From a virus (taxonomy: Duplodnaviria > Heunggongvirae > Uroviricota > Caudoviricetes): a DNA stretch of 64,000 nt. The stretch lies in the IMG/VR virus record IMGVR_UViG_2675903278_000002; one strand, 5' to 3'. The position numbers and the translations under genes are program-made. Positions 1 through 64,000 of this stretch are shown here, one piece after another. The notes under the pieces are model-generated. The model was not told where the DNA came from. It was given only the letters and a program-made list of their open reading frames with translations, and did not search any database. The stretch's first letter is position 1. The number at the start of each line of letters is the position of its first letter.

Positions 1-26
1 GGTGGTTCAAACTGGCTACGGTTACC

Positions 27-3000
27 ATGCCACAAGCGAGTTCCATCGTTTACATCGCATTGATTGGTGGCGCTGGTTACAACGTCGGTTCCCCACATCA
101 GGCAGGCATTTCAGAACTGGTTCTACGAGCAGGCAATGGAAACCCCAAAGGAATTACCGGGGCTTTGTGGAAGCGTACAGCCGTCGGATTAACGAATTTC
201 GCCTGGATCAACACATCCGGCGATACATATGATATTTACGTTGAGATTGGCAATTATGCGACGAGTGTAAATATCCATTGGGATTGTACTGCAAATGCGA
301 CAGTTTCTATTTATACATCGCCAACATATTCAGCGAGTAAGCCTTCCAGCGTTACCGATGGTGTTGTTTATACGATGTATAGCACACATCAGAAACCGAC
401 GCCGTTAGATATTGGAGCACTGCCAACAACCGGAGGAACAGTTTCAGGTCCGTTGTCTGTTACAGGTGGATTAACTGGTTCATTGAATGGTAATGCAAGT
501 ACAGCCACGAAATTGCAGACGGCAAGAACTATCGGCGGCGTGAGCTTTGATGGTACTGCGAATATTAATTTGCCAGGTGTTAATACGACTGGTAATCAGA
601 ATACAACGGGCAACGCTGCAACCGCTACAAAACTACAGACAGCGCGTACAATCAACGGTGTTAAGTTTGATGGTTCTGCGGACATAACGCTGACTCCTGC
701 GAACCTTGACGTATACAGCAAAAGCGAAATAGACAATAAAAAAGGGATGAGAAAATACACTTTTTCAGCGCCTGCAAATGCAGTAAGCGGTAAGTGGTAT
801 CCTATAGTCTTTCGCCGATCTGGAGGCAATACCGATGAATTAGCCTCACGAGTTGTGATAACTACTTATTCCTCAGCTGGCGGATACGCCATGAATAATT
901 GTGAATTTAATGGGTTTGTTATGCCTGGCGGTTGGTCTGATCGCGGTTCATATGCGGCTGGTTTTTTCTCAATATATTCTACTGCTGAGCGAGCTATACA
1001 CTCGATTATTTCAGGTGTGAAAGATGACGATTTGTGTAGTGTATTTTACGTTGAAGCCAGAGCATTCCCTATCAAGATATTTGCTGAGGAGGGCTTGAAC
1101 GTAATTGTTCCAACGGCTGATTATGCAGTTGGTCAAACCACTTATAAGTGGGGGGCAACTGATCCTTTATCAGAAAGTACGAATGCACAGATAATTTTGG
1201 ACTTTAAAAATGGACGAGGTTATTACTGTTCACATCCATTTATTTCAAGTCTTTCAGGAAATGCTGCTACAGCAACGAAATTGCAGACTGCAAGAACTAT
1301 CGGCGGCGTGGCCTTCGATGGATCTGCGAACATAAATTTGCCTGGTGTAAACACGGCAGGTAATCAGAATACAACGGGCAACGCGGCTACTGCTACGAAG
1401 TTGCAAACAGCGAGAAACATCAATGGTGTTAAGTTTGATGGCTCAGGCGATATCAACATTAATACACTGGTATCTCGTGGCCGAGTTACGGCGTTAAGCG
1501 GCTCTACTCAAGGCACTGCTGGCATTCAAATGTATGAGGCGTACAACAATAGCTACCCGACCATGTATGGCAACGTATTGCACATGAAAGGTGCGAGTGC
1601 TTCTGGTGAGGGCGAGATGCTTGTTGGCTGGAGCGGAACGGATGGTGCTCATGCACCGGTTTATGTTCGTTCACGCCGTGATACTTCGACAGCGAACTGG
1701 TCTGGCTGGGCGCAGATCTACACAACTGCTCATAAACCCACAGCGAAAGATGTTGGGGCCGCGCAAGCGTTTAGCGCGTCTTACAGCACAGGGGCTGGCA
1801 ATTGGACTACCGCTGAATTTATCGCATGGCTGAAGGAGCGTGGTGCTTTCGAAGTGCCGTACTGGATGATGAAGGGTTCCTGGTCATATGCCGACAATAA
1901 AATTATCACTGATACAGGTGTCGGCAATATCTGTCTTGCTGGTGCGGTTATCGAGGTTTTAGGTACCGAAGGCGCAATGACCATCCGAGTTACTACGCCT
2001 ACAACGACGACCGGTGGTGGGATTGCCTGTGCTCAGTTCACCTATATTAATCACGGTAGCGCGTATGCCCCTGCCTGGCGCAGAGATTACAACACGACTC
2101 TCAAACCCACTGCGGCTGATGTCGGTGCGTTGCCGAGCGGTGGCGGCACACTTTCCGGCGCACTCACATTATCTATGGCTGCGCCAAGTGTCCAGTTACG
2201 AGGGCAAGGTACGGACACCAGACAGTACATCATGGCTTACAGAACCGATGGCGCTACATCATGGTATGTGGGCAAGGCTAACAACGGCTCCGATAATGCG
2301 ATGTTCTGGAACTATACCGGCTCCAACGGAATTGAATTGGCTGCCGATGGCAATGTGCGTATTAATGCGAAGGGTAAACAGTTTACGTTCGCAAACAATG
2401 GGAACTTAGGTCTTGTTGCTTCGTTGGATCAGAGTTCAGTTCCACAGGGTACTTACCATCAAGTAGCTCTTAACACTGGCACTGTTGGTGGTAAATCGTA
2501 CCTTCGAAAATTCCGCGGCGGCAACACAGACACCATTTGGCATGAGACGGTTCAGGGCGGCTTCCTTCGTTGGGCAACCGGCAATGCTGATGAGCAAGAA
2601 GAACTGTCTATCAGTACTGGCTATGGTGTTCGAGCAAGAGGTGAAATCACTTCCCTTAGCGCCAATGGTCTAAGAGTGGCTTACGGGAATTACGGCTTCT
2701 TTATTCGCAATGATGGCGGAACAACTTACTTCTTGCTGACTGCTTCTGGCGACAAGTTCGGAAGCTGGAATGCTTTGCGTCCAATGTACATTAACAACGC
2801 TTCAGGCGCGGTTACGATGGGGAACGGGTTGTCGCTTGCCGGTGGCTTAAATGTCACGAGCGGAAATATCCGAATCCCGACGTCGAGTACATCTTGGATC
2901 GACATGAGAAACAATGCCGCTCTGTCTAACAGTTCTGCGGTTGCCACTTCCTCTGCATCGGCCATTATTCGTCAGGAGCACGCCGATCGTCATTATTTTG

Positions 3001-3437
3001 TTGGTGGTTTAGGCAACTCTCAGTTCGGGTTCTACATGATTAACAAGTCACGAACCGCGAACGGCACGGATGCGAACGCATACCTCCAGAATGACGGTAC
3101 TTGGGTTTGCGGCGGTAATGGCAGCTTTAATGACGTTTATATCCGTTCTGACCGCCGTAGTAAGCGCAATATTCGCAAGATTGACCGGGCGCTCGACAAG
3201 CTGGAGCAGATCGAAGGTGTTCTCTACGAGATTCAGGTCTGTGGCCGTTATGAGCAGTCTGGTGGCCTCATCGCTCAGGATGTCCAGAATGTTCAACCTG
3301 AACTGGTAACGGTCGACCATAACGATCAGTCAGGAGAGCCTCGTCTGCGTCTTAACTACAACGGCGTTATCGGCATGTTGGTTGAGGCTGTCAAAGAGTT
3401 GCGCGAGGAAGTGCGCGAACTGAAGGCAAAAATGTAA
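27..3437 (+). CDS. Phage tail fiber protein with fiber repeats and C-terminal intramolecular chaperone (peptidase S74-like) domain; reading frame is open upstream to the window edge, so probably 5' partial
   Basis: 1136 aa ORF; duplicated NAATATKLQTARTIGGV(S/A)FDG(T/S)ANINLPGVNT motif typical of phage tail fiber repeats; C-terminal SDRRSKRNI ... LVEAVKELREEVRELKAKM resembles the autoproteolytic chaperone domain of endosialidase and L-shaped tail fibers; no stop codon between position 3 and the ATG at 27. Confidence 0.8.
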   Translation: MPQASSIVYIALIGGAGYNVGSPHQAGISELVLRAGNGNPKGITGALWKRTAVGLTNFAWINTSGDTYDIYVEIGNYATSVNIHWDCTANATVSIYTSPTYSASKPSSVTDGVVYTMYSTHQKPTPLDIGALPTTGGTVSGPLSVTGGLTGSLNGNASTATKLQTARTIGGVSFDGTANINLPGVNTTGNQNTTGNAATATKLQTARTINGVKFDGSADITLTPANLDVYSKSEIDNKKGMRKYTFSAPANAVSGKWYPIVFRRSGGNTDELASRVVITTYSSAGGYAMNNCEFNGFVMPGGWSDRGSYAAGFFSIYSTAERAIHSIISGVKDDDLCSVFYVEARAFPIKIFAEEGLNVIVPTADYAVGQTTYKWGATDPLSESTNAQIILDFKNGRGYYCSHPFISSLSGNAATATKLQTARTIGGVAFDGSANINLPGVNTAGNQNTTGNAATATKLQTARNINGVKFDGSGDININTLVSRGRVTALSGSTQGTAGIQMYEAYNNSYPTMYGNVLHMKGASASGEGEMLVGWSGTDGAHAPVYVRSRRDTSTANWSGWAQIYTTAHKPTAKDVGAAQAFSASYSTGAGNWTTAEFIAWLKERGAFEVPYWMMKGSWSYADNKIITDTGVGNICLAGAVIEVLGTEGAMTIRVTTPTTTTGGGIACAQFTYINHGSAYAPAWRRDYNTTLKPTAADVGALPSGGGTLSGALTLSMAAPSVQLRGQGTDTRQYIMAYRTDGATSWYVGKANNGSDNAMFWNYTGSNGIELAADGNVRINAKGKQFTFANNGNLGLVASLDQSSVPQGTYHQVALNTGTVGGKSYLRKFRGGNTDTIWHETVQGGFLRWATGNADEQEELSISTGYGVRARGEITSLSANGLRVAYGNYGFFIRNDGGTTYFLLTASGDKFGSWNALRPMYINNASGAVTMGNGLSLAGGLNVTSGNIRIPTSSTSWIDMRNNAALSNSSAVATSSASAIIRQEHADRHYFVGGLGNSQFGFYMINKSRTANGTDANAYLQNDGTWVCGGNGSFNDVYIRSDRRSKRNIRKIDRALDKLEQIEGVLYEIQVCGRYEQSGGLIAQDVQNVQPELVTVDHNDQSGEPRLRLNYNGVIGMLVEAVKELREEVRELKAKM
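481..700 (+). repeat. Copy 1 of an approx 210 bp intragenic duplication in the tail fiber gene (second copy at 1260..1470)
   Basis: Near-identical nucleotide and peptide segments encoding GNA(S/A)TATKLQTARTIGGV.FDG.ANINLPGVNT.GNQNTTGNAATATKLQTAR.INGVKFDGS. Confidence 0.7.
1260..1470 (+). repeat. Copy 2 of the tail fiber intragenic duplication
   Basis: Direct comparison with 481..700 in the sequence. Confidence 0.7.
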
Positions 3438-3503
3438 TCAAGGTGAATGGTGAGGGGCCACCCTCACCAATTCAGGATATTCACATCAAAAAGGAGATTA
3501 GAT

Positions 3504-4286
3504 GTGCCAATTGTCGGTGTTCCCGGTTGGATTGGGTCTTCGGCTGTCAGTGTGACAGGCCAGAGATGGATGAGTGCGGCTCGAACGGCGGTGCAACTGC
3601 CAGCGGCTGGTTCAATGTCTCAAATGGCCGGGCGATCTAAAGAAGTTCAGTACAGCATCGGTGCGAATCATAACTACAACAAAGACACACTGATCAACTA
3701 TTTAAAATCCCAGGGGGCGACGCCAGTCGTTGTTACCATTACAGGGGATCTGGTGTCGTCCAGTAGCGGCGTGCCATGTTTAGATTTCCCGAGTTCACTT
3801 ACCAACTCTTATATCAGCCTTGTAATCAACGCAGGTGTGACTGTCTATGGACGCGGTGGCAATGGTGGTAGTAACGCTGCCGGTGCTGCTGGTGGTAACG
3901 CAATTAATAATGGCATCGGTACACGCTTGCGTATTACGAATAATGGTGCAATCGCTGGAGGTGGTGGCGGCGGTGGCGGTGGTAACAGGGGTAAACTAAT
4001 ATTTGGTGGTGGCGGTGGTCGCCCATTCGGTGCTGGTGGGTCTTCCTCTCATATGAGTTCCGGTGCAACTGCTGGTACTATTTCCGCTCCTGGTAAAGGA
4101 TCTGTTGGTGAGGGGTCTCTTAGTGCATATACAGGCGGTTCGGGTGGTAATGTCGGTGCTGCTGGAGGAAGATGTAATACTCAAGGTAACGGTACAGAAT
4201 ATAACGGCGGGGCAGCTGGTAAAGCCGTAACTGGCAACGCGCCTACATGGACTAAAGCTGGGGCAATTTACGGCGCTCATGTGTAA
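3504..4286 (+). CDS. Glycine-rich hypothetical protein, possibly tail-fiber associated; proposed GTG start
   Basis: ORF 3447..4286; AAGGAG at 3491..3496 sits 7 nt upstream of GTG 3504; long poly-Gly tracts (GGGGGGGGGN, GGGGG); lies between tail fiber and lysis genes. Confidence 0.45.
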   Translation: MPIVGVPGWIGSSAVSVTGQRWMSAARTAVQLPAAGSMSQMAGRSKEVQYSIGANHNYNKDTLINYLKSQGATPVVVTITGDLVSSSSGVPCLDFPSSLTNSYISLVINAGVTVYGRGGNGGSNAAGAAGGNAINNGIGTRLRITNNGAIAGGGGGGGGGNRGKLIFGGGGGRPFGAGGSSSHMSSGATAGTISAPGKGSVGEGSLSAYTGGSGGNVGAAGGRCNTQGNGTEYNGGAAGKAVTGNAPTWTKAGAIYGAHV

Positions 4287-4360
4287 GTACTTACCTACCA
4301 AGTGTGGGCGTTTTATGATATAAAACCGCCATCCCGATTTGACTTTTCATGGAGGAAAAC

Positions 4361-4684
4361 ATGTCGAACGAGATGGCGGGCGTTACAACAGAGCAAGTTG
4401 AGCGTATTGCCGCGATCGTTGCTCGGGAGGTTGTTGGCAAATTAGGTAAAGAGCTACGTGAAGAAATTGGCCAGGAGGTCAATGATCAGCTGAAAACCTA
4501 CTTTGGTGATATGACCCCGGCGCAACATAGTATTCAACACTCCAATCTGGACAAACTCCTTAACCGGTTAGATTCCATCTCAAGTGGGTTCTTTGGCGGC
4601 ATTGTTTCTAAAATAACGTCGTTCATTATTACCGCACTGCTTTTGGGGTTAGCCGCGTATGGCGTAAAAAGTGGACTGCAATAA
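4361..4684 (+). CDS. Small membrane protein, holin candidate
   Basis: GGAGG RBS before ATG 4361; hydrophobic C-terminal segment ITSFIITALLLGLAAYGV; immediately upstream of the putative endolysin. Confidence 0.4.
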   Translation: MSNEMAGVTTEQVERIAAIVAREVVGKLGKELREEIGQEVNDQLKTYFGDMTPAQHSIQHSNLDKLLNRLDSISSGFFGGIVSKITSFIITALLLGLAAYGVKSGLQ

Positions 4685-4697
4685 CAGGAGATCAAGG

Positions 4698-5390
4698 ATG
4701 AAAACTCCGAGAGGCATTCGTAATAACAACCCTGGCAACCTCGACAAAGGTTCGCCGTGGCAGGGGCTAATCGACAACCCTGCCGAACCGCGCTTTTGCA
4801 CGTTTAAAGACCCTGTTTGGGGGATTCGTGCGCTGGCGGTGACTCTAATTACCTACCACGACAAACGTCGCGCAAAAGACGGCTCAAGTATCGATACCAT
4901 TCGTGAAGTTATTGAACGTTGGGCACCGCCGAATGAAAACAATACTGACGCCTACATTAATGAGGTGTCTAAAGCCGTTGGTGTAACCGCAGACATGATT
5001 ATCGATCTGCATGATTACGACATTCTTCGACCTTTGGTTGAGGCAATCATTCGCCATGAGAATGGGCGAGGTCCGCTAAAAACGCTGAACACCTGGTATG
5101 CGGCAGAAGTTATTGAGGAAGGTCTGCGTCGAGCTGGCGTTGTTAAGCCGGCGAAAACCGTGAAGGCTGTTCCTGTAACTAAAGAAACCGCAGGCGCAAC
5201 TGTTACAGCAGGTATTGGTCTGGCGCAGCTGGCCGATGTTATGCCGCAGGTTTCCGCTGCTATGGATAAAGCACAAGGTCATATCTCTAGCGGGGATACA
5301 GTACGCATCATCTTCGGTATTGCCACTATTGTTGTGGCAGGATTCATTGCCTGGTCGCAGGTAAGAAAACACCAGAAAGGGATGGTCTAA
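4698..5390 (+). CDS. Putative endolysin or peptidoglycan hydrolase (family not assigned)
   Basis: AGGAG RBS before ATG 4698; N-terminal GIRNNNPGNL motif; gene order small membrane protein - this gene - i-spanin - o-spanin matches a canonical lysis cassette; C-terminal hydrophobic segment is atypical. Confidence 0.45.
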   Translation: MKTPRGIRNNNPGNLDKGSPWQGLIDNPAEPRFCTFKDPVWGIRALAVTLITYHDKRRAKDGSSIDTIREVIERWAPPNENNTDAYINEVSKAVGVTADMIIDLHDYDILRPLVEAIIRHENGRGPLKTLNTWYAAEVIEEGLRRAGVVKPAKTVKAVPVTKETAGATVTAGIGLAQLADVMPQVSAAMDKAQGHISSGDTVRIIFGIATIVVAGFIAWSQVRKHQKGMV

Positions 5391-5391
5391 T

Positions 5392-5643
5392 ATGCTAGGC
5401 AGCCTGATGACAAAGCTAAAAGTTGCTTTGATTACGCTGGCTGCCGTTCTTTTCGTTCTTGTCGGCGCTTACACGATGGGCGGGAATGCGGCGCGACGAG
5501 CAATGGAAGAGAAGGCAAAACAGGAAGACAGAAAACGACTTCAAAACACAGTGAAAGTGGTGAATGAGACGAGCAGTAAAATACGTCAGAAAGATGCTTC
5601 TGCCGTTCATCGTGAGTTGTATGATAAGTGGGTGCGTCATTAA
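5392..5643 (+). CDS. i-spanin (Rz-like inner membrane spanin subunit)
   Basis: N-terminal transmembrane helix LKVALITLAAVLFVLVGAY followed by a charged coiled-coil-like region; start overlaps the upstream stop; contains the o-spanin gene in another frame. Confidence 0.6.
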   Translation: MLGSLMTKLKVALITLAAVLFVLVGAYTMGGNAARRAMEEKAKQEDRKRLQNTVKVVNETSSKIRQKDASAVHRELYDKWVRH

Positions 5644-5779
5644 ACCACAAACAGCCAGCGTGTTGTTCTGCGATGGGGCTGAGCCTATCTATATCAGCAA
5701 TAATGATGTAATGACTGAAGAAACCGAACGCCAAATCCTTTTTCACAATACGATGGGAGAGAGGGTTTGTGGTTGGTGA
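5594..5779 (+). CDS. o-spanin (Rz1-like outer membrane lipoprotein), overlapping the 3' end of the i-spanin gene
   Basis: MLLPFIVSCMISGC signal peptide with lipobox cysteine; out-of-frame overlap with 5392..5643, the classic Rz/Rz1 arrangement. Confidence 0.55.
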   Translation: MLLPFIVSCMISGCVIKPQTASVLFCDGAEPIYISNNDVMTEETERQILFHNTMGERVCGW

Positions 5780-5811
5780 TGTCGAAGTTCCCCTCAAATG
5801 AGGGGAACACA

Positions 5812-6333
5812 TTATTCTTCGAACAATTTTTCGATAGATTTTGTAGGATAGAACAAAGAACGCTCGTTGTTACCAACCAGCTGGATAAAGCCTAAACTTT
5901 TATAAAACGCCTTGGCTTTGTCATTTAACGCCTCAACGAAAAGTCCATGAATGCCTACAGCAAGAGATGCATTGTACACAACGCGCATTGCATGTGTTAC
6001 AAGCATTGAGCCAAATCCTTGACCTTGAAGGGACTTGTCCAAAGCCAGCCTACCCAAAGTAACACTTGGAACATTCCGATAAGGAACCTTCTTTTGTTTG
6101 CTTCTTGAAGGTAAGGACTCCTTTTCAAAACAACTACCTGACAAAGTGTAATATCCTAACACTTTTGGCCTTTCTTCTTGAGTGCAAAGCACATAAGCAC
6201 GAAGAATTTTTCCCTCATGCTGCCTTTTTAAGTGGTTGGCTAAAAAGGCGTTTAGTGACTCTTCGCCGCAATCAAAACCGTTTAGATCATAATCTTTCTC
6301 TCCAGAGAAAATCTCTATCGTTGTATTGCTCAC
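5812..6333 (-). CDS. GNAT-family N-acetyltransferase toxin (TacT-like)
   Basis: 173 aa; acetyltransferase-like core (QGQGFGSMLV, FY motif); directly downstream of and co-oriented with a DUF1778-like antitoxin gene. Confidence 0.7.
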   Translation of the reverse strand: MSNTTIEIFSGEKDYDLNGFDCGEESLNAFLANHLKRQHEGKILRAYVLCTQEERPKVLGYYTLSGSCFEKESLPSRSKQKKVPYRNVPSVTLGRLALDKSLQGQGFGSMLVTHAMRVVYNASLAVGIHGLFVEALNDKAKAFYKSLGFIQLVGNNERSLFYPTKSIEKLFEE

Positions 6334-6340
6334 GAGTAAA

Positions 6341-6610
6341 CTACTCCATGCTTTTCAGACGATCAGCAGCTCGTTTCAGCTTGTCGTTCGGTGCCGGAGG
6401 ATTGCTTATAGCGTCCATAACCAGATTCCAGGATTCTTCATTCAGAACTAGTCTACGGTGTTGCTCTATAACTTTCACGGCACGTTCAGATGCACTGCTA
6501 ACCATAAACTGAGTAATGCTCTGGTTAGACATTGCGGCAGCTTCCTCGATGATGCTTTTATCGTCATCGGTTAATCTCAAATCGATGCGCTGCTTTTTTA
6601 GTGCTGACAT
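6341..6610 (-). CDS. DUF1778 (TacA-like) ribbon-helix-helix antitoxin
   Basis: MSALKKQRIDLRLTDDDKSIIEEAAA... matches DUF1778 antitoxins; GGAGG RBS before the ATG at 6610; 7 nt gap to the toxin gene. Confidence 0.7.
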   Translation of the reverse strand: MSALKKQRIDLRLTDDDKSIIEEAAAMSNQSITQFMVSSASERAVKVIEQHRRLVLNEESWNLVMDAISNPPAPNDKLKRAADRLKSME

Positions 6611-6928
6611 GTATTCCTCCTGATGGCCGTGATGTAGGAAGGCCATCAATCTCCTCTGTTCAAACTGAGTTTTCGACTCAAAAATTACTTTAAAAGGCTA
6701 TAGCCCATTACGTGTGCATTATCAAATTGTGTACGGCATATCACCGTACTTGTAATATAGAGGTCATTGTTACTTTTTTCAACAGACAAATACAAGCTAT
6801 GATTGCCAATTGTTAATCACAACCTACCATTTAACCTTTACACCGCAGCCGTAGGCATTTAGGCTATATCACATATAAGAAAACAAGTTGTTTCAGACGA
6901 TAATTATATACGCAAAGGGAACTCTCCA

Positions 6929-7597
6929 ATGACCAAGATCTTTGTGGTTGGCGGCACAAAGGGCGGGCCTGGCAAATCCACCGTTGCCCAGCAAATTGCC
7001 GTTTGCCTGAAAGTCAAAAAGAAGAAGAAGGTTTATATTACCGATATAGATATTCAGCGCACGACAACGAGCTGGTGTGAAGACCGTCGACAGAACGAAG
7101 ACCTTGAGCTGATTCCTTTTGCATACGTTCAGGATGACATCATTAAGCACCTAAAATCGCTTCAGGGTAGAGCTGAGTTTGTAGTGGTAGATGCTGGTGG
7201 CTTCGACTCCGAAATTCAGCGACAAGCGATGCTGATGGCTGACGTTATCATTATCCCGCTGCGTCCTAAGCGTCGTGATTTGAAATCTTTACGTGACATC
7301 GATCCTATTATCGACAATGTTCGCAATGTAAACGATAAAGTGAAGGTCCGCGCGGTCATGAACCAGTGCCCGGCTTTGCCATCACAAGTGTCTCGCATTC
7401 TGGCGGCTAAAGAGATTGTTGAGACGTTTGGAATCGAGTCTGCGCCAGTCAATCTATATAACCGCAACGTCTATGATGATGCGGAAGAGTCTGGTCGTTC
7501 TATCTTTGAAATGACCGGTAGCGAGCGCGACAAAAAGGCGGAAGCCGAGTTTGAAGAATTTGTAGATTATCTGTTGAGTCTGGAGGAAGAAGAATAA
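6929..7597 (+). CDS. parA: ParA-family partition ATPase (small type Ib)
   Basis: Deviant Walker A GGTKGGPGKST; 222 aa; followed by a small RHH protein gene. Confidence 0.85.
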   Translation: MTKIFVVGGTKGGPGKSTVAQQIAVCLKVKKKKKVYITDIDIQRTTTSWCEDRRQNEDLELIPFAYVQDDIIKHLKSLQGRAEFVVVDAGGFDSEIQRQAMLMADVIIIPLRPKRRDLKSLRDIDPIIDNVRNVNDKVKVRAVMNQCPALPSQVSRILAAKEIVETFGIESAPVNLYNRNVYDDAEESGRSIFEMTGSERDKKAEAEFEEFVDYLLSLEEEE

Positions 7598-7956
7598 TGT
7601 CCATGAAAATGGGTGACCTAGCAAAGCGCAAAGAGCCTGATGCACCGGCTAAGAACACAACTCCTTTGCGCCAACCAGTCAGACCACAGGGACGCCCGAC
7701 TCGTGGCAAAGAGAAAATTAAAAGCCGCACAATGTCACTGGAGGACGAATACTTCGAACTGCTGGAGATGATGAAGTTCATCCCTCGCTTCGAGAAGTTC
7801 ACTCGTTCTGACGTGATTCGAGCAGCCATTTTCCATCTGGCAGAGAAGTCACCGCAGGAAATCGAGGACATCGTGAAATTGAATGAGGCGATCACCGCTG
7901 CCGATGTCACGATGCGTACCGATGAAATTAAACGCGAGTTGATGAAGAAAGGGTGA
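7597..7956 (+). CDS. Partition centromere-binding protein (ParG/ParB-like, ribbon-helix-helix)
   Basis: Start overlaps parA stop; basic disordered N-terminus plus C-terminal RHH-like segment MSLEDEYFELLEMM...RSDVIRAAIFHLAE. Confidence 0.5.
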   Translation: MSMKMGDLAKRKEPDAPAKNTTPLRQPVRPQGRPTRGKEKIKSRTMSLEDEYFELLEMMKFIPRFEKFTRSDVIRAAIFHLAEKSPQEIEDIVKLNEAITAADVTMRTDEIKRELMKKG

Positions 7957-8007
7957 TTATATTGGGCGTTTGTTACGCCCAATATATGAGTTGAAGGATA
8001 GACACCA

Positions 8008-9714
8008 ATGGAATCGATAGAAGTATTTTTAAAAAATTTTTTGGACTCAGATCATCGGGTTGCTGTCATAAAAGGAAATTGGGGAGTAGGTAAAACGCAT
8101 TATTGGAATAGCTTTTATACTAAACATTCTAAAAAATTAGATTTTAATGCATATTCATATGTTTCTTTGTTTGGAATAAATTCTATTGGAGACATTAAAA
8201 AAGCTCTTTATCATTGTGCCACACCAATTAATGAAAAGAAATATAAAGAACTGATTTTATCTGAAACGGATCGAACTATGATTCGTTATAGAAATGGGTT
8301 TTGGGGATGGTTGAAATACAACTCCTTGTCAAAATTTTTAATACATTTTGGAAAGAACGATTTTTTTGGGTTCAAAACTGATAATCTGCTGTCATCTCTT
8401 GAGTATAAATTTGTTAATAATTATTTGGTTTGCATTGATGATATTGAACGAAAAGGTAGTGCGCTAGAAATTAAAGAGATTATGGGGGTAATTGATGAGT
8501 TGGCAAGAAGAAAAAATTGCAAGGTTGTTCTAATATTAAATGAAGATAACTTACATGAAGAAACTGCACAACAACAGTTTTTAGAGTATAGAGAAAAAAT
8601 AATTGATGTGGAAATAAAATACGATCCCACGCCTGAGAAAAACTTAAGAAAAGTTTTTTATGAGACTGACCCTGATTTTCTTTTGTTAAAAAACCTAGTA
8701 AATGATTTAAACATCAAAAACATTAGAATATTAAATAAAATAAAATCATCTCTAGTTATATTTAGAGATGTGCTAAAGTTAGCAGAGGATAAGGTTAGAG
8801 AAAGTTTTATTAATAGATTGGTCTTATTTTCAGTGGTTTACTATTTTGGTGTTCCTAGCGTTGATTATGCTTCATTTAAGGAGTCAATCAAAAATATACA
8901 TGCATTCGACTATATGTTAGATGATAAAGATGAAAAGGAAGAAGTTAACTCTGTATATTCATTTGTTAATAGCCTTGATGTTATTTATGAACGAGCAGAA
9001 AGTGCTTTCGATGATGATATAGATTTTTACCTTAAGAACGGTTATGTTTCTTCTGAAAGCAATATTCTAAATATAATAAAAGAAAAAAATGAACAATATA
9101 GAGATAATAGGGTTTTATGTGAGGTTTATAAAATTTGGGATGTTTTTAGAAACTCTTTTAAAGATAATGAATCAGAGTTTATTTTTCAAATTGAGCGCGT
9201 AATTAACGATAGTCTGTTGCGTATACCAATTGGACAGTTCGTAGGTTTAATAAATGTCCTAATTAAATTGGATAGAGATTGTAATAATATTATAGAGGCA
9301 TATGCAGATGCTTTTGTTAATAAAGACAATGCGTATGCTACATTTAATTCTTTGCGAGTAGAGATCTTCGGAAATGAAGAATTAGGTTTCAGAATTGAAA
9401 AAAAATTGAAAGATAGAAATCCAGATGACTATAACTTAGATAAAATTATAAAAAAAATAGCTGGTGGAAGATTTAACCATAGTGATGTGAATATTCTTAA
9501 CAGTTTTTCTAAAGATGATTACGTAAACTGGATATTATCCTGTGATCAGGATGCTTTGAATTTAGTAGAAGAGACTATGCTCAAGTTCAAGGGTATGCAA
9601 CACCCGACAGACGAACAGAAGAGCATCACTGATAAAGCAATAGAAGCTTTGGAGGAAGTTGCTTCAAAATCAACACTTAATAAGCTGCGTGTTAATAAAA
9701 TACTCAATCATTAA
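8008..9714 (+). CDS. KAP-family P-loop NTPase
   Basis: Walker A GNWGVGKTHYW near the N-terminus, diagnostic of KAP NTPases; 568 aa; coding sequence visibly far more AT-rich than neighbours. Confidence 0.75.
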   Translation: MESIEVFLKNFLDSDHRVAVIKGNWGVGKTHYWNSFYTKHSKKLDFNAYSYVSLFGINSIGDIKKALYHCATPINEKKYKELILSETDRTMIRYRNGFWGWLKYNSLSKFLIHFGKNDFFGFKTDNLLSSLEYKFVNNYLVCIDDIERKGSALEIKEIMGVIDELARRKNCKVVLILNEDNLHEETAQQQFLEYREKIIDVEIKYDPTPEKNLRKVFYETDPDFLLLKNLVNDLNIKNIRILNKIKSSLVIFRDVLKLAEDKVRESFINRLVLFSVVYYFGVPSVDYASFKESIKNIHAFDYMLDDKDEKEEVNSVYSFVNSLDVIYERAESAFDDDIDFYLKNGYVSSESNILNIIKEKNEQYRDNRVLCEVYKIWDVFRNSFKDNESEFIFQIERVINDSLLRIPIGQFVGLINVLIKLDRDCNNIIEAYADAFVNKDNAYATFNSLRVEIFGNEELGFRIEKKLKDRNPDDYNLDKIIKKIAGGRFNHSDVNILNSFSKDDYVNWILSCDQDALNLVEETMLKFKGMQHPTDEQKSITDKAIEALEEVASKSTLNKLRVNKILNH

Positions 9715-9722
9715 TAGATTAT

Positions 9723-9789
9723 GACCTGCTTCCGTATGTATTTAATAAGTTACTTATTATTTGTATATACAGAAGCAGGTCTTTTAAAG
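9723..9789. terminator. Large hairpin (10 bp stem GACCTGCTTC/GAAGCAGGTC, AT-rich 39 nt loop) followed by TTTTAAAG; putative terminator; same stem sequence recurs at 56751..56815
   Basis: Inverted repeat read directly in sequence downstream of the KAP NTPase stop. Confidence 0.4.
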
Positions 9790-9895
9790 ACACCCACCAG
9801 AACAAGTCCCTTCCGTTTCCACTTCCAAAAACTGCCACCAGTCGCTATCATCCGCTCATTGTGATAAGTAAGTAACTACCTACCAGGTGAGCCAC

Positions 9896-10636
9896 ATGAG
9901 CCAAATCTTTTTCGATACCATCGACAACGACCAGTACGACTTCATGACAGAGTGGAATACCGCTGTTATGGACAAGTGGGTTGCTGAAAACATTGGTTTG
10001 TCGCGCTGCAAAGACGAGGCTGAACTGTTTGAGACGAAGTGGTTTGATTACCGCGATATGCATCCTCTCATGGCCACCTGTCTGTTTACGGAGGCATACA
10101 AACGTCAGTACTCAAATATCATGCTGACGCACGGTCGTGAACACTTTGAAACAGCTCCGTTCACCACCGGGTTAAAACGCTTGCCTTATCAGGAGTTGTC
10201 GACTGCTAATAAAACGTCGCTATGGAAAGCACGCCAGTTTGCGGATCGCTATTGCTGCTCATACGACTACTTTATCTCCACTGTTCTTTCCGCAGCTGCA
10301 CGACGTCTGTGGGACAAGCTGCCTCGCCCACAGCATTTGTGGCAGCCAGAACTGATTGAGATATTTGAAGAGAAATTAGCCAGACGCGCAACAACCCGTC
10401 TGGATGACTCTCTGGTTAGCTTTAAGCATATGGGAGACATGCAGTTCAACCCGATTCAGGAAAGCTATTTTGAGTGGATTCTGGAGCGTTTGCGCACCAT
10501 CCCTCGCAGCAAGCGCATACGCGCAATTTTCTCCGCTATCTGGCTAATGGAAATCGTTCCAGAGCGCCTTATTTCCGACCACTTTCCAGAAGAACTGGAA
10601 GAAGCACGGCGGTTTATTGATCCCCTATCTAATTAA
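9896..10636 (+). CDS. Hypothetical protein
   Basis: ORF 9887..10636; AGGTGA RBS-like sequence 5 nt before ATG 9896. Confidence 0.5.
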   Translation: MSQIFFDTIDNDQYDFMTEWNTAVMDKWVAENIGLSRCKDEAELFETKWFDYRDMHPLMATCLFTEAYKRQYSNIMLTHGREHFETAPFTTGLKRLPYQELSTANKTSLWKARQFADRYCCSYDYFISTVLSAAARRLWDKLPRPQHLWQPELIEIFEEKLARRATTRLDDSLVSFKHMGDMQFNPIQESYFEWILERLRTIPRSKRIRAIFSAIWLMEIVPERLISDHFPEELEEARRFIDPLSN

Positions 10637-10679
10637 CTAATACTAGAAAACAATTTGTTTAAAAAACAAAGGAAAGCAC

Positions 10680-12020
10680 ATGACCGAACTTTGCCATACA
10701 GGACGCGGGCTGTCCGAAGAGTTTGATGAAGATTTCCAGAACAGACTGACGGCATATTTTTGTCGTGATCACGAGTTTCTTACTCGTGCGGGAGATCTGG
10801 TTGTGCCTAGCCAATTTGCCAATGCGGCCAATGCCATATTGGTTAATATGGTTTCGGGCTATTACCGTATGTACAAGAGCGCGCCCTCTTCATCTGCAAT
10901 TCTGGATATGCTTAAGCGTGCGAAACGCGATAAGACTATCCGTGAGGAACTATTCGCCGATGTTGTTGCTGCGTTTAAGCGCATCCTTGCAGAAAAATTG
11001 TCCGATACCTCGTACATGGTTGACCAGGTATCAACCTTCGCAAAAAGCGTAGCGTTTGATGATGCTCTGATTAAGGCTGCTGAACTGAAAGAGAAGGGCG
11101 ACTTTCAGGGGGCGATGGCAATCATGGCCAAGGTTCAGCAGATTGGATCGAACGAAGCGACCGGAATCTATGACTACTACACCTCCGCAAGTGAGCGATT
11201 GAAAGCGCGTGAATATGAGGCTTCAGAGGAGTATGTACCAAACAGTATTACAACTGGACTCCCTCTTCTCGATAGGTTGCTGTACCAAAAAGGCTGGGCA
11301 AAGCGCGAAATGGTGCTCTTCATGGGGTTCGCTAAATCCGGTAAATCGACCGCAATGGGTGAGTTTTCCATAAACGCAACGCTTGCTGGCTACAATGTTC
11401 TGTATCTCTCGCTGGAGGTTCACACCAACATTTTGTCCGACCGTTTTGATGCAAGATTGTCGGAGACGGAAATGTCCAAGTTGGTGGAACGGCGCGATGA
11501 AGTTCATCGTAAGTTGGCAGAGTTGGGAGCCTCTAAGGGGATTGGTAGTTTGTGGGTTGTTGAGCGTCCGTCAGGAAGTATGTCACCGGCAGATCTGGAC
11601 CGTATGCTTAACAGCATGAAAGCCAACGGCATGGTGCCTGATATGGTTGTTGTCGACTACGCAGATTTGATGCGTGCCAGTTATGACCTTCGTGATGATC
11701 GCGCCAACATTCGTAGTATCTACACCGATTTACGTGCTCTTTATGACAAACATAACGTTGCTGGAATCACGGCATCGCAGACAAACCGTGAAGGTGGCGC
11801 GTCAGAAGTTGCCACAATGATGCACGCCGCCGATAACATCGAAAAAGTACGTATTGCTGACCTGGTAATAACGATCAACAAAACCGAAGAAGAAGAAGCG
11901 AAAGGAGAGGCTCGTCTCTACTTTGCTGGTTCACGTAACCAGCAGGGTGGGATCAGCATTCGCGTTAAACAAAACCTCGAACAAATGCGTTTCATTGAGC
12001 GAATCTTAGACGTTACCTAA
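10680..12020 (+). CDS. DnaB-like replicative DNA helicase
   Basis: Walker A GFAKSGKST in a RecA-like C-terminal domain; 446 aa; adjacent to primase. Confidence 0.8.
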   Translation: MTELCHTGRGLSEEFDEDFQNRLTAYFCRDHEFLTRAGDLVVPSQFANAANAILVNMVSGYYRMYKSAPSSSAILDMLKRAKRDKTIREELFADVVAAFKRILAEKLSDTSYMVDQVSTFAKSVAFDDALIKAAELKEKGDFQGAMAIMAKVQQIGSNEATGIYDYYTSASERLKAREYEASEEYVPNSITTGLPLLDRLLYQKGWAKREMVLFMGFAKSGKSTAMGEFSINATLAGYNVLYLSLEVHTNILSDRFDARLSETEMSKLVERRDEVHRKLAELGASKGIGSLWVVERPSGSMSPADLDRMLNSMKANGMVPDMVVVDYADLMRASYDLRDDRANIRSIYTDLRALYDKHNVAGITASQTNREGGASEVATMMHAADNIEKVRIADLVITINKTEEEEAKGEARLYFAGSRNQQGGISIRVKQNLEQMRFIERILDVT

Positions 12021-12101
12021 AAAATAAGCGTGGAGAACACCTCCACGCTTGATTCATTTGTGAAACAACTTTTCTTTTGCCAAACCACAAAAGAAAAACA
12101 C

Positions 12102-13280
12102 ATGAGCCTTTATGTTATATCAACATTTAGGTTGGTCACAATATTGCCTGTTAAAAGTGGAATTATCGTGAGCGAACTGAAAGAGCTAATTACCGAATTA
12201 GATTTTGAACAATGGTTGGACACTGAAGGTATCGTTTATCGACGTGGAGGCGTGAGTGCTCGCGGTCGTGAAGTGAATATCAAGGAGTGTCCGGTATGCG
12301 GCAGCTCCAACTGGAAGGTATATTTCAATCTGACCAGTGGCGTAGGCAAATGCTTCGCTGGTGATCATCCCGAAGAGATTCAGTTCAATAAGCTGGTCTT
12401 CCTCAAGCACTACAGCGGCAAATCACGACGACAGTTCGAGGAATATGTGCAGAACGCTCTTCTTTCCCAGGGGTGGGCACCAAAGAAAGAAGAGATAGTG
12501 CTTGCAAGCACAGTCGAGTTAGAGGGACCACTTGCACTCCCTCGTCATTACGAACTTCCTATAGATGGTCGTCTTCCAGACTATCTGGTTGAACGAAACA
12601 TATCGCCTGAAATGGCAAAGTATTTTGACCTACGATACTGCGTCGAAGGCAAGCACGCTTATGTAGATCCGTATACAGATCAGGTTAAAGGACAGATATT
12701 CGATATGCGAATACTGATACCGGTTTACGATCTGGATGGGGTAATGAAGACATTTCAGGGGCGAGACATTACCGGTACAGCTGAACGTCGCTACCTCTTT
12801 CCTATGCAGCTTCCAGCTTCAGGTAAGTTTCTCTACAACGGCCATAATGCGGTCGGCAAACAGACTGTAGTTGTCTGTGAGGGGGCGTTCGATGTTATGG
12901 GGGTTAAACGAGCTATTTTTGATGAAGAAACATTACGTGATTACGTGGAACCGATAGGAACGTTCGGGATGCATCTATCTGGTAACACCACTCAGGATGC
13001 AGAAGATCAGTTAGGCGCGTTCCTGACGCTCAAGGCGCGTGGGTTACGTAATGTGATCATGATGTGGGATAGTGAAAAGCAAGCTATACGTAATACGATG
13101 GCCGCAGCCAGGCGACTGACCAGTATTGGTCTTAATGTCAAAGTGGCGTGTTTGGGCGAGGAAGGACTCGACCCGGGCGATGCAACGCCAGAGCAAATCA
13201 TCAAAGCCTATTATCGGGCAAAACCGTATACCAAGCAGTTGGAGTTACAAAGCAAGGTTTTGGGCATTAAGGCTCTATGA
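12102..13280 (+). CDS. DNA primase (zinc-binding domain plus TOPRIM)
   Basis: CPVCGSSNWKVYFNLTSGVGKCFAG zinc ribbon; TOPRIM-like VVVCEGAFDVMGV; ATG 12102 is preceded by the recurrent AAAAACACATG context; the longer GTG 12030 start lies inside a hairpin. Confidence 0.75.
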   Translation: MSLYVISTFRLVTILPVKSGIIVSELKELITELDFEQWLDTEGIVYRRGGVSARGREVNIKECPVCGSSNWKVYFNLTSGVGKCFAGDHPEEIQFNKLVFLKHYSGKSRRQFEEYVQNALLSQGWAPKKEEIVLASTVELEGPLALPRHYELPIDGRLPDYLVERNISPEMAKYFDLRYCVEGKHAYVDPYTDQVKGQIFDMRILIPVYDLDGVMKTFQGRDITGTAERRYLFPMQLPASGKFLYNGHNAVGKQTVVVCEGAFDVMGVKRAIFDEETLRDYVEPIGTFGMHLSGNTTQDAEDQLGAFLTLKARGLRNVIMMWDSEKQAIRNTMAAARRLTSIGLNVKVACLGEEGLDPGDATPEQIIKAYYRAKPYTKQLELQSKVLGIKAL

Positions 13281-13358
13281 TAACAATCACCTTTAAAATA
13301 AGTAGATGATTACTTATCTTTCTGTGAGAATACTTTCATCTGTTAGCTAGGAGTTGGT

Positions 13359-14135
13359 ATGAAAGACGAAATTCAGAAATTAGCCTGCGACATCATTGAT
13401 AAAACTGGTTTAGAAATCAGCGAGAGCAATCGGCTAGACATCATTGAAAAAGCCGTAAAAACAGCAATGGATCATATCGCCACTCGTTTGGTCGAGATCC
13501 CGCTACCAGGGCTACCTTATCTGAAAGTTGAGTTACACGTATGGGGTGAACCTTCTTGTTCACGGCGTTCTGCATTAGTTGTTTTTATTAGCAAAGAAAA
13601 CCCGCTCAGTCTTAAAGTGCAGGTTGGTGCATGGATGGATGGAAAAGTGATCTACACAAATACCGTTTTTTGTCTTTCAAACGACGAAACTATTGAAGCG
13701 GCCATTCAAGAAGCAGTTCTAGCAATGCGCAGCAGCGGTTTGATGAAGAATAACTACGAAGAGTACTTGCGTTCGATAAGTGGTGAAAAGACATTATCTC
13801 TGAAAGCAGATTTCGTTACCCCGAAAAATCTGTTGGAAGTCTTGCTTAATAAAGGGGCTAATGATGCCGTAAATGTAATCAGAGAGAGTGAGTATGCGTC
13901 TCTTTGCGACATGTGCAAAAGCCAGTTGGATCTGGTGCATATCGTTATTGATGCTGGGAAGGCATGTGATGGCGTAATGGCGGAATTTGCTTGGAAGGTG
14001 GTCAGGATTGCTAACGAATTACCGATGATAGAGCAAGAGGCCAAATCATACGCCACCAATCATGTCACAGAGCTTCTTGTCCCCTATCGCTTAGAAAGCA
14101 ATCAGCGCAAGATGGTTAGCTGGGGAAGTTGGTAA
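13359..14135 (+). CDS. Hypothetical protein
   Basis: 258 aa ORF with GGAG RBS upstream. Confidence 0.5.
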   Translation: MKDEIQKLACDIIDKTGLEISESNRLDIIEKAVKTAMDHIATRLVEIPLPGLPYLKVELHVWGEPSCSRRSALVVFISKENPLSLKVQVGAWMDGKVIYTNTVFCLSNDETIEAAIQEAVLAMRSSGLMKNNYEEYLRSISGEKTLSLKADFVTPKNLLEVLLNKGANDAVNVIRESEYASLCDMCKSQLDLVHIVIDAGKACDGVMAEFAWKVVRIANELPMIEQEAKSYATNHVTELLVPYRLESNQRKMVSWGSW

Positions 14136-14190
14136 TCTCTCCGCGCGTCGTTTTTTACGCAAATAACGATAGGTAAGTACAAGATTATTT

Positions 14191-14673
14191 ATGGCGGTAG
14201 TTGTGAAAGCTGATTTGTCAAAAATCCCTTCTATTTCAGGAAATAACGGTTATTCACTTCGTTGTGAGGAAGTAAAGATAAACGGTGAGTCGGCATATTG
14301 CAGCTATTCCGTTTGCCAGCACACCATTCTTGCCTTCAAAGAAAACCGTCTTCCTCGAACTTCTTTCCAGTCGTGCGCAACCGCTATTAAAGCAGGCAAA
14401 TGCAAGGCGTTAAAAATGATGGTTGAAGAGATTCGTAAAGGAGAATCTCTGTATTTCGAAGATATGACCGCGCTCATTAAGGAGGTTGAAGAACGGAATA
14501 AACAAGCCAGAACTATAAAACGAAAACGTGACAGTGTAACGATTAATAGCATGGTTAAGAAGAGCACCACATCACAAACAGCGATCACTGACGTGTATGC
14601 GGCGTTGCTTGAAGAAACAACAAAAGAAACACATGAGCAAATCGATCAACATATGGAGGCAAAACAACAATGA
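14191..14673 (+). CDS. Hypothetical protein
   Basis: 160 aa ORF; stop overlaps the ligase start. Confidence 0.5.
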   Translation: MAVVVKADLSKIPSISGNNGYSLRCEEVKINGESAYCSYSVCQHTILAFKENRLPRTSFQSCATAIKAGKCKALKMMVEEIRKGESLYFEDMTALIKEVEERNKQARTIKRKRDSVTINSMVKKSTTSQTAITDVYAALLEETTKETHEQIDQHMEAKQQ

Positions 14674-15992
14674 AAAAGTTGATCGCACTTAAGCATAAGC
14701 TGGACGAAATGAAAGCTATGGGAACCAATGCAAAAAAAGAGGCATTGGCCAACATGGATGACTTCGAGCAAAGCATGGTTTCATTGATGCTCAACCCTTT
14801 CATCCGTTTTGGGGTAAAGAAATACAAAGTGGCAGAGCCGCTTAGTGAGTCCGTCCCAAGTGACGAAAAAGCCATTGATATACTGAATAAGCTGGCCTCT
14901 CGCGAGCTGACGGGGAACGCAGCAATAGCTGCTGTTGAGTCTATCGTGGCGTCAATGTGCGCCGATGGGCAGGACGTGTTCCGTCGTTTCCTCTTAAAAG
15001 ATCCGAAAGCTGGCGTTGGGATTAGCCTATGCAACAAGGTTTTTGAAAATCCCATTCCGAAATTTGAGGTGCAGCTGGCGTCACCGTATAAAGAAAAAGG
15101 CGACAAATACCCCTTCAAGCCAAATCCTAAAGCCAAATGGCCGATGATTGGCAGCCTTAAGCTCGATGGTTTGCGAGTAATTTGTGAGGTTATTGTTGAC
15201 GAGGAAGAGGTGAACTTCCTTTCTCGTACTGGTAATCCAATCACGTCTCTCGATCACCTAAAGCCAGCCATGCTCGAATTAGGCAAACTTTCAGGCCACA
15301 AACACATCTTCTTCGATGGTGAAGGAACAGCCGGTTCATTTAACCAGTCCGTATCTGCATTGCGCAAAAAGAACGTGCAGGCAATTGGCGCTATTTATCA
15401 TGTTTTCGACTTCTTCCTACCGGAATGGCGGGCACAGGCTAAATCCAAAGAGTATGCAAAGACAGGTATGAAGCTGAAAGAGCGCCTGGCTATTCTCGTG
15501 GCGTTGTTCAAAAACGATCGCAGTGAAGACTACGCGCAAGACATTCACCTACATCCGTTCTACATCATCCATAGCCACGAAGACTTCATCGAACGCTTCA
15601 TGAAACGCCTGGACGATAACGAAGAAGGGGAGATGGGCAAAGATCCGAACTCTGTTTACGAGTTTAAACGTACCCGCAGCTGGTGGAAGTTAAAAGACGA
15701 AGATTCAGAAGATGGTGAAATTATCGACTTTGAGCCGGGCGACCCGGACTCTGGTTTTGCCAACACACTTGGAAAAATTGTTATTCGTCTTGAAAACGGC
15801 GTCATCGTTCGTGCGAGCGGCATTAAGCATAAATATCTGGACGAGATCTGGAACAACAAAGAGAAGTACCGTGGTCGTATTGTCGAGGTTCATTGTCACG
15901 AGAAAACACCGGACGGCAGCTTACGCCACCCACGACTGAAATGGCCGCGTTGCTTACGCGATACAGAAGATCGAATCGGAGATAAAGAATGA
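14670..15992 (+). CDS. ATP-dependent DNA ligase
   Basis: Adenylation motif KxDG in GSLKLDGLRV; 440 aa. Confidence 0.8.
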   Translation: MKKLIALKHKLDEMKAMGTNAKKEALANMDDFEQSMVSLMLNPFIRFGVKKYKVAEPLSESVPSDEKAIDILNKLASRELTGNAAIAAVESIVASMCADGQDVFRRFLLKDPKAGVGISLCNKVFENPIPKFEVQLASPYKEKGDKYPFKPNPKAKWPMIGSLKLDGLRVICEVIVDEEEVNFLSRTGNPITSLDHLKPAMLELGKLSGHKHIFFDGEGTAGSFNQSVSALRKKNVQAIGAIYHVFDFFLPEWRAQAKSKEYAKTGMKLKERLAILVALFKNDRSEDYAQDIHLHPFYIIHSHEDFIERFMKRLDDNEEGEMGKDPNSVYEFKRTRSWWKLKDEDSEDGEIIDFEPGDPDSGFANTLGKIVIRLENGVIVRASGIKHKYLDEIWNNKEKYRGRIVEVHCHEKTPDGSLRHPRLKWPRCLRDTEDRIGDKE

Positions 15993-16168
15993 TGCTCGGC
16001 TGGATGATTGCATTTTTAGCGGTTGGTTTTTTAATCGGTATTGTGGTGATGTCCAGTTGCATCAATGACTACATTAAAAGCGGTGTTATAGAACGACGCG
16101 GTCGTATTTATCGCATTGTAGAAATAACCCGCACAGTGAAGGAGATTAAGGATGATCGTATTAAGTAA
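15989..16168 (+). CDS. Small membrane protein (59 aa), translationally coupled; not in supplied ORF track (below 60 aa)
   Basis: ATGA overlap with ligase stop; hydrophobic N-terminus MMLGWMIAFLAVGFLIGIVVM then RRGRIYRIVEITRTVKEIK. Confidence 0.35.
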   Translation: MMLGWMIAFLAVGFLIGIVVMSSCINDYIKSGVIERRGRIYRIVEITRTVKEIKDDRIK

Positions 16169-16367
16169 GCGGGAGAAGGAAACGCTTCATGAAATCAGTA
16201 AGTGGCCGGAGTTCCCTGAGTACTGGAAGCCTAAAACGCGAGCTAAGTTAGAGCGTTTAGGGTTGGTTGCAAACGTTTCTGAAACGTGGTGCTCGGCCAA
16301 CTACCAGTTAACTGATAAAGGGAAAGTATTGCTACAGCAATTAGTAGAATCAGGAGTGTTAAAATGA
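16152..16367 (+). CDS. Hypothetical protein
   Basis: 71 aa ORF; overlaps neighbours at both ends. Confidence 0.4.
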   Translation: MIVLSKREKETLHEISKWPEFPEYWKPKTRAKLERLGLVANVSETWCSANYQLTDKGKVLLQQLVESGVLK

Positions 16368-16516
16368 TTCCATACATCTCATTAGCTTTTATGGGTGGCT
16401 TCCTTATCGGCTTCGGCATCTGTCGTGATTTAATTAAGCAGGAACTTAAAACCAAAACACTGTGCATCGGAAAGCGTGTGTATCGGGTAGTTCATGAAAC
16501 AAAGGTTAGAAAATGA
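16364..16516 (+). CDS. Small membrane protein (50 aa), apparent paralog of 15989..16168
   Basis: ATGA overlap at both ends; hydrophobic N-terminus then GKRVYRVVHETKVRK, resembling RRGRIYRIVEITRTVK of the upstream small protein. Confidence 0.3.
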   Translation: MIPYISLAFMGGFLIGFGICRDLIKQELKTKTLCIGKRVYRVVHETKVRK

Positions 16517-16803
16517 GCAATTTAACTTCTTGGGACTGGTGGTTGGCCACCTATTTCTTAGCGGCCGGAGTCGCATTCGCCTTTTACGTAGGTCAGTTAG
16601 TCGTAAAACTGCTGCTGATTAAATTTGCCAGTCATAAACGTATCGATGATGGTCTGTGGCGTCTTGGCACCCTGGTGGAAACTCGCTACGGGCAACTTAA
16701 GGAGAACGAAACCATTACTATCCAAGCGAAACGATTCACTGCCACCATCACAAGAACACCTAGTCGTAGAGTGGCCTTGATCAAAAAAGTTACAACCGAA
16801 TAA
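16513..16803 (+). CDS. Hypothetical small membrane protein
   Basis: 96 aa; N-terminal transmembrane segment WDWWLATYFLAAGVAFAFYVGQLVV. Confidence 0.4.
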   Translation: MSNLTSWDWWLATYFLAAGVAFAFYVGQLVVKLLLIKFASHKRIDDGLWRLGTLVETRYGQLKENETITIQAKRFTATITRTPSRRVALIKKVTTE

Positions 16804-17579
16804 AAATACAATGATAAGTATTTACTTACTTATCTTTTATGTATAAGATGACTTTGTTTTCGTTGAGACGCGACTGTTTGAACTTAAATACAAGTGCAAA
16901 CGAAGAAGTCTATCTGGCAGTAGCCTAATAAGCCAAACACCAGCGAGGTCAGTTTCCAGCCTCGTTACCGAAATGGGACACACTGAGCGAGTGTGATTGC
17001 AGAACGCAGGAGGGAACATGAGTGTTCCCTCCGATGAAGTAACAGAATGGGCGGTCGGTATATTTTCAACTCAATATGACTCCCGGATTCTTAGCCACTG
17101 ACCGCCCATCCTGTTACGTCATTTTGTTCAATTATGTCGTTTATACTGGGTTAAAAAGCGGCGGCGTAGCCCGGCTGGTATGGTTAGCCAGCACACAACG
17201 TTGAGGCCATTACATTTTTATCAATTCTAAGGTTCTATTCACAGAGATACCGGCGAGCGTTGATATGTAACATGTTGGGCAAACATTCAATCGGAGTAGT
17301 GGCCTCAACGTTGTGAAGACAGGATTGTTGTGTAGGTTTAACCACTGTTGCCATTGGTGCCTGTTTTCACAACAAATGATTCCATACATCACATTGTATA
17401 AATTACAAAGTAGGCGCTGTCCTCAAAAACATCATCTACTTAAAGATTTTGTCTTCTATTGAGCGAAGTCGAAAACGTCTGGCACTAACGAAAAGTGCAA
17501 GTAGCGGTGCGTTTCCTGGCAGAAACTAACACCGCCGCGATTGGCACTGTTGAGTAATAAATACTGTCAGTGCTGAATT

Positions 17580-17654
17580 GATGGTGTAGCTCAGCGGTAG
17601 AGCAGTTGGCTGTTAACCAACTGGTCGGTGGTTCGAATCCACCCACCATCGCCA
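17580..17654 (+). tRNA. tRNA-Asn (anticodon GTT)
   Basis: Manual fold: 7 bp acceptor stem GATGGTG/CACCATC, D-arm TAGCTCAGCGGTAGAGC, anticodon loop CTGTTAA, T-loop GGTGGTTCGAATCCACC, 3' GCCA. Confidence 0.75.
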
Positions 17655-17656
17655 AT

Positions 17657-17732
17657 GCCGGTTTAGCTCAGTTGGTAGAGCGCCTGCCTTGTAAGCAGGA
17701 TGTCAGCGGTTCGATCCCGTTAACCGGCACCA
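17657..17732 (+). tRNA. tRNA-Thr (anticodon TGT)
   Basis: Manual fold: acceptor GCCGGTT/AACCGGC, D-arm TAGCTCAGTTGGTAGAGC, anticodon stem CCTGC/GCAGG with loop CTTGTAA, T-loop GGTTCGATCC, 3' ACCA. Confidence 0.75.
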
Positions 17733-18052
17733 ACACAACAGGTAAGAGCATTGGGCGAATCGGCGATACTGACCCACAAGCCCGTAAATCGATAGAGTCA
17801 GACCAGTGCTCTTACCGTTGTGAGGAAGTGCAGCTCTTTGAAGCAACCAGAAGATAAGCATCTGGCTTCACAACACAACGATAAGATCATTACGGTTAAT
17901 CGTCGTTCATGTGCACAATGACTGGTCGAAAGGTAGTGATCTTACCGTTGTGATGAATGCACAGGCTGATGTGCCGCAACTACAGTAGTGCGCGCTTTGC
18001 GGGGCTTGCTACAACCCTGTGTCGGAGTTCAGCACCGACCATCACAATAGCT

Positions 18053-18139
18053 GGAGAGTAGGGAGCATGGTGCTCAAGCGGTCTTGAAATCCGTCCCATT
18101 GTGCAAACGATGATGGTTCGATTCCATTACTCTCCGCCA
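18053..18139 (+). tRNA. Class II tRNA with long variable arm, most likely tRNA-Ser (anticodon TGA); anticodon stem imperfect
   Basis: Acceptor GGAGAGT/ACTCTCC, T-loop GGTTCGATTCC, 3' GCCA, long variable region; anticodon loop CTTGAAA only with a mismatched closing pair. Confidence 0.55.
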
Positions 18140-18292
18140 GACACAGCGTTGAGCGGTTTGGCCTTTTAATCACCCAGATTAAGACTCCGCTAACATAAAC
18201 CAGACCGCTCAACGCTGTGATAGACAATTACGGCAGACGTTCTTAACCATAGCTTGCTAACATCCTAGCAACACTTTTTTCAGCGCAAAATT

Positions 18293-18318
18293 CAAAGGGG
18301 CTTCGGCCCCTTTTTTAC
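18293..18318 (+). terminator. Rho-independent terminator downstream of the tRNA island
   Basis: GGGGC-TTCG-GCCCC hairpin followed by TTTTTT. Confidence 0.7.
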
Positions 18319-18442
18319 TGGGTTGACTCCAGAATATTTCCAGGTATGGTTTTACCACTTTTGGTCTTCATTTAGCAACGGCAGCATTAGACTGCCTGCA
18401 TGTGGGTGACAGGATGTGGCAGAAAAACATGGAGATAAGCCA

Positions 18443-18997
18443 ATGAATAAGCGCAACCTCAATATTCTTGCCTCTCTGGTGATCATGCTCGCTCTGACGG
18501 GATGTAACGAATCGGAGATCGACAAAATTACCTTAATAGGTAGAGATAAAAGCGATCTTGCACAGAACTATAAAGCCCAGTTCCAAGAGCAAACACCCAG
18601 TATTGAGGTATTCGCTCTTCAAGATAAAAATGCACCGAATGAACAGGAACCACATACGTATGGAAATCTCATTGATGGAAAGGTTGAATCGTCTTTAACG
18701 ACAAATGTCGGTAAGTATACGTTCATGCAGATCGGTGAAATGCTGACAAGGGAGTACGGAAAACCGGTAGCAACGAAAGACAGAATTTTCGACCAAGAAG
18801 CTATCTCAGGTATGGACTGTATTGAGACAAAGACCTGTGGTGCAGGCAAGTATTATGAAGTCTATCGAGGGAAGGATCGTTTAGTAATGGTGATTAACGG
18901 TGCAGGCTTTGTGAACGAAAAAGAGGGTGTAACATTGCTTTCTATCACCGATAAGATGATTAAAGTTTCACGCTTGAAAGAAGACAAACGCAAATAG
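18443..18997 (+). CDS. Putative lipoprotein
   Basis: MNKRNLNILASLVIMLALTGC signal peptide with lipobox; GGAG RBS before ATG 18443. Confidence 0.55.
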   Translation: MNKRNLNILASLVIMLALTGCNESEIDKITLIGRDKSDLAQNYKAQFQEQTPSIEVFALQDKNAPNEQEPHTYGNLIDGKVESSLTTNVGKYTFMQIGEMLTREYGKPVATKDRIFDQEAISGMDCIETKTCGAGKYYEVYRGKDRLVMVINGAGFVNEKEGVTLLSITDKMIKVSRLKEDKRK

Positions 18998-29600: not shown

Positions 29601-30200
29601 ATGGGCAATCTCATCATTGACGCTGTTAAAGCATCACGTCCGTTCGAAATGAATCCTAAGCGTTCTGCCGAAATCAACGTACTCATGACACGTATGGCGG
29701 CTGAAATGGGCTTGGGTGAGGAGTTGATACGCCCGACTATTGGTATTAAACCCAAAATCATGATCATTCTGGACAATGCGAACGGCAATGACGCTCGTAC
29801 CGGCTACTTCATGGAGAACGGATACGACGACTTTAAGGCAAAACTACTGACAGTTGGAGATCTGCGCATGGGCGATCTTTATGTCACGGGTGTTTGTAAG
29901 AAGGTTAAAGACAAAGAGAAAGACTATACCAAAGACGAGATAGGCCAGTTCACAGACTTTATGCGGGAAGAAATTAATCTTGTACGACCAACCTACATTT
30001 TGACGTGTGGTAGTCGTTCAACCGCACTATTTAACAATAAGAGTAAACCATCAGATCTGATTGGTCGTAAGGAGTACTTCCCAGAGCTTGATGCAACCGT
30101 CTTCTACGGATTTAACCCGAATATCCTGTACTTCCGACCGGAAGAAGGAGAGCGACTGGAGGCCATTCTGGCTGATATCGCGGAGACAATAAATAAGTAA
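26682..30200 (+). CDS. dnaE: DNA polymerase III alpha subunit (DnaE-type) with N-terminal PHP domain
   Basis: 1172 aa; catalytic-core motif GRGSSAGSLVAWCIGITNVDP and FERFINPER characteristic of DnaE; ATG preceded by AAAAACACATG. Confidence 0.9.
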   Translation: MKALMVRTDFSLGESALKAENAVKIAREAGYTAVISADSMNIASVIPLQRAAGDDMAVICGVKLNIVDDPTYEHRAKLAKESMRCMESLERGRNYSFTALIKNEQGYRDICELMTAANTREQFYFVPRLSLEQLVSTYAKGNIILLTSDIGSVFQRNDFAKIISTLITAGGKDNFYSVVYPHPTPFYDQINVRAMKVASALKIEPVAFYPAYYESIDDADIKDIAHMVTNNIKIDQPHRLRIPHQRDNAVNGRRHLLEALKAFSVRMDVPVTAAMASTTQDTIIDSCTWRWHELPPALPKMADDEPATLMKLAVAGLRKRLTTKEFGYTPPASENRVYVERLKYEMDTLTRLGFCGYFLMVRDLMNHSRETGIPVGPGRGSSAGSLVAWCIGITNVDPIRHGLLFERFINPERLDLPDADLDFSQARRHEVIEYLNERYGEDYVAGIPNFTYLGAASALRDTARIYGVESADMAVSKELKNAEDDSLPLEELREQLASLDKYATKYPDAFNAACKLQSLMRGFGRHAAGMIVAGVPLTERTPVERRGDARCIAFDKRYCEAMGLIKLDVLGLATLDLLDSAKRYIKENTGEDINLDAISLEDRKVLDGFAAGYTQGVFQLESGPMRKLLKDLGGGIEPMSFKTVVATTALFRPGPIQSGMLDDYVSVAKGFMTPESLHPVLDELTAETNGVILYQEQTMNATRLLAGFTMAEADAVRSAIGKKNMEKMKSMGEKFIVQAQAGWIDVELEDGTTQRIHRAEHFKCEDGTLKTVEEALEHGAKLPINAVRVTASHPGLSEMKAKEIWTAFEKNGAYQFNKSHSVAYSLISYQSMWLKTHYPAEFFAAALTILGEDKHQGLVKDALTYGIRVLPPDVNVSSNRIEIRTLEDGSQALYAPFSAVKGCSENGCQAIMRAREKVGGKFESVAQFDEAVEKRACNSRVRESLHKVGAFASIEPGSLPATDPERLRDQAELMGNLIIDAVKASRPFEMNPKRSAEINVLMTRMAAEMGLGEELIRPTIGIKPKIMIILDNANGNDARTGYFMENGYDDFKAKLLTVGDLRMGDLYVTGVCKKVKDKEKDYTKDEIGQFTDFMREEINLVRPTYILTCGSRSTALFNNKSKPSDLIGRKEYFPELDATVFYGFNPNILYFRPEEGERLEAILADIAETINK

Positions 30201-30205
30201 TAAAG

Positions 30206-30232
30206 AAAACCCGCCTGTTGGCGGGTTTATAA
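30206..30232 (+). terminator. Terminator hairpin downstream of the polymerase gene
   Basis: AACCCGCC-TGTT-GGCGGGTT hairpin followed by T-rich tail. Confidence 0.6.
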
Positions 30233-30503
30233 AGAATTATGGCGCTTGTTGAGGAAGTCACTCCTCTTACGCACTTTGTTTTGCCATGCCGGCAGTTAGC
30301 TTCTGCCTTTGACTATTCATGCGGCAACCCCGCATTTCGCCACAATGGGCAATTCACTTTTATGGAATAAACTGGCCGTTGTGTCGATTTAATTAGCATG
30401 GCCTTACCATGCTAATTTATTCAACTTGTACAATCCTGCAAATCTATCCACTCAGGCTTACACCGTCTTCGTTATTGTAGAAATGAGGATCATCAGCGTT
30501 GAA

Positions 30504-30719
30504 TCAGCTTAGAGCAACGACATTTGCTGCTGCTGGGCCTTTAGCCCCATTCTCGATAGAGAATTCGACCTGCTGGCCTTCTTCCAAAGTGCGGAAATTA
30601 TTACTCTGAATTGCCGAAAAATGTACAAAAACATCTTTACTGCCATCAGCAGGAGAAATAAAGCCAAAGCCTTTATCAGAGTTAAACCATTTTACTAAAC
30701 CAGTCATTTTATTAGACAT
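30504..30719 (-). CDS. cspA: Cold-shock protein (CspA family)
   Basis: [21 protein letters not shown]... RNP1-like motif; 71 aa from the internal ATG at 30719. Confidence 0.85.
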
Positions 30720-31048
30720 AGATATTACCTTCTTAATTTTGTGAGCCACATAGTGCGGCGAGAATTTGATCTGTATAGATTGGGACTTACTTAGGCACTT
30801 AAGGAGGAGACTCACGAAGAAGGGAAATCAGAAGATAACACTGAACTGAGACTGCTTTACTAAAACTGCTTACATAAGGTCTGTCTTGCAAACCAACGAT
30901 GCTATTAACGCATACCCCTTCTTTTCATGCAACCTTTATTTTTCAAAGATAACTAATTTTTGTCACCATTGGTTTAGTAAACGTTAACGAACCAGACGAT
31001 GCCAGACACCTTTACAGAGAACAGATGCCCGCCAATTGGCGGGCATCA

Positions 31049-31612
31049 TTATGCGCATTTCGCAATATCTTTGCGGCGTTTAATCAGTTTCTCCGCAATT
31101 TGCTCTATTTCGTTGAAATCTTTCGAGACGCTGTTTCGAAGCGCCAGATTCCATTTACTCAAAGTTCGGGCATTTTGGACAATTTGATCGCCCTCTTTAA
31201 GTCGTCCGTTATTCATGAGCCATTCAGCCACATCAGCCCAATCCCAGAGAGGAGACTGGCCTTTTATGCGTTGTACAGGGCAAGGGAAGTCGCCGCTTCC
31301 GCGCTTACCGTCTTTGAGCAACGCCACTGCCTGGCGAGACAGGTCTGTCAGTTCCGCGATATCGCTTAAGCCCACAAGAGCCGAGTCGACGGATTCAACA
31401 ATTGCACCGATACCGGCTGATTCAATATTGTCGACCGCAGATGCGATAGCTGCATCAAGTGATTGTGCTTCGCGGTCAAATTCTACATAGACGGAGTTTC
31501 CATATGCGCAAATTAGCGCATCGTCACAGCCGTTTTGGTACAGCGCGTCTTCCAGTCCTTCCGTCTCATACGATACGCCTGAGAGCGTCAGAGTGAAGTT
31601 ATAAAGCGCCAT
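31049..31612 (-). CDS. Hypothetical protein; second gene of a minus-strand two-gene operon
   Basis: AAGGA RBS 5 nt before the ATG at 31612; no motif assigned with confidence. Confidence 0.45.
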   Translation of the reverse strand: MALYNFTLTLSGVSYETEGLEDALYQNGCDDALICAYGNSVYVEFDREAQSLDAAIASAVDNIESAGIGAIVESVDSALVGLSDIAELTDLSRQAVALLKDGKRGSGDFPCPVQRIKGQSPLWDWADVAEWLMNNGRLKEGDQIVQNARTLSKWNLALRNSVSKDFNEIEQIAEKLIKRRKDIAKCA

Positions 31613-31672
31613 AGTTTTCCTTTGAAGATAGTTGGACAGTTTCTGCAAAAGGCGGCTAATGCCGCCTTGAAA

Positions 31673-31897
31673 TCATTTACAACGATCAACCATTCGTTTG
31701 ATCTGTTTGGCATGGTTTTCGGGATTACCCGGAGTCGACCATACGCTCATTTGGTGAGTTTTGTGTTCACCTTCTGGATTACCGCATCGCAGTCTGCAAA
31801 AACAATGTGCAGCACCACCAGCTGCTACCCAGATCCAGCCTTTACTTAATGCATAGTCAATGGCTGCTTGAATATGCTTATTCGGATGTTGCTTCAT
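31673..31897 (-). CDS. Small protein (74 aa), weakly HicA-like; toxin candidate
   Basis: MKQ... start and segments KGWIWVAAGGAAH / SVWSTPGNP loosely resemble HicA; precedes a larger gene in the same operon. Confidence 0.35.
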   Translation of the reverse strand: MKQHPNKHIQAAIDYALSKGWIWVAAGGAAHCFCRLRCGNPEGEHKTHQMSVWSTPGNPENHAKQIKRMVDRCK

Positions 31898-32150
31898 TCG
31901 CCTCCGATAATAGTATTCTATTCACAGTGTTGACATCTGTCAACGGCGACTGAATTTCATCCGTTCATGCCACACCCCCATCCATCTCATGTATGTGACC
32001 TAAAGATGGTCAGCACAGCTTACCAAAATAAGACAACTAATTATCTTCGGTGATCTCAATATTTCCCCTGAACAAAGTTGACATGACGCCATAAACCCGT
32101 TCTCTGTTTGATATAATTGATACAGATTTTATAAGTAGGAACCTATTAGA

Positions 32151-32582
32151 GTGAACACTGATATTTTTTCTAAAATCATGGCCGATCTGGAGTTCGACCG
32201 CGACAACCTTGAGGAAGTATGGCGTAAACAGCCACGGCTTTTAATGGAGTATGGGTCAAAACTAGCGCAGGCAGATCGAGATGTCGCAGAGGCAAAACTT
32301 AACCTTGAAGCTGTTGAAGCAAAGCTATACGACACAGAGCGTAAGAACTTGAGTATGAACGGCATTAAGTTTAACGAGTCTGTACTGGACGCTAAGGTTA
32401 AAACAAACCCACAGTATCTGTCTAAACGGCAGAAGTTGGATGAAGCACGGCACATCGCAGACATATACAAACATGCTGTCGCCGCCTTTTCGCATCGCCG
32501 AGACATGATCGTTCAGGCGTCAAAGATGGCCATCGTTGAATTAGAGCGATTAGGCTCTGAACGCTTTATTACTCCCCGTTGA
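32151..32582 (+). CDS. Hypothetical coiled-coil protein (GTG start)
   Basis: 143 aa ORF; charged helical composition. Confidence 0.4.
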   Translation: MNTDIFSKIMADLEFDRDNLEEVWRKQPRLLMEYGSKLAQADRDVAEAKLNLEAVEAKLYDTERKNLSMNGIKFNESVLDAKVKTNPQYLSKRQKLDEARHIADIYKHAVAAFSHRRDMIVQASKMAIVELERLGSERFITPR

Positions 32583-32699
32583 TTTTTGATAGATAATAAG
32601 TAAGTACTGATCTATCATCTAACAGCTCGAAAGAGCCACGAATGAACGAAAGCCCAACGCGCATAGCGCCATCGGCCAAATCACAACAAGGAGAAACAC

Positions 32700-33728
32700 A
32701 TGTCTAAGACATTACTTGATTTGCTTAACAAAACTCGTGAAGACATTGCCGCCAAACGTGGCAACAACGTTGATCTGACTCGCTTAAAAGACGGCGTCAA
32801 CTATATCCGCATCTTCCCGAATAAAGACGACCCAAACGGTAAGTTCTTCCAGACTTTCGGTATGCACTACGTTAAGTATCAGAACGAGGAAGGTAAAGAA
32901 GCAACCAACGCTTATATTTGTGAGCAACATACTCACGGTCGCGCTTGTCAGCTATGCGAAATGGTTATGGAAGGTCGCGCTCGTCACAAGGGTAACAAAG
33001 CAATGGAAGAACGCATCGGTCAAATGCGTGCCACTCCTCGCTACCTGGTCAACGGCATTCTTTCTGCTCGTGAGGATTTCGCAGATGCTGAGAAATGCCA
33101 GTTAATCGAGCTGCCGTCTACTGTATTCGATGATATCTGCAAAGCAATCACCGAAGACATCGCTGATGATATCGGCAATCCACTGAGCAAAGAGGAAGGC
33201 TACGCATTCCTGATTAAACGTACTGGCTCTGGTCGCGATACCAAATATGACGTCTCGCCTAAGCGTAAAGTCTACAAAGGCGATATCGAAGATAAATTCT
33301 GGAACACCCAGCATGATCTGATCGCATACGCAAATCAGGCTGATGAAACTCGTCTTCTGTCGACAGTTCGCACTATGGGTCGTCTGATTGGCATCGCTGC
33401 ACCAACTGCCGCAGCATCTGCACCAGCAATTTCCTCAACCGCGAAAACATCGGCTGCGGCACTACCTGGATTTGGCTCTGTCACTGGTCATACGGAGGGT
33501 GCGACTGCTGTAGCAACCGCTCACACCCCAGCTTCTGAACCAACCAGTCTGGTTGATGAAGAAATCCTCCGTGCCGTTGAAACTGAATTTAAACCAGAAG
33601 CAAGTTCCGCTGCCGTTGCCGTATCAGTCAAAGAGTCTGAAGCAGTCGCAGCGACATCTGTAGCAGCCGCATCTGCGACGGAAGACGAAGGTCTGGATGA
33701 CCTACTGAGAGAGCTGGACTCTCTGTAA
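32700..33728 (+). CDS. Single-stranded DNA-binding protein, T4 gp32-like
   Basis: NYIRIFPNKDDPNGKFFQTFGMHYVK and His/Cys cluster CEQHTHGRACQLCE resemble the gp32 core and zinc site; Ala/Ser-rich acidic C-terminal tail. Confidence 0.65.
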   Translation: MSKTLLDLLNKTREDIAAKRGNNVDLTRLKDGVNYIRIFPNKDDPNGKFFQTFGMHYVKYQNEEGKEATNAYICEQHTHGRACQLCEMVMEGRARHKGNKAMEERIGQMRATPRYLVNGILSAREDFADAEKCQLIELPSTVFDDICKAITEDIADDIGNPLSKEEGYAFLIKRTGSGRDTKYDVSPKRKVYKGDIEDKFWNTQHDLIAYANQADETRLLSTVRTMGRLIGIAAPTAAASAPAISSTAKTSAAALPGFGSVTGHTEGATAVATAHTPASEPTSLVDEEILRAVETEFKPEASSAAVAVSVKESEAVAATSVAAASATEDEGLDDLLRELDSL

Positions 33729-33743
33729 TCCCATTACGTGACC

Positions 33744-33775
33744 AGTAAGGCGTCTACGGACGCCTTACTTTTTGG
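33744..33775 (+). terminator. Rho-independent terminator (GTAAGGCGTC-TACG-GACGCCTTAC + TTTTT)
   Basis: Read directly; member of a shared AGGCGTC...GACGCCT terminator family with 36079..36108 and 37217..37246. Confidence 0.7.
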
Positions 33776-33787
33776 AAGGAATGTACC

Positions 33788-34733
33788 GGTGAATTATCTC
33801 TTCGTAGATGGCAATAGCCTGGGTTATTACCACCAACAATCTGACAAATTGCACAACGGCGAAATGGAAGTACAGGCTGCTTTCGGCTTTGTTAAGAACG
33901 TCCGTCGTTATGCCTCCATCCTCCATGCCCGACCTATGATTCTTTGGGATGGATTTAGTGACAAGCGTCGCGACTTTTACCCGGACTACAAAGCAAATCG
34001 CGACGACGATCCTGATATGAAAAAGATGAAGGAAGGCTTTGCTATCCAGAAGCCATACATCCTCAAAATGATGACCGCGCTTGGAGTTACCCAACTCATT
34101 GCAAAAGATGCAGAAGCGGATGATCTGGCCGGGCTGCTGGTATCCCGCATGGCACCGCAGCCAACCGTTGAACACATCTATCTGTTAACAGGCGATAGCG
34201 ACTGGCTTCAGTTAGTTCGTGAAAACGTAAGCTGGGTAAGCCTGCGTGAAGACGCCAAAAACAAGCAGGTTAATTTTGAGCAATTTGCGGAGCTGACAGG
34301 ATTCGCCACGCCTCGCGCATTTTTGGAAGCAAAAGCATTACAAGGCGATAACTCGGACAACATTAGCGGTGTTGGTGGCATTGGTGCTGGCGGTGCGAAA
34401 GAGCTGCTGCATGAATGGGGAAGTGTCGCAACGATGGTACGCGGCATCAACGACGGCTCAATCGTGGTTAATAAAGGGCGTCATAAGACCGCCTTCAACA
34501 AACTAGCGAAGAATGCCTTCAACGAGAAAACAGGCTGTCGAATGCTCGAAGCGTTCAAGAGAAACATCACGCTAATGAACCTGATTGAGACGAAGTTTCC
34601 GCCTACCGAAATCGAAACAATCAAAGGCAATCGTGACGTGAAAGCATTCGAGCAACTGTGCTACGAGCTGAATTTCCGTTCGTTCCTTGAAGACCTTGAA
34701 GTGTTTGTTCTTCCATTCGAAAGGTATTGCTAA
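33788..34733 (+). CDS. 5'-3' exonuclease / flap endonuclease (FEN, T4 RNase H / T5 D15-like)
   Basis: PIN-like motifs DGNSLGYY, AEADDLAG, LTGDSDWLQL and H3TH-like GVGGIGAGGAKELL; GTG 33788 chosen because the annotated ATG 33738 lies upstream of and runs through the terminator hairpin. Confidence 0.7.
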
Positions 34734-34999
34734 TGCTTAAATCGATTATCAATGGCGCTACAACCACCCCTGCCCAACTGGCAAAAGAGATTGTCTTTTA
34801 TCACGGTGAGTACGCTGTCATCGCACTGCCGTCAATTCTAGGCGCTGCCGGAATGAAAGCGACAGATCGCGAGTTTGGATTAGTCAGCGAGCAGGTCGTA
34901 AAAATCCTCGCTCGTGTATCCAGACTCCTTAACCACGATGCGATTGTATTCGATGAATCCGCCGCTTTAAAACGAATCAACGAAACAAAAGGAGCCTGA
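34727..34999 (+). CDS. Hypothetical protein
   Basis: 90 aa ORF overlapping the FEN stop. Confidence 0.4.
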   Translation: MLMLKSIINGATTTPAQLAKEIVFYHGEYAVIALPSILGAAGMKATDREFGLVSEQVVKILARVSRLLNHDAIVFDESAALKRINETKGA

Positions 35000-35001
35000 T
35001 C

Positions 35002-36075
35002 ATGGCAAAAGGAAAATCCGCACTGGCACTTGCTCTGAAAAAGAAAATCGGTAGCAACGACGAAATTCAGAAAGTAACTCATTGGATTGATACAGGCTTT
35101 CCACCGTTAAACAAAGCTATTTCTGGTCGTTACGATGGCGGCTTCCCATGTGGTCGTATCGTCGAAGTATTCGGTCCTCCAAGTGCAGGGAAAACGTTCC
35201 TTGCAACAGCAGCGATGATCTCCGCTCAAAAACAAGATGGTCTGGCGGTATTCCTCGATCATGAAAACAGTTTTGACGTTGGCCTGGCTGTAGCCAATGG
35301 CCTGAACGCAGATGAGGATGACGGTCAGTGGGTATACAAGCAGCCAGATACCTTCGAAGACTCTGTAGAGTTGATCGGCACAATACTTAAATTGGTTCGT
35401 GATGAAGAGCTTATCCCCGAATCAGCACCTATCTGTATCGTGGCTGACTCTCTTGCGTCTATGGTTCCGAACTCCAAAGCCGAGAAGTTCGAAAAGATGG
35501 CTGAAGGCACTGCCAAAGACAAAGATCAGCTAAACATGAACGACAATACGGCACTGGCTCGTGCGACGAGTGCGAACTTCCCTACTCTGGCTTTGTGGGC
35601 ACGCAAATACAACGCCTGCATCATCTTCTTGAATCAGGTTCGCACAAAAATCGGTGTAATGTTTGGCGACCCTACTACGTCGCCAGGTGGAGATTCACCG
35701 AAGTTCTACGCTTCTGTACGTATCCGTCTTGGTGCATCGGTGATGAAGGATGGTAAAGAGAAGATCGGCCAGGACGTAGGCGCAGAATGCATCAAAAACA
35801 AAGTTGCACCACCGTATGGCAAATGCACCTGGAAATTCTACTTCGATCCTACTCGTGGCCTCGACGTTATCGAATCGCTCGTCGAGTACATGCTGGAAGA
35901 AGGATACCTGCCAAAGAACGCCAGCGGGCGAGTTGAAATTGGTGACAAGAAATACACCAAATCGCAGATCGTTGAGATGTATCGGGAGAAGCCACTGGCT
36001 GAAATCATTGCGGCTTTGCAGGCAATCGACGACCGAAGAGCAAAAGACAACCCCACCGAGTCAGTAGAAGAGTAA
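35002..36075 (+). CDS. RecA-family recombinase (RecA/UvsX-like)
   Basis: Walker A GPPSAGKTFLA and RecA-like core; 357 aa. Confidence 0.8.
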   Translation: MAKGKSALALALKKKIGSNDEIQKVTHWIDTGFPPLNKAISGRYDGGFPCGRIVEVFGPPSAGKTFLATAAMISAQKQDGLAVFLDHENSFDVGLAVANGLNADEDDGQWVYKQPDTFEDSVELIGTILKLVRDEELIPESAPICIVADSLASMVPNSKAEKFEKMAEGTAKDKDQLNMNDNTALARATSANFPTLALWARKYNACIIFLNQVRTKIGVMFGDPTTSPGGDSPKFYASVRIRLGASVMKDGKEKIGQDVGAECIKNKVAPPYGKCTWKFYFDPTRGLDVIESLVEYMLEEGYLPKNASGRVEIGDKKYTKSQIVEMYREKPLAEIIAALQAIDDRRAKDNPTESVEE

Positions 36076-36078
36076 ACA

Positions 36079-36108
36079 CAAGGCGTCCACAGGACGCCTT
36101 TTTTATCT
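36079..36108 (+). terminator. Rho-independent terminator
   Basis: AAGGCGTCC-ACAG-GACGCCTT + TTTTAT. Confidence 0.75.
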
Positions 36109-36167
36109 CTTGAAAATATATAAGTACTTACTTATTATTTTCGCATAACAACCACATAGGAAAACAC

Positions 36168-36368
36168 ATGATCAAAATCTATCTATTGGCAGTAACCACA
36201 GGCCTTTCAGTGGCTCTCATCTACGGTTTACTGGTTCCGTCGCTGATTTCTACCAAGAGTGATTTAGCCGTCATGTTTGGAGTTATCGTTGGTTTTGGTG
36301 CTCCTGTAATCGGTCTTATTGCTGGTCGTAAGTTTATCAACTCATTAATCAAAGCAAAGGGGAAATAA
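36168..36368 (+). CDS. Small two-helix membrane protein
   Basis: 66 aa hydrophobic ORF; ATG preceded by GGAAAACACATG. Confidence 0.45.
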   Translation: MIKIYLLAVTTGLSVALIYGLLVPSLISTKSDLAVMFGVIVGFGAPVIGLIAGRKFINSLIKAKGK

Positions 36369-36371
36369 GTA

Positions 36372-37202
36372 ATGAAGAAAGGTTTACTTGCAGTTGCTCT
36401 GGCGGCTATTTGCACAATGGGTCTTACTGGCTGCGATCGCGTGGAGCCTGGATACGTTGGCATCAAAGTAAACAAATTAGGTGAAGACAAAGGGATTGGT
36501 GAAGTGGTTGGCGTTGGTCGCCAATGGACAGGTCTTAACACCGAACTTTACGTATTCCCGACCTTCAAACAAATGAAGACCTACGACGAGCCGTTCACAT
36601 TCCAGATGAGTGACGGTACTGCTATTGGTCACAAAATTGGCGTTGCGTATCTGGTTAATCGTGACAAGGTAACGACGGTGTTCCAGACCTATCGCAAAGG
36701 CGTAGACGATATCACCGAATCAGATCTGCGTCAGAAAATTGCCGACTCTCTAAACCGTTTGGCCAGCCGTATGACCACTGACTCATTTATCGACGGTGGT
36801 AAGGCACAATTGCTGGACAACGCACTGAAAGATATTCAGAAAGAGATGTCTCCGGTTGGTATTGAGGTACTGAGCCTGTCATGGGTTGGAAAGCCTGATT
36901 ACCCAAAAACTGTCATTGAATCTATTAACGCCAAAGTAACGGCTAACCAGCGTACTCTGCAACGTCAGCAGGAAGTTGAACAACGTAAAGCTGAGGCGAA
37001 TATGCTACGTGAACAGGCTAATGGTGAAGCTGATGCTATCCGTGCTCGTGCGCAAGCAGAAGCAGACGCCATTCGTCTGCGCGGTGAAGCTCTGCGTCAA
37101 AACCCGAACGTTATGGAACTGGAAGCCATCAATAAATGGAATGGCCAGTTACCGCAGTACATGACTCAAGGGGCTAACACTCCTTTCATTACAGTGAAAT
37201 AA
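36372..37202 (+). CDS. SPFH/band-7 domain lipoprotein
   Basis: Signal peptide with lipobox LTGC; SPFH-like core and C-terminal coiled coil rich in EA/RA repeats. Confidence 0.6.
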   Translation: MKKGLLAVALAAICTMGLTGCDRVEPGYVGIKVNKLGEDKGIGEVVGVGRQWTGLNTELYVFPTFKQMKTYDEPFTFQMSDGTAIGHKIGVAYLVNRDKVTTVFQTYRKGVDDITESDLRQKIADSLNRLASRMTTDSFIDGGKAQLLDNALKDIQKEMSPVGIEVLSLSWVGKPDYPKTVIESINAKVTANQRTLQRQQEVEQRKAEANMLREQANGEADAIRARAQAEADAIRLRGEALRQNPNVMELEAINKWNGQLPQYMTQGANTPFITVK

Positions 37203-37216
37203 CTCCCCTAAAAAGT

Positions 37217-37246
37217 TCAGGCGTCCAGTTGGACGCCTTTTTTATC
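37217..37246 (+). terminator. Rho-independent terminator
   Basis: CAGGCGTCC-AGTT-GGACGCCT + TTTTTTAT. Confidence 0.75.
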
Positions 37247-37293
37247 GCAATTATCTTATTAAGAAAACAATTTGTTTAAAAGGATAAGAAAAC

Positions 37294-37719
37294 ATGACAG
37301 CTATTAAGAAACTCTACGATGCCGCAAACGTGGCTCTGGATGTTATTGATGATGAAGTAGCAAAAGGCTTTCCTGAACCTGATTGGGCGCATCAGCTACG
37401 AAACGCTATCGCAGAAATGACCCCACCAGATCCAACCCCCGACGAGACAGACTGGCAGCGATTCATCCGTATGTACGCTCAGGAAATAGGTCCAACGCCA
37501 ACGGCAGAGCAGGCAATGCTGCTGAAATACTTCAAAGAGGCGGGAGAGGATTTACCAATTGATGACTCAGCATATTGGTTCCACTGCGCATGGCGTAAGT
37601 ATGACGTGATATTCACACAAGGCATGGGAAGCAAAGATATGGTTGTGTGGCATCTACTCCATATAGACACAGCCGTTGACAGAGTTATTGAACAGTTTTT
37701 CCCTAAACAAGAAGATTGA
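37294..37719 (+). CDS. Hypothetical protein
   Basis: 141 aa ORF; upstream AAACAATTTGTTT palindrome and AAAACATG start context. Confidence 0.5.
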   Translation: MTAIKKLYDAANVALDVIDDEVAKGFPEPDWAHQLRNAIAEMTPPDPTPDETDWQRFIRMYAQEIGPTPTAEQAMLLKYFKEAGEDLPIDDSAYWFHCAWRKYDVIFTQGMGSKDMVVWHLLHIDTAVDRVIEQFFPKQED

Positions 37720-37774
37720 TCGCCTATTCATAACTAACAAAATAAGTAAACACTAACCACAAAAGGAAAAACAC

Positions 37775-38050
37775 ATGAGAGTTTTAGTTCGAATCGTTAC
37801 CAGCACTGTCTATGACGTGTTTCCGCTTTTTATGGTCAAAGCCGATGGCCTTAACGACGAAGAAACTGACGCGCTGATCCAGCGTATTCTCGTTGAATAT
37901 ACAGGTCATGACGCTGATTCAGTGATGGTTGATGATGATGGTGTTTGTTGGCATAACGGCAACTGTTGGTACGTAGAAGAGACTCAACAAATCAGTGATG
38001 AAGATGCCGAACATCTTGAGCGTATTTTAAGCATCAGCACTTTTGAGTGA
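37775..38050 (+). CDS. Hypothetical acidic protein
   Basis: 91 aa ORF with GGAAAAACACATG start context. Confidence 0.5.
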   Translation: MRVLVRIVTSTVYDVFPLFMVKADGLNDEETDALIQRILVEYTGHDADSVMVDDDGVCWHNGNCWYVEETQQISDEDAEHLERILSISTFE

Positions 38051-38265
38051 GTTTACAGTAAAATTTATATAAGTTAGTATCTACCTATCATGAAGATTTT
38101 TATTGAATACTTGTTACTCATCGTTTCAATAGCTTTTGTCATCGACTGCATTTTCACTGGTGTCATTCGTAAAGTCTTTTCCCCGGTGCACGACGTAGTC
38201 ATAAACGCTTTGGCTATCGTGCTCGTATTTAATTCAGCATTTGATGTAATCAAAGAGGTGGCAGC

Positions 38266-38601
38266 ATGAAGGCCATCCCATTCGCGCTGTTGTTCCTTTC
38301 TTCGATCGTTGTGGCCGACACCACTGTTTATCAGTGTGAAATGTCTGTAGCCGACGTTAAGAATGGCGCTCTTACCGACGTCATAAAAGCACCATATGGA
38401 GCGATGGTCGTAGACAGCGGCGACCAGTTCTATGTTGTGCGTGACGATCGAGTGTTGTCATCCCCATATCTCACAAATCGTAATGGCAAATTAACCGGCG
38501 TCGGAGAAGACCACTTCGTATACAACAAATACAAGGGCTTCTATGGCGTTCACGCTTCTCAGCAAAGCTACCTTTTCGATGACTGCAAGGAGGTTGGATA
38601 A
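38266..38601 (+). CDS. Hypothetical secreted protein
   Basis: N-terminal signal-peptide-like MKAIPFALLFLSSIVVA. Confidence 0.45.
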   Translation: MKAIPFALLFLSSIVVADTTVYQCEMSVADVKNGALTDVIKAPYGAMVVDSGDQFYVVRDDRVLSSPYLTNRNGKLTGVGEDHFVYNKYKGFYGVHASQQSYLFDDCKEVG

Positions 38602-38813
38602 TGGCATTAACACTGGCAGGTCTGGAAATCGAGAAAACAAGCGGCTACTGGCGTGCTAAGGGTTTCAAGCAGCCTGGCATTCTTGAGCGTCTGGAACGTG
38701 AAGATGGGTATATCGTCCACCAGCGGCGTGAATGGCGTATGTACGATCCAGAAACAGGAAAACTGACTACAAAAGCCGGAACACTTTGGGGTCTGTTGAA
38801 GAAAATACACTAA
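38601..38813 (+). CDS. Hypothetical protein
   Basis: 70 aa ORF with start overlapping the upstream stop. Confidence 0.35.
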   Translation: MALTLAGLEIEKTSGYWRAKGFKQPGILERLEREDGYIVHQRREWRMYDPETGKLTTKAGTLWGLLKKIH

Positions 38814-38821
38814 TAGCACCA

Positions 38822-39300
38822 ACCACTGCGGTGAGTAGTCTGCTCACCGCATTCGTATCCAGCTCATTATCCACTGTAGTCAGTAACAAAACCTTCCTAC
38901 ATATCTGCTAACCACTGTAGCGAGTAGACAGCCTTTCATTCGCATCAAACAACCACTATGGTGAGTATTGGAGTGAGATGTCCAGCGGGTATCCACTATG
39001 GTGAGTAAGCCTTTGCTGTTTTCAGTGGATATCCACTCGCCACAGTGGATACGCTCAAAGATGAGGGCGACAACAACCACTATAGACAGTAAATTTTCCA
39101 AGATACCCAGTGACCACTAACCTCGCAGCCCTTGTTTCATCAGTGTTAGTGATCACTAACATTTAATTCAGTATTTGCATTCTACTGCCTACAGTGGTTA
39201 TCAACAGATAACGATACTCACTATAGTGGATAGCGAATTACAGATATAAGTAAGGCTCACTACAGTGGATAGTGAGCCTTACTACTAACTACAGTGGTTG
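38822..39300. repeat. Iteron array downstream of the rep gene (copy-control, incA-like): roughly ten copies of CTATAGTGGAT / CCACTATAG-type repeats in both orientations
   Basis: Direct reading: CCACTGTAGTGAGTAG, CCACTATGGTGAGTA, ATCCACTATGGTGAGTAAG, CTCACTATAGTGGATAGCG, CTCACTACAGTGGATAGTGAG and others. Confidence 0.75.
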
Positions 39301-39302
39301 GG

Positions 39303-40358
39303 CTATTTGCGAGTCTTTGCCTTGCGCAACTCTTCGAGAAGCGCCAGTTCTTCTTTACTCAACATGACCATTTTGCCTTCTTTTTCGTCAGGCACAACGT
39401 CGATAATGTCATCTTGATTCTCATCTGGGAGGCTATATTCCGTCTCATCATTATCGATTTTTGTTGATATTTGTGCCTGGCGTAACTTTGGCCGCCTATA
39501 GTGGATGACGAAGTAGACCGAGTTTCCGCGCTTAACTTCCGTGTAATCGAGATATCCTATCTCTCGCAGCTGTTCCATAGCCTTTCTTACCGTCGCATTC
39601 TGAGTAATAGTGCGACTTGTCAGATTAAGTCTGGCGCGTAAACGGGCTAGTGATATTGGTGCCGGATCAGGCGGCAAACTTTCAATAAAAGTATAAAGCG
39701 CCTGAGCGGATTCTTTTCTTGAGAGTTCGTTTATAGCCCGGAGTTGCAGAAGAACCTTTTTGTCGAACTGGTAGAGTTCGAAAATCTTGGGATCTGCTTT
39801 CAGTTCGACCGTATCGTGCTTGACACTATATTTTGCCGTTTGCACAAGATGCGTTACGTAAAACTCATCAGAGCCTTTGCTACGGAACGAGATGGTATTT
39901 GTGGCAATACGGCTTAGCGAACTGTCCAGGCGTTTGCGTAACTTCGCTGATGACCTGGCGGTCGGAATGCCACACAGCCTTACAAACTCAACGAACGGCA
40001 ACGTGACAGTATCGCCAACGACCTTGTGTTTGGCAAACGCGTGGATTATTCCCACCCACGTTTTAAAGTCGTTATCCATATCAAGCCGAAGGCCAGAGAT
40101 CCTTATGTCTTCGTACCCTTCGGCTTTTGCCAGAGACAGCTGTTTGAGTTCAGCAGAGGCATCCATAGAGACCATTTGCCCCTTTCTTCCTCTGGATGTC
40201 GATTTCAGCGTCGGAACGAAGAGGCCCAGACGCATCAAAGCAACAGGCTGAACAGTGTTATTAGTGTTAGGAACCAACGTAACAACTTCGCCTGTCTTTT
40301 TATCTGTTTCTGAAAATGCTTCAACGATCGCTATGTTTTTATTGCCGTTTTCGCTCAT
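39303..40358 (-). CDS. repA: Iteron-binding plasmid replication initiator (RepA-like)
   Basis: 351 aa ORF flanked on both sides by iteron arrays, with DnaA boxes and an AT-rich stretch upstream. Confidence 0.75.
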
Positions 40359-40384
40359 TCCAAATGTCTCTTGTTATTCGACGG

Positions 40385-41000
40385 CTTTGGTGGCCTTTGC
40401 TGATTACAGTGGATAGTAGCACTCATCACAGCGGTTATCCTACCGTCTATAGTGGTTTTTCTCCTCTCTATAGTGGTTGCTTTGCTCCCTATAGTGGATT
40501 ATTCGCTCTCTATAGTGGATATCGATCATGTCTGAAGGCAGATGGCACAACGGTTTGAGGTGGGCGGGGATCTTATTGGGTCTTTATGGGTCTCTTTGGT
40601 TCTCTTTGTGATCTGAATTACTGGATCGGGCCTGTGGATAAAAATCAGAGGATTTCAAGAACAGGTAACTCTACTCTTCTGTGGATATTTAAGGACATAA
40701 GAATCATGACTAAGAGTAGAGTTTAAAATATATCTATGTATATCAGTATGTTAATGAAGAATTAAGTCATTAAGTTATCCATAAAAGACAATGTGCTCTA
40801 CTCTCTACAGTGGATATATACAGCTCTCCAGAGTGGTTGTTTTACTCTTCATAGCGGTTATTCAGCTCTCTACAGAGGTTTCTTTGCTCTCCATAGTGGA
40901 TGGCAACACCCTTTCAGACCAGTAACCGCAACGGCTAGAGGCGATCGGGGATCTCTTTGGATCTTCTATTTGATCTTACTTGGGATCTCTTATTTGGATC
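40385..41000. promoter_or_regulatory. Putative plasmid replication origin: two clusters of approx 21-22 bp iterons (40385..40525 and 40795..40920), DnaA box TGTGGATAA at 40633..40641, AT-rich segment 40690..40790 and GGATCTCTTT-type repeats
   Basis: Tandem CTCTATAGTGGAT(T/A) repeats at regular spacing; DnaA-box matches; position immediately upstream of repA. Confidence 0.7.
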
Positions 41001-41101
41001 TATCCAGTGGATAACTGGGATAAGTAAAACAGGCAAATGCAGATTAAGGTATGCCTAATGAGTTATCGTAGCATCGGCCAATAACTACTGAAAAAACGAT
41101 T

Positions 41102-41746
41102 ATGGATCTAAAACGCACGCGCTGGGTTCGTCGTCTTGAGGACGGCTCCTACACTATCGAATCAAATTCCAACCTGAATAAGCAGAAGTTACTTTGTGAT
41201 ATCTGCGGTATAGCGGCGAAGTGCCCGATCTACGAAACCAGAATTAAACTTGATAAGGCTGGTGTGAACTTTCATTTGAATAGTTGTATCAGGTACGTTC
41301 CATTGCTCGCATTTCGTAAACCGATCATCGGATTGGATGCGCCCTACTTCAACACACTCCGTTCAGGAGTAACGTGGCGAGATCGTTTATCACCAGACAA
41401 ACTGATTTGCCTTGTATCCGCAGATACAGGAAAAATCATTCGTTTTGGGAAAGTAGACAAGGTTTACTCAGGCCCAGTTGACGAGATGTTGCGGAAACAC
41501 AGCCGGTTTAATCACCTCTGCATGGGTGGTGAGAAAATCGAGAAGGTTGAAGAAGTGATCCGCAAATCCTACGGACACTTCCTGACCAAAGATAGCCTGC
41601 TCACTGCAATCTACATCAGACATGTAAAACGTGAGTTCGACCTTGAATACCATAGCGAAGAAGAACTGAACCTTGTCGATCCACGTCCTAAAGCTGGCGT
41701 CATAAGCATAAATGCAGCGCGTAAAAAGCCCACTGACGCGCTGTAA
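41102..41746 (+). CDS. Hypothetical protein
   Basis: 214 aa ORF; no motif recognised. Confidence 0.45.
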   Translation: MDLKRTRWVRRLEDGSYTIESNSNLNKQKLLCDICGIAAKCPIYETRIKLDKAGVNFHLNSCIRYVPLLAFRKPIIGLDAPYFNTLRSGVTWRDRLSPDKLICLVSADTGKIIRFGKVDKVYSGPVDEMLRKHSRFNHLCMGGEKIEKVEEVIRKSYGHFLTKDSLLTAIYIRHVKREFDLEYHSEEELNLVDPRPKAGVISINAARKKPTDAL

Positions 41747-42000
41747 CCCTCCAGATCGTATATTGGCGTAGATAGAATCTACGCCCCCTCAAAATAGCTC
41801 TCATAGCGTTCTACAGTGATCCAGTCTTATTTTTAGTCATACAGACAAGCAAAGTTGCGCCACGATAAATAGGTATATACTTACTTATAAATTTTGTATA
41901 TTAAGGCGCTCGTTTCATTCCTAACATACCGTTATGCATAGTTGTTTACCTCCTCATTGCTCTTAGAATTTGTATCAAAATAACCACAAAGGAAAAACAC

Positions 42001-43086
42001 ATGACTTTGCCATACGGCGTCATTTCTGACTGCCACTACCACAAATGGGATGCGTTCTCCACGACGAACGCTGAGGGGCTTAACTCCAGACTTGAAATAC
42101 AGTTGGAAGCAACGAAAGAAGCAGCCATCGCCATGAAGAAGGCCGGTTGTAAGTACATGTTGGTTGCCGGTGATACATTTCACGTCCGAGGAACTGTGTC
42201 CCCTTCTGTTTTGCATTACGTAACTGAAACGTACAAGTGGATTATCAACGAGCTTGATCTGACAGTAGTAATGCTGGCCGGTAATCACGATCTTGAAACC
42301 AACGATTCAGTATATAGCGCCAACGCAGCAGCATCGCTGAGTTCTATCGGCGTGGTAATCGTATGTGGCAAGCGCCCACACTCAATAAAAATTGGTGATG
42401 TGACTGTCCACCTGATTAGCTGGCGTAACAATCATGCGGAGCTTATCAGCGATCTGAAAGCATTACGTAAGAGCGTAGAAGGTGATAATCATGACGTTGT
42501 TATCCATACATCCATTAACAAAGCCATTCCAACAATGCCTGACGTCGGTATCGATGCGCAGGAGTTAAAGGATATCGGCTTTCGTCTCGTGCTTAGTGGG
42601 CATTACCACAACCACAAAGAGGTCATTCCTGGAGTTATCAGTGTCGGTGCACTGACTCATCAAAATTGGGGAGATGTTGGATCTCTGGCTGGCTACATGA
42701 TCGTAAACCCGGACGGCAGTTTCAGTCACTACGAAACCAGTGCGCCTAAATTCATTAACCTGGAAGATGATGTTGCTGATGACCAAATTCGCGGCAACTA
42801 CGTGCGTTTCCGCGCCGTAATTGAGAACGATGAAGAAGGCATTAAGTACCAGAACATCCTCAAAACAATGGGTGCAAAAGGTGTCGTGTGCAACTTCATC
42901 CGTAAGTCATCAATGATGGAAGGTACAGCCAGCACAACTGAAACCAGCAAAATCGATAGCCTGGGAGAGTCGGTATCTGCTTATTGCAAGATTGTCCACG
43001 ATACTGACGGCGGATTTGATCTGAGCAAATTGGATATTTTGTGTCAGGAAATCCTCACCGAAGCGGAGAGTTCGGAGGCTGTGTGA
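42001..43086 (+). CDS. sbcD: SbcD/Mre11-like nuclease (calcineurin-like phosphoesterase)
   Basis: Metallophosphatase motifs GVISDCHYH, LVAGDTFH, MLAGNHD; followed by the SbcC-like ATPase gene. Confidence 0.8.
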   Translation: MTLPYGVISDCHYHKWDAFSTTNAEGLNSRLEIQLEATKEAAIAMKKAGCKYMLVAGDTFHVRGTVSPSVLHYVTETYKWIINELDLTVVMLAGNHDLETNDSVYSANAAASLSSIGVVIVCGKRPHSIKIGDVTVHLISWRNNHAELISDLKALRKSVEGDNHDVVIHTSINKAIPTMPDVGIDAQELKDIGFRLVLSGHYHNHKEVIPGVISVGALTHQNWGDVGSLAGYMIVNPDGSFSHYETSAPKFINLEDDVADDQIRGNYVRFRAVIENDEEGIKYQNILKTMGAKGVVCNFIRKSSMMEGTASTTETSKIDSLGESVSAYCKIVHDTDGGFDLSKLDILCQEILTEAESSEAV

Positions 43087-43315
43087 AGCAAAGTCGTTAT
43101 GGGAGCTTTCGAGACTTTGCCATCACGATGAAAAGACTTGAACGAGGCCAGACGGTGATGTTTCACAAGCCCTACCCGCCACAAGGAAATCCCGTAGCGT
43201 TTTATCTTGGAAGGTTAACAAGAAAAGGCGTATTGAGGCGCAGATCCTTCCCGGCGCATACGGAGTTCAGATTGAAAGAAGGCCAAAAGCTAACACGCGG
43301 TATCAGAGGTGTTAT

Positions 43316-45232
43316 ATGAAGTTTTTAAAGCTCCAGGTTGAGAATTTTATGGCTATCGCCAGCGCGGAGGTCGAGTTAGATCAGCGTGGTTTAGTGCTTA
43401 TTCAGGGTGTTAATAGTGATGATAGTTCCGCATCAAGTAATGGCTCTGGAAAGTCAACTCTAATGAATAGCCTGATGTGGTGTCTTTATGGCGAAACAGC
43501 TCATGGTGTGAAGGGTGACGATGTGTTGTCTACCGACCATGAAAAGAACTGTCGTGTTGCAGTAACCATCGAGGATGAAGGCAAGAGATACGCAATCATT
43601 CGTCACCGTAAACACAAAGAGTTCAAAAATCGTCTTATCGTTCGTGGTGAAGATGGCGATATGACGAAAGGCAAAGATGCGCTGACGCAGGAGTTCGTCG
43701 AGCGTCTGATCGGTGCATCTAAAGAGGTTTTCATGGCTTCCATCTATGCGAGCCAAGAAGCTATGCCAGATTTACCTGGAATGTCCGACAAAAACCTCAA
43801 AACCATCGTAGAAGAAGCCGCTGGCGTTGACAGACTGACACGCGCCTACGCTATTGCTCGTGAGCGAGCTAATGCAGCTGCCGCACGTATGGATGTGGTT
43901 AAAACCAAATTGGAGTCGACAATCTCGACCATTGAGGCAACACAGTCAGAAATTGAGTCAGCGAAAGCCTCCTCTGAATCATGGGAGCAAGAGCGTTCTA
44001 AACGTTATGACGATGCCCTGGCTGGGCTGGCCAGTGCCGAAGTTGAGTTAACGGAAGTTGAACTTGAGATCCGCACTCTTCCCGAACAGATACGTGATAC
44101 CGAGAAGGCAATCGAAAGTGAGCGCAAAAAGTTAGCCTCAAAAGAAGAACATGACGCCAAGTTGCTCAAAGTTCGTGGTGCGATAACTGATATTCGGGCA
44201 AGCATCAAAGCTACAGAAAATAGTCAGGCTGATGCAATGAACCGCGCGCGTAATTTTAAGACCAAAGCAGAAGAGGTTGGTACTAAAGTGGGATCACCAT
44301 GCCCTACTTGTGGCAAAGCCTACTGCGAAGAAGATCTATCAACGGTGAAGGAGAGTTTCATTGAACAAGCACGTCAGGAAATTGGTCAGGCGAAGACACT
44401 TGCAGAGGCAATGGCTAAACACAAAACGAATCTTGAGAAAGCGTTAAGCATTGAGTCTGCCCTTGTTAAAACGACACCTGATGTAACGGCTATCATTGCC
44501 CGGATTGAAGAGCTTACGAAACAACTCTCATCTTTGCGTCATCGTGAGAAGGAGGTTGTTGCTATTGAGTCTCTTGTGACTCGTGCTCGTACTGAGGTCG
44601 ATCGTATATCAAAAGAGATTAATCCGTTTATTGCTCTTATCGCCAGACACGAAGATAACTTGGTATCCAGTAAGTCTACCTTCAAGTCCTTAAAAGATGA
44701 GTCGAAGGCTATTCAGGAACAAACGTTGCTATTGGAAAAAGCTCGTCAGGTCTACTCTCCTGCCGGGGTGCGTTCTCATATTTTGACGTCTGTTACGCCT
44801 TTCCTGAATACACGCACTGCCGAGTATCTCAATACGTTGTCTGACGGGAATATTACTGCTGAGTGGTCGACGATGGATGTCACTAAAAAAGGTGAGTATC
44901 GCGACAAATTCAACATTAGTGTGCAGAAGAAAGGTTCAAGTAAGTCGTTCCAGACCCTCTCTGGTGGTGAGAAGCGGAAGGTTCGCATTGCGTGTTCTTT
45001 GGCATTGCAGGATCTGGTTAGTAACCGGGCGAGTAAAAACATCGATTTGTTTATCGGCGACGAAATTGACGATGCACTCGATACAGCCGGTCTTGAACGC
45101 CTCATGGGTATTCTGGAGTCCAAAGCTCGCGAGCGAGGTACTGTGCTGATTATCTCCCATAAAGAGATGAAGTCATGGTTCCGGGAAACTATTACGCTGG
45201 AAGTTAAAGAGGGGCGCAGCTATGTCGTTTAA
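43316..45232 (+). CDS. sbcC: SbcC/Rad50-like ATPase
   Basis: N-terminal Walker A GSGKSTLMNS, central coiled coil with CPTC zinc hook, C-terminal signature LSGGEKRKV and D-loop. Confidence 0.85.
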   Translation: MKFLKLQVENFMAIASAEVELDQRGLVLIQGVNSDDSSASSNGSGKSTLMNSLMWCLYGETAHGVKGDDVLSTDHEKNCRVAVTIEDEGKRYAIIRHRKHKEFKNRLIVRGEDGDMTKGKDALTQEFVERLIGASKEVFMASIYASQEAMPDLPGMSDKNLKTIVEEAAGVDRLTRAYAIARERANAAAARMDVVKTKLESTISTIEATQSEIESAKASSESWEQERSKRYDDALAGLASAEVELTEVELEIRTLPEQIRDTEKAIESERKKLASKEEHDAKLLKVRGAITDIRASIKATENSQADAMNRARNFKTKAEEVGTKVGSPCPTCGKAYCEEDLSTVKESFIEQARQEIGQAKTLAEAMAKHKTNLEKALSIESALVKTTPDVTAIIARIEELTKQLSSLRHREKEVVAIESLVTRARTEVDRISKEINPFIALIARHEDNLVSSKSTFKSLKDESKAIQEQTLLLEKARQVYSPAGVRSHILTSVTPFLNTRTAEYLNTLSDGNITAEWSTMDVTKKGEYRDKFNISVQKKGSSKSFQTLSGGEKRKVRIACSLALQDLVSNRASKNIDLFIGDEIDDALDTAGLERLMGILESKARERGTVLIISHKEMKSWFRETITLEVKEGRSYVV

Positions 45233-45965
45233 ATTAAGCCGCTCGCAGTTTTTGCAGGTATTTGCAGTGATGCAGTCGATAAAACTGATCAATGGGCATA
45301 CTTCCAATGGTGCGGCTCCACGTATTCTGTGGGGCAGCAACAATATTGACGGAGTACAATTCGCCGCGTTGCTTGGTCTAATATCCGAGACGCCATTGAT
45401 GCAAAGTTTGAAATCACTACCACCTGGATGTATTGCGCCGATCCTGATTAATCCTTTTGTTGAGGGGGGATATCTTCCCAACGTCGGGCCTGGGTTTATT
45501 GCATCCCATGAAACTGAAGATCTTAACATTAATAGCGAAGGGTTCTTTGGGGGAATGGGTGCGCATCACTGTATGGCTTTCACGAACCTTATTCGACTTG
45601 CCAATAAGCGGGTGGATAGTTTGGCATCGCCAGGTGATGCTTTTACTGGTTTCCTTATCCAAAGGAGGGATAAAAAGTACAGTGCGGACAAACTACAGTT
45701 TGTTGGTAAGTATGGAGAAATGGTAGAAATCGAACTTCAGCTCCCTCATGTTTTAGCAAACGATAGTGCAGACAGTCGGAGGCTATTGGGCATCATGCGT
45801 CATTTCATAGCAAGTGGTGTTAAACATGCCGCAGATAAACGTGTCACGCAGGAAAATGAGTATTCAGACTTTGCAAACTATCCCCAACCAACGTTGCAAA
45901 CGGCAATAGTAGCCAATTCGTTGGAGGCGAGATTATTGGAAAACCCTATATGGGGAACATGGTAA
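45222..45965 (+). CDS. Hypothetical protein
   Basis: 247 aa ORF overlapping the sbcC stop. Confidence 0.45.
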   Translation: MSFKLSRSQFLQVFAVMQSIKLINGHTSNGAAPRILWGSNNIDGVQFAALLGLISETPLMQSLKSLPPGCIAPILINPFVEGGYLPNVGPGFIASHETEDLNINSEGFFGGMGAHHCMAFTNLIRLANKRVDSLASPGDAFTGFLIQRRDKKYSADKLQFVGKYGEMVEIELQLPHVLANDSADSRRLLGIMRHFIASGVKHAADKRVTQENEYSDFANYPQPTLQTAIVANSLEARLLENPIWGTW

Positions 45966-45974
45966 GGAGACTAT

Positions 45975-46544
45975 ATGAGTAAAAAAATCAGCGTAGTTGG
46001 TGTTGATCCCTCAATGAGCAACTTTGGGCTTGCTGTGGGCACTTTAGACCTTGAGACGGACGAACTTGAGATTCACGGCCTTACTCTTGTTGAGACTAAA
46101 GCGGGGAGTAACAAAAAGACCGTTCGTGTGAACAGTGACGATCTGCGCCGCGCCAGTGAAATATGGCGTGTTGCGAAGCCAATCATTGATAAGGCAAATA
46201 TGGTTTTTTGTGAGCTACCGGTTGGGAGCCAAAACTCTCGTTCGCAGACGTCTTACGGTATTTGTATCGGTGTACTTGCGTGTGTGGATAAGCCATTGAT
46301 CCAGGTTACTCCAAACGAAATCAAGCATTTTGTCGGCAATAAACTTACTACATCGAAAGAAGAGATTATCCAGTGGGCTACGAAAAAACACCCTAAAGCA
46401 CCGTGGCTGCGTCGTAAGCAATCTGGACAGGATGTTCTCGTGAACAAAAACGAACATTTGGCTGATGCGGTGGCTGCCATCCATACCGGTATGCAAACAG
46501 ATCAGTTCCGCCAGGTGCGCGATGTTCTTAAGTCTCTCATTTGA
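45975..46544 (+). CDS. RuvC-like Holliday junction resolvase
   Basis: N-terminal VVGVDPSMSNFGLAV and C-terminal HLADAVAAIHTG resemble the RuvC catalytic motifs. Confidence 0.55.
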   Translation: MSKKISVVGVDPSMSNFGLAVGTLDLETDELEIHGLTLVETKAGSNKKTVRVNSDDLRRASEIWRVAKPIIDKANMVFCELPVGSQNSRSQTSYGICIGVLACVDKPLIQVTPNEIKHFVGNKLTTSKEEIIQWATKKHPKAPWLRRKQSGQDVLVNKNEHLADAVAAIHTGMQTDQFRQVRDVLKSLI

Positions 46545-46577
46545 TTTCATTGATAGGTAAGTGCTTATCTATTAACA

Positions 46578-46610
46578 TGGGCCACTATATTTAGTGGCCC
46601 TCTTTATTTG
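46578..46610 (+). terminator. Terminator-like hairpin between the RuvC-like gene and nrdA
   Basis: GGGCCACT-ATATTT-AGTGGCCC followed by TCTTTATTT. Confidence 0.55.
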
Positions 46611-46617
46611 GTGATAC

Positions 46618-48933
46618 ATGATAAGCATCGTAAAACGTAACGGCCAAACAGAGCCGTTATCCGAAGAAAAATACAACCGCGTCGTAATGTATGGCGTAGA
46701 AGGCATTCGTGGTGTAAGCGCATCCGCTGTAGCAATGGGAGCTGCGGCCAGCATTTTTGATGGGATTACCACCAGCCAGTTGCATGAGGCTTTGGTTAAA
46801 TCTGCCGCTGATTTGATCTCACCAGAAGCACCAAATTACTCACAGGTGGCTGCCCGCCTGAACATTTTTAAAATCCGCAAAGATGCCTTCGGTCGTTACG
46901 ACTATCCGAACTTCTACCAACACATTGTCAAGAACGTTAACAAGGGCGTTTATGACAAGGATTTGCTGACACATTATTCGTTTGAAGAGATCGAAGAACT
47001 CGGCAATTACATTAAGCCGAAACGTGACGATCTTTTTGGCTATGCAGCTACGGTGCAGTTGCAAAGCAAATACCTCGTTCAAAACCGTGTTACTGGTGAG
47101 ATTCATGAGGGGCCGCAACATATCTATATGCTGGTAGGCATGTGTCTGTTCCAGAATTGGGAAGACGACTGCGCTGGCAAAACACGTATGGAGATGGTCA
47201 AAGGTTTCTATGACGTTACAAGTACGTTCAAACTGTCTCTGCCCACACCAATCATGGCCGGCGTCCGTACTCCAACCCGTCAGTTCTCCAGTTGTGTGCT
47301 GATTGAGTCTGGCGATAGTCTGAAAGGGATTAGTGCAGCTTCAGCCGCAATTATCGACTACGTTTCACGTCGTGCTGGAATTGGTATTGGTTTTGGCCGT
47401 ATCCGTGCGCTGGGCAGCGAGATCCGCAATGGTGAAGCCACCCATACCGGAGTTATTCCATTCCTGAAGCATTTCCAGACGGCTGTTAAATCTTGTTCGC
47501 AAGGTGGTGTTCGTGGTGGCGCAGCAACAGCGTTTTACCCGATCTGGCATCTTGAAGTTGAAAGTCTGCTGGTGGTGAAAAATAACCGTGGTATTGATGA
47601 AAACCGCGTTCGCCATCTTGATTACGGCGTCATGAGTAACCGTCTAATGTACCGTCGACTCGTCAGAAGCGAGAACATCACTCTGTTCAGCCCGCATGAT
47701 GTGCCTGATATGTACGAAGCCTTCTTCACAGACCAGGAGCTGTTTGAAAAGCTGTACCATAAATACGAAGCCGATGATTCAATTCGCAAGAAGTCAGTAC
47801 CTGCCATTGAGCTGTTCTCATCTCTGATGCAGGAACGAGCGTCCACGGGCCGAATTTATATTGCGAACGTCGATCATATTAACGAGCATGGCGCTTTCAT
47901 TCCTGCTCTTGCACCTGTTCGCCAGTCAAACCTGTGCATGGAGATCACTCTACCCACTCGTCCACTGGCATTTACCGACGACCCGAACGGTGAGATCGCG
48001 CTATGCACTTTATCCGCTTTTAACCTCGGAGCCATCCGTTCACTGGAGTCTCTTAAAGAGGTGGCGTTCTATGCCGTTGCTGCACTGGATTCGTTACTGG
48101 ATTATCAAGACTATCCGATGGAGGCAGCCGAAGTGCCTGCCAAAGCTCGTCGTAGCTTGGGAATTGGTGTAACCAACTTTGCTTATTACCTGGCAAAGAA
48201 TGGCGTTCGTTATTCTGATACCGCTGGCAATAAACTGGTGCATGAAACGTTCGAAGCTATCCAGTATTACCTTCTTGATGCCAGCTGCCGACTTGCTGAA
48301 GCAAAAGGTGAGTGTGACTGGTTTGAGCAGACCAAGTACGCAATTGGTCAGTTGCCGATCGACCATTACCGTTCTTCATTAGACGAAAGTGGCGAAACCA
48401 ACTTTGAGTTAAAGATGCCGTGGGAAGAACTGCGTGAACGTATTGCAAAATACGGCCTTCGCAACTCCACACTGACGGCACAAATGCCATGCGAGACTTC
48501 CAGCCAGATCACTAATTCCACCAACGGCATCGAACCGCCTCGTGGACCGGTGTCGGTGAAATCTTCTAAGGACGGCATCGTTAAGATGGTCGTGCCTGAG
48601 TTTGAAAAACTGAAGGAACAGTATGAATACCTGTGGGATATGCCGGACAACCGCGGCTATCTGACAAAGGTGGCGATCATCCAGAAGTTCTTTGACCAGG
48701 CTATTTCAGCCAATACCAACTATGACCCTTCTCGCTTTGAAGGCGATAAAGTCCCAATGATGACGCTACTGTCAGATTTGCTTCTCGCCTACAAGATGGG
48801 AGTTAAAACGCTTTACTACCACAACACCAGAGATGGGGCAGGAAAGCGTGATGACGACGAACCGCAGAATCCACTGACGCAAGCTGTAGCCGTCGAGCCA
48901 GAAGATGAGTGCGACGGAGCCTGCAAAATCTGA
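46618..48933 (+). CDS. nrdA: Ribonucleotide reductase class Ia alpha subunit (NrdA) with N-terminal ATP cone
   Basis: 771 aa; ATP-cone start MISIVKRNGQTEPLSEEKYNRV; catalytic-core motifs including NLCMEI and C-terminal Cys pair. Confidence 0.9.
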   Translation: MISIVKRNGQTEPLSEEKYNRVVMYGVEGIRGVSASAVAMGAAASIFDGITTSQLHEALVKSAADLISPEAPNYSQVAARLNIFKIRKDAFGRYDYPNFYQHIVKNVNKGVYDKDLLTHYSFEEIEELGNYIKPKRDDLFGYAATVQLQSKYLVQNRVTGEIHEGPQHIYMLVGMCLFQNWEDDCAGKTRMEMVKGFYDVTSTFKLSLPTPIMAGVRTPTRQFSSCVLIESGDSLKGISAASAAIIDYVSRRAGIGIGFGRIRALGSEIRNGEATHTGVIPFLKHFQTAVKSCSQGGVRGGAATAFYPIWHLEVESLLVVKNNRGIDENRVRHLDYGVMSNRLMYRRLVRSENITLFSPHDVPDMYEAFFTDQELFEKLYHKYEADDSIRKKSVPAIELFSSLMQERASTGRIYIANVDHINEHGAFIPALAPVRQSNLCMEITLPTRPLAFTDDPNGEIALCTLSAFNLGAIRSLESLKEVAFYAVAALDSLLDYQDYPMEAAEVPAKARRSLGIGVTNFAYYLAKNGVRYSDTAGNKLVHETFEAIQYYLLDASCRLAEAKGECDWFEQTKYAIGQLPIDHYRSSLDESGETNFELKMPWEELRERIAKYGLRNSTLTAQMPCETSSQITNSTNGIEPPRGPVSVKSSKDGIVKMVVPEFEKLKEQYEYLWDMPDNRGYLTKVAIIQKFFDQAISANTNYDPSRFEGDKVPMMTLLSDLLLAYKMGVKTLYYHNTRDGAGKRDDDEPQNPLTQAVAVEPEDECDGACKI

Positions 48934-48938
48934 CATAT

Positions 48939-48973
48939 GGTGGGGGATATCCCCACCTTCTCTTTGATTTGTA
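48939..48973 (+). terminator. Terminator-like hairpin downstream of nrdA
   Basis: GGTGGGG-ATAT-CCCCACC followed by T-rich tail. Confidence 0.55.
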
Positions 48974-49039
48974 AGCCTTGTTTAAACACATAAGATAACA
49001 ACTTGTTTAAACGCACCAAAAAAGAAAAAGGAAAAACAC

Positions 49040-50182
49040 ATGTCATATTCAACGTTCCGTTTGGGTGCTAATGATGCAACCAAAGAGCCTATGTTCCTCG
49101 GACAATCTGTCAACGTGGCACGTTACGATCAGCAAAAATACCGTGATTTTGAAAAGTTGATTGAACGTCAATTGTCTTTCTTCTGGCGGCCGGAAGAAGT
49201 TGATATTTCGAGCGATCGTATCGACTTCAACACGAAGCTGCGGGACCACGAACGTCACATTTTTCTGAGCAATCTCCGTTATCAAACGTTACTCGATTCA
49301 GTTCAGGGACGTAGTCCAAATGCAACGCTGCTGCCGCTTATCTCTATTCCTGAACTGGAAACGTGGGTTGAAACGTGGTCTTTCTCTGAGACTATCCATA
49401 GCCGCAGCTACACCCACATTATTCGTGGCATGGTGGACGATCCGAGCATTGTTTTTGACGGTATTGTTACGGATGAAGAAATCATCAACCGAGCGATCAG
49501 TATCTCTGCTGAATATGACAGGCTTTATGGGATGACCTGCGAGCGCCAGTCGTTAGGTGAGAAGGAATTTGAGCGTCTGTACGTAAATGAATATGGCTGG
49601 GAGCCATACCCTTTGCACCGTCAGCTTTTCCGCACGTTGGTGTCCATTAATGCGCTTGAGGCGATCCGTTTCTATGTAAGTTTTGCATGTACGTTTGCCT
49701 TTGGCGAACGGAAGTTGCTTGAGGGTAACACCAAAATTATGCGCTTTATTGCCCGTGATGAAGCTCTGCATTGCGAAGGAACTGAACGCATGATCCGCTT
49801 CATGCGTACCGGTCGCGAAGGTTTATTGTGGAAAGAGATTGCTGCTGATGAAGAAAACGTCATTTACGACACCATGAAATCAGTCGCCGAACAAGAAATG
49901 AACTGGGCAGACTATCTCTTCAAAGACGGTTCGATGATTGGTTTAAACGCGGATATTCTCAAAACCTATGTAAAATACCGCACCAATCTGGCTATGAATC
50001 GTCTTGGCCTGAAGGCTTTATTTCCAGAGGTTACCACCGATCCGCTGGTCTGGATGAACAAGTGGTTGTTAACCGACACACTGCAAATTGCACCACAAGA
50101 GGCAGAGCAAAGCACATATCTGGTAGGTCAGATCGATTCTACCGTGGATAAGGCTTCTCTAAGCCAGTTTGCAGACCTGTAA
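49040..50182 (+). CDS. nrdB: Ribonucleotide reductase beta subunit (NrdB)
   Basis: 380 aa; di-iron ferritin-like motifs ([20 protein letters not shown]); adjacent to nrdA. Confidence 0.9.
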
Positions 50183-50259
50183 ACCGATACAAAGCATTAT
50201 GTGGCCTGGCAACGCTGGGCCACAATGGATCACAAGAATTAAGAAGGAACAAAACTAGC

Positions 50260-51129
50260 ATGAACTTTACCAAACTGACTGACCACCTGAAACTTGCCAC
50301 CGATCGACTCATTGGATTTAAGCCAGAACCATATGAGTTGCATGAAGGCCATGGTGTAGCCACTGAAAGTATTTACAAGATGGTCGATCAGTTTCATGAA
50401 CTCTTCCAGCATCCGAGACGCGTTATGCCGACACCAGAGCTGCTTCGTCTCCGTGCAAGCCTGATTCATGAAGAAGCTGTAGTGGAAGGTATTCCAGCCG
50501 CAATGAATGGGGATATTGAGCAACTGCTGGATGCAATGGCCGACTTTTTATACGTTGGTGTTGGTACGATGGTCGCCATCAAAGGTGGTATTTCTACCGG
50601 CATGACCTATTACACGCAGGAACAGAGCATTGATCGCTTTATGCAGACAATTTTTGTGCCCGGTAACACTGTTTTCGATGATATGGCAATGCCATTTCAG
50701 GAAGCTCGTGAGGCGTCATGTATGCTCGAAGAGCTGGCAGATAAACTTGAGAACAAGACTGTTAAGGATTCTGAGCTGATTCAGGAACTGCGCCGTGTCA
50801 TGAACAAAATCTATGTGGCGTGCATGATGACCTATCGACTGGCTGATTTCCTCGGTATCAATGTAGTCGAGCTGGTTGGCGAAATTCATCGGTCTAACAT
50901 GACAAAATTATGGCCTGCTGATGTTGAGGAACGTCGCCAGGCTGTGGCCAACTGCAAATACGACTCTTCAGATCTGGGATTCCGCCATGCTGATGGCACC
51001 GATAAGATGATCGGTTTTCGAATTTCCGATGGAAAGATTCTGAAGTCTCCAACCTATAGTGATGTCGATTTATCCTCCTTTGTTGAGCAAGCTAAAGCCT
51101 CAGCAATGTACGGAATGATCAAAAAATAA
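50260..51129 (+). CDS. Hypothetical protein, possibly MazG-like nucleotide pyrophosphohydrolase
   Basis: Helical EE/D-rich segments (LIHEEAVVEG, LEELADKLE) reminiscent of all-alpha NTP pyrophosphatases; weak. Confidence 0.35.
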   Translation: MNFTKLTDHLKLATDRLIGFKPEPYELHEGHGVATESIYKMVDQFHELFQHPRRVMPTPELLRLRASLIHEEAVVEGIPAAMNGDIEQLLDAMADFLYVGVGTMVAIKGGISTGMTYYTQEQSIDRFMQTIFVPGNTVFDDMAMPFQEAREASCMLEELADKLENKTVKDSELIQELRRVMNKIYVACMMTYRLADFLGINVVELVGEIHRSNMTKLWPADVEERRQAVANCKYDSSDLGFRHADGTDKMIGFRISDGKILKSPTYSDVDLSSFVEQAKASAMYGMIKK

Positions 51130-51198
51130 TTGTAGGTAGTTATCTATCTGTGTATATTGCGTTGGCGCGTTAAATTTCTGAAACAACTATTCGTTTTT

Positions 51199-51224
51199 GG
51201 TGGCCTATGGCCACCATTTTTTTA
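51199..51224 (+). terminator. Rho-independent terminator
   Basis: GGTGGCC-TAT-GGCCACC followed by ATTTTTTTA. Confidence 0.7.
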
Positions 51225-51300
51225 TCTGTCTGGTCTTGTTCTCTCAATAAATGTAAACTCACGCAATGAATAAGTGGTTACTTATCTTTGTGAGGTTTTT

Positions 51301-52404
51301 GTGTCACTCCTTTTGAATCGTGAGCATACGAACGGTCAGGTAACAAACGCATCGTATGCAAAAGTTATTGAGACGGTGCTTAAAAGCGGCGTGCAGGCTG
51401 ATGATCGCACAGGCACTGGTACTTTAAGCACCTGCTACGTTCCCTCTTACTACATGCTTACTGGTGGGACTGTGCCGCTTATTTCTGGAAAGGCGGTAAA
51501 TCTTAAGCCACTGCTTGTCGAACTTGAGTGGTATCTGAAAGGCACGGGCAACATCCAATTTCTCAAGGATAACGGCGTTAAGATTTGGGATGCATGGGCC
51601 GATGAGAATGGCGATTTGGGGCCGGTTTACGGTAAGCAGTGGCGTCGATGGGAAGATACCCGCATCGTGAGCCATAGTGAATATCTGAGCAAGATCGCTA
51701 CTTTCCGTGAACGCGGGTACAAAGTCGAGGGATACCTGGGTATCAGTGAAGATCGCGTAGTGCTGTCCCGTGAAATCGATCAGCTACAGCGTATTGTCGA
51801 TACACTGCGCACGAACCCTACCGATCGTCGCATCATGCTTAACGCATGGAACGTAGGCGAGCTTGAGGATATGAAACTGCCACCTTGCCACTTTGTCTTC
51901 TCTTTGTGGAGTCGTGAGCTGGATTTTGAAACCCGTTTAACGATGGCAACTGACATTGGTCTTCAACACAGTCGCCTCGGTTATGAGTCTATCTACACCA
52001 AGATGCTATACGATCTGGAGATGGACGGCAGTGTTACTGAAACTGAACTGGATGAACTTGGAATCCCCAAACGCATCCTCAACTCCTGCCTCGTACAGCG
52101 TAGCGTAGACACTTTTGTTGGTATGCCATTCAATATTGCTGGCTATGGCATTCTCACTCATTTTCTCGCGAAGATTACGGGTCACATGGCCGGTGCATTT
52201 GTGCATTTTGGCTTTGACGTGCATTTATACAATAACCACATGGAAAGTGTGTGTGAGCTAATGAAACGACAGGCTCCAGAGCATTCAGATCCGGTCGTTA
52301 TTTTCCCTCATGAATGGTCTGAGCTGGATGATTTCAAATGGGACGATATTCTGATTCTTGGCTATGACCCTCTACCGTGGATCAAGGTTCCAGTGGCGGT
52401 GTGA
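51301..52404 (+). CDS. thyA: Thymidylate synthase family enzyme (ThyA-like, with insertions; dCMP/dUMP hydroxymethylase not excluded)
   Basis: Motifs DRTGTGT, GPVYGKQWR, catalytic PPCH, QRSVDTFVGMPFNIAGY; start set at GTG 51301. Confidence 0.75.
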   Translation: MSLLLNREHTNGQVTNASYAKVIETVLKSGVQADDRTGTGTLSTCYVPSYYMLTGGTVPLISGKAVNLKPLLVELEWYLKGTGNIQFLKDNGVKIWDAWADENGDLGPVYGKQWRRWEDTRIVSHSEYLSKIATFRERGYKVEGYLGISEDRVVLSREIDQLQRIVDTLRTNPTDRRIMLNAWNVGELEDMKLPPCHFVFSLWSRELDFETRLTMATDIGLQHSRLGYESIYTKMLYDLEMDGSVTETELDELGIPKRILNSCLVQRSVDTFVGMPFNIAGYGILTHFLAKITGHMAGAFVHFGFDVHLYNNHMESVCELMKRQAPEHSDPVVIFPHEWSELDDFKWDDILILGYDPLPWIKVPVAV

Positions 52405-52405
52405 T

Positions 52406-52819
52406 ATGGCAAGAGGTATGTATGTCTTATGCGAAATTGAAGGTGTGCTGGCAAATGCCAGCCATCGTAAATCAGTATCTGACGCGGATGCAGGCCAGCT
52501 CATTGCCGGTGATGAACTCATTTTCCCCACCAGCCGTATGTTGCGTGGTTTTGCTCGCTCAGGGGCTGAAGTGGTGCTTATCAGTAGCCGCTCTGAAACT
52601 CTTGAAGCGCCAACTAAACGATGGCTGAAAGATTTTGGCGTTGATTATGACTGGCTTCATCTCGTACCGAATGGCACCAGTTATGAGAAGCATATTAAGC
52701 GCACATTAGCGGAGCATAAAGGCGATCTGCTTATCGCTGCGCTGGTGCACGATCCTCGACTCCGTGCCGCTTTAGCCGACTCTCACCATCGACCGGTCAT
52801 CTATGAGGTGAGCAAATGA
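52406..52819 (+). CDS. Hypothetical protein
   Basis: ATG 52406 just after the thyA stop; stop overlaps the DHFR start. Confidence 0.4.
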   Translation: MARGMYVLCEIEGVLANASHRKSVSDADAGQLIAGDELIFPTSRMLRGFARSGAEVVLISSRSETLEAPTKRWLKDFGVDYDWLHLVPNGTSYEKHIKRTLAEHKGDLLIAALVHDPRLRAALADSHHRPVIYEVSK

Positions 52820-53292
52820 AGATGATCGCTGCTGTTGGCCGTAACTATGAGATCGGCATAGCGAATGAACTCCCCTGGCGTTGTTCTACCGATCTGAAGC
52901 TATTTAAGAGACTCACCAAAAACGCCACTGTCGTTATGGGGCGTAAAACGATGGAAAGTCTCAAACGCCCTCTTCCAGAGCGTCATAACCTCGTTTTGAC
53001 GCGCTCTCATGGCTTTGTACCAAATGGATTCTACCCTGCTGGTGTGGATGATGTGTTGCGATTACCAGAGCCTGTGTGGGTGATTGGCGGGGAACAAATT
53101 TACTCGCTATTCATGCCGCATGTTGAAGAGATTTGGCTCTCCCACATCGGCGTTGATGTGCCAAACGCCGATGCATTCTTCCCGGCAAGCATGATGCGTA
53201 ATTTAGGCTTTGTGCCTGTTGAAACAGCTTATACCCAACGAGCCAGCGAGGAAGAGCCTGGCTTTTCGCAGATCGTATACAGAAGGTCGTAA
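52816..53292 (+). CDS. folA: Dihydrofolate reductase
   Basis: MKMIAAVGRNYEIGIANELPW, VVMGRKT, VWVIGGEQIY motifs; 158 aa. Confidence 0.85.
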   Translation: MKMIAAVGRNYEIGIANELPWRCSTDLKLFKRLTKNATVVMGRKTMESLKRPLPERHNLVLTRSHGFVPNGFYPAGVDDVLRLPEPVWVIGGEQIYSLFMPHVEEIWLSHIGVDVPNADAFFPASMMRNLGFVPVETAYTQRASEEEPGFSQIVYRRS

Positions 53293-53936
53293 TGGATTAC
53301 CGGATTGGGATCACTGGTGCTCAGGGCAGTGGGAAAACAACCCTGGCTAAATATATCGACAAACATTACGGAATCCCTTACGTGGATGCTGGTGTCGGAA
53401 GTTTGATGAGCCGCCTCGGTGTTCGAGTAGGTGATTCTATGCCTCTATATGAGCGGCTTCAGATTCAAATGGAAATAGCAAAGCATATAGAGCTACTTAC
53501 GCGTGGTGTTGAAGGCTTTGTTATCGATCGCACACCTGCTGATGTTATGGCCTACACGTTGGATTTGGTCGGCCATACAAATGAAGATCGGTGTATTGAG
53601 TTAGCCCTCGATATCGAAAAGTTTTGCCACAAAACTGCTATTTCAAACTTTAACGCCATTGCTGGCTTACGCCCGGGAGTCGCTCTCTCAGAGCGAGATT
53701 ACTTGCGATCACAACGAGCATCATTAGACCGTCTGTATGTCGCTCGTATTGATGCGTTGATGTGCGGGGAACTGACAAAAATTCACCTGCATCCGCAAAG
53801 GGGAGATCTGCAAACCTTCGTCGTTTCCAACCGATATCGCACGGTTGAAGCAAGAGCCAGATCAGTGATGAGAATGCTAGATAACGCTGTAGAAAAGATA
53901 GAAAACCGGTTCTGTGGCCGAGTGACCGTTCATTAG
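53292..53936 (+). CDS. P-loop nucleotide/nucleoside kinase (dNMP kinase-like)
   Basis: Walker A ITGAQGSGKTT at the N-terminus; 214 aa; within the nucleotide metabolism block. Confidence 0.5.
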   Translation: MDYRIGITGAQGSGKTTLAKYIDKHYGIPYVDAGVGSLMSRLGVRVGDSMPLYERLQIQMEIAKHIELLTRGVEGFVIDRTPADVMAYTLDLVGHTNEDRCIELALDIEKFCHKTAISNFNAIAGLRPGVALSERDYLRSQRASLDRLYVARIDALMCGELTKIHLHPQRGDLQTFVVSNRYRTVEARARSVMRMLDNAVEKIENRFCGRVTVH

Positions 53937-53997
53937 AAATTGTTCGCCTCTTCGACATTGCGACAATAAAACTCTCAAAATGGGTTAAGGATAAAAA

Positions 53998-54417
53998 ATG
54001 TTTAGTGAAATGTTGCTTGAAGATGAACTGGATCGGAAAACAACAGAGGCTTTGATTCGTGTAGCGGACGAACATTCCCGGTCGCTTATGAGCGATCGAG
54101 AGGCTCGTCTGGCTATTCGTGCCATATTCGAAACTGCGCAGGGGCTTGTTGGTACACAAGTGGGTGAAGCCATTAACATCGCCATGTCTCAGTTCAGTGA
54201 AGGCAGTAAAAAGCCTCTGTTTCCTATGCATTTGATGCTGGCTGGTGGCTCGGTGCTTTATATCTCTGTTTGTCTGGATAGCAACCAAATCAATATTCTC
54301 AACACTGTGTCAGGTAAGTGGAAAGATCCGATTGTCTGTGAAACCAGTGAAGAAACTTTGAAAAAAGCGGCTCAATTTGTACGTAGCGCACTACTTAAGG
54401 GCGCTAAGAAGTTGTAA
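53998..54417 (+). CDS. Hypothetical protein
   Basis: 139 aa ORF. Confidence 0.45.
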   Translation: MFSEMLLEDELDRKTTEALIRVADEHSRSLMSDREARLAIRAIFETAQGLVGTQVGEAINIAMSQFSEGSKKPLFPMHLMLAGGSVLYISVCLDSNQINILNTVSGKWKDPIVCETSEETLKKAAQFVRSALLKGAKKL

Positions 54418-54426
54418 GGAGTTCTG

Positions 54427-54984
54427 ATGACAACGATTGTTGCAGGCATCGATATCGAGTCTACGGGACTGGATTTCCTTGCTGGTCATAAAATTATTGA
54501 AATCGCAATTACCCGCTATGAACTGGAGACACAGAGACATATTGATAGTCTGGAGATGCGTTTTAACCCTCGCAGAAACATAGATCCGAAAGCTCAAGCC
54601 GTTCATGGCATTTCATTGGAACAGCTCGCAGCTGAACCTTTGTTGTCAAATCATGCCAGCGAAATTGGCGCTTATATGGGGGCATGTAGTGTGTGGGTTG
54701 CTCATAACGGCGAAGCATTTGATATACCATTTATTCGACACGAGTTTTCAGGGTATGGAGTAAGACTGCCAGAAGTTCCTGTTATAGATACTATGTTATC
54801 GGGATTGTGGGCCACAGAAGACGGTAAACGTCCCCGCCTTGAAGAGTTGGCCTTCTCTCTTGGCTTTATATACGATCATGCCAAAGCACATAGTGCCTTA
54901 TATGACACAAACTTAATGATGCAATGCTTCTTTAAGGCACGTAATAAGTACGGATTTTTTAAATTACCCTCTGAAATTGTGTAA
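54427..54984 (+). CDS. DnaQ-like 3'-5' exonuclease (DEDDh family)
   Basis: Exo motifs GIDIESTGL, WVAHNGEAFDIPF, HSALYDT. Confidence 0.75.
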   Translation: MTTIVAGIDIESTGLDFLAGHKIIEIAITRYELETQRHIDSLEMRFNPRRNIDPKAQAVHGISLEQLAAEPLLSNHASEIGAYMGACSVWVAHNGEAFDIPFIRHEFSGYGVRLPEVPVIDTMLSGLWATEDGKRPRLEELAFSLGFIYDHAKAHSALYDTNLMMQCFFKARNKYGFFKLPSEIV

Positions 54985-54988
54985 AACA

Positions 54989-55027
54989 AAAGCCTACTTT
55001 AAAAAGTTTAAAGTAGGCTTTCTTTTA
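54989..55027 (+). terminator. Rho-independent terminator
   Basis: AAGCCTACTTTAAA-AAG-TTTAAAGTAGGCTT followed by TCTTTT. Confidence 0.7.
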
Positions 55028-55142
55028 AAGAACAGTCGCCTTTCAATCATTTCCTGCCTGTATTTAATACTTTTCCGCCTGATAGGTTTAGTCAAAATGT
55101 AGCCATCGAAACGCAAATGTAACCAAACAGAAGGAGACTTAC

Positions 55143-55952
55143 ATGAGTTCGGTTGAAAATGTAATGACAAATGATGATCTGGACGAGCTGACAGCCATGT
55201 TGCAATCACTTGATGAACCAGTAAAAAAAGCTGCACAGGTTGAAAATACTGATGATATTGACGATCTGCTGCTCGGCCTAGATGCTGGCGTAGCCATGAG
55301 TTCTGATGATGTTGCCGAAGAACTGTTCAATGAAGAAAAAGCAGGTGATTTCAGCTCTGCTTTAAATGAGTTGGAGTTAGCGCATGAGCCTATAAACGTA
55401 ATTAACGCTGAAAGTGTTGAAGCTGCCGAAAACGAGCCAGAACAATTGGGATTTATTGAGGTTGAAGAGTGTGTTGAGGTTAATGATGAATTAAAAGTTC
55501 AACAGTCAAATGATAGCAATACAAATAAAAAAGCTCGTGCTGCAAGAGGTCCTCGTTTTACTTTAAGTGATAAAGATGATTCGTTTTTCAATAAAGCGGG
55601 CTTAGAAAAAGATATTTTCTTAGACGCTTACGATAACGCGCCTGTCAAAGCAAAGGATAAGATATTAAACCTTCTTAATTGGTTTAGCGGAGGTCCAGAT
55701 ATTAGTGTTTACACGGTAATTTCCATGAGACACCTTCTCACAGAAAAGAAGGCTACAAGTAATAGTATTAAGATTGCTTTAATGAGCAATCCAGAAAAAC
55801 CGTATCCGCTTAACACTGCGTCAACTCAGGCTGGGCAAATGATGGCTGTATTTCCAGCGACAGGAATTGCCGTTAGAGGCGGTGGAAATCTAACATTGAA
55901 CGAAGAATCACCGATCGTTAAGAAGTTTGTCGCGGAGTACACTATTGGATGA
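55143..55952 (+). CDS. Highly acidic hypothetical protein
   Basis: 269 aa, N-terminal half dominated by Asp/Glu. Confidence 0.45.
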   Translation: MSSVENVMTNDDLDELTAMLQSLDEPVKKAAQVENTDDIDDLLLGLDAGVAMSSDDVAEELFNEEKAGDFSSALNELELAHEPINVINAESVEAAENEPEQLGFIEVEECVEVNDELKVQQSNDSNTNKKARAARGPRFTLSDKDDSFFNKAGLEKDIFLDAYDNAPVKAKDKILNLLNWFSGGPDISVYTVISMRHLLTEKKATSNSIKIALMSNPEKPYPLNTASTQAGQMMAVFPATGIAVRGGGNLTLNEESPIVKKFVAEYTIG

Positions 55953-56135
55953 CGTTCCCCTACTGAAAATAAAGCCCATAGAGAGCTTTATAGTGCTGGG
56001 TAAGCCAATCACATACCCAGCACCACAAAAACGCGCCAGAGAGCTTCTCGTTTGCATTTCTGGCGCGTTTTATTTGATTGCCAGACATAAAATCAAATGC
56101 AAAAATAGGTATTTACTTACCTATCGAGAAAGAAG

Positions 56136-56729
56136 ATGATTGCAGCCGAAAAAATCAAACAGCGAAAGCGCGACAACTCTCTTCGTGACCTCTGGAGAAC
56201 ACCTGACTGGCTGTTTTCTGCCATTCAACGTTATCTTGGAGTGACATTTGATGTTGACGTTGCCTGCAACAAGGACAATGCAAAGCTGCCTAATTTCATA
56301 GGCGTTGAGCGTGATGCTTTGAAATCTGAATGGGGACAGCCAGGTACAATTGCCTTCCTCAATCCACCCTACTCCAAAATCTCCCCCTGGATTGATGCGG
56401 CTATACGTGAGCAGGCTCGCGGAGTTACAACAGTGATGCTAATTCCTCAATCCCTAGATACAAAGTGGTATGAGCGTGCAACAGAGTGTGCGAATGAGAC
56501 GATTATTCTGTCTGGTGGCCGCGTAGCGTTTGTCGAGCCTGACGTCAATCTGGGTCAGGTAGAAGTAAACATCAACCCAGGTGGCAGTATGCTCGTTGTT
56601 TTTCGAGGATTCTGTCAGGACGCTGGGCACTCTATAAGCAAGATCCCTTTGGACGTCATGAAAAGTCTGGGAGGGTATGATCCTGCGAATGTGATCAGGA
56701 AAAAAAGACCATCAAAGAAGGCTGCTTAG
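56136..56729 (+). CDS. Phage-type DNA N6-adenine methyltransferase (orphan, Dam-like)
   Basis: WRTPDWLF N-terminal motif and catalytic NPPYS; 197 aa. Confidence 0.7.
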   Translation: MIAAEKIKQRKRDNSLRDLWRTPDWLFSAIQRYLGVTFDVDVACNKDNAKLPNFIGVERDALKSEWGQPGTIAFLNPPYSKISPWIDAAIREQARGVTTVMLIPQSLDTKWYERATECANETIILSGGRVAFVEPDVNLGQVEVNINPGGSMLVVFRGFCQDAGHSISKIPLDVMKSLGGYDPANVIRKKRPSKKAA

Positions 56730-56750
56730 TTTGTTCTGGCGTCTGTAATT

Positions 56751-56815
56751 AGCCTGCTTCTGTATATATAAATAACTACATATTAATTATTAATATACGG
56801 AAGCAGGCTGTTTTG
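56751..56815. terminator. Long hairpin (approx 17 bp stem AGCCTGCTTCTGTATAT / ATATACGGAAGCAGGCT, AT-rich loop) followed by GTTTTG; second copy of the element at 9723..9789
   Basis: Read directly downstream of the methyltransferase stop. Confidence 0.45.
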
Positions 56816-56890
56816 TATCAGAGACTCCAGACCTGAACATCACTACAGAATCCACTAGAACCCCTTCCCAGACGCTTTAAAATCGATTTT

Positions 56891-57145
56891 ATGAATCACT
56901 TTAAGGAAACTAACATGTCATACCCGACTAATGTCGTTGCGCTCGTAGAGAGCGATTTTCTGGCCCAGGCCCGTGAAATGATGAAAGATCGCGAGCAGGC
57001 TTTCAACTTGTACGAATGGGCAATTAAGTGCTTGCATCTTGGGGAGCATCGCGAACTTGTTGAACAGCTTTTAGGTGAGTTGATTAACGAGGTGTTTGCC
57101 TTGAATGTTCAACTACATGGTCGAGAAAATAATCAATCGAAATGA
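56891..57145 (+). CDS. Hypothetical protein
   Basis: 84 aa ORF. Confidence 0.4.
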   Translation: MNHFKETNMSYPTNVVALVESDFLAQAREMMKDREQAFNLYEWAIKCLHLGEHRELVEQLLGELINEVFALNVQLHGRENNQSK

Positions 57146-57179
57146 TAGATAAGTACAAACTATTCATAAAGTGAATTGT

Positions 57180-57700
57180 AAGTGCTAAGATCTGATAGTT
57201 TCCAGTCGTAGACTGGAGACTCGACCTGATGGGTGGGGGTAAGCGTCACTGGCGTCAGGTTTAAAAAAGCTCACTACCAGCGTAGAACCGGTGCCGTTTA
57301 GGTGTCGGGGAAGGGGGAACCAAAGTGAGCGGAGACAAGGGTCACTTTATGATTGTCGAGTCTGGGGTGTTTCGAGAGGTTGAATCCAGTACTCCCCTTC
57401 ATAAAGTGTGGGAAGATCTCGGTTCTGGGGTGCTGTCATCCATAACTTCCCAAGTCTAAGCTGGCAGTAGACTTAGGCCATAACTTTTCAGGTTATGAAA
57501 CGACCAGGTTGGTGAGGGATTTTTATACTCACCTCCCTGGGAGAGTATTACCTGAAAAGACAACCTCTCACTTCGTTCGAGGTGAACTTCACTCACTTCG
57601 TTCGTTCAGTTCAGGTTTATAAAAACCTGTTCTGGGAAGTAATTTGTTTATTTTAATAATTATTAACACGCACGCGTGTGCGCACGCGCGAGGAAAAAAA
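57180..57700 (+). ncRNA. Structured non-coding region (candidate ncRNA or secondary/lytic origin); strand unassigned
   Basis: About 500 bp without a credible ORF; nested inverted repeats (CTTTTCAGGTTA...TACCTGAAAAG; GGTGAG...CTCACC), direct repeats TCACTCACTTCGTTCG x2, alternating purine-pyrimidine tract CACGCACGCGTGTGCGCACGCGCG. Confidence 0.25.
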
Positions 57701-57729
57701 TCGGCGCGGCGCTTGATTCAGGAGTTTAT

Positions 57730-58323
57730 ATGACGACGAAGACACCAGCCCGATCGCAAGAAAAAACTCGCAAAAAAGCCAAAAACAAAAATTCTCCCCG
57801 CACCAATTCCACAACGCCTGTCGTAGAGTTCAATCCCCAGCTTAAAACCGTGAAAATCTTCAGTGATGGCTCTTGCCTTAAAAATCCGGGTGGCCCGGGC
57901 GGTTACGGTATAGTTCTCCAGTATCGTGGTGAGGAACGCGAGTTCTCAGATGGTTTTCATAGCACCACCAATAACCGCATGGAGATGATGGGGGCACTTA
58001 TCGGGCTGGAGCGTTTGAAATATCCATGCAACGTTATTTTGCACTCTGATAGCCAGTATCTGAAAAACGGCATGACACAGTGGATGAAATGGTGGAAACG
58101 CAATGGATGGGTGACTTCTGACAAAAAACCGGTAAAGAATGTTGATCTGTGGAAGCGTCTGGATGAGGCTGCAAGTCGACATAATGTTCGCTGGAAGTGG
58201 GTTAAAGGTCACGCCGGGCATCGTGAAAATGAAATATGTGATCGACTCGCGAAGATCGCAGCTTTTTCCGCAGCAGATATGCCTCACAAGAAAGATATTG
58301 GTTTTGTTTACAACAAGCAGTAA
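57730..58323 (+). CDS. rnhA: Ribonuclease HI
   Basis: RNase H motifs [43 protein letters not shown]; AGGAG RBS before ATG 57730; basic N-terminal extension. Confidence 0.85.
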
Positions 58324-58468
58324 GTAAGTGTTTACCTATCATTTTAAATCATGTATCTTATCAGCGTCAGGATGACAATGTGTCGGTAAGACACAGTTCC
58401 AGGATGGAACGAGAAAGGCGGCTGGCAATCGCCAGCCGCAACTCTTTCTGACACTGGATGGAGTCCAC

Positions 58469-58963
58469 ATGGCACGTCAAACCTATTTCACTTCTGCAAC
58501 TAAACGTCCTCGTTCACTACGTCAAATTTTGGCCGAATTATTTAGCGGTCGTGTTCTGTCACGTCTTGATGAACTAGAGACTGCCGTTCGGTTGCTGAAT
58601 GAACGTTTAGATAAGCAAGCGTCAGTTGTTGCGAACGTGGGGGCGATTGTTACCTCTGGTTCTTCACGCGAAGCGAAAAGTACACGGCCTTTAGTGAAGG
58701 AGAAAAACAACAAGGACAGTTCGAATGGAAAATTTTCAAAGAAAGAGGCTGAAACCAATGGCCTACGTTCTCATTATAGTTTCACTGGCGACGATAGCCG
58801 TTCCAGCCGGCCAGAGCCTTTTGATGCCGGGTTCATCCATCACCACACCTCCGTCGACGACAATTACCACCACTCCAGTAGAGCGTCCTGTCACTCTGGA
58901 TGGGATGACGGTGGATGCGATACCTCAAGTTCATCCAGTTACTCAGGATCATGCTGTGACTAA
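58469..58963 (+). CDS. Hypothetical protein (C-terminal half low-complexity; true extent uncertain)
   Basis: 164 aa ORF; overlaps an alternative frame encoding a signal-peptide protein (58758..58976). Confidence 0.25.
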   Translation: MARQTYFTSATKRPRSLRQILAELFSGRVLSRLDELETAVRLLNERLDKQASVVANVGAIVTSGSSREAKSTRPLVKEKNNKDSSNGKFSKKEAETNGLRSHYSFTGDDSRSSRPEPFDAGFIHHHTSVDDNYHHSSRASCHSGWDDGGCDTSSSSSYSGSCCD

Positions 58964-58972
58964 GGCGGTTGT

Positions 58973-59161
58973 ATGAACTGGTTTTCAAATCACTTTGGAA
59001 AAATTTGGCTGGCAATTCTTGCCCTCATGGCCGCCGGTTGGGTATCGAACATTATAAAACTTGTTTGCTCTGGCGATCTCCAGTTTCAGGCTGGTATGAC
59101 CTTGGCTCGTGTTGTTGGGATTTTTGTTTTTCCAGTTGGTTCGGTACTTGGTTATTTCTGA
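58973..59161 (+). CDS. Small membrane protein
   Basis: 62 aa with two hydrophobic segments; ATGA start/stop overlap. Confidence 0.3.
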   Translation: MNWFSNHFGKIWLAILALMAAGWVSNIIKLVCSGDLQFQAGMTLARVVGIFVFPVGSVLGYF

Positions 59162-59254
59162 CGGCTGTTAGTGCATATGCATTGACCATCTCTGCGTAAG
59201 CAATTTATGTAATTAGAAAACAACTTGTTTTGACAAATAATAAAAGGAAAACAC

Positions 59255-59680
59255 ATGTTAGGTTTCTTCAAAAAGAAAACTCGTAAAGCTGTTATCGAAG
59301 TCAAAAAAATGGAGAACCGTGATGCGGTTGAGGCCACCGTGTGGGGCGCGTACATGATCTCCTATGCCGACGGCACATGTGACGCAAAAGAAATTGCCAT
59401 TCTTGAGAAGACAATTGCAGCTCTGCCTGCGTTTTCTCCGTTTGCTGGTGAAATTGCCCAAATGAGCGCCAATATCCGTGCTCGTTACGAAGCGTCCCCT
59501 CGTTCTGCTAATGCACAGGCTATTCGTGAGCTGTCTGATATTGCGGGTACTCCAGAGGCGGTCGATGTTCTGTGTCTGTGCCTTGATATTGCCGACCAAG
59601 ACGGTATTGGCGAACAAGAAGAGCTGGCCCTGAAAAAGATCGCACAGGCGCTTCAGTTGTCACTGGATGCTTATCTCTAA
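59255..59680 (+). CDS. Hypothetical protein, possibly TerB-like
   Basis: 141 aa; segment VDVLCLCLDIADQDGIGEQEELALKKIAQALQL resembles TerB-type helical domains; GGAAAACACATG start context and upstream AAACAACTTGTTT palindrome. Confidence 0.4.
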   Translation: MLGFFKKKTRKAVIEVKKMENRDAVEATVWGAYMISYADGTCDAKEIAILEKTIAALPAFSPFAGEIAQMSANIRARYEASPRSANAQAIRELSDIAGTPEAVDVLCLCLDIADQDGIGEQEELALKKIAQALQLSLDAYL

Positions 59681-59838
59681 TGCTTGAGAGATTCCGGCTT
59701 GTGACCGTCATTGCTCTTCTGGTGATGGCGGTGTTGGTGGATTTTACGGGAAAGATGATGTCTGTCATTTCTGATGGCGTCCTCATTGGTCTGGCGATCT
59801 ACTTCGCTTATCCGCTAGTCCGTAAAGCAACGTGTTAA
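59680..59838 (+). CDS. Small membrane protein (52 aa), not in ORF track
   Basis: ATG overlapping the upstream stop; two hydrophobic segments; followed by a terminator. Confidence 0.3.
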   Translation: MLERFRLVTVIALLVMAVLVDFTGKMMSVISDGVLIGLAIYFAYPLVRKATC

Positions 59839-59841
59839 TGA

Positions 59842-59870
59842 CAAGGGCCAAATGGCCCTTGTGTTTCGTT
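59842..59870 (+). terminator. Rho-independent terminator
   Basis: CAAGGGCC-AAAT-GGCCCTTG followed by TGTTTCGTT. Confidence 0.65.
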
Positions 59871-59977
59871 GACCGAAATAGAGAGTTTGCACCTTTACGT
59901 TTAGCTTGCTCCCCTTTTATGCCACATCACAATAAAGCCAATAAGAAAACAACTTGTTTAAGCATTAGGAAAAACAC

Positions 59978-60547
59978 ATGTGCAAGAAATGCAAAGCGAT
60001 AGCTGATGAACAAAACGCCTTATTCGAAGAAATGGATGCTAATGAACTGGTCAAAATGTTAGCCATTCTTCGAGGAATAGAAGACGTTTCCATATTTGAG
60101 AGAGTGGTTACAGCACTTAATTTTGAGTCCACCTTTGAAGAGCCAACTCAGGTTGTAGCTTTAGCACATCATTTCGGTGTTCATTATCTTGCTGAAAAAG
60201 AGCGCGCTGATAAGTTGCAGGCGACTTTGGATATGGTGAGCGAGACTCAACGAACTGATGACACTAACAAGAGTGAGGCGATTATTGCCAGCAAAGATCG
60301 TGAAATTGCTGGGCTTAAATCCTCTCTAACGATGTTGATGTCTGCGTTCAATCTTATGTCTTCTCAGGCGGGTTATAAAATGCCATCACTAAACAGCGAT
60401 GATCCGATGGCCGTTCGTCAGCTTTTGGGAGCAATGGCCGACCAACTCGACGACACAAAGAGTCGGCTTGAAGACATGATGCGTGAGTTAAGCCATCGAC
60501 ATAACCTCGCAACACAGCCACACAAAGCCTTTCAAAGCTCTAATTGA
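59978..60547 (+). CDS. Hypothetical protein
   Basis: 189 aa ORF with GGAAAAACACATG start context. Confidence 0.5.
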   Translation: MCKKCKAIADEQNALFEEMDANELVKMLAILRGIEDVSIFERVVTALNFESTFEEPTQVVALAHHFGVHYLAEKERADKLQATLDMVSETQRTDDTNKSEAIIASKDREIAGLKSSLTMLMSAFNLMSSQAGYKMPSLNSDDPMAVRQLLGAMADQLDDTKSRLEDMMRELSHRHNLATQPHKAFQSSN

Positions 60548-60602
60548 TCTGATATGGCCGCATGATCGGCCATATTGTGTTGATAAAAAACAAGGATGAA
60601 AA

Positions 60603-60884
60603 ATGGCATACGGTACAGGGATTTACAACAATAAAGGAATTAACGTTACTGGCTTCCTTACTCCTATTTTTTTTCTTGATCGATTTACTGCGTCATCAGG
60701 CTCTAAGACGTACTCCAATCCGCCACCGGGTAAATCGCTACATGCCGTGTGGTCATTGATGCCTCTTAACAACGACAACTACATTAATTTACCTGTTCCA
60801 ACAGTTACTATTAATGGAAATACGGTTAGTTGGTCAAATTTATATACGGGGCTTGGTTCTTACATATACACATACTGGGGATAA
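60603..60884 (+). CDS. Hypothetical protein
   Basis: 93 aa ORF in an AT-rich segment. Confidence 0.35.
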   Translation: MAYGTGIYNNKGINVTGFLTPIFFLDRFTASSGSKTYSNPPPGKSLHAVWSLMPLNNDNYINLPVPTVTINGNTVSWSNLYTGLGSYIYTYWG

Positions 60885-60886
60885 TT

Positions 60887-61501
60887 ATGTTCGGGATGTC
60901 AATTACTCAATCAGATGGAAGTTTGTGGATGAGTCCAGAATTTACTCCGCAAAATCTGATTAATAAAGGGACAATGTCTACATCTAAAGGTTCTGTTTTT
61001 CAAACATCAATCCCATCAAACAAATCATGCTTTTTCTTCATAAAAAGCAGTAATAAGGCGAACATGATGTTTATTCATGAGCATAGTAACGGATACAATG
61101 CTCTCAGATTGCATCAGGTAAATGGTAGCCCCGGAACAATAACAGTTTATGCTTTTTCTGATATGGTGTTACCACATTCTGGCTATGGCATTGCCATGTA
61201 TAACAGCGCAGGCGCAATGGTGTATCACGGTGAGATGATGCCCCTTGATGCGAAACTTATCACTATTTCTGACCCTCAATTTACAATAGATATGGGGTAT
61301 CCATGTGCGGTAATGCCTGCTATGGTTGGGGTATATAACTATAGACGAACCGATTACGACAGACCTGTCTATGTAACAATGACAGGTGCAACTGGAAACC
61401 AAGTATATAACGGTCAATGGTATTCCGGTAATGTCACATGGGATATTAAGAAGATTTATACAAACAAAATTCTGGTGATAAATACCTCCAAGTATGATTA
61501 G
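60887..61501 (+). CDS. Hypothetical protein (possibly secreted or membrane)
   Basis: ORF 60830..61501; ATG 60887 follows a GGGGA RBS and the upstream stop; AT-rich. Confidence 0.4.
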   Translation: MFGMSITQSDGSLWMSPEFTPQNLINKGTMSTSKGSVFQTSIPSNKSCFFFIKSSNKANMMFIHEHSNGYNALRLHQVNGSPGTITVYAFSDMVLPHSGYGIAMYNSAGAMVYHGEMMPLDAKLITISDPQFTIDMGYPCAVMPAMVGVYNYRRTDYDRPVYVTMTGATGNQVYNGQWYSGNVTWDIKKIYTNKILVINTSKYD

Positions 61502-61604
61502 CCAATGCCTTTATTTGAAGGATTGCCTGTTTATTTCTATTTAGTACCTTTTCATTTTTGAAATAATTGCACCATTAAACAAATCACTTCTTAATGGTGC
61601 AATT

Positions 61605-63290
61605 ATGAATACAGCCCTTTCCATCATCGACGATGCCAACTCAAACACTGCTATCGACTATCGGCAGGAAATGAACGTCATCCACGAAATTGTGGCCGAG
61701 TGCGAGAAAGAGATCGCCTTCATGTATCAGGTACACGACTTCGTTTATGGCGACGAACGCCACAACATGATTAATCGCCTGCTGAGACTAAACCATCGAC
61801 CAGATGAAGATCGCTCGCGTTTAAATCGAGGTTGGTTGGATAAAGTCGATCTGGAATGGGTGAAACAGAATATTTGGGCCGAGTACTGGAGGAAGGTCAC
61901 GGACATGACTAACGTTTTGCTGATCATGCCAGCTTCCCGTCGAGATGAGTGGCGCGAGCAGTTTATAGAGGGCAAACAGGAAGTCATCAAAACTGACAGA
62001 ACCGGCTACCAGATGAAGGTTAAAGAGTTCGTTGGTGTACCGGAGTTCAAAGCAGAAACGGTCATACCCACGATGCTTAATTTGCTGAATGACAGGCACA
62101 AATATCTCTCTGAGCGCGTGTATGGCTTGTTTAAGGCGCTGAGTCCTGCGCACAAGACAAATAAGACAAACGGTTTCAGCGAACGTCTGATAATCGCTGA
62201 CTGCATTTCTGATTTCTGGCGGGACAGCGTTAGTGTGAACTATCGCAAAGAGGACTATATCGACGATCTGCGTGTCTTGCTTCATTTCTTCGCGCACAAA
62301 GAATTTATTACCATCAACCGCACTGCTGAGGTGCTATCAGCTGCGTATCGGGCAAACGACTGCCAGACCGGTGACTGGATGAACGTCGATGGAAATCTAA
62401 TGCGCGTGAAGATGTTCAAGAACGGCAACGTTCACTTTGAAATACATCCTGACGTGGCCTGGAAGTTGAATGAGGTGCTGGCTTACAGTATGCCTGCTGC
62501 AATCCCCGCGCCATGTCGCACCGCGCCAAAAACACGGGCACCAAAGCAGTTCGGGTTAATCCAGAAGACGATCTCCGTGCCGGTTCGCACTGCGCTTCGT
62601 GACGGGCGATTAAGCAAAGACAAAGGCGTATGGTACTTCTCTGATTCAGCTCTCCAGAAGTCGCAGGTGGAAGAGCTTGAGCGCACACTGAGCTTCATTG
62701 GCGGCGTGCAGGAGAAAAAGCACTGGCAGTTCCCGTATGAGATCGGCCATACGCTAAATACGATTGTGGCTACCGGATTAATACCGGATACAAAATCACA
62801 CCAGTTCTACCCTACCCCACGCTTGATTGCTGAGTACGTTGCCAGAGCCACTGAATTGAAGTCTGGTGAGAAGCTGCTGGAGCCTCAAGCCGGACGTGGG
62901 GATCTTCTGGCCTATATCAACGCCGATCTGGAAGATGTTACCTGCATAGAAATCGCACCTCTCTTCGCTGATATCCTGCGCGGAAAAGGGTATACGAACA
63001 CGATTTGCTGCGACTTCATAAAGTGGTCTGAGGACAACGTAGGTTATCAGTTCGACAAAATCGTTATGAACCCGCCGTACTCGCTTGGTCGTCATAGAGA
63101 GCACACGCTGGCTGCGCTGGGGCATCTGAAAGTCGGCGGGCGTCTTGTAGCAGTATTGCCGGGCACTGCGCCAATACTGGACTGGATGACGATGGATAAT
63201 TACGTTTATGCCAGAGGGAAGTCGTTTACCAACGAGTTTGAAGACACAGGGATCACAGTCAGCGTATACGTTTTCAAACGCGTTAAATGA
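61605..63290 (+). CDS. Large protein with C-terminal DNA methyltransferase domain (N6-adenine or N4-cytosine class) and an uncharacterised N-terminal domain of about 400 aa
   Basis: C-terminal SAM-binding-like LEPQAGRGDL and catalytic NPPYS. Confidence 0.55.
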   Translation: MNTALSIIDDANSNTAIDYRQEMNVIHEIVAECEKEIAFMYQVHDFVYGDERHNMINRLLRLNHRPDEDRSRLNRGWLDKVDLEWVKQNIWAEYWRKVTDMTNVLLIMPASRRDEWREQFIEGKQEVIKTDRTGYQMKVKEFVGVPEFKAETVIPTMLNLLNDRHKYLSERVYGLFKALSPAHKTNKTNGFSERLIIADCISDFWRDSVSVNYRKEDYIDDLRVLLHFFAHKEFITINRTAEVLSAAYRANDCQTGDWMNVDGNLMRVKMFKNGNVHFEIHPDVAWKLNEVLAYSMPAAIPAPCRTAPKTRAPKQFGLIQKTISVPVRTALRDGRLSKDKGVWYFSDSALQKSQVEELERTLSFIGGVQEKKHWQFPYEIGHTLNTIVATGLIPDTKSHQFYPTPRLIAEYVARATELKSGEKLLEPQAGRGDLLAYINADLEDVTCIEIAPLFADILRGKGYTNTICCDFIKWSEDNVGYQFDKIVMNPPYSLGRHREHTLAALGHLKVGGRLVAVLPGTAPILDWMTMDNYVYARGKSFTNEFEDTGITVSVYVFKRVK

Positions 63291-63351
63291 TAGGTAAATA
63301 CTTACCTAATTTGTGTAAGAATGTAGTTACTAAACGATAAGAGAAAAACAC

Positions 63352-64000
63352 ATGAACAACCTCCAGTTAGAGCATTTTAACGTCACAGGCCATTCTGATT
63401 TTCCTTTCAAGTTTACATTGAAAGGTTATGCAGAGGATGCGGTAGGCCAGATCATTATTGATAAAGGCATCGTTAAGTTTGAGGGGGATTTTGATGAATC
63501 CGCGAAAACATTCATAGACTTCGTTGCCAAACGTTGGAGCGAGCAATGGAAAAACCTGGAAAAGCGCGCCAATGAGTTTGATCGGTTCATGGATGCAATG
63601 GATACAGCAAAAGAGGCTCTTGATGCCGGGACTCCGTTAGATCTGGAGTCACTTTTCAACGGCGAAGTGGCCTCTGCGATGTTCGCCACCATGTTCGCGG
63701 GTGAGTTCGTCCGCAGCGGTGCCAAAAACTACCTTGAGCTGGATTACAACGTCCCTGCAATTGGCGATTTCGTCGTTACCATCCAACGCAAAGAAGGTAA
63801 GACGCCAGGTGAACGCGTCGCAGAACTTGAGGCTGTTGTGGATCAGCGTAACGGAGAGTGTGACCGTTTGATCAACGAGCTTCATGCACTTCGGGAAGAA
63901 AGAATATGCGCGGGTAGCAATACACGTAATGCAGCGGATATCTACTTCCAGTTAGTTGAGGAATGCCAGATTCCACCAGGCGGCTCTCTTGTCGATTACG
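63352..64000 (+). CDS. Hypothetical protein, 3' partial (runs off the window)
   Basis: Open frame from ATG 63352 to the window end with GAAAAACACATG start context; absent from the ORF track, presumably because no stop lies in the window. Confidence 0.45.
   Translation, partial: MNNLQLEHFNVTGHSDFPFKFTLKGYAEDAVGQIIIDKGIVKFEGDFDESAKTFIDFVAKRWSEQWKNLEKRANEFDRFMDAMDTAKEALDAGTPLDLESLFNGEVASAMFATMFAGEFVRSGAKNYLELDYNVPAIGDFVVTIQRKEGKTPGERVAELEAVVDQRNGECDRLINELHALREERICAGSNTRNAADIYFQLVEECQIPPGGSLVDY

Follow-up and report, generated by a model that had tools for sequence, protein, structure and literature searches.

The window analyzed here, a 64,000-nucleotide stretch of viral DNA, represents an SSU5-like phage-plasmid that is 98.5% identical to Escherichia phage Cyrano. 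About 14 of its early genes, which have roles in DNA replication, recombination, and nucleotide metabolism, were found to have a start context in common, ...AGGAAAAACAC-ATG, lying at the 3′ end of a short leader that is almost entirely A and C. All copies are on the plus strand. The first heads the gene of a DnaB-like helicase (10668 to 10682, AAAGGAAAGCAC-ATG, with the ATG at 10680), followed by a copy without GG that opens a leader ORF before the primase gene (12090 to 12104, AAAAGAAAAACAC-ATG) and has the best model score, 20.7 bits. An additional copy, AAAAGAAACAC-ATG at 14621 to 14635, is the start of a short ORF that begins before the ligase start at 14670 and runs across it. Further copies are present at the starts of an AAA+ (CobS-like) gene (25254 to 25268, AAAGGAAAAACGC-ATG, ATG at 25266), the DNA polymerase III alpha gene (26670 to 26684, AAGGTAAAAACAC-ATG, within the 3′ end of a small ORF at 26504 to 26707), a gp32-like SSB gene (32688 to 32702, CAAGGAGAAACAC-ATG, ATG at 32700), and a gene for a small membrane protein (36156 to 36170, ATAGGAAAACAC-ATG, ATG at 36168). 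The copy at a DUF7238 gene (37282 to 37296, GGATAAGAAAAC-ATG, ATG at 37294) is marginal, with 7.3 bits and an E value of 3.4. Exact copies were found at the genes encoding a 91-aa acidic protein (37763 to 37777, AAAGGAAAAACAC-ATG, ATG at 37775), an SbcD-like nuclease (41989 to 42003), the ribonucleotide reductase beta subunit (49028 to 49042, ATG at 49040), and a 189-aa protein of unknown function (59966 to 59980, ATG at 59978); the leader of the nuclease gene, AUCAAAAUAACCACAAAGGAAAAACAC, lies 3′ of a −10-like TAGAAT (41964 to 41969). The other two belong to a TerB/TciA-like gene (59243 to 59257, AAAAGGAAAACAC-ATG, ATG at 59255) and, again without GG, to an Ead/Ea22-like gene (63340 to 63354, AAGAGAAAAACAC-ATG, ATG at 63352).

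The 13 starts listed in the original prediction are all correct ATGs at the heads of ORFs, and all are counted in the set, with 37294 being a borderline member. The list was incomplete, having missed the copy at 14627 to 14635 (ATG at 14633), which brings the total to 14 sites. Among the 13, four match exactly and nine are within one mismatch, and two to three positions differ at 10680, 36168, and 59255 when anchored at the ATG. At 12 sites, the ORF opened by the motif ATG is a gene with Pfam/PHROG matches or conserved orthologues; the ATGs at 12102 and 14633 are the starts of short ORFs ahead of primase and ligase.

The context is far more frequent than expected. GGAAAAACACATG at up to one mismatch has nine matches in the window, all on the plus strand, versus 0.10 expected from shuffles, and AAACACATG has 11 copies, also all on the plus strand, versus 1.0 expected; the latter is the commonest 9-mer of the window and ranks within the first three in SSU5. 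AAACAC is present 33 times on the plus strand, with an ATG directly 3′ in 11 cases (about 0.5 expected), and the longer GAAAAACAC is directly followed by ATG in all six of its occurrences. No AAACAC followed by ATG was found on the minus strand of the window. A motif model matched 41 times in the window, Cyrano, and SSU5 together, always on the plus strand and at a gene head. A literature search found no earlier description of this start context, and no Rfam 15 family overlapped any motif site at the gathering score. The Rfam 15 matches in the window were only a cspA thermoregulator (30479 to 30897, minus strand) and two tRNAs.

In a logo of the 14 sites, G is at −9 in 11, A at −8 to −4 in 11 to 14, C at −3 and A at −2 in 13 each, C at −1 in all, and A at +4 in 10. 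A Shine-Dalgarno (SD) core, GGA/AGGA at −10 to −7, is present in 11 sites; the remaining three have only AAGA/GAGA, and these sites without GG (AAAAGAAAAACAC, AAGAGAAAAACAC, and AAAAGAAACAC) all retain AAACAC. The AGGA is an ordinary SD core, and A-rich spacers are common and favorable in E. coli (PMC7264876), as would be expected if the motif were a generic purine-rich SD with chance similarity in an A-rich genome. However, CAC directly precedes the start in only 2 of 110 other annotated genes of Cyrano, and in none of 25 late genes. The generic explanation, which we consider scarcely credible, is refuted by the counts above and by the comparative data below: conservation is not limited to a purine-rich SD and is even stronger than had been predicted.

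The logo also bears on another explanation, likewise raised in the original prediction, that the motif is an RNA processing site, with an endoribonuclease such as MazF (specific for ACA) cleaving within or beside AAACAC. This would leave leaders of 3 to 4 nt and quasi-leaderless messages translated under stress or abortive infection, an idea for MazF reportedly put forward by Vesper et al. in 2011 and since disputed. ACA is at −4 to −2 in 13 of the 14 sites, and the element carries the toxin-antitoxin systems KacT, RelE/ParE, and HicAB. However, the motif genes show no shortage of ACA (14 to 65 per gene, observed/expected 0.72 to 1.30; 0.99 on the plus strand of the window), and therefore MazF would shred those mRNAs. 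The SD kept in most sites would be pointless for a leaderless message, and no RegB-like or other site-specific RNase was found among the proteins scanned. We disfavor MazF-type processing and consider it very unlikely.

Among relatives whose protein identity falls to about 78%, (A)ACAC-ATG stays although the leaders, and even the SD, have changed. The motif of the helicase gene is kept in 25 distinct orthologous leaders; those of NrdB include aaggaaaaacac, aagggaaacac, agagggaaacac, and cgaggaaaacac, and those of the 37775 orthologues aaggagaagacac, aaggaggagcac, and agggtataaacac. For seven motif genes, pairwise identity at −6 to −1 was 0.77 to 1.00 (mean, about 0.89), equal to that of nonsynonymous sites, versus 0.49 to 0.95 (mean, about 0.65) at the codon third positions of the same sequences, whereas in 12 control genes −6 to −1 (about 0.65) resembles third positions (about 0.61). 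This comparison shows the AAACAC adjoining the ATG to be under purifying selection at −6 to −1, and such conservation is not that of a generic SD. Consistent with the claim that the context is far more conserved than a generic SD, AAACAC adjoining the ATG is the core, and the SD and its spacing vary between sites and lineages. The L076-L081 lineage, the most divergent, additionally has the motif at NrdA, RecA, and SbcC, and the comparison of relatives shows that it was gained at new genes there.

Similarity kept by recombination could also produce such a pattern, with the 12- to 20-nt leader (AACCACAAAGGAAAAACAC) being a short-homology cassette boundary spread by gene conversion or module shuffling, as with the promoter-early stem-loop (PeSL) cassettes of T4-type phages. 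The leaders of 12102, 36168, 37775, and 42001 share AACCACA(A/T)AGGAAAA(A)CAC in this lineage, and the SSU5-lineage orthologues of 36168 and 37775 are without the shared leader, which suggests lineage-specific homogenization. The phage has recombination proteins of its own (RecA/UvsX-like, UvsY, SSB, and exonuclease), and the gains in the L076-L081 lineage are multi-nucleotide. However, the homology is very short, the sequences directly upstream are unrelated between sites, and the core keeps a constant position relative to the ATG, something that recombination alone would not demand. The single-position variants among relatives (aaatac, gagcac, and aagacac) resemble mutation under selection rather than wholesale replacement. 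We regard this explanation as unlikely.

Twelve of the 14 sites are preceded by a gap of 43 to 254 nt, and in most cases the intergenic gap before the site contains a terminator hairpin, an operator-like palindrome, or both. Terminator hairpins are predicted upstream of 12102, 36168, 37294, 49040, and 59978: one lies between the helicase gene and the primase leader (12025 to 12051), similar ones are at 37219 to 37238, 48939 to 48957, and 59841 to 59862, and that at 36080 to 36100 is followed by a sigma70-like promoter, TTGAAA-17-TATTAT (36110 to 36138), all on the plus strand. The spacer of this promoter contains the palindrome ATAAGTACTTACTTAT, and the region heads the unit starting at 36168. 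A second palindrome, AAACAAnTTGTTT, is present at 10648 to 10660 and at 6881, 23030, 37265, 48996, 59218, and 59947 (seven matches versus 0.45 expected), with five of the seven copies lying 8 to 32 nt upstream of a motif copy. Promoter-like elements and terminator hairpins precede five to six motif genes.

These gaps, often containing hairpin, palindrome, or sigma70-like elements, agree with the part of the original prediction that proposed a combined promoter-proximal/RBS module, but the fusion of the two does not hold. The motif is anchored to the ATG, it is found behind two different palindrome types, and two copies are internal (26682, inside the small ORF, and 14633). Many palindrome-promoter copies elsewhere in the genome have ordinary SDs 3′ of them, and the unit is abundant in the variable 87- to 100-kb region of Cyrano and SSU5, with no link to the motif there. 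Because the motif is anchored to the ATG and palindrome-promoters can have ordinary SDs, the two are independent parts, not one fused module. The proposed use of the context as a marker of true start codons holds, with the caveat that the motif ATG at primase and ligase starts a short leader ORF. At primase, it opens a 22- to 23-codon leader ORF with a conserved peptide, which is fused in frame to primase in this window and separate from the enzyme ORF in some lineages; in SSU5-type lineages, its stop overlaps the primase ATG (ATGA). At ligase, the 12-codon ORF ends in TAATG. As a whole, the earlier interpretation is partly supported.

The motif sites are confined to about 32 to 86 kb of Cyrano, the DNA-metabolism region. 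The units that they head encode helicase, primase, ligase, Pol III alpha, SSB, SbcD, NrdB, and a few small proteins, and none of the 25 late structural genes in the Cyrano annotation has the motif. The conservation of AAACAC points to a shared translation-start module, predicted to be a family-specific translation-initiation region (TIR) of SSU5-like phage-plasmids. Its parts are a modest SD (A/GGA, lacking at some sites), a stretch of about five A, an invariant CAC directly before the AUG, and usually A at +4. We consider it moderately probable that the motif is an ATG-anchored, unstructured, A/C-only ribosome-loading module for the first cistrons of early units. Free 30S subunits would load de novo at the motif, on the first cistron or short leader ORF of lytic early/middle transcription units, whereas the downstream genes of these units have ordinary SDs and tight or overlapping junctions. 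The A/C-only stretch would keep the start site open whatever gene lies behind because it cannot pair with itself. We infer that the motif acts in translation and needs no dedicated factor.

Consistent with such loading, the predicted opening energy of −18 to +12 was 5.7 kcal/mol, versus 8.9 for other phage genes (Mann-Whitney p about 0.001), a difference that is partly a trivial consequence of A-richness. FlowSeq in E. coli found A to be the best base at spacer positions −7 to −4, the only positions covered by its randomization, where C was unfavorable (PMC7264876). However, openness and A-richness do not account for the near-invariant C at −1 and −3, as AAAAAA or AAUAAU would serve as well, and late structural genes, which are highly expressed, would be expected to use the motif if it were simply the TIR best suited to the host ribosome. 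Restriction to one class and directional spread would also be expected of a regulon operator. No expression, transcription start site, or ribosome-profiling data for SSU5-like phages were found in the searchable literature.

The invariant C at −1 and −3 leaves room for reading the motif as an RNA operator, the target of a translational regulator suggested in the original prediction, although we hold this to be rather doubtful. Here, a phage or host RNA-binding protein would recognize ...GGAAAAACAC-AUG on about 14 early mRNAs and co-repress or activate their translation. The conservation of the two C residues is sequence specific beyond the needs of accessibility, the motif is limited to one temporal/functional class and missing from late genes, it spread to further genes in one lineage, and the genes expressed in lysogeny (PMC9928086) include none with the motif. 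On the other hand, scanning about 70 proteins from the window and Cyrano with Pfam or PHROGs gave no RegA-family (PF01818) match, and the proteins of unknown function whose genes carry the motif are acidic (pI 4.1 to 5.1), unlike RNA binders.

The best candidate regulator in the element is CYRAN_114 of Cyrano (173 aa), encoded outside the window, which along its entire length is a match to Pfam PF03614, "Repressor of phase-1 flagellin" (E value, 1e-80), and has a weak C-terminal Sm/Hfq-like similarity below threshold (E value, 5.5e-4). Its SSU5 orthologue has 78% identity, and FljA-family proteins are encoded in at least 88 IMG/VR contigs, among them nearly all of the SSU5-like ones longer than 100 kb. 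FljA-type proteins prevent translation of fliC mRNA in Salmonella (PMC2652032), and the fliC TIR of Salmonella arizonae/diarizonae and Citrobacter, AAGGAAAAGAUC-AUG, matches AAGGAAAAACAC-AUG at 10 of 12 positions, a likeness scored on the TIR sequence. However, the Salmonella fliC TIR deviates exactly at −3/−2, the TIR of CYRAN_114 itself has no motif, and CYRAN_114 is not among the genes expressed in lysogeny (PMC9928086). The phage homologue may simply silence host flagellin, and, among the matches listed, none came from the L077/L081 lineage, where the motif heads the largest number of genes. That the AAACAC-AUG sites are operators through which a FljA-family protein holds or switches off the whole lytic DNA-metabolism regulon at translation seems improbable. 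If true, SSU5-like phage-plasmids would have a post-transcriptional layer of lysis-lysogeny or early-late control, and FljA, the flagellar phase-variation repressor of Salmonella, would derive from a phage translational repressor by domestication.

Among known systems, strong E. coli TIRs with A-rich spacers, whether engineered or natural and represented by the FlowSeq optimum (PMC7264876), resemble the putative translation-start module in having an SD about 7 nt from the start, followed by oligo-A, and low secondary structure. They differ in that the fixed CAC at −3 to −1 is in no described optimum that we found, and the motif is missing from the phage's own highly expressed late genes. The PeSL cassettes of T4-type phages are likewise repeated, conserved intergenic control sequences heading early genes, with sigma70-like promoters and hairpins and possibly module shuffling. 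However, what is conserved here is the ribosome-binding region directly before the ATG and not a promoter/stem-loop, and the phage group is another, with no sequence similarity; the palindrome-promoter repeats are a closer analogue of PeSLs than the TIR motif is.

T4 RegA acts on many early mRNAs, mostly those of replication genes, by binding an AU-rich site in their start regions, and shuts off early replication genes. Its regulon is similar in that about a dozen early DNA-metabolism phage genes have in common a short A-rich sequence at a constant distance from the AUG (14 sites here), and the element has a T4-like gene set (gp32-like SSB, UvsY, RecA/UvsX-like, UvsW, RNase H, Pnkp, and NrdAB). 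It differs in the AU-rich site, versus AAACAC-AUG here, and in the RegA-family protein, which the scan did not find. The FljA-fliC system of Salmonella differs in that fliC of E. coli (AUAGGAUAACGAAUC-AUG) is without the motif and the phage fljA-family gene lies outside the window, but it is alike in that a full-length FljA-family protein is encoded by a near-core gene of SSU5-like elements and some Salmonella and Citrobacter have a fliC TIR similar to the motif.

The start context that the original prediction had described as shared by at least a dozen genes was found to be real. All 13 of the coordinates predicted are ATGs at ORF heads, the one at 37294 being a marginal member only, and an overlooked copy was found at ATG 14633. 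Across these 14 sites, the motif shows G at -9 (11/14), A at -8 to -4 (11 to 14 of 14), C at -3 (13/14), A at -2 (13/14), an invariant C at -1 (14/14), and A at +4 (10/14), and positions -20 to -11 consist nearly exclusively of A and C. In the window, GGAAAAACACATG with up to one mismatch had nine matches against 0.10 expected, and AAACACATG, which came out as the most frequent 9-mer with no prior assumption, had 11 against 1.0 expected, both on the + strand only. An ATG followed 11 of the 33 + strand occurrences of AAACAC and 6/6 of those of GAAAAACAC, and none of the occurrences of either on the - strand of the window. A sequence-only covariance model trained on the 14 window sites, with Salmonella phage SSU5 left out of training, failed to find any extra site in the window or any on its - strand; in SSU5, it identified 13 sites, which are located at orthologous genes. 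An exact 14-mer scan of IMG/VR returned, among the matches listed, single chance ones in unrelated contigs.

The window has a G+C content of approximately 45%, carries nearly all its genes on the + strand, and corresponds to approximately 20 to 84 kb of the 108-kb genome of Escherichia phage Cyrano (phage-plasmid pLF82 of E. coli LF82), with 98.5% identity to Cyrano and approximately 80% to SSU5 over 25000-45000. According to Pfam and the Cyrano annotation, tail fiber, lysis, toxin-antitoxin, and partition genes are followed by a long DNA metabolism block encoding a DnaB-like helicase, primase, ligase, CobT/CobS-like proteins, Pol III alpha, UvsY, and a gp32-like SSB, then an exonuclease, a RecA-like protein, RepA, SbcCD, RuvC, and NrdAB, and then MazG, ThyX, Pnkp, DHFR, a methylase, and RNase H. 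The repeat GGTGTTAAGTTTGATGG (660-670 and 1428-1438) lies inside the tail fiber gene (27-3437), indicating an internal repeat of the fiber shaft. The ligase block is separated from the integrase/repressor genes by a region with two adjoining tRNA genes (17580-17651 and 17657-17729), where the Cyrano annotation has three (Asn, Thr, and Ser). Downstream of Pol III alpha and on the strand opposite to it (-), a cspA thermoregulator (Rfam, 185.7 bits; 30479-30897) accompanies a CspA-family cold-shock protein gene, an RNA chaperone accessory gene that has a thermosensing leader of its own. Four + strand copies of CTATAGTGGAT (39221, 39496, 40489, and 40510), within or flanking repA (39303-40358, - strand), are probably RepA iterons.

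Conservation was assessed with two sets of 80 IMG/VR loci each, one around SbcD orthologues (77 to 100% protein identity) and the other around helicase orthologues. In orthologous start regions, (A)ACAC-ATG is kept while the leader, and often the SD too, diverges, as seen at NrdB (aaggaaaaacac, aagggaaacac, agagggaaacac, and cgaggaaaacac), the 37775 orthologue (aaggagaagacac, aaggaggagcac, and agggtataaacac), and SbcD (ggaaaagacac, ggaaaatacac, and ggaagaacac). The SD-to-ATG distance is variable, and the conserved block is therefore anchored to the ATG. For seven motif genes, pairwise identity at -6 to -1 was 0.77 to 1.00 (mean, ~0.89), and in the same sequences it was 0.49 to 0.95 (mean, ~0.65) at codon third positions and 0.84 to 0.97 at positions 1 and 2; in twelve control genes, identity at -6 to -1 (~0.65) was like that at third positions (~0.61). 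The most divergent lineage (L076-L081) also has the motif at NrdA, RecA, and SbcC, which have ordinary contexts in the window, so the motif has been gained as well as kept. At the 37294 orthologue, Cyrano (58630-58635) has ATA in place of ATG (AAAATATAACAGCT versus AAAACATGACAGCT), and the deposited Cyrano record gives an ATT start; the gene may have been inactivated in Cyrano.

In the complete Cyrano genome, motif sites occur only at approximately 32 to 86 kb. Of the other annotated Cyrano starts (n = 110), 23% have C at -1 and 15% have it at -3, CAC stands directly before the start in 2/110, and all 25 late structural or lysis genes of Cyrano lack the motif. The remaining genes have varied ordinary SDs (AGGAG, GAGGT, or TAAGGAG) with unrelated spacers and are mostly tightly packed or overlapping. 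The motif is a mark of a gene class and not the general RBS of the genome. The claim that it is more conserved than a generic SD holds as well, since the match counts, the comparative identity, and the rarity at other starts rule out chance or a generic SD. In the plasmid state, the motif genes are absent from the Cyrano genes expressed above background, and ciprofloxacin induces Cyrano 39-fold (PMC9928086).

A leader made of A and C only would be incapable of folding on itself, and the predicted opening energy of -18 to +12 was 5.7 kcal/mol for motif genes versus 8.9 for the other genes (p ~0.001). When the spacer was randomized in E. coli, at -7 to -4 only, A was best and C was unfavorable (PMC7264876). 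The A-run can thus be explained by an unfoldable leader together with the preference for A in the spacer. However, such accessibility does not account for why C is fixed at -1 and -3, or why late genes lack the motif. We favor, with a little more confidence than doubt, the reading that the motif is a cis-acting, class-specific ribosome-loading module. Recombination-driven homogenization may contribute to the 19-nt AACCACAAAGGAAAAACAC common to four leaders of the window's lineage, but it does not account for the ATG register.

Several other readings were rejected. MazF/ACA or leaderless processing is disfavored by ACA not being depleted in the motif genes, and promoter or DNA-level roles (methylation or a primase site) by the strict ATG register and strand specificity. 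A role as a -10 or leaderless promoter is contradicted by AAGGAA at -12 to -7, which does not resemble a -10, and by the sigma70-like elements, which are positioned further upstream. For an antisense or trans-acting sRNA, full complementarity in Cyrano is confined to the opposite strands of the sites themselves, and the one partial trans candidate (~94.57 kb, - strand, Cyrano) is not conserved in SSU5.

A live rival, though one we consider rather improbable, is that the motif serves a translational regulator as its RNA operator. No RegA-family protein was found in a Pfam/PHROG scan of approximately 70 proteins of the window and Cyrano, and the motif-bearing proteins of unknown function were rejected as autoregulated RNA binders, being acidic. 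Outside the window, CYRAN_114 (Cyrano 100780-101301, L002:38780-39301, - strand) belongs to the FljA family ("repressor of phase-1 flagellin"), which it matches over its full length (PF03614, E = 1e-80), and its C terminus has weak Sm/Hfq-like similarity; a PDB sequence search with the FljA homologue gave insignificant LSm7 matches only. The homologue is near-core, being present in SSU5, in nearly all SSU5-like contigs of >100 kb, and in at least 88 IMG/VR relatives, which prompts the question whether FljA of Salmonella derived from SSU5-like elements. None was found, among the matches listed, in the L077/L081 lineage, the heaviest user of the motif. FljA-type proteins block the translation of fliC mRNA (PMC2652032), and in Salmonella arizonae/diarizonae and Citrobacter the TIR of fliC, AAGGAAAAGAUC-AUG, is like the motif at 10/12 positions, whereas that of E. 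coli bears no resemblance to it. However, silencing of host flagellin may be the whole role of the homologue, and as a candidate regulator of the motif it is a lead and not a finding.

A gap of 43 to 254 nt precedes 12/14 sites, and 12102, 36168, 37294, 49040, and 59978 each have a strong + strand terminator-like hairpin upstream. These gaps hold operator-like palindromes of two kinds. The first, AGAAAACAAnTTGTTTAA, also written with flanks as (AG)AAAACAAnTTGTTT(AA), was found seven times in the window, where 0.45 copies were expected (6881-6893, 10648-10660, 23030-23042, 37265-37277, 48996-49008, 59218-59230, and 59947-59959), and, with up to three mismatches on the + strand, 12 times in Cyrano and 14 in SSU5. 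At 87 to 100 kb of the relatives, a TGnGATAAT-type -10 precedes it by approximately 11 nt, which places it at roughly +5 to +22, and ordinary SDs come next. It looks like a scattered operator of a master repressor, in a style resembling that of the P1 C1 operators. A second operator-like family, ATAAGTAcTTACTTAT/TAGGTAAatacTTACCTA/TAAGTAAGTA (36120-36135, 63291-63308, 16814-16832, 9865-9874, 32597-32606, and 41878-41887), is embedded in or adjoins sigma70-like elements, for example TTGAAA-17-TATTAT at 36110-36138 and, ahead of 63352, TGTGTAAGAAT; relatives retain it upstream of several genes (9896, 13359, 14191, and 37775). The TIR motif follows one or the other palindrome type at some sites and neither at others, and it occurs twice internally; it is an independent part.

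At the primase, the motif ATG opens a 22- to 23-codon ORF with the conserved peptide MSLYGIQ..RLIKILP.K (window 12102-12170; SSU5 L004:35837-35908), and the deposited Cyrano and SSU5 annotations place the primase start downstream of it. In SSU5, L126, L156, and L161, the stop codon of this ORF overlaps the primase ATG (ATGA), and in the window, L121, L146, and L148, the ORF is fused in frame to the primase. A hairpin, TTTTCTTTTG-ccaaacca-CAAAAGAAAA (12070-12097), pairs the SD-like part of this TIR and is a possible translational attenuator of the primase. Its 6-bp core, CUUUUG/CAAAAG, is invariant in nine lineages, so covariation is uninformative; one extension pair changes from T-A to C-G. 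At the ligase, ATG 14633 opens a short ORF (14633-14692) just upstream, in a frame that differs from that of SSU5, where the leader ORF (L004:39590-39630) has 12 codons, ends in TAATG at the ligase start, and begins in an ATGA overlap with the preceding gene, giving a chain of coupled starts. Both leader ORFs would fit a ribosome-loading site feeding a coupled downstream start.

E. coli, Salmonella, and Klebsiella commonly harbor SSU5-like phage-plasmids, some of which carry resistance genes; to our knowledge, the control of the switch of these elements from plasmid maintenance to lytic replication is almost wholly undescribed. In the literature, we found no description of the motif or of regulatory sequences of SSU5, nor of transcription start sites or lytic transcriptomes of SSU5-like elements. 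This selected, class-specific start signal, at approximately 14 replication, recombination, and nucleotide metabolism genes, defines a candidate regulon, and C-1 and C-3 provide precise mutable targets for the question of cis-only action versus a translational regulator. It also helps to correct and sharpen annotation, at the primase and ligase leader ORFs and in start codon choice generally. Being A/C only, the leader could, if efficient, serve as a compact part for expression design, with little influence of the downstream gene expected. A dedicated RNA-binding regulator, if true, would be a RegA-like system beyond the T4 group, and interest would then be high; otherwise, it is moderate. Phages are already known to have conserved start regions and early-gene cassettes, such as the T4 RegA sites and PeSLs, and the motif is a variant of that kind in another group, the SSU5-like elements, which are different from T4-type phages and clinically common.

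Follow-up and report, generated by a model that had tools for sequence, protein, structure and literature searches.

Four conserved small genes chained to the DNA ligase gene of an SSU5-like phage-plasmid, with a repeated DNA site and a tmRNA-like RNA in the same region

Four small genes situated directly behind the DNA ligase gene of an SSU5-like phage-plasmid are real, conserved and under purifying selection, and their order and overlaps are established. They were analysed in a window, by which the whole stretch of 64,000 nucleotides of DNA is meant, with 98% identity to Escherichia phage Cyrano. The explanation that best fits the whole, and to which we give slightly better than an even chance, is that the cluster is the translationally chained tail of a replication-gene operon and would encode an accessory inner-membrane module of replicative growth. 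Taken by themselves the four genes are ordinary, being small conserved accessory genes of unknown function that are typical of phage genomes. ORF1-4 were already on record in GenBank, RefSeq and PHROGs as hypothetical proteins, ORF1 with a curated positional name, and what is added here is three predicted bitopic proteins and one minimal winged helix, a probable duplication giving ORF1, an order of acquisition, natural knock-outs and silence in lysogens. A repeated DNA site and a tmRNA-like RNA of the same region matter more than the four genes. Clinical E. coli, Klebsiella, Salmonella Typhi (pHCM2) and Yersinia pestis (pMT1) commonly carry SSU5-like phage-plasmids, so that any role of the cluster in phage exclusion or plasmid biology would have practical reach.

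The ligase gene is the last large gene of a helicase-primase-ligase replication module, in an operon comprising a helicase, a primase, two unknown genes and the ligase, and its stop codon overlaps the start of ORF1 (Table 1). The sequence-only reading from which this work started had described ORFs of 59, 71, 50 and 96 aa on the plus strand directly behind the ligase, two of them below the size cutoff of the ORF list, upstream of a tRNA island. All of this is borne out: the ORFs lie at these places, two products are shorter than 60 aa, and genes for tRNA-Asn, tRNA-Thr and tRNA-Ser follow from 17580. The successive ATGA overlaps of that reading are found at the ligase/ORF1, ORF2/ORF3 and ORF3/ORF4 junctions, but ORF1 and ORF2 overlap by 17 nt instead (ATG 16152, TAA 16166-16168); counted from the ligase in gene order, the overlaps in the window are 4 (or 1), 17, 4 and 4 nt. 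SSU5-like relatives with all four genes keep the same junctions as ATGA or TGATG, and in the sister clade B the overlap is 8 nt. About 7 nt ahead of each ORF stands a separate Shine-Dalgarno sequence, and each start overlaps the preceding stop. The overlaps on which translational coupling had been proposed are thus present and conserved among relatives, and the coupling itself is a prediction from this arrangement. A scan of 15989-16803 gave no promoter- or terminator-like site except a weak hairpin inside ORF4. Given the individual ribosome-binding sites, the stop/start overlaps and this lack of internal promoter or terminator candidates, the genes are most likely made together with the ligase.

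Table 1. Positions of the ligase gene, the four small genes and associated sequence elements in the window
Feature	Coordinates	Strand	Basis
ATP-dependent DNA ligase, 440 aa	14670..15992	+	ORF list; NCBIfam ligase models; DNA-ligase annotation in Cyrano, SSU5 and pJN2-26
ORF1 / AplA, 59 aa (58 aa from ATG 15992)	15989..16168	+	phrog_4381, family alignment, hydropathy
ORF2, 71 aa, predicted soluble stand-alone winged-helix-turn-helix protein	16152..16367	+	Structure model
ORF3, 50 aa, predicted TM helix and basic tail	16364..16516	+	phrog_6302, alignment, dN/dS
ORF4, 96 aa, predicted N-terminal TM helix	16513..16803	+	phrog_4507, AlphaFold2, HMMER
GGAGATAAAGAATGAT, Shine-Dalgarno and start context of ORF1; first copy of direct repeat	15978..15993	+	Comparison of loci
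GGAGATTAAGGATGAT, Shine-Dalgarno and start of ORF2; second copy of direct repeat	16141..16156	+	
ATGATTCCATACATC, invariant 15-mer coding the MIPYI start of ORF3	16364..16378	+	

The first codon of ORF1 is CTG in SSU5, pHCM2, pMT1 and relatives from Cronobacter and Enterobacter, and the conserved start is therefore the second ATG, which gives a 1-nt TGATG overlap with the ligase gene and is probably the true start. The RefSeq record of pAPSLC-111K carries aplA (58 aa) directly after the ligase, 100% identical to window positions 15993-16150. AplA stands for "after-plasmid-ligase protein" (NCBI), a positional name without function, and its model is not in NCBIfam release 20. ORF3 is frequently unannotated in RefSeq records.

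Conservation in related genomes had been proposed as a check on the reading frames, and all four were found intact in at least 12 relatives at 59-80% amino-acid identity. The synonymous sites of the cluster are close to saturated and dN/dS still amounts to about 0.08-0.38 (ORF1 0.09-0.23; ORF3 0.09-0.38); the value for the ligase is 0.03-0.04. Each product also has a full-length PHROG match, running from residue 1 to the protein end over nearly the whole profile, to a family of unknown function: ORF1 to phrog_4381 (E 2e-38), ORF2 to PHROG 4054 (E 2e-45), ORF3 to phrog_6302 (E 8e-37) and ORF4 to phrog_4507 (E 9e-59). The alternative that the frames are kept as DNA sites or RNA structure, without translation, draws on the first 15 nt of ORF3, a repeated DNA motif whose conservation exceeds what coding demands, and on the neighbouring non-coding region, which is more conserved than the ORFs. 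Outside the 15-mer, however, the cluster evolves like coding sequence in its synonymous sites and dN/dS, ORF1-3 are constant in length in the SSU5-like clade-A relatives, the sole indel seen in ORF4 is an in-frame gap of 4 codons, start/stop overlaps and Shine-Dalgarno spacing are preserved, and open frames are conserved on the plus strand only. We consider the untranslated alternative extremely improbable. An antisense ORF of 74 aa (16243-16467, minus strand) was also examined and dropped, as its frame is not kept in relatives.

The sequence-only reading had taken all four products for small membrane proteins. With Kyte-Doolittle maxima over 17 residues of 2.65 for ORF1, 1.88 for ORF3 and 2.15 for ORF4, this description is upheld as a prediction for three of them, while ORF2, with a maximum of 0.43 and a winged-helix model, lacks a hydrophobic segment and would be soluble; there are accordingly three predicted membrane proteins and not four. 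In ORF1 the predicted N-terminal TM helix carries the invariant pair G13xxxG17, and RRGRIYRIVEIT lies in the basic C-terminal tail; in ORF3 the predicted TM helix carries the invariant pair G12xxxG16, and IGKRVYRVVHET is part of the basic tail. ORF1, ORF3 and ORF4 carry no K/R ahead of the helix and 3-6 K/R in the 15-18 residues behind it, and are predicted to be single-pass (bitopic) inner-membrane proteins. By the positive-inside rule their N-termini would face out and their C-termini in, leaving almost no periplasmic part, and the short, basic, cytoplasmic tails are predicted to end in a beta-hairpin-like R-x-Y-R-V/I-V segment.

ORF4 is predicted to have an N-terminal TM helix that runs on into an amphipathic helix, followed by a beta-hairpin and a basic tail; the AlphaFold2 model, of low confidence (pLDDT 68), places the helix at 6-59 and strands at 67-71 and 76-80. 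No significant family was found for ORF1, ORF3 or ORF4 in Pfam, NCBIfam or PADLOC, and none of ORF1-4 is similar to a known exclusion, defence, holin or toxin family in Pfam, PHROG, NCBIfam or PADLOC. The database label 'C-type natriuretic protein' on ORF4 is a mislabel.

In the structure model ORF2 folds into three bundled helices and a beta-hairpin wing and can be superimposed on solved wHTH domains, which shows the fold at the level of a model and makes ORF2 a soluble minimal winged-helix-turn-helix protein with predicted DNA binding. It passes no Pfam or NCBIfam threshold, the best Pfam model being HTH_45 (E 0.18, 12.3 bits against a cutoff of 25.5), and its matches in PADLOC are weak, of wHTH type, to the C-terminal domains of Csa3/CARF proteins (E 0.0015-0.03). 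Assignment to the MarR family proper was rejected: no MarR model matches, and ORF2 is a bare wHTH of just 71 residues without the dimerisation helices of MarR proteins of about 140 aa. Comparison of ORF2 with ORF4 gave no relation.

ORF1 and ORF3 had been called apparent paralogs on the strength of a hydrophobic N-terminus and a shared R(I/V)YR(I/V)VE(I/T)T(R/K) motif. The similarity is real, RIYRIVEITR in ORF1 and RVYRVVHETK in ORF3, but the latter does not fit the pattern as written. Profile comparison of the two families by hhalign gave 84.5% (P 6.9e-6) over 45 ungapped columns, collinear over TM segment and tail, and the families are bridged by a clade-B protein of 56 aa that scores 98.5% to the ORF3 family, as its ortholog, and 67.9% to the ORF1 family, with a tail that also matches the ORF1 tail. 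Segment-wise shuffles were modest (tails p 0.02, TM segments p 0.06), and for this reason the paralogy, to which we attach good confidence, is regarded as probable and not as proven. ORF4 was considered as a third paralog on account of a similar-looking KRFTATITRT segment and rejected, with hhalign values of 0.3% and 3.5% and tail shuffles at p 0.79 and 0.89.

All homologs of ORF1-4 lie on SSU5-like replicons of Enterobacterales of roughly 100-115 kb. Profile searches of a set of 5.8 billion proteins and an exhaustive HMMER scan gave none outside these replicons but three remote ORF4-like clusters, which also sit in the same module. No gene of the cluster is retained more widely than ORF4; the exhaustive HMMER scan with it gave 18 cluster representatives, and its remote homologs sit at the corresponding place whether or not ligase and ORF1-3 are present. 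Clade B has only the ligase, ORF3x and ORF4x, the ORF3 ortholog being the sole small gene between ligase and ORF4, and clade C has only ORF4y, without ligase. From this distribution ORF3 and ORF4 look like the older pair, and ORF1 and ORF2 like a later insertion between ligase and ORF3; ORF1/AplA would then be a duplicate of the ORF3 type that was inserted together with ORF2.

Loss is also documented, and the patchy distribution indicates that the cluster genes are dispensable. ORF1 was found in 134 complete E. coli genomes compared to 210 for ORF2-4; in roughly one in three E. coli copies it was not detected. It is flanked by imperfect direct repeats of 16 nt, identical at 14 of 16 positions (Table 1), and its start context contains GGAGATAAAGA, invariant in 9 diverse loci. 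The junction in pAVS0223-B reads ...GGAGATAAAGAATGATCG..., the product of a deletion between the two repeats by which ORF1 was lost. Some plasmids of Klebsiella and Enterobacter have a disrupted ORF3/ORF4. Among clade-B backbones the ligases are 99% identical (pS 0.11) but the ORF4x alleles only 43% (pS 0.84), so the ORF3/ORF4 pair behaves as a swapped allele cassette in this sister clade. Such behaviour, like the dispensability and patchy loss of the genes, is compatible with some role in conflict; allele swapping is evidence of an exchangeable locus only and not of what the locus does.

The timing of expression bears on the function of the cluster. In Cyrano lysogens grown in LB, the ligase and ORF2-4 (CYRAN_36-39) stand at 4.99-7.6 normalised counts, where 4.99 corresponds to zero, and they are not listed among the expressed morons, whereas the toxin-antitoxin genes and CYRAN_43 are clearly expressed (PMC9928086); these are low counts for very short genes in one strain under one laboratory condition. 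The ligase and ORF2-4 rise to log2(fpkm+5) of about 5-6 in B6 and MB1, and capsid and tail genes peak later, at MB6 (PMC9928086 S1 Table). ORF2-4 are somewhat above the ligase in these data, which leaves room for a separate internal promoter rather than strict co-transcription.

Near-zero expression in lysogens argues against superinfection exclusion from the prophage, in which small membrane proteins made in the lysogen would block the injection of phage DNA. The sequence-only reading had mentioned superinfection exclusion and host takeover as frequent roles of small membrane proteins in such positions, and predicted small membrane proteins that are dispensable, patchily distributed and, in clade B, allelically diverse would suit an exclusion system. 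Besides standing at the detection floor in the lysogen, these genes form part of a replication operon of lytic type, in which the scan gave them no separate promoter, the predicted topology exposes just 2-9 residues outside the membrane, and ORF1, ORF3 and ORF4 have no PADLOC match. Exclusion from the prophage is in our judgement improbable.

We favour instead the reading of the cluster as an accessory module of replicative growth, in which ORF1-4 would be made along with the ligase during lytic replication of the element and not in the quiescent plasmid state. The GxxxG-type helix-packing motifs of ORF1 and ORF3 may contribute to a small inner-membrane complex in which TM helices would join the three proteins. 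This complex would be dispensable and act on a membrane-embedded or cytoplasmic partner, and the most likely class of function would be either to keep DNA of a second phage from entering or to modulate a membrane protein of the host. For ORF1, ORF3 and ORF4 we infer topology and oligomerisation from rules of thumb, and timing and function likewise by inference; the functional statement, taken alone, is tentative. Among known systems, Imm and Sp of phage T4 are small membrane proteins of early infection that exclude a second infection. They are similar to the cluster proteins in being of comparable size, with a single hydrophobic anchor, dispensable and expressed as early genes rather than from a repressed prophage, but there is no sequence similarity and the cluster proteins are predicted to be essentially without a periplasmic domain.

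A different role in replicative growth would be that of an anchor, with the basic tails and the winged-helix ORF2 tethering replicating DNA or the replisome to the inner membrane. In every clade the genes stand at the end of the helicase-primase-ligase module and are chained to it, the predicted cytoplasmic tails have a net positive charge, the cluster encodes a modelled DNA-binding fold, and expression follows the early replication genes and not the structural genes. A factor coupled to the replisome should co-evolve with it, however, and the divergence of ORF4x between backbones with near-identical ligases does not show this; ORF1, ORF2 and ORF3 are each missing from otherwise complete relatives. 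In Bacillus phage phi29, p16.7 and p1 are membrane proteins that organise phage DNA replication. Like the cluster products they are small, TM-anchored, encoded with replication genes and provided with basic cytoplasmic parts. The cluster proteins show no homology to them, and neither p16.7 nor any DNA-binding domain resembles ORF1, ORF3 or ORF4 by sequence or by profile; moreover the tails of the cluster proteins measure just 25-60 residues, and their genes have undergone repeated loss and have exchanged alleles independently of the replication genes. Membrane anchoring thus appears unlikely, if conceivable.

It is doubtful, to about the same degree as exclusion from the prophage, that the proteins are lysis-timing or depolarising peptides, holin/antiholin-like or type-I-toxin-like, which permeabilise the inner membrane. 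Small pore-forming peptides are similar to them in size, in having one TM segment and GxxxG motifs, and in their charged C-termini, and ORF4 has a match to the holin family phrog_2359, which at E 0.019 is not significant and covers the hydrophobic TM region only. The genes are located in the replication module with ligase and tRNA genes as neighbours and no adjoining endolysin, the promoter scan gave no type-I toxin-antitoxin arrangement (antisense RNA gene), and purifying selection extends along the entire tails and is not confined to the TM helix.

The start of ORF3 coincides with a sequence that is invariant at the nucleotide level. ATGATTCCATACATC is identical in all loci despite a pS of about 0.5 and is the longest invariant run within the coding region; it is also present in relatives without ORF3, and the window contains 5 copies where 0.1 is expected. 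In the genome it recurs once in palindromic form, directly upstream of the integrase gene. The 15-mer thus acts as a repeat at the DNA level that happens to lie within the junction of ORF2 and ORF3, and probably belongs to the regulatory or recombination circuitry of these elements. Two direct copies of the site, of 15-22 nt (16364, 17376), bracket ORF3, ORF4 and the tmRNA-like RNA. It is conceivable, with a small probability, that they delimit an accessory unit, the site binding a dispersed-operator repressor or a recombinase that would control or mobilise a cassette of small inner-membrane proteins and a peptide-tagging RNA acting in one pathway. Such a unit, if true, could for example redirect ribosome rescue or proteolysis in replicative growth. 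The literature search brought up no paper dealing with AplA, with the motif's 12-nt core or with a tmRNA of phage-plasmids.

The "spacer" between the cluster and the tRNA genes contains, at 16851-17320, an unannotated RNA that is conserved and structured and whose tag frame, ANEEVYLAVA, is tmRNA-like; this RNA is a more surprising feature than the four genes. The frame reads GCA AAC GAA GAA GTC TAT CTG GCA GTA GCC TAA TAA, thereby opening with an Ala resume codon, without a start codon in the conserved frame, and closing with terminal stops, which sit in a hairpin loop. In E. coli the tag template of tmRNA is ANDENYALAA, which ANEEVYLAVA closely resembles. The element is missed by standard tmRNA finders: ARAGORN called no tmRNA at this place, and Rfam tmRNA models align to it with 14-22 bits, below every gathering score (47-84). 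A strict T-arm search for a tRNA-like domain in the SSU5-like copies was negative. A T-arm or tRNA-like element downstream of the tag was found only in the lambdoid, Carvaje and FelixO1 copies, in an arrangement that differs from the standard gene order of tmRNA and also from the known permuted one. Chromosomal ssrA was rejected as the source of matches, since those in E. coli chromosomes fall in unannotated places and the one inspected belongs to a lambdoid prophage and not to ssrA. The element matches hundreds of enterobacterial phage records (406). Five unrelated phage groups share AN(D/E)xx(Y/F)LAVA and its stop, with synonymous changes in the codons, and any longer frame around the tag is interrupted by indels of 1-2 nt that lie upstream.

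The region 14600-17100 of the window is 98% identical to the Escherichia phage Cyrano and CMS-2020a records and 75-80% identical to Salmonella phage SSU5 and Klebsiella phage pJN2-26. The 815-nt region of ORF1-4 has matches in 751 plasmids, nearly all of them non-mobilisable replicons of ~100-120 kb, hosted by Klebsiella, Escherichia, Enterobacter, Salmonella (pHCM2), Yersinia pestis (pMT1), Citrobacter and Cronobacter. Based on these identities and plasmid matches, the window is assigned by sequence comparison to an SSU5-like phage-plasmid. In annotated relatives the helicase and primase genes are followed by two unknown genes, the ATP-dependent DNA ligase gene and then the small genes; after a ~0.8-kb gap come 1-4 tRNA genes and variable cargo.

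The four small genes of 59, 71, 50 and 96 aa described in the sequence-only reading lie where they had been placed, and their positions and lengths match the ORF list. The ATGA overlaps said to link them are present at the ligase/ORF1, ORF2/ORF3 and ORF3/ORF4 junctions, but ORF1/ORF2 is a 17-nt overlap of another kind. In SSU5-like relatives with all four genes the junction overlaps are preserved as ATGA or TGATG. Since the first ORF1 codon reads CTG in SSU5, pHCM2, pMT1 and the Cronobacter and Enterobacter relatives, comparison places the conserved start at the second ATG, 15992, with a one-base overlap with the ligase stop; the RefSeq annotation also uses this start. A GGAG or AAGG element is found 7 nt 5' of each gene's start; for ORF1 the distance is 10 nt when counted from the conserved ATG. 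A promoter/terminator scan found no promoter-like site and no convincing terminator inside the cluster.

Coordinates of the features discussed, in the window or in loci of relatives (L-numbers; L001 is Cyrano)
Feature	Locus	Position	Strand	Remark
Gene of 160-aa protein	window	14191-14673
ATP-dependent DNA ligase	window	14670-15992	+	440 aa
ORF1 (AplA)	window	15989-16168	+	59 aa
ORF2	window	16152-16367	+	71 aa
ORF3	window	16364-16516	+	50 aa
ORF4	window	16513-16803	+	96 aa
Structured RNA candidate	window	16815-17320		unannotated
Tag frame	window	16896-16931
Hairpins	window	~16913-16999
Long inverted repeats	window	17034-17122, 17194-17315
15-mer copy	window	16364-16378	+	start of ORF3
15-mer copy	window	17376-17390	+	~200 nt 5' of tRNA-Asn
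15-mer copies as palindrome	window	20885-20915		12-nt arms, 7-nt spacer; ~100 nt upstream of integrase gene
Integrase gene	window	21015-22118
15-mer copy	window	26932-26946	-	within polymerase gene
tRNA island	window	17580-18139
tRNA island	L001	5984-6231
tRNA island	L019	4090-4613
CYRAN_40	L001	6107-6319	-	"hypothetical protein"
Clade B ORF3-like and ORF4-like genes	L023, L026, L027	3341-3790
Cargo hot spot	L005	3449 onward
Cargo hot spot	L013	4033 onward
Cargo hot spot	L006	2844-3749
Cargo hot spot	L012	2476-3033

Conservation of the reading frames in related genomes was confirmed, as all four are open in the SSU5-like relatives with a complete module; the open frames of the opposite strand differ between genomes. 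Amino-acid identity across these relatives is 59-80% for ORF1-4 versus 84-94% for the ligase, with synonymous sites near saturation in the ORF1-4 comparisons, and dN/dS is 0.09-0.23 for ORF1, 0.09-0.38 for ORF3, 0.12-0.13 for ORF4, ~0.08 for ORF2 where measurable, and 0.03-0.04 for the ligase. Each product has a full-length match to one PHROG family (E 1e-37 to 1e-59), none of these families having a known function, and searches of Pfam, NCBIfam and PADLOC with the cluster products gave nothing significant. The ORF1 product is named "after-plasmid-ligase protein AplA" in a recent RefSeq record, a positional label of which a literature search found no mention. Many RefSeq/GenBank homologs of ORF4 (e.g. 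SSU5_048 and the homologous proteins P0001-P0039) are labelled "C-type natriuretic protein", which looks like a propagated mis-annotation, since no Pfam or NCBIfam domain backs it. The ORF1-4 cluster is real but ordinary and already catalogued, and several details of its first description are corrected here.

ORF1, ORF3 and ORF4 each have a single strongly hydrophobic N-terminal stretch with no basic residue ahead of it and a lysine/arginine cluster behind. Applied to this charge distribution, the positive-inside rule predicts an N-terminus-out, C-terminus-in topology with just 2-9 residues outside. The ORF1 and ORF3 families have an invariant G-x-x-x-G within the helix, followed in the tails by G-(R/K)-R-(I/V/L)-Y-R-(I/V)-(V/I). 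An hhalign comparison of their profiles covers 45 columns with no gap (84.5%, P 7e-6), and whole-sequence shuffles gave p <1e-4, while shuffles inside segments were modest (TM segments p 0.06, tails p 0.02). A sister clade has one 56-aa gene (MMHNVIPYILLGLIGGVLGSAYFIVDMLKQDLKTGTVRFGRRVYRVIEVREFKRNG) between ligase and ORF4, whose product is the ORF3 ortholog (98.5%) and whose tail also matches that of ORF1 (p 0.0009). The proposal that ORF1 and ORF3 are paralogs is, from these alignments, quite probably right. ORF4 as a relative of either was rejected by hhalign and tail shuffles; its structure model, of low confidence, has a long helix (6-59) and then a beta-hairpin.

Searched exhaustively with HMMER, 1.84 billion representatives yielded just 18 clusters matching the ORF4 profile, the remote ones located in the same genomic module. 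Clade A, with ligases at least 84% identical to that of the window, carries the ligase and ORF1 to ORF4; clade B (ligase 74% identical) has the ligase followed by ORF3-like and ORF4-like genes; and clade C has no ligase and an ORF4-like gene directly after the homolog of the 160-aa protein. This gene content indicates that ORF4 is the core, that ORF3 and ORF4 are the older pair and that ORF1 and ORF2 were inserted later. ORF1 lies between the two copies of an imperfect direct repeat of 16 nt (GGAGATAAAGAATGAT and GGAGATTAAGGATGAT), and plasmids such as pAVS0223-B lack it exactly between these copies. At megablast sensitivity, a survey of 5,426 complete E. coli genomes found ORF2-4 in 210 and ORF1 in 134, plasmid-borne in every case. 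In still other relatives the ligase, ORF1 and ORF2 are gone, or an invertase gene or frameshifts break ORF3/ORF4. In the clade B backbones (L023, L026 and L027) the ligases are 99% identical (pS 0.11), and pS reaches 0.53 in the ORF3-like gene and 0.84 in the ORF4-like gene, the latter with 43% amino-acid identity. Such divergent genes beside near-identical ligases indicate that alleles of the cassette were replaced by recombination rather than accelerated locally. A core replication role, e.g. membrane anchoring as in phi29, would fit less well with this patchy loss and cassette-like exchange; the same two features favour a conflict-type role, for example one in which entry of a second genome would be blocked during replicative growth or a host membrane protein modulated.

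The expression data are the RNA-seq re-analysed in the LF82 study of Cyrano (PMC9928086). In LB overnight lysogens CYRAN_36-39, the homologs of the ligase and ORF2-4, have 4.99-7.6 normalised counts, where 4.99 is zero, and they are absent from the genes called morons (PMC9928086). Under other conditions they reach log2(fpkm+5) of up to ~5-6 in B6 and MB1 and drop again at MB6, the peak of capsid and tail genes (PMC9928086). The counts are low overall, and an internal transcription start for ORF2-4 is possible because these exceed the ligase. The pattern fits an early or replicative expression class and argues against a function in the quiescent plasmid. Exclusion by a resident prophage, close to the superinfection exclusion first suggested, is therefore disfavoured, the predicted topology being contrary as well. 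Neither position nor profile matches back a lysis or toxin role. On the likeliest reading, ORF1-4 would be an accessory inner-membrane module made alongside the replication proteins, probably acting as TM-helix oligomers whose small basic cytoplasmic tails address a membrane or cytoplasmic partner.

More worth following than ORF1-4 are two other features, a tmRNA-like RNA between ORF4 and the tRNAs and a repeated 15-mer. Over the 0.3-0.5 kb that follow ORF4, conservation exceeds that of the genes, and invariant runs reach 31 nt. Promoter-like GTATTTAC...TGTATAAGAT precedes a tag frame, GCA AAC GAA GAA GTC TAT CTG GCA GTA GCC TAA TAA, which encodes ANEEVYLAVA followed by two stops and resembles ANDENYALAA, the tag of E. 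coli tmRNA. AN(D/E)xx(Y/F)LAVA plus stop is kept, with synonymous changes, across all SSU5-like clades, and the frame recurs in a lambdoid prophage between a Q-like antiterminator and holin, in FelixO1 inside the tRNA cluster, and in Klebsiella phage Carvaje. The segment has matches in 406 phage records and 258 complete E. coli genomes, and is nearly always unannotated. RNAalifold predicts an invariant helix whose loop holds the tag stop codons, and the two next hairpins are backed by compensatory changes. Alignments of Rfam tmRNA models cover the tag region and, in some phages, a T-arm, with scores far under the gathering thresholds, and ARAGORN found no tmRNA in this RNA. In the lambdoid and Carvaje copies a long stem encloses a T-arm, and the FelixO1 copy is followed downstream by a tRNA-like element that has ACCA and a G3:U70 acceptor stem. 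Unlike tmRNA, the SSU5-like copies had no detected T-arm or tRNA-like domain. In a 2014 tmRNA survey, the only phages found to have ssrA are mycobacteriophages, Bacillus phage G and DS6A (PMC4131195).

The 15-mer ATGATTCCATACATC, the first 15 nt of ORF3, does not vary between loci, although about half of the synonymous positions elsewhere do, and is the longest invariant run of the cluster's coding region. Five sites occur in the window versus 0.1 expected, with the extended consensus AAATGATTCCATACATC[T/A]CAT. The site ahead of the tRNAs is kept in relatives without ORF3, and the palindrome is also present in Cyrano and in both loci of the distant clade C that retain the integrase gene. Being repeated, and conserved even where ORF3 is missing, the 15-mer is probably a site of protein binding or recombination that also encodes the ORF3 N-terminus. 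It would probably be either the operator of a dispersed-site repressor, such as P1 has with its operators, or an arm of the integrase core site. ORF1 homologs from Citrobacter sp. R56 (P0136 and P0137) lie on a chromosome-sized 4.65-Mb contig, where an SSU5-like element may be integrated; if true, this bears on the role of the integrase and the palindromic site.

Even near-identical relatives differ in their tRNA island. In the window a ~320-nt gap separates Asn and Thr from Ser, while in Cyrano these three genes directly adjoin in the same order; in pAPSLC-111K Tyr stands between Asn and Thr, with Ser last, and in SSU5 Asn is the only one. CYRAN_40, a reported expressed moron, runs antisense across tRNA-Thr and tRNA-Ser, so that its high read count may represent tRNA transcripts. 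The region just past the island is a cargo hot spot in relatives: plasmids of Enterobacter and Klebsiella carry AbiH abortive-infection genes there, and Y. pestis pMT1 the regulator of caf1 (F1 capsule). In one Enterobacter plasmid a DNA invertase is inserted into ORF3.

Follow-up and report, generated by a model that had tools for sequence, protein, structure and literature searches.

The 1.3-kb stretch around the three tRNA genes of this DNA is most of a conserved, plus-strand, non-coding phage RNA operon in which four types of unit lie end to end, namely tRNAs, tRNA-like elements (TLEs), long hairpin modules and, at the 5' side, a tag template followed by pseudoknots. The whole non-coding unit measures about 1.47 kb (about 16840-18316 of the window, by which we mean the complete 64-kb stretch analysed) and begins upstream of position 16990. 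As a mobile cassette of structured RNAs, the operon resides in untranslated, promoter-proximal leaders of temperate and of some virulent enterobacterial phages. With moderate confidence we propose that it gives rise to one precursor RNA, which would be punctuated by host RNases, by RNase P at the tRNAs and TLEs and by RNase III within stems of 20-26 bp. A preliminary description had seen here the tRNA island of a phage-plasmid with non-coding, strongly structured modules, and in this it was correct. It missed the tag RNA at the head of the unit and the wide distribution beyond phage-plasmids, and the two segments that it left as spacers (17819-17872 and 17949-18046) are structured elements themselves.

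Extent and distribution of the operon

The window represents an SSU5-like phage-plasmid; pHCM2 and Y. pestis pMT1 are among the 773 plasmids in which the unit is kept. Its putative start is a promoter-like -10 region, TG-TATAAG (16840..16851, plus strand), which was read from the sequence and is kept in the alignment of SSU5-like relatives; we speak of a candidate promoter here, as the site is weak by consensus and a consensus promoter scan did not list it. At the other end stand two terminator-like hairpins on the plus strand, likewise read from the sequence, TTGCTA/TAGCAA and GGGGC-TTCG-GCCCC (18254..18316), each of them followed by T6, and it is at these hairpins that homology to the relatives stops.

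Comparison with the islands of related phage-plasmids, which the preliminary description had called for, shows a unit that is both conserved and mosaic, the mosaic extending to the leader of the ban operon of P1. The same set of elements is found again in hundreds of phages and phage-plasmids, and components of the unit occur in E. coli plasmids, Y. pestis pMT1, P1, Vi01-like phages and Pseudomonas prophages. In every context seen the array lies in an untranslated leader and in sense orientation. It is located downstream of the ligase gene cluster in SSU5-like plasmids, 3' of the C1-controlled ban promoters in P1, whose homologous operon also contains an annotated dicF-like region, and between the Q antiterminator and holin genes in a P22-like prophage; the stretch that separates the Q antiterminator gene from the lysis genes in lambdoid prophages carries elements of the array. 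The order in Pseudocitrobacter is Q gene, pR'-type promoter, isrJ, module, TLE and terminator, and in phage Bas78 the array has a promoter-like site and a terminator-like hairpin of its own. Whole modules are gained or lost between relatives, and in phage Cyrano tRNA-Thr is joined directly to tRNA-Ser.

The small ORFs of the region have no Pfam matches and the indels comprise whole modules; a protein-coding region does not fit these observations and was rejected. No Rfam family matches the modules, the TLEs or the tag RNA at threshold, and our literature search found no paper that describes these RNAs. They are unannotated, or covered by probably spurious ORF calls such as plp and upl of P1, in replicons of model or medical standing: P1, S. 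Typhi pHCM2, Y. pestis pMT1, the late leaders of P22-like and Stx-type phages, and Vi01-like therapeutic phages. At a minimum, the family merits covariance models, with which phage annotation would cease to call proteins at these sites. The region of P1 that is homologous to the array is non-essential for plaque formation (PMC10695390). As the P1 copy is dispensable and easily deleted, what the RNAs do can be tested there directly.

Modules, tRNA-like elements and their junctions

ARAGORN finds in the region exactly the three tRNAs that had been named before, all on the plus strand: tRNA-Asn (GTT; 17580..17654) and tRNA-Thr (TGT; 17657..17732), which score 75 and 73 bits, respectively, with the Rfam tRNA model, and a non-canonical type-II tRNA-Ser (TGA)-like gene (18053..18139), whose D stem has 3 bp and whose anticodon stem contains a U.U. 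The latter is called by ARAGORN only; it is missed by the Rfam tRNA model, and its best match is tRNA-Sec with 41 bits at a gathering score of 47.

The six long-stem elements claimed previously are all real, and several are longer than first stated. They fold with z-scores of -4.4 to -9.1, and none of 200 shuffles folds equally well. By a strict stem finder, whose looser version admitted too many G.U pairs and gave noise, the window contains 14 long stems, five of which, including the top four by score, lie within this 1.2 kb. All elements are on the plus strand. The first, a 10-bp hairpin GGAGGGAACA/TGTTCCCTCC (17009..17032; z = -4.4), is replaced in the aligned SSU5 and pJN2-26 sequences by wholly different stem sequences with pairing retained. 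Module M1 (17034..17122), identified by stem search and folding, has a 26-bp stem that is 88% complementary and a variable loop with a conserved UCCCGG; 25 of its 25 pairs are kept in 10 aligned orthologues, the one-sided changes being G-C to G-U. Module M2 (17194..17315; stem search and folding) consists of a 20-bp stem, CACAACGTTGAGGCCATTAC / GTAGTGGCCTCAACGTTGTG, and an 82-nt structured interior with a hairpin that covaries (AUGUU/AACAU vs AUGUA/UACAU), and its 3' arm is overlapped by the 5' strand of a further hairpin closed by GUUGUGAAGACAGG/CCUGUUUUCACAAC (17310..17373; z = -3.7). Module M3 (17734..17822), CACAAC-A-GGTAAGAGCATTGG / CCAGTGCTCTTACC-GTTGTG, was recognized by folding and by its paired end pattern. 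It begins one base past the CCA of tRNA-Thr, and its interior (17754-17797) is found within another stem in pJN2-26, with covariation of CTGAC/GTCAG and CAGCC/GGCTG. Module M4 (17874..17952; stem search, folding and paired end pattern), CACAACGATAAGATCATTAC / GTAGTGATCTTACCGTTGTG, has a stem of 23 bp, which the stem search placed at 17871-17955. The terminal module (18142..18219; z = -9.1), CACAGCGTTGAGCGGTTTGG / CCAGACCGCTCAACGCTGTG, finally, has a stem of 24 bp, placed at 18138-18223, begins 2 nt past the CCA of tRNA-Ser and carries an invariant GACUCCGC in its interior; its aligned orthologues contain two compensatory pairs, U-A to C-G and G-C to A-U. In several relatives, too, modules adjoin tRNA CCA ends. 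That the modules are not canonical tRNAs is borne out by ARAGORN and Rfam, neither of which calls any of them, the Rfam tRNA model not even at E <= 10, and the Rfam scan that had been proposed matched no module to any family.

The module ends have the form ACAAC...GUUGU, and the arms, in which a recurrent U.G wobble and a bulged A are seen, covary both among paralogues and among orthologues. Among the paralogues, with 18 different arm 10-mers, complementarity is 11.8/12 to a module's own arm and 9.5/12 to the arms of other modules. A boxA-like GCTCTTAC is also present in module 3' arms, where it is buried in a perfect stem.

The structure of the array is RNA structure of the plus strand. This follows from the 54 unique modules, which contain 79 G.U pairs and 11 mismatches when read in sense but 27 G.U pairs and 53 mismatches when read in antisense. 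Could the inverted repeats nevertheless act as DNA, either as attC-like or MITE-like sites that shuffle tRNA cassettes or as cruciform or origin structures? Their imperfect repeats of 60-120 nt with conserved ACAAC/GTTGT ends, variable interiors of 55-120 nt and a bulged base recall integron attC sites, and relatives such as Cyrano do gain and lose whole modules. However, the modules are embedded in RNA genes, the strong G.U versus A.C asymmetry of the strands is always in the transcribed sense, and the ends fit attC only partly, with core sites matching 6/7 (ACACAAC vs RYYYAAC) and 5/7 (GTTGTGA vs GTTRRRY). Moreover, the SSU5-like, P1, lambdoid and Vi01 contexts share neither an integron integrase nor a transposase, no target-site duplications are seen, and all orientable copies point the same way relative to transcription. 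We regard a role as DNA as very improbable, and the attC and MITE ideas were rejected on the grounds of the strand asymmetry and the lack of a recombinase. The suggestion that the modules are remnants of homing events is likewise unsupported and was rejected, as neither an endonuclease nor a target duplication is present and the oriented copies are all in sense.

The preliminary description had further noted that many elements end in a shared (A)CGTTGTGA. The motif does recur. Taken by itself, CGTTGTGA shows no enrichment (5 matches vs 2.5 expected), whereas the paired pattern CACAAC...GTTGTG does (3 vs 0.2 expected; none of 100 shuffles attains this). The shared end does not stand free as a terminal motif but arises at junctions where the 3' arm of a module, GUUGUG, and the 5' strand of the closed element that follows, UGUGRUG, overlap, neighbouring units sharing the four bases UGUG/CACA. 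This overlap of module ends with the ends of adjacent elements accounts for the shared motif and for the CACAAC / GTTGTGA junctions.

Of the two former spacers, the one at 17949..18046 (plus strand) is a TLE with the closing stem UGUGAUG/CAUCACA, and 32 unique copies of it fold alike. It comprises a D-like hairpin GCACA-GGCUGA-UGUGC, a variable centre and a T-like hairpin GUCGG-AGUUCAGCA-CCGAC that adjoins the 3' strand, and GCUGA of the D-loop is complementary to UCAGC of the T-loop. The other (17819..17872, plus strand; read from the sequence) is a mini TLE of the same family architecture, closed by a stem of 7 bp, UGUGAGG/CUUCACA, whose 3' strand is adjoined by the T-like hairpin CCAGA-AGAUAAGCA-UCUGG, and is also present in P1 (L001 1741-1798). 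The closing stems of the family follow the pattern UGUGRUG/CAYCACA. Pair counting gives 97.6% of cells paired and seven pairs changed on both sides, a value reached by 0 of 500 shuffles, and a Pseudomonas TLE has a fully different closing stem, GCGGAUG/CAUCCGC, with its pairing intact. From a scan of genome contigs for the D-like hairpin we relied on 16 loci with a GTTGTGRTG or ATTGTGGTG prefix and on the one Pseudomonas locus, which was read by eye, since the matches listed by the scan mix real TLEs with unverifiable ones, about 17 chance matches being estimated.

As in tRNA and in tRNA-like structures such as the plant-virus TLS, mascRNA and the YrlA Y-RNA, the 7-bp closing stem of the TLE (UGUGAUG/CAUCACA) stacks without a gap on the 5-bp T-like stem (GUCGG/CCGAC), an arrangement that covaries over the 32 copies. 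The likeness extends to a D-like hairpin whose loop contains GG, to the complementarity of D- and T-like loops, to a variable central arm and to the tandem arrangement with true tRNAs. Different from tRNA, the TLE has no anticodon arm, its loops GGCUGA (6 nt) and AGAUCAGCA (9 nt) are non-canonical, the T-like loop being AGWUCAGCA rather than UUCRANY, and three nucleotides instead of two follow the closing stem. Its CCA is inconsistent: RCC[AC] directly follows the closing stem in 11 of the 32 copies and is absent from the TLE of the window. The G3.U70 alanine identity pair is found in no TLE, the closing stems having U3-A70 or G3-C70, and the TLE is matched by neither ARAGORN nor Rfam, even at E <= 10 for the Rfam tRNA model. 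A Y-RNA was rejected as well, as the sole match to the Rfam family YrlA (RF02553; 23.8 bits, gathering score 69) spans two real tRNAs and no module.

Some elements of the array are tRNA-like cloverleaves, yet they are conserved and covarying and hence not the decaying tRNA-derived pseudogenes that the preliminary description had considered. It is true that the locus is highly mosaic, that some module interiors contain T-arm fragments and that the tRNA-Ser is degenerate, all of which would suit functionless pseudogenes or neutral debris left by rearrangements. But compensatory and G.U changes maintain the pairing, drift does not account for stems so long and so perfect, and conservation of the units reaches from E. 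coli plasmids to pMT1, P1, Vi01-like phages and Pseudomonas prophages, so that we give decay hardly any credence.

A tmRNA-like tag at the head of the unit

The head of the unit (16896-17008) resembles tmRNA (SsrA). Comparison of 15 variants identified a tmRNA-like tag frame, GCA AAC GAA GAA GTC TAT CTG GCA GTA GCC TAA TAA (16896..16931, plus strand), which encodes ANEEVYLAVA followed by two stops. Each variant has 10 codons and the form AN[DE]....[AV]A plus stop; the tag starts with GCA AAC GA, reads AN[DE]xx[YFMV].. and ends in AVA, VAA, MAA or AAA before the stop. The version in P1 is ANDDLMMVAA. The 5' context of the tag, UAAnU immediately before the GCA, is tmRNA-like too. The variants have no conserved in-frame start upstream, and in SSU5 and pJN2-26 there are in-frame stops just 5' of the tag. 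Downstream (16943..17008, plus strand; from the tabulated variants) follow a hairpin, GCGAGG (16943-16948) / CCTCGT (16960-16965), a first pseudoknot, in which the hairpin loop 16954-16958 pairs with 16974-16978, and a second hairpin (16979-16984 / 16990-16995) with a possible second pseudoknot. The post-tag hairpin occurs in five sequence variants, all of which pair. The pairs GUCG/CGAC, CCGA/UCGG, CCAG/CUGG and UUCCA/UGGGA of the first pseudoknot and GCCC/GGGC, GCCCUGA/UCAGGGC and GACGGGAG/CUCCCGUC of the second were tabulated by hand, as the MAFFT alignment shifts SSU5-type rows by one column. In this tabulation, hairpin and pseudoknots covary.

The tag of E. coli tmRNA is ANDENYALAA. The unit head shares with tmRNA the length of 10 codons, the GCA resume-type codon, the lack of a start codon and Shine-Dalgarno sequence, the hydrophobic A-rich end and the succession of a hairpin and H-type pseudoknots. 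It differs in that it has no tRNA-like domain formed from its 5' and 3' ends, no G3.U70, no PK1 and no conserved CCA, and in that the tags end in LAVA, VAA, MAA or AAA instead of LAA. It also stays below threshold for both ARAGORN, which reports no tmRNA at the unit, and the Rfam tmRNA models, which align the tag part only (E = 0.03, 14 bits vs gathering scores of 47 and 84). Relaxing ARAGORN to 60% yields 16-29 calls per locus, which we discarded as noise; one of them happens to include the tag. A scan of the window for a 5-bp stem with TTCRANN returned only the three tRNAs and no canonical tRNA-like domain for the tag RNA. The tag RNA is also present in virulent phages, for example Vi01, and at some loci only one of the two, tag or TLE, is present.

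Might the tag RNA then, together with the TLE or with host factors, be a split or rearranged phage tmRNA that performs or redirects trans-translation, with the modules as connecting helices? The 10-codon tags in their tmRNA-like upstream context without a conserved start codon, the hairpin and two pseudoknots after the tag and the alignment of the Rfam models to it are in line with this notion, as is the finding that many loci have a following tRNA-like domain with a 12-bp stacked stem and, in 11 of 32 copies, RCC[AC]. Then again, G3.U70 is missing from every TLE, the tag is located 5' of the TLE rather than within it, CCA is not conserved and is missing in the window, ARAGORN finds no tmRNA above noise even at the 60% threshold, and tag and TLE occur separately at some loci. 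We therefore judge a split tmRNA to be decidedly unlikely. The wider proposal that proteobacterial, including enterobacterial, phages carry a rearranged tmRNA-derived system of tag-pseudoknot RNA, separate TLE and connecting hairpins which interferes with or replaces host trans-translation is advanced very tentatively and is, in our estimate, rather unlikely as well. If true, stalled chains may receive a phage-specified C-terminal tag that ends in LAVA, VAA or MAA and not in LAA; alternatively, the system may be a decoy for tmRNA-SmpB or for host immune systems that sense tmRNA and tRNA or cleave them. A conserved tmRNA-like tag template that has no canonical tRNA-like domain and lies beside tRNAs and TLEs suggests an undescribed manipulation by phages of ribosome rescue, tRNA surveillance or RNA processing.

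Predicted processing and possible roles of the products

RNase III of E. coli cuts RNA duplexes from about 20 bp upwards, examples being the processing stalks of rRNA, the early RNA of T7 and DicF maturation, and RNase P recognizes the stack of acceptor and T stem. The processing that we favour would start from a single transcript of the array, in which RNase P would cut 5' of each tRNA and probably also of each TLE, since the 7-bp closing stem of the latter stacks on the 5-bp T-like stem as in tRNA. For the TLE of the window such recognition is conjectural, as this element has no CCA, has non-canonical loops and is called by neither ARAGORN nor Rfam. RNase III would cut within the long stems; the predicted stems of M1, M2, M4 and the terminal module, at 20-26 bp, are of the required length. 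As long stems begin 0-3 nt past the tRNA CCA, such cuts would leave short 3' trailers for exonucleolytic trimming. As nearly all of its bases would be paired, the untranslated precursor of 1.4 kb would offer little unstructured RNA for the loading of Rho, and adjacent tRNA-like folds would be insulated from one another. The products released would be tRNAs, TLEs, the tag RNA and hairpin interiors with conserved loop motifs, which presumably act on the translation or RNA-surveillance machinery of the host. Their function probably concerns translation or counter-defence.

Like the RNase III stalks of 16S/23S rRNA, T7 early RNA and DicF, the modules are predicted to form near-perfect duplexes of at least 20 bp that flank product RNA in a polycistronic non-coding transcript. 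Different from these stalks, the arms keep their sequence across paralogues and contain the U.G wobble and the bulged A, which exceeds the specificity that RNase III is known to need. Points against the processing model are the weak consensus of the candidate promoter and the dispensability of the homologous P1 region for plaque formation. That the stems of orthologues, too, are more conserved in sequence than a generic RNase III substrate needs also speaks against it; together with the recurrent wobble and bulge it suggests that the long stems have a sequence-specific partner.

The interiors raise a related point. Their conserved motifs, GACUCCGC, UCCCGG and T-arm-like hairpins such as GGGTTCGAATCCC in P1 and CAGAGTTCGACTCTCTG in L006, imply that modules may be effectors and not spacers. 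Modules and TLEs could serve as decoys or sponges for host nucleases or for immune sensors directed against tRNA, tmRNA or double-stranded RNA, or else as small RNAs that pair with host RNAs via GACUCCGC and UCCCGG, their processing being incidental. We consider this possible but doubtful. In its favour, stems and certain loop motifs are conserved beyond the needs of a spacer, several interiors hold T-arm-like hairpins, the region is accessory in P1, as is usual for counter-defence genes, and the array is spread over unrelated phage families and travels with tRNAs for Asn, Tyr, Thr and Ser, which are of the kind that phages carry against anticodon nucleases. On the other hand, no target was found, interiors differ greatly among modules with the same arms, and no defence-related gene consistently adjoins the array. 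Effector functions would, moreover, be compatible with the processing model.

Among the explanations offered by the preliminary description, processing-guide structures and small stable RNAs as in T4-type tRNA clusters come closest. Species 1 and 2 of T4 (rnaC/rnaD), the M3 RNA of phi80 and the C4 RNA of P1/P7 are structured non-tRNA RNAs that are co-transcribed with tRNAs and matured by host RNase P; in vitro, T4 species 1 is a substrate of RNase III as well. Compared with these, the elements described here are alike in being structured non-tRNA elements within a phage tRNA cluster, but differ in that the array has a modular grammar of module, TLE and tag RNA and is found in leaders of temperate phages. 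The only curated Rfam families in the same leaders are isrJ (RF01393) and Proteo-phage-1 (RF03044), neither of which matches anything in the window. They are neighbours of the array and not the same RNAs: isrJ is a short RNA from the pR'-type promoter just 5' of the module and TLE in Pseudocitrobacter, and Proteo-phage-1 lies 130 nt upstream of the Pseudomonas TLE.

Long-stem modules and tRNA genes

We establish here the structures, strand, covariation, modular grammar and contexts of three RNA elements: long hairpin modules with ACAAC...GUUGU arms, a cloverleaf tRNA-like element (TLE), and a tmRNA-like tag RNA at the 5' head of the unit. All six stems that the preliminary description claimed for 16990-18320 are present, and several are longer than it had given: 26 bp at 17034-17122 (module M1), 20 bp at 17194-17315 (M2), 23 bp at 17871-17955 (M4) and 24 bp at 18138-18223 (the terminal module). 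Each folds far better than shuffled controls (z -4.4 to -9.1), and five of the 14 long stems of the whole window, the four top-scoring ones among them, fall in this 1.2 kb. No module matches an Rfam family even at E <= 10, and neither ARAGORN nor the Rfam scan calls one, in agreement with the earlier statement that none folds as a canonical tRNA. Pfam gives no match for any of the small ORFs in this region.

The modules are plus-strand RNA structures. Among 54 unique modules, collected in the window itself, at ten phage and six plasmid loci and on viral contigs that two pattern scans had recovered, the closing helices contain 79 G.U pairs and 11 mismatches in the tRNA-sense orientation as compared to 27 G.U pairs and 53 mismatches on the opposite strand (an earlier count for this strand comparison gave 75 versus 11). 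The arms of paralogues covary: there are 18 different arm 10-mers, and a 5' arm scores 11.8/12 against its own 3' arm versus 9.5/12 against the arms of other modules. Among orthologues, variation is seen in the loops, the stems being almost invariant; nearly every one-sided change is from G-C to G-U, and compensatory changes occur, for instance U-A to C-G and G-C to A-U in the terminal module (18142-18219). Strand asymmetry, covariation and breadth of conservation argue both against an action of the inverted repeats at the DNA level and against neutral decay of the elements, and we disfavour these two explanations.

The three tRNA genes previously named are the full ARAGORN output for the 64 kb window, all on the plus strand: tRNA-Asn (GTT) at 17580-17654 and tRNA-Thr (TGT) at 17657-17732, with Rfam tRNA scores of 75 and 73 bits, respectively, and a tRNA-Ser (TGA)-like gene at 18053-18139. 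The last is below threshold in Rfam, where the tRNA model does not match it and tRNA-Sec reaches 41 bits versus a gathering score of 47; as folded by ARAGORN, it has a D stem of 3 bp, and its anticodon stem contains a U.U mismatch. Its variable arm (18096-18110) contains TGCAAACGATGAT; the P1 tag region starts with the identical sequence (A-TGCAAACGATGAT-CTG; 1100-1112 of the P1 locus L001, from NC_005856), a match that may be a coincidence (rough chance estimate about 0.06) or a trace of common origin.

tRNA-like elements and the tag RNA

The TLE family comprises 32 unique copies, every one with the same cloverleaf (32/32), the member in the window being 98 nt long (17949-18046). A closing stem of 7 bp (UGUGRUG/CAYCACA) is followed by three unpaired bases, a D-like hairpin (GCRCA-GGCUGA-UGYGC), a variable centre of 30-130 nt and a T-like hairpin (NCCGG-AGAUCAGCA-CCGGN), whose 3' strand is continuous with that of the closing stem and thus forms a 12-bp stack, as in tRNA. 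The loops are complementary to each other (GCUGA with UCAGC). When pairs were counted in an alignment of the conserved ends only, with an artificial AAAA linker between them, 97.6% of the cells were paired and 7 of 22 pairs had changed on both sides, which none of 500 shuffles equalled; in slid registers pairing drops to 22-48%. A Pseudomonas prophage TLE keeps both hairpins, and its entirely different closing stem still pairs (GCGGAUG/CAUCCGC). A minimal version, the mini-TLE (17819-17872, +), consists of UGUGAGG/CUUCACA and a CCAGA-AGAUAAGCA-UCUGG hairpin, and a hairpin at 17310-17373 (+) has the same kind of closure as the TLEs. The tail RCC[AC]AAUC follows the closing stem in 11 of the 32 copies and is absent from that of the window; a CCA end is therefore not defining for TLEs.

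In each of these elements the UGUG that opens the closing stem also forms the end of the GUUGUG of the module before it, and the CACA that ends the stem also begins the CACAAC of the module that follows. Because of this overlap, the (A)CGTTGTGA in which many stems had been said to end is the junction of adjoining closed elements. The claim of a shared end holds for the paired pattern CACAAC...GTTGTG (3 observed versus 0.2 expected, reached in 0 of 100 shuffles) but not for the 8-mer CGTTGTGA alone, which is not enriched in the window.

Sixty bases upstream of 16990-18320 lies the tag frame (16896-16931, +), GCA AAC GAA GAA GTC TAT CTG GCA GTA GCC TAA TAA, which encodes ANEEVYLAVA before two stop codons. 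Relatives carry 15 variants, each of 10 codons with conserved ends and a variable middle, such as ANEDTYLAVA (SSU5, pHCM2, pMT1), ANDDLMMVAA (P1, D6), ANDDLMMAAA (P7), ANDEQFLAVA, ANDDLMLMAA and ANDDVVLMAA (lambdoid prophages), ANDNTFLAVA (phage Vi01) and ANDNQYLAVA. No in-frame start codon for the tag is conserved across the relatives, SSU5 and pJN2-26 have in-frame stops few codons upstream, and the upstream context, UAAnU directly before GCA, resembles the tmRNA resume site. The hairpin 3' of the tag occurs as ACGGGG/CCCCGU, GCGAGG/CCUCGU, GUGAGG/CCUCAU and GCAAGG/CCUUGU. Its loop forms a first pseudoknot with a downstream segment (GUCG/CGAC, CCGA/UCGG, CCAG/CUGG or UUCCA/UGGGA), and a second one ranges from GCCC/GGGC over GCCCUGA/UCAGGGC up to GACGGGAG/CUCCCGUC. 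Rfam tmRNA models align to the tag segment alone (14 bits, E = 0.03). The tag RNA is very probably derived from tmRNA. It does not qualify as a member of the tmRNA family, since it is without the tmRNA tRNA-like domain: ARAGORN finds none, and a scan of the window yields no extra T arm. Different from tmRNA, moreover, the tag frame lies 5' of the TLE and not inside it, and the TLE closing stems lack G3.U70.

Of known systems, tmRNA comes nearest to the head of the unit and tRNA-like structures to the TLE; the modules are best compared with the processing stalks of RNase III and with stable RNAs from the T4 tRNA cluster. Each likeness is partial, and membership in the tRNA and tmRNA families fails on at least one defining feature each. 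Rfam 15 holds no model for the module, the TLE or the tag RNA, and the only curated families in these leaders, isrJ and Proteo-phage-1, are neighbours. We found no description of the three elements in the literature searched, which covered subscription journals in part. What makes them noteworthy is the tmRNA-like tag RNA and their occurrence in P1, pHCM2, pMT1, lambdoid late leaders and Vi01-like phages.

The unit, its variants and its possible processing

The window belongs to an SSU5-like phage-plasmid, with Escherichia phage CMS-2020a and phage Cyrano as the closest records. Homology among SSU5-like plasmids begins just past the last small ORF (stop at 16803), at a conserved TG-TATAAG near 16840, and stops at two terminator-like hairpins (18254-18316); we therefore treat ~16840-18316 as a single non-coding unit, which is presumably co-transcribed. 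Within it, 17374-17395 is a 22-nt copy, 95% identical, of 16363-16384, the start of a small ORF at 16364-16516 (ATGATTCCATACAT...); as the SSU5 version stops after 6 codons, the copy is probably what remains of a gene start.

Relatives differ by whole elements. In Cyrano (L002 3861-4031) tRNA-Thr is joined directly to tRNA-Ser at a CACAA repeat, and M3 (17734-17822 in the window), the mini-TLE, M4 (17874-17952) and the TLE are missing. An extra tRNA-Tyr (GTA) stands between Asn and Thr in CMS-2020a strains (L005/L006 3361-3449), which also have different modules, and in the P1-like phage Ro157c2YLVW. pHCM2 has tRNA-Asn and the terminal module only. In a pMT1-type plasmid (L014 1845-2266, then 2280-3185), where no tRNA is called, the array ends right after M2 and is followed by the F1 capsule locus (caf1R, caf1M), an island that seems to have taken the place of the remainder of the unit in pMT1.

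With modest confidence we lean towards a model in which the array would be made as a single precursor RNA and cut into its units by RNases of the host. RNase P would be certain to cut at the tRNAs, and the 12-bp stack makes cutting at the TLEs plausible as well. E. coli RNase III is known to accept duplexes of the length of these stems (20-26 bp), and since modules begin 0-3 nt past the tRNA CCA, in the window and in relatives, cleavage inside a stem would leave a short 3' extension to be trimmed by exonucleases. Near-complete pairing would, in addition, keep 1.4 kb of untranslated RNA clear of Rho entry sites and prevent interference between adjacent tRNA-like folds. The main reservation is that stem sequence is conserved beyond what RNase III requires. 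This, together with a recurrent U.G wobble and bulged A in the stems and invariant interior motifs (GACUCCGC, UCCCGG, T-arm-like hairpins), would fit modules that also, or instead, act as effectors, a role we consider rather unlikely.

Distribution, contexts and other features of the window

The segment 16850-17330 occurs in 773 PLSDB plasmids from Klebsiella, Escherichia, Enterobacter, Yersinia, Salmonella and other genera, pHCM2 (S. Typhi) and pMT1 (Y. pestis) included. The leader of the P1/P7/D6 ban operon shares 85-93% identity with the stretch that includes tRNA-Asn, tRNA-Thr and the elements following them; in the operon this stretch lies downstream of C1-controlled promoters and an annotated 'dicF-like region'. 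With the tag RNA, modules and TLE of one lambdoid contig as query, matches were obtained in 515 of 50,697 phage records (among them Vi01-like, N4-like and Felix-O1-like phages, ~46-50 kb siphoviruses, and Erwinia, Vibrio and Acinetobacter phages) and in prophages of 199 of 5,426 complete E. coli genomes. The elements fill the 1.07-kb gap between Q antiterminator and holin in a P22-like prophage; in Pseudocitrobacter the Q gene is followed, in this order, by a pR'-type promoter, isrJ (a short terminated transcript), module, TLE and terminator. In phage Bas78 a promoter-like site precedes the tag RNA, modules and TLE, and a terminator-like hairpin follows them. In Vi01 (L177 1777-4176) the tag RNA is upstream of the tRNA cluster, in a region of >3 kb without annotated gene that has several similar long stems of 24-29 bp. 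All these contexts share an untranslated, promoter-proximal leader with the elements always in sense orientation, and no phage protein gene is common to them.

Several further observations concern these loci. Vi01 contains a 125-nt element (L177 2851-2975) that ends in UCCA and combines an acceptor-like stem of 6 bp (GCCGUU/AACGGC) with a canonical T arm (GGGTTCGACTCCC); ARAGORN does not call it. In two prophage contigs (L130 2612-2760, L036 1709-1862) a Sib RNA (RF00113), the antitoxin of the Ibs/Sib type I toxin-antitoxin system, lies near tag RNA or modules. In P1, plp ('putative lipoprotein') and upl (L001 1629-2198, record positions 69472-70041) are annotated on the minus strand, antisense over two modules, a mini-TLE and a TLE, and as ORF calls they are probably spurious; Cyrano and Bas78 likewise have 'hypothetical proteins' annotated antisense over the RNA. 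trnT, plp, upl and neighbouring genes score as non-essential by CRISPRi in P1 (PMC10695390).

Elsewhere in the window, an inverted-repeat cluster of GGATACCCACT/AGTGGATA(C)C-type sequences at 38868-39054 (detected too at 39073-39201) has no relation to the module family. Two hairpins of 20-21 bp (9721-9783 and 56747-56813) with the common core CCTGCTTC[CT]GTAT...ATAC[AG]GAAGCAGG constitute a repeated palindromic element, perhaps an operator or terminator. Finally, 30479-30897 (-) matches the cspA thermoregulator of Rfam over its full length (185.7 bits), which indicates that the phage-plasmid carries a cspA-type cold-shock gene with a regulatory 5' UTR.

Follow-up and report, generated by a model that had tools for sequence, protein, structure and literature searches.

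Transfer RNAs whose acceptor and T branches comprise 8/4 or 9/3 base pairs were described by Mukai et al. (2017, Nucleic Acids Res 45:2776; PMC5389517). According to that paper, tRNA-Ser species of the 8/4 type are known from phages and proteobacteria; its text names marine phages, phages of alpha-proteobacteria, proteobacteria and Clostridia of the rumen as carriers. When placed in E. coli, 8/4 tRNAs were reported to be folded, processed, charged with serine and used by EF-Tu and the ribosome, and the 2017 family had surfaced as sub-threshold or false-positive matches of the Rfam tRNA-Sec model (PMC5389517). Serine identity in bacteria resides in the long variable arm, G73, G1-C72, G2-C71 and, more weakly, G30-C40, and the anticodon is unread (PMC9976931).

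The window, the whole 64,000-nucleotide stretch of DNA analysed here, carries a real serine tRNA gene on an E. coli phage-plasmid. ARAGORN calls three tRNA genes on the plus strand, Asn(GUU), Thr(UGU) and Ser(UGA), and returns the third, tRNA-Ser with anticodon tga, at exactly 18053-18139, where the preliminary description had placed a Ser tRNA with the same anticodon. The gene is 87 nt long, belongs to class II and encodes its CCA end. Read directly, it is laid out as GGAGAGUA-G-GGAGCAUGGUGCUCA-A-GCGGU-CUUGAAA-UCCGU-CC- and continues as CAUUGU-GCAA-ACGAUG-AUGG-UUCGAUU-CCAU-UACUCUCC-G-CCA. A single linker base (G9) separates the acceptor strand from the D arm. The long variable arm of the preliminary description is present, with a CAUUGU/ACGAUG stem that abuts the 4-bp T stem and a GCAA loop, but its further statement that the acceptor, D and T arms fit class II does not hold: the layout is non-standard, an A occupies position 8 and the covariation in the family is that of an 8/4 and not a 7/5 branch. 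Several canonical class II features are missing. Position 14 is a paired C rather than A14, so the U8-A14 tertiary pair is lacking, there is no large D loop, and the 49:65 pair is not conserved in the family.

Table 1. Features of the tRNA region of the window, with the evidence for each
Feature	Position	Strand	Evidence
tRNA-Asn(GUU)	17580-17654	+	ARAGORN; Rfam RF00005, 75.5 bits; canonical
tRNA-Thr(UGU)	17657-17732	+	ARAGORN; Rfam RF00005, 73.1 bits; canonical
Two long-stem hairpins, Thr-Ser spacer	17734-17822, 17869-17952	+	Inverted repeats
tRNA-Ser(UGA) gene	18053..18139	+	ARAGORN; covariance model R1 of the 8/4 family, 90.1 bits; identical copy on pCP53-113k annotated tRNA-Ser
Acceptor stem, 5' strand, 8 bp, GGAGAGUA; A8 predicted to pair with U65 (18128)	18053..18060	+	Covariation, RNAalifold
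D arm; G10·A25 unpaired, 4-bp stem GAGC/GCUC, 5-nt loop AUGGU	18062..18076	+	Pairs of family columns
Anticodon arm GCGGU-CUUGAAA-UCCGU	18078..18094	+	Sequence, alignment A1
Anticodon UGA	18085-18087	+	Sequence
U31·U39 mismatch	18082/18090	+	Sequence
Variable arm; CC, then 6-bp stem CAUUGU/ACGAUG with GCAA loop	18095..18112	+	Covariation
T arm; 4-bp stem AUGG/CCAU, loop UUCGAUU	18113..18127	+	All four pairs kept in 53/53 relatives
Acceptor stem, 3' strand UACUCUCC, discriminator G73, CCA	18128..18139	+	Sequence; acceptor helix 100% paired across the family
Hairpin, 20-bp stem, starting 3 nt after CCA	18142..18219	+	Arms 95% complementary
Terminator-like GGGGC-UUCG-GCCCC followed by U6	18297..18316	+	Direct reading; unlisted by the consensus scanner

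Relatives of the gene were gathered using patterns that left positions 8, 49 and 65 unspecified. An IMG/VR pattern with 15 specified bases gave mostly chance matches, and a tightened pattern was used. After 64 unique sequences had been parsed and 11 with a different, short D arm set aside, 53 relatives remained (alignment A2). Positions 8 and 65 are paired in all 53 of them (AU in 42, GC in 8, UA in 2 and UG in 1) and have undergone 11 double changes, position 8 (A in 42, G in 8, U in 3) covarying with position 65. The canonical 49:65 pair is possible in 45 relatives and mismatched in the other 8, in each of which 8:65 forms a Watson-Crick or G·U pair. The partner of position 49 is the base that opens the variable stem (columns 47:65) in 52 of the 53 (CG in 43, UA in 7, GC in 1 and GU in 1). 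The T stem retains all four of its pairs in every relative. The 50:64 pair is thus always kept, which excludes a 9/3 layout; the G9·U64 pair of such a layout is possible in the window, but 9:64 is often mismatched among the relatives.

The D arm of the family combines the pairs 11:24, 12:23 and 13:22 with an extra covarying pair, 14:21 (CG in 43, GC in 7 and UA in 2, with none unpaired and one gapped). The extra pair takes the place of the canonical A14/A21 and is accompanied by a short loop with an AUGG that is invariant in the 53 relatives. In the T5-like relatives the D stem has 5 bp and a tetraloop, whereas that of the window has 4 bp, with G·A at 10:25, and a 5-nt loop. The discriminator is G73 or U73 in the relatives. 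Compensated changes are also visible between individual versions of the gene: the variable stem differs between the window type and the P7 type by a C-G to U-A change, and the E. coli and Klebsiella versions differ by compensated changes at two pairs of the acceptor stem and one of the D stem. Over the 53 sequences, standard pairs occupy 95% of the cells and double changes occur at 22 of the 28 pairs. None of 500 shuffles matched the pairing values of the family, and slid controls were 37-54% paired. When RNAalifold was run unguided on 30 distant relatives, from which the whole P1/SSU5/rV5 group had been excluded, it returned the exact 8/4 cloverleaf. Judged by this compensatory covariation, which extends to every stem, the tRNA-Ser family is under structural selection and its predicted fold is a non-canonical 8/4 cloverleaf, a rare but already described type.

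The alternative that the gene encodes a tRNA-Ser of the usual 7/5 class II type, in which G49·U65 forms a wobble pair and A8, unusually, is left unpaired, and that the 8/4 fold is an over-interpretation, was weighed against the same data. ARAGORN does output a standard tRNA-Ser, and the last G of the variable stem in the window, which would be G49 in a 7/5 reading, can pair with U65 just as A8 can. With the structures fixed, the energies for the window are equal within 0.1 kcal/mol (8/4, -26.4; 7/5, -26.3 kcal/mol), and the possibility of a 49:65 pair extends to most relatives, as given above. Because the energies cannot separate the two layouts, the 8/4 assignment rests on homology and covariation, and these make the 7/5 layout very improbable: the 8 relatives with a mismatched 49:65 all retain an 8:65 pair, 8:65 is never unpaired, position 49 covaries with the base at the start of the variable stem, and the unguided RNAalifold consensus selects 8/4. 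The general tRNA model also fails on this gene, whereas it scores the canonical E. coli serT at 57.5 bits. Folded by itself, the sequence of no allele has a cloverleaf as its minimum-free-energy structure; such non-cloverleaf minima are common for tRNAs. The preliminary description had also mentioned an alternative fold, and its suggestion proved apt in a sense that it had not intended, in that the cloverleaf is of the 8/4 type, but the anticodon and the serine assignment are unchanged.

The predicted 8/4 fold accounts for the way in which generic tRNA models miss or mis-score the gene. At its gathering score (29 bits), Rfam RF00005 does not report the tRNA-Ser of the window, while the neighbouring Asn and Thr tRNAs obtain 75.5 and 73.1 bits. 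The serT score on the same model indicates that this failure is not one of class II tRNAs in general. Under relaxed Rfam settings, the top family for the gene is tRNA-Sec (RF01852) with 41.1 bits, below the gathering score of 47; the alignment to this model retains the loop CUUGAAA and places A8 in the acceptor helix. P1-like and SSU5-like relatives reach 43-47 bits on the tRNA-Sec model and a T5-like copy reaches 38.0 bits. A tRNA-Sec identity was rejected, since the match is sub-threshold, the anticodon is UGA and not UCA, and the branch has 12 bp (8/4). In contrast to the generic models, a covariance model built from the 30 distant relatives (R1), from which the window and its close relatives were left out, scores the window gene at 90.1 bits (E about 7e-25), far beyond chance. 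R1 gives 94.0 bits to the allele with A39, 92.0 bits to the P7 copy and 87.4 bits to an rV5-like copy, compared with 41.5 bits for the host serT and 18.6 bits for a canonical T5-like phage tRNA-Ser(GCU).

The tRNA-Ser of the window resembles the (8/4) tRNA-Ser group of the 2017 paper in its 12-bp branch composed of an 8-bp acceptor stem and a 4-bp T stem, in its long variable arm, in its G73 (U73 in some relatives) and, in part, in its D arm, where the stem is extended and the loop short. It also shares with that group the sub-threshold behaviour toward the tRNA-Sec model and the presence in phage tRNA clusters. Three features set it apart from the allo-tRNAs described there. The anticodon stem has 5 bp in the window family, whereas a longer one is stated for the allo-tRNA group in general; the D stem of the window has 4 bp with a 5-nt loop, compared with 5-6 bp and a tetraloop; and the anticodon is a normal serine anticodon. 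Relative to tRNA-Sec (RF01852), the branch is shorter (12 bp, 8/4, versus 13 bp, 8/5) and so is the D stem (4 versus 6). Because the D arm is partly Sec-like and the anticodon stem is not lengthened, the gene was filed as an (8/4) tRNA-Ser; on the features compared, it is neither a typical allo-tRNA nor a tRNA-Sec. The hosts differ from those named in the 2017 text: the family is found on phage-plasmids of E. coli and Klebsiella and in cultured phages of the rV5-like and T5-like groups.

The comparison with E. coli serT divides the molecule into a familiar and an unfamiliar part. Both tRNAs have the anticodon UGA, G1-C72, G2-C71, A3, G73 and a long variable arm, and the anticodon stem-loop from position 28 to 42 is identical to that of serT in the common (A39) allele of the family. 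Unlike the window tRNA, serT has the canonical 7/5 branch, U8 and a large D loop, and the similarity between the two sequences is low outside the anticodon arm and the T loop.

The anticodon helix of the window gene consists of G27·U43, C28-G42, G29-C41 and G30-C40, followed by U31·U39, which closes the 7-nt loop CUUGAAA. The mismatched closing pair reported in the preliminary description is thus present in the sequence, and it leaves an effective stem of 4 bp compared with 5 bp in the family; A26 faces C44, so no extension is possible at the other end. Among the 16 copies of alignment A1, T at position 39 is limited to the window and pCP53-113k, while P7, D6, Cyrano, both CMS-2020a records, pU_B2_3 and others carry A39 and hence the normal U31-A39 pair. 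Position 39 is the sole difference between the tRNA-Ser of the window and that of pU_B2_3. In a scan that was complete for this lineage, the 64 parsable IMG/VR copies have A (55), G (5) or T (4) at position 39; U39 is found in two variable-arm backgrounds and G39, which forms a U·G wobble, in two or three. A tRNA-Ser identical to that of the window occurs in 28 of 335 E. coli records, on complete plasmids. From these alignments, U39 can be read with confidence as a derived state, a single A39-to-U substitution in a minority lineage.

The position of the mismatch is one at which tRNAs of this kind vary. The 31:39 pair is unpaired in 6 of the 53 relatives, and all other anticodon-stem pairs are never unpaired. 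Another lineage of the family has C31·A39 in four sequences, and U31·U39 itself recurs in the tRNA-Ser(AGA) of Pseudomonas phage Pyxpy01. Among 698 unique ARAGORN tRNAs from viral loci, 31:39 is non-standard in 5.4%, compared with 0.3-1.6% for the three inner pairs. Our literature search for U31·U39 returned no direct precedent for a U·U pair in tRNA-Ser; the 31:39 literature that it found consists of Watson-Crick swaps and one C31·U39 variant. The mismatch lowers the score by 3.9 bits on the family-specific model R1 (90.1 versus 94.0 bits) and by 5.7 bits on the Rfam tRNA-Sec model (41.1 versus 46.8 bits), making the U39 allele the lowest on the latter among the P1-like and SSU5-like relatives (43.1-46.8 bits), and it costs approximately 1.2 kcal/mol in predicted cloverleaf energy. 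U31·U39 most likely weakens the closing pair slightly and is tolerated, with a neutral or mildly deleterious effect, and the U39 allele is likely to have remained functional. As a minority allele borne on plasmids, it could be mildly defective yet not purged. The mismatch itself would then be of little importance, as a one-base variant that is tolerated or mildly harmful.

A stronger form of damage would be a family that is functional and a U39 copy that is crippled and becoming a pseudogene, with a 9-nt open loop that harms modification, decoding or stability; U39 would then persist only as part of a tRNA that is dispensable to a plasmid-borne prophage. The minority status of U39 in both the IMG/VR copies (4/64) and the E. 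coli records (28/335) and the reduced covariance scores are in line with this account, and tRNA loss does occur in the cluster, as P1 is without the Ser gene and F8111 has a decayed tRNA-Tyr. We nevertheless consider it unlikely. Only a single nucleotide of the 87 is changed, and the remaining stems of the U39 copy are all intact; the truly decayed tRNA-Tyr of a related plasmid (L013) has multiple disruptions and is unannotated there. U39 also appears in a second variable-arm background, the G39 wobble recurs too, and 31:39 mismatches are fairly common both in phage tRNA predictions and in other lineages of the family. The plasmids with U39 span different hosts and cluster layouts: the window-identical records listed are of pig, human and chicken origin, on plasmids of 106-114 kb, and the allele is seen both with a tRNA-Tyr inserted between Asn and Thr (pCP53-113k) and without it (the window). 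The full RefSeq annotation of pCP53-113k lists the copy simply as tRNA-Ser and does not mark it as a pseudogene.

The preliminary description had left open whether the gene is a functional phage tRNA whose anticodon arm is non-canonical or a decaying pseudogene. The functional option is the better supported, by covariation, by conservation in excess of the flanks and by the RefSeq annotation, although the 'non-canonical arm' reduces to a one-base polymorphism. For the pseudogene option, nothing was found beyond the single mismatch: R1 scores the gene at 90.1 bits, its conservation is 95-97% compared with approximately 86% for the wider matched tRNA region, and the RefSeq flag is lacking in pCP53-113k.

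The tRNA would be transcribed together with tRNA-Asn and tRNA-Thr and then processed. All of the serine identity elements of PMC9976931 are present in the window tRNA, and E. coli SerRS would be expected to charge it by recognizing the long variable arm, G73 and G1-C72/G2-C71, while leaving the anticodon unread. EF-Tu would then deliver the charged tRNA to the ribosome, where it is predicted to read UCA and, after modification of U34, probably UCG and UCU. The identity of the stem-loop 28-42 with serT in the common allele makes the same anticodon-loop modifications plausible. Codon usage is biased in the corresponding direction. Counted over 50 long ORFs of the window, UCA accounts for 21% of serine codons (14.4 per 1000), versus 11% (5.3 per 1000) in E. 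coli K-12 (odds ratio 2.2, p = 7e-9), a correlative comparison with a single 50-kb host sample. ACA, which is read by the neighbouring tRNA-Thr(UGU), accounts for 29% in the window versus 10% in the E. coli sample, and the window is AT-richer than the host (GC 45.6%). The most likely role is therefore the insertion of serine at UCA-type codons, the A-ending codons of an AT-richer element, in which the phage tRNA would supplement the host's single serT gene at codons that are roughly twice as frequent in the element as in E. coli. Overall, the gene quite probably specifies a working 8/4 tRNA-Ser(UGA) that is charged by SerRS and supplements the host, with U39 likely tolerated.

Resistance of phage tRNAs to anticodon nucleases has been documented in the case of other isoacceptors, and the main role of the tRNA could instead be counter-defence, in which it replaces a host tRNA-Ser(UGA) depleted by a tRNA-cleaving toxin or nuclease, its odd body and position-39 changes making it a poor nuclease substrate. 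This account would fit the strong dissimilarity of the tRNA body from host serT and the repeated change of position 39 (A, G and U, in several backgrounds among the IMG/VR copies) while the other anticodon-stem pairs stay paired in all 53 relatives. We give it only a slim chance as the main role. No defence that targets tRNA-Ser was identified in this analysis, the codon bias already provides a sufficient rationale, and the stem-loop 28-42 of the common allele, being identical to that of serT, provides no evident way past a nuclease that acts on the anticodon loop. Counter-defence is nonetheless compatible with the supplementary role set out above. More speculative, and also distinctly unlikely, is a reading in which the position-39 changes, recurring independently, reflect selection and not drift, for evasion of a tRNA-Ser-directed nuclease from a host or competing element or for retuned decoding, and the 8/4 body is an anti-nuclease disguise retained in many coliphages. 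The hairpins that flank the gene may represent an undescribed class of phage sRNA or mobile palindromes associated with tRNA clusters.

Of 5426 complete E. coli genomes in RefSeq, 331 (about 6%) contain the 87-nt tRNA-Ser, with 334 of 336 placements on plasmids and annotated tRNA-Ser. The backbone of the window is SSU5-like: for a 24-kb query, Cyrano aligns over 95% of the length with 98.4% identity, CMS-2020a is 96-97% identical and SSU5 80%. The Asn(GUU)-Thr(UGU) region, however, is homologous to the cluster of P1, P7 and D6 (85-88% identity), and the tRNA-Ser is 95-97% identical to those of P7 and D6, compared with about 86% for the wider matched tRNA region. An SSU5-like backbone combined with a P7/D6 tRNA match indicates that the tRNA module is common to two unrelated phage-plasmid families. 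The P7 record leaves its tRNA-Ser unannotated, and the D6 GenBank record remarks on an 'apparent UGA Serine anticodon but AA not called by tRNAscan-SE'. A literature search on tRNA-Ser in P1-like phage-plasmids found nothing specific. Beyond the phage-plasmids, the closest relatives are in rV5-like Vequintavirus phages (~88%) and T5-like Klebsiella phages (~79%).

A structurally non-canonical 8/4 tRNA-Ser, a type hitherto described mainly from metagenomes, thus resides on phage-plasmids in about 6% of complete E. coli genomes, and the same type is found in cultured phages of the rV5-like and T5-like groups, whose records label it an ordinary tRNA-Ser or leave it without annotation. A natural 8/4 tRNA with A39, G39 and U39 variants in E. 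coli, the model organism with the richest set of tools, makes folding, recognition by SerRS, the fit to EF-Tu and the ribosome, and phage-host conflict testable.

The gene is flanked by long-stem hairpins. The two hairpins in the Thr-Ser spacer have minimum free energies of -37.3 and -32.9 kcal/mol (z of -4.8 and -4.3) and are absent from the Thr-Ser spacer of phage Cyrano; they may or may not be part of the tRNA unit. The hairpin downstream of the CCA end has a minimum free energy of -41.2 kcal/mol (z of -9.1). A motif scan located a hairpin 3' of tRNA-Ser in E. coli SSU5-type and Klebsiella-type copies (L001, L005, L008-L013 and L015) and did not find it in P7 (L004), D6 (L002) or pSA186_4 (L014). 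The Rfam search assigned no family to the flanking hairpins. An identity as YrlA (Y RNA-like) was considered and rejected, as the weak YrlA matches fall on the Asn and Thr tRNAs instead. Some long-stem hairpins of approximately 80-90 nt have T-arm-like insides in relatives. The terminator-like element further downstream (Table 1) probably marks the end of the tRNA transcription unit.

The Asn-Thr-Ser tRNA module of the window is common to two unrelated phage-plasmid families. In a comparison of window region 17500–18350 with P1, P7, D6 and SSU5-like records, the module was found in the SSU5-like window, Cyrano, CMS-2020a and Klebsiella p4727 and in the P1-like P7 and D6. Outside the tRNA module, the window matches SSU5-like elements only. 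Judged from these sequence matches, the module has apparently been swapped between phage-plasmid types.

Features in and around the tRNA clusters of the window and related loci, with the cspA thermoregulator of the window
Feature	Record	Coordinates	Strand	Placement	Values
Hairpin element 1	Window	17734-17822		Thr-Ser spacer	MFE -37.3 kcal/mol, z -4.8
Hairpin element 2	Window	17869-17952		Thr-Ser spacer	MFE -32.9 kcal/mol, z -4.3
Hairpin element 3	Window	18142-18219		3 nt past tRNA-Ser CCA	MFE -41.2 kcal/mol, z -9.1
Terminator-like hairpin	Window	18297-18316			GGGGC-UUCG-GCCCC, GC-rich, then six T
cspA thermoregulator	Window	30479-30897	-		Rfam, full-length, 185.7 bits, E 2e-49
Hairpin element	Phage D6 (L002)	1657-1743		3' of tRNA-Thr	MFE -40.3 kcal/mol, z -6.1
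Hairpin element	CMS-2020a (L009)	2105-2191		3' of tRNA-Thr	
Hairpin element	Relative L015	652-744		3' of tRNA-Thr	
tRNA-Tyr-like sequence	E. coli F8111-1SC3 plasmid (L013)	437-526		Between Asn and Thr	
STnc100 match, sub-threshold	P7 (L004)	2301-2416		Just 3' of tRNA-Ser	43.0 bits
STnc100 match, sub-threshold	Phage D6 (L002)	2317-2437		Just 3' of tRNA-Ser	39.6 bits
tRNA-Tyr	rV5-like phage Mangalyan (L003)	1300-1386			
Gene annotated as tRNA-Lys (99 nt)	rV5-like phage Mangalyan (L003)	1690-1788			

The tRNA-Ser gene of the window is surrounded by three hairpin elements of about 80–90 nt each. Their terminal stems contain ~20 base pairs and end in CACA(A/G)C...G(C/T)UGUG. The two elements in the Thr-Ser spacer differ from each other by a compensated stem change, and none of the window hairpins matched an Rfam family. 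They may serve as hairpins for RNase III processing, or represent small RNAs or mobile palindromes of small size. Hairpin count and placement differ between relatives, in which the Thr-Ser spacer ranges from 8 to about 490 nt, and the Cyrano spacer is devoid of any hairpin element. In the relatives that contain an element 3' of tRNA-Thr, the predicted fold has a long stem with a tRNA-like multi-branch junction at its top, reminiscent of Y RNA-like or tRNA-derived RNAs; the Rfam YrlA model did not match this element. T-arm-like hairpins are also observed inside it, as exemplified by AGGGUUCGAAUCCCU in D6 and CAGAGUUCGACUCUCUG in CMS-2020a.

Further downstream of tRNA-Ser, the GC-rich hairpin followed by a T tract looks like an intrinsic terminator of the tRNA cluster, and it is not among the reports of a consensus scanner. 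The matches to the STnc100 small RNA family in P7 and D6 score below the gathering score of 47, and no STnc100 match was seen in the window.

The tRNA-Tyr-like sequence of the F8111-1SC3 plasmid was left unannotated in the RefSeq record. Because the 5' strand of its acceptor no longer fits the 3' strand, it looks like a genuine tRNA in decay and provides a useful foil for the intact tRNA-Ser. Other tRNAs in the Mangalyan cluster may also be structurally unusual, given that the tRNA-Tyr obtains its top Rfam score (33.7 bits) from the tRNA-Sec model and that, for a 99-nt gene annotated as tRNA-Lys, ARAGORN calls an odd tRNA whose anticodon has four bases. Elsewhere in the window, the full-length match to the cspA thermoregulator suggests that the element carries a cold-shock-protein gene with a temperature-sensing 5' leader.
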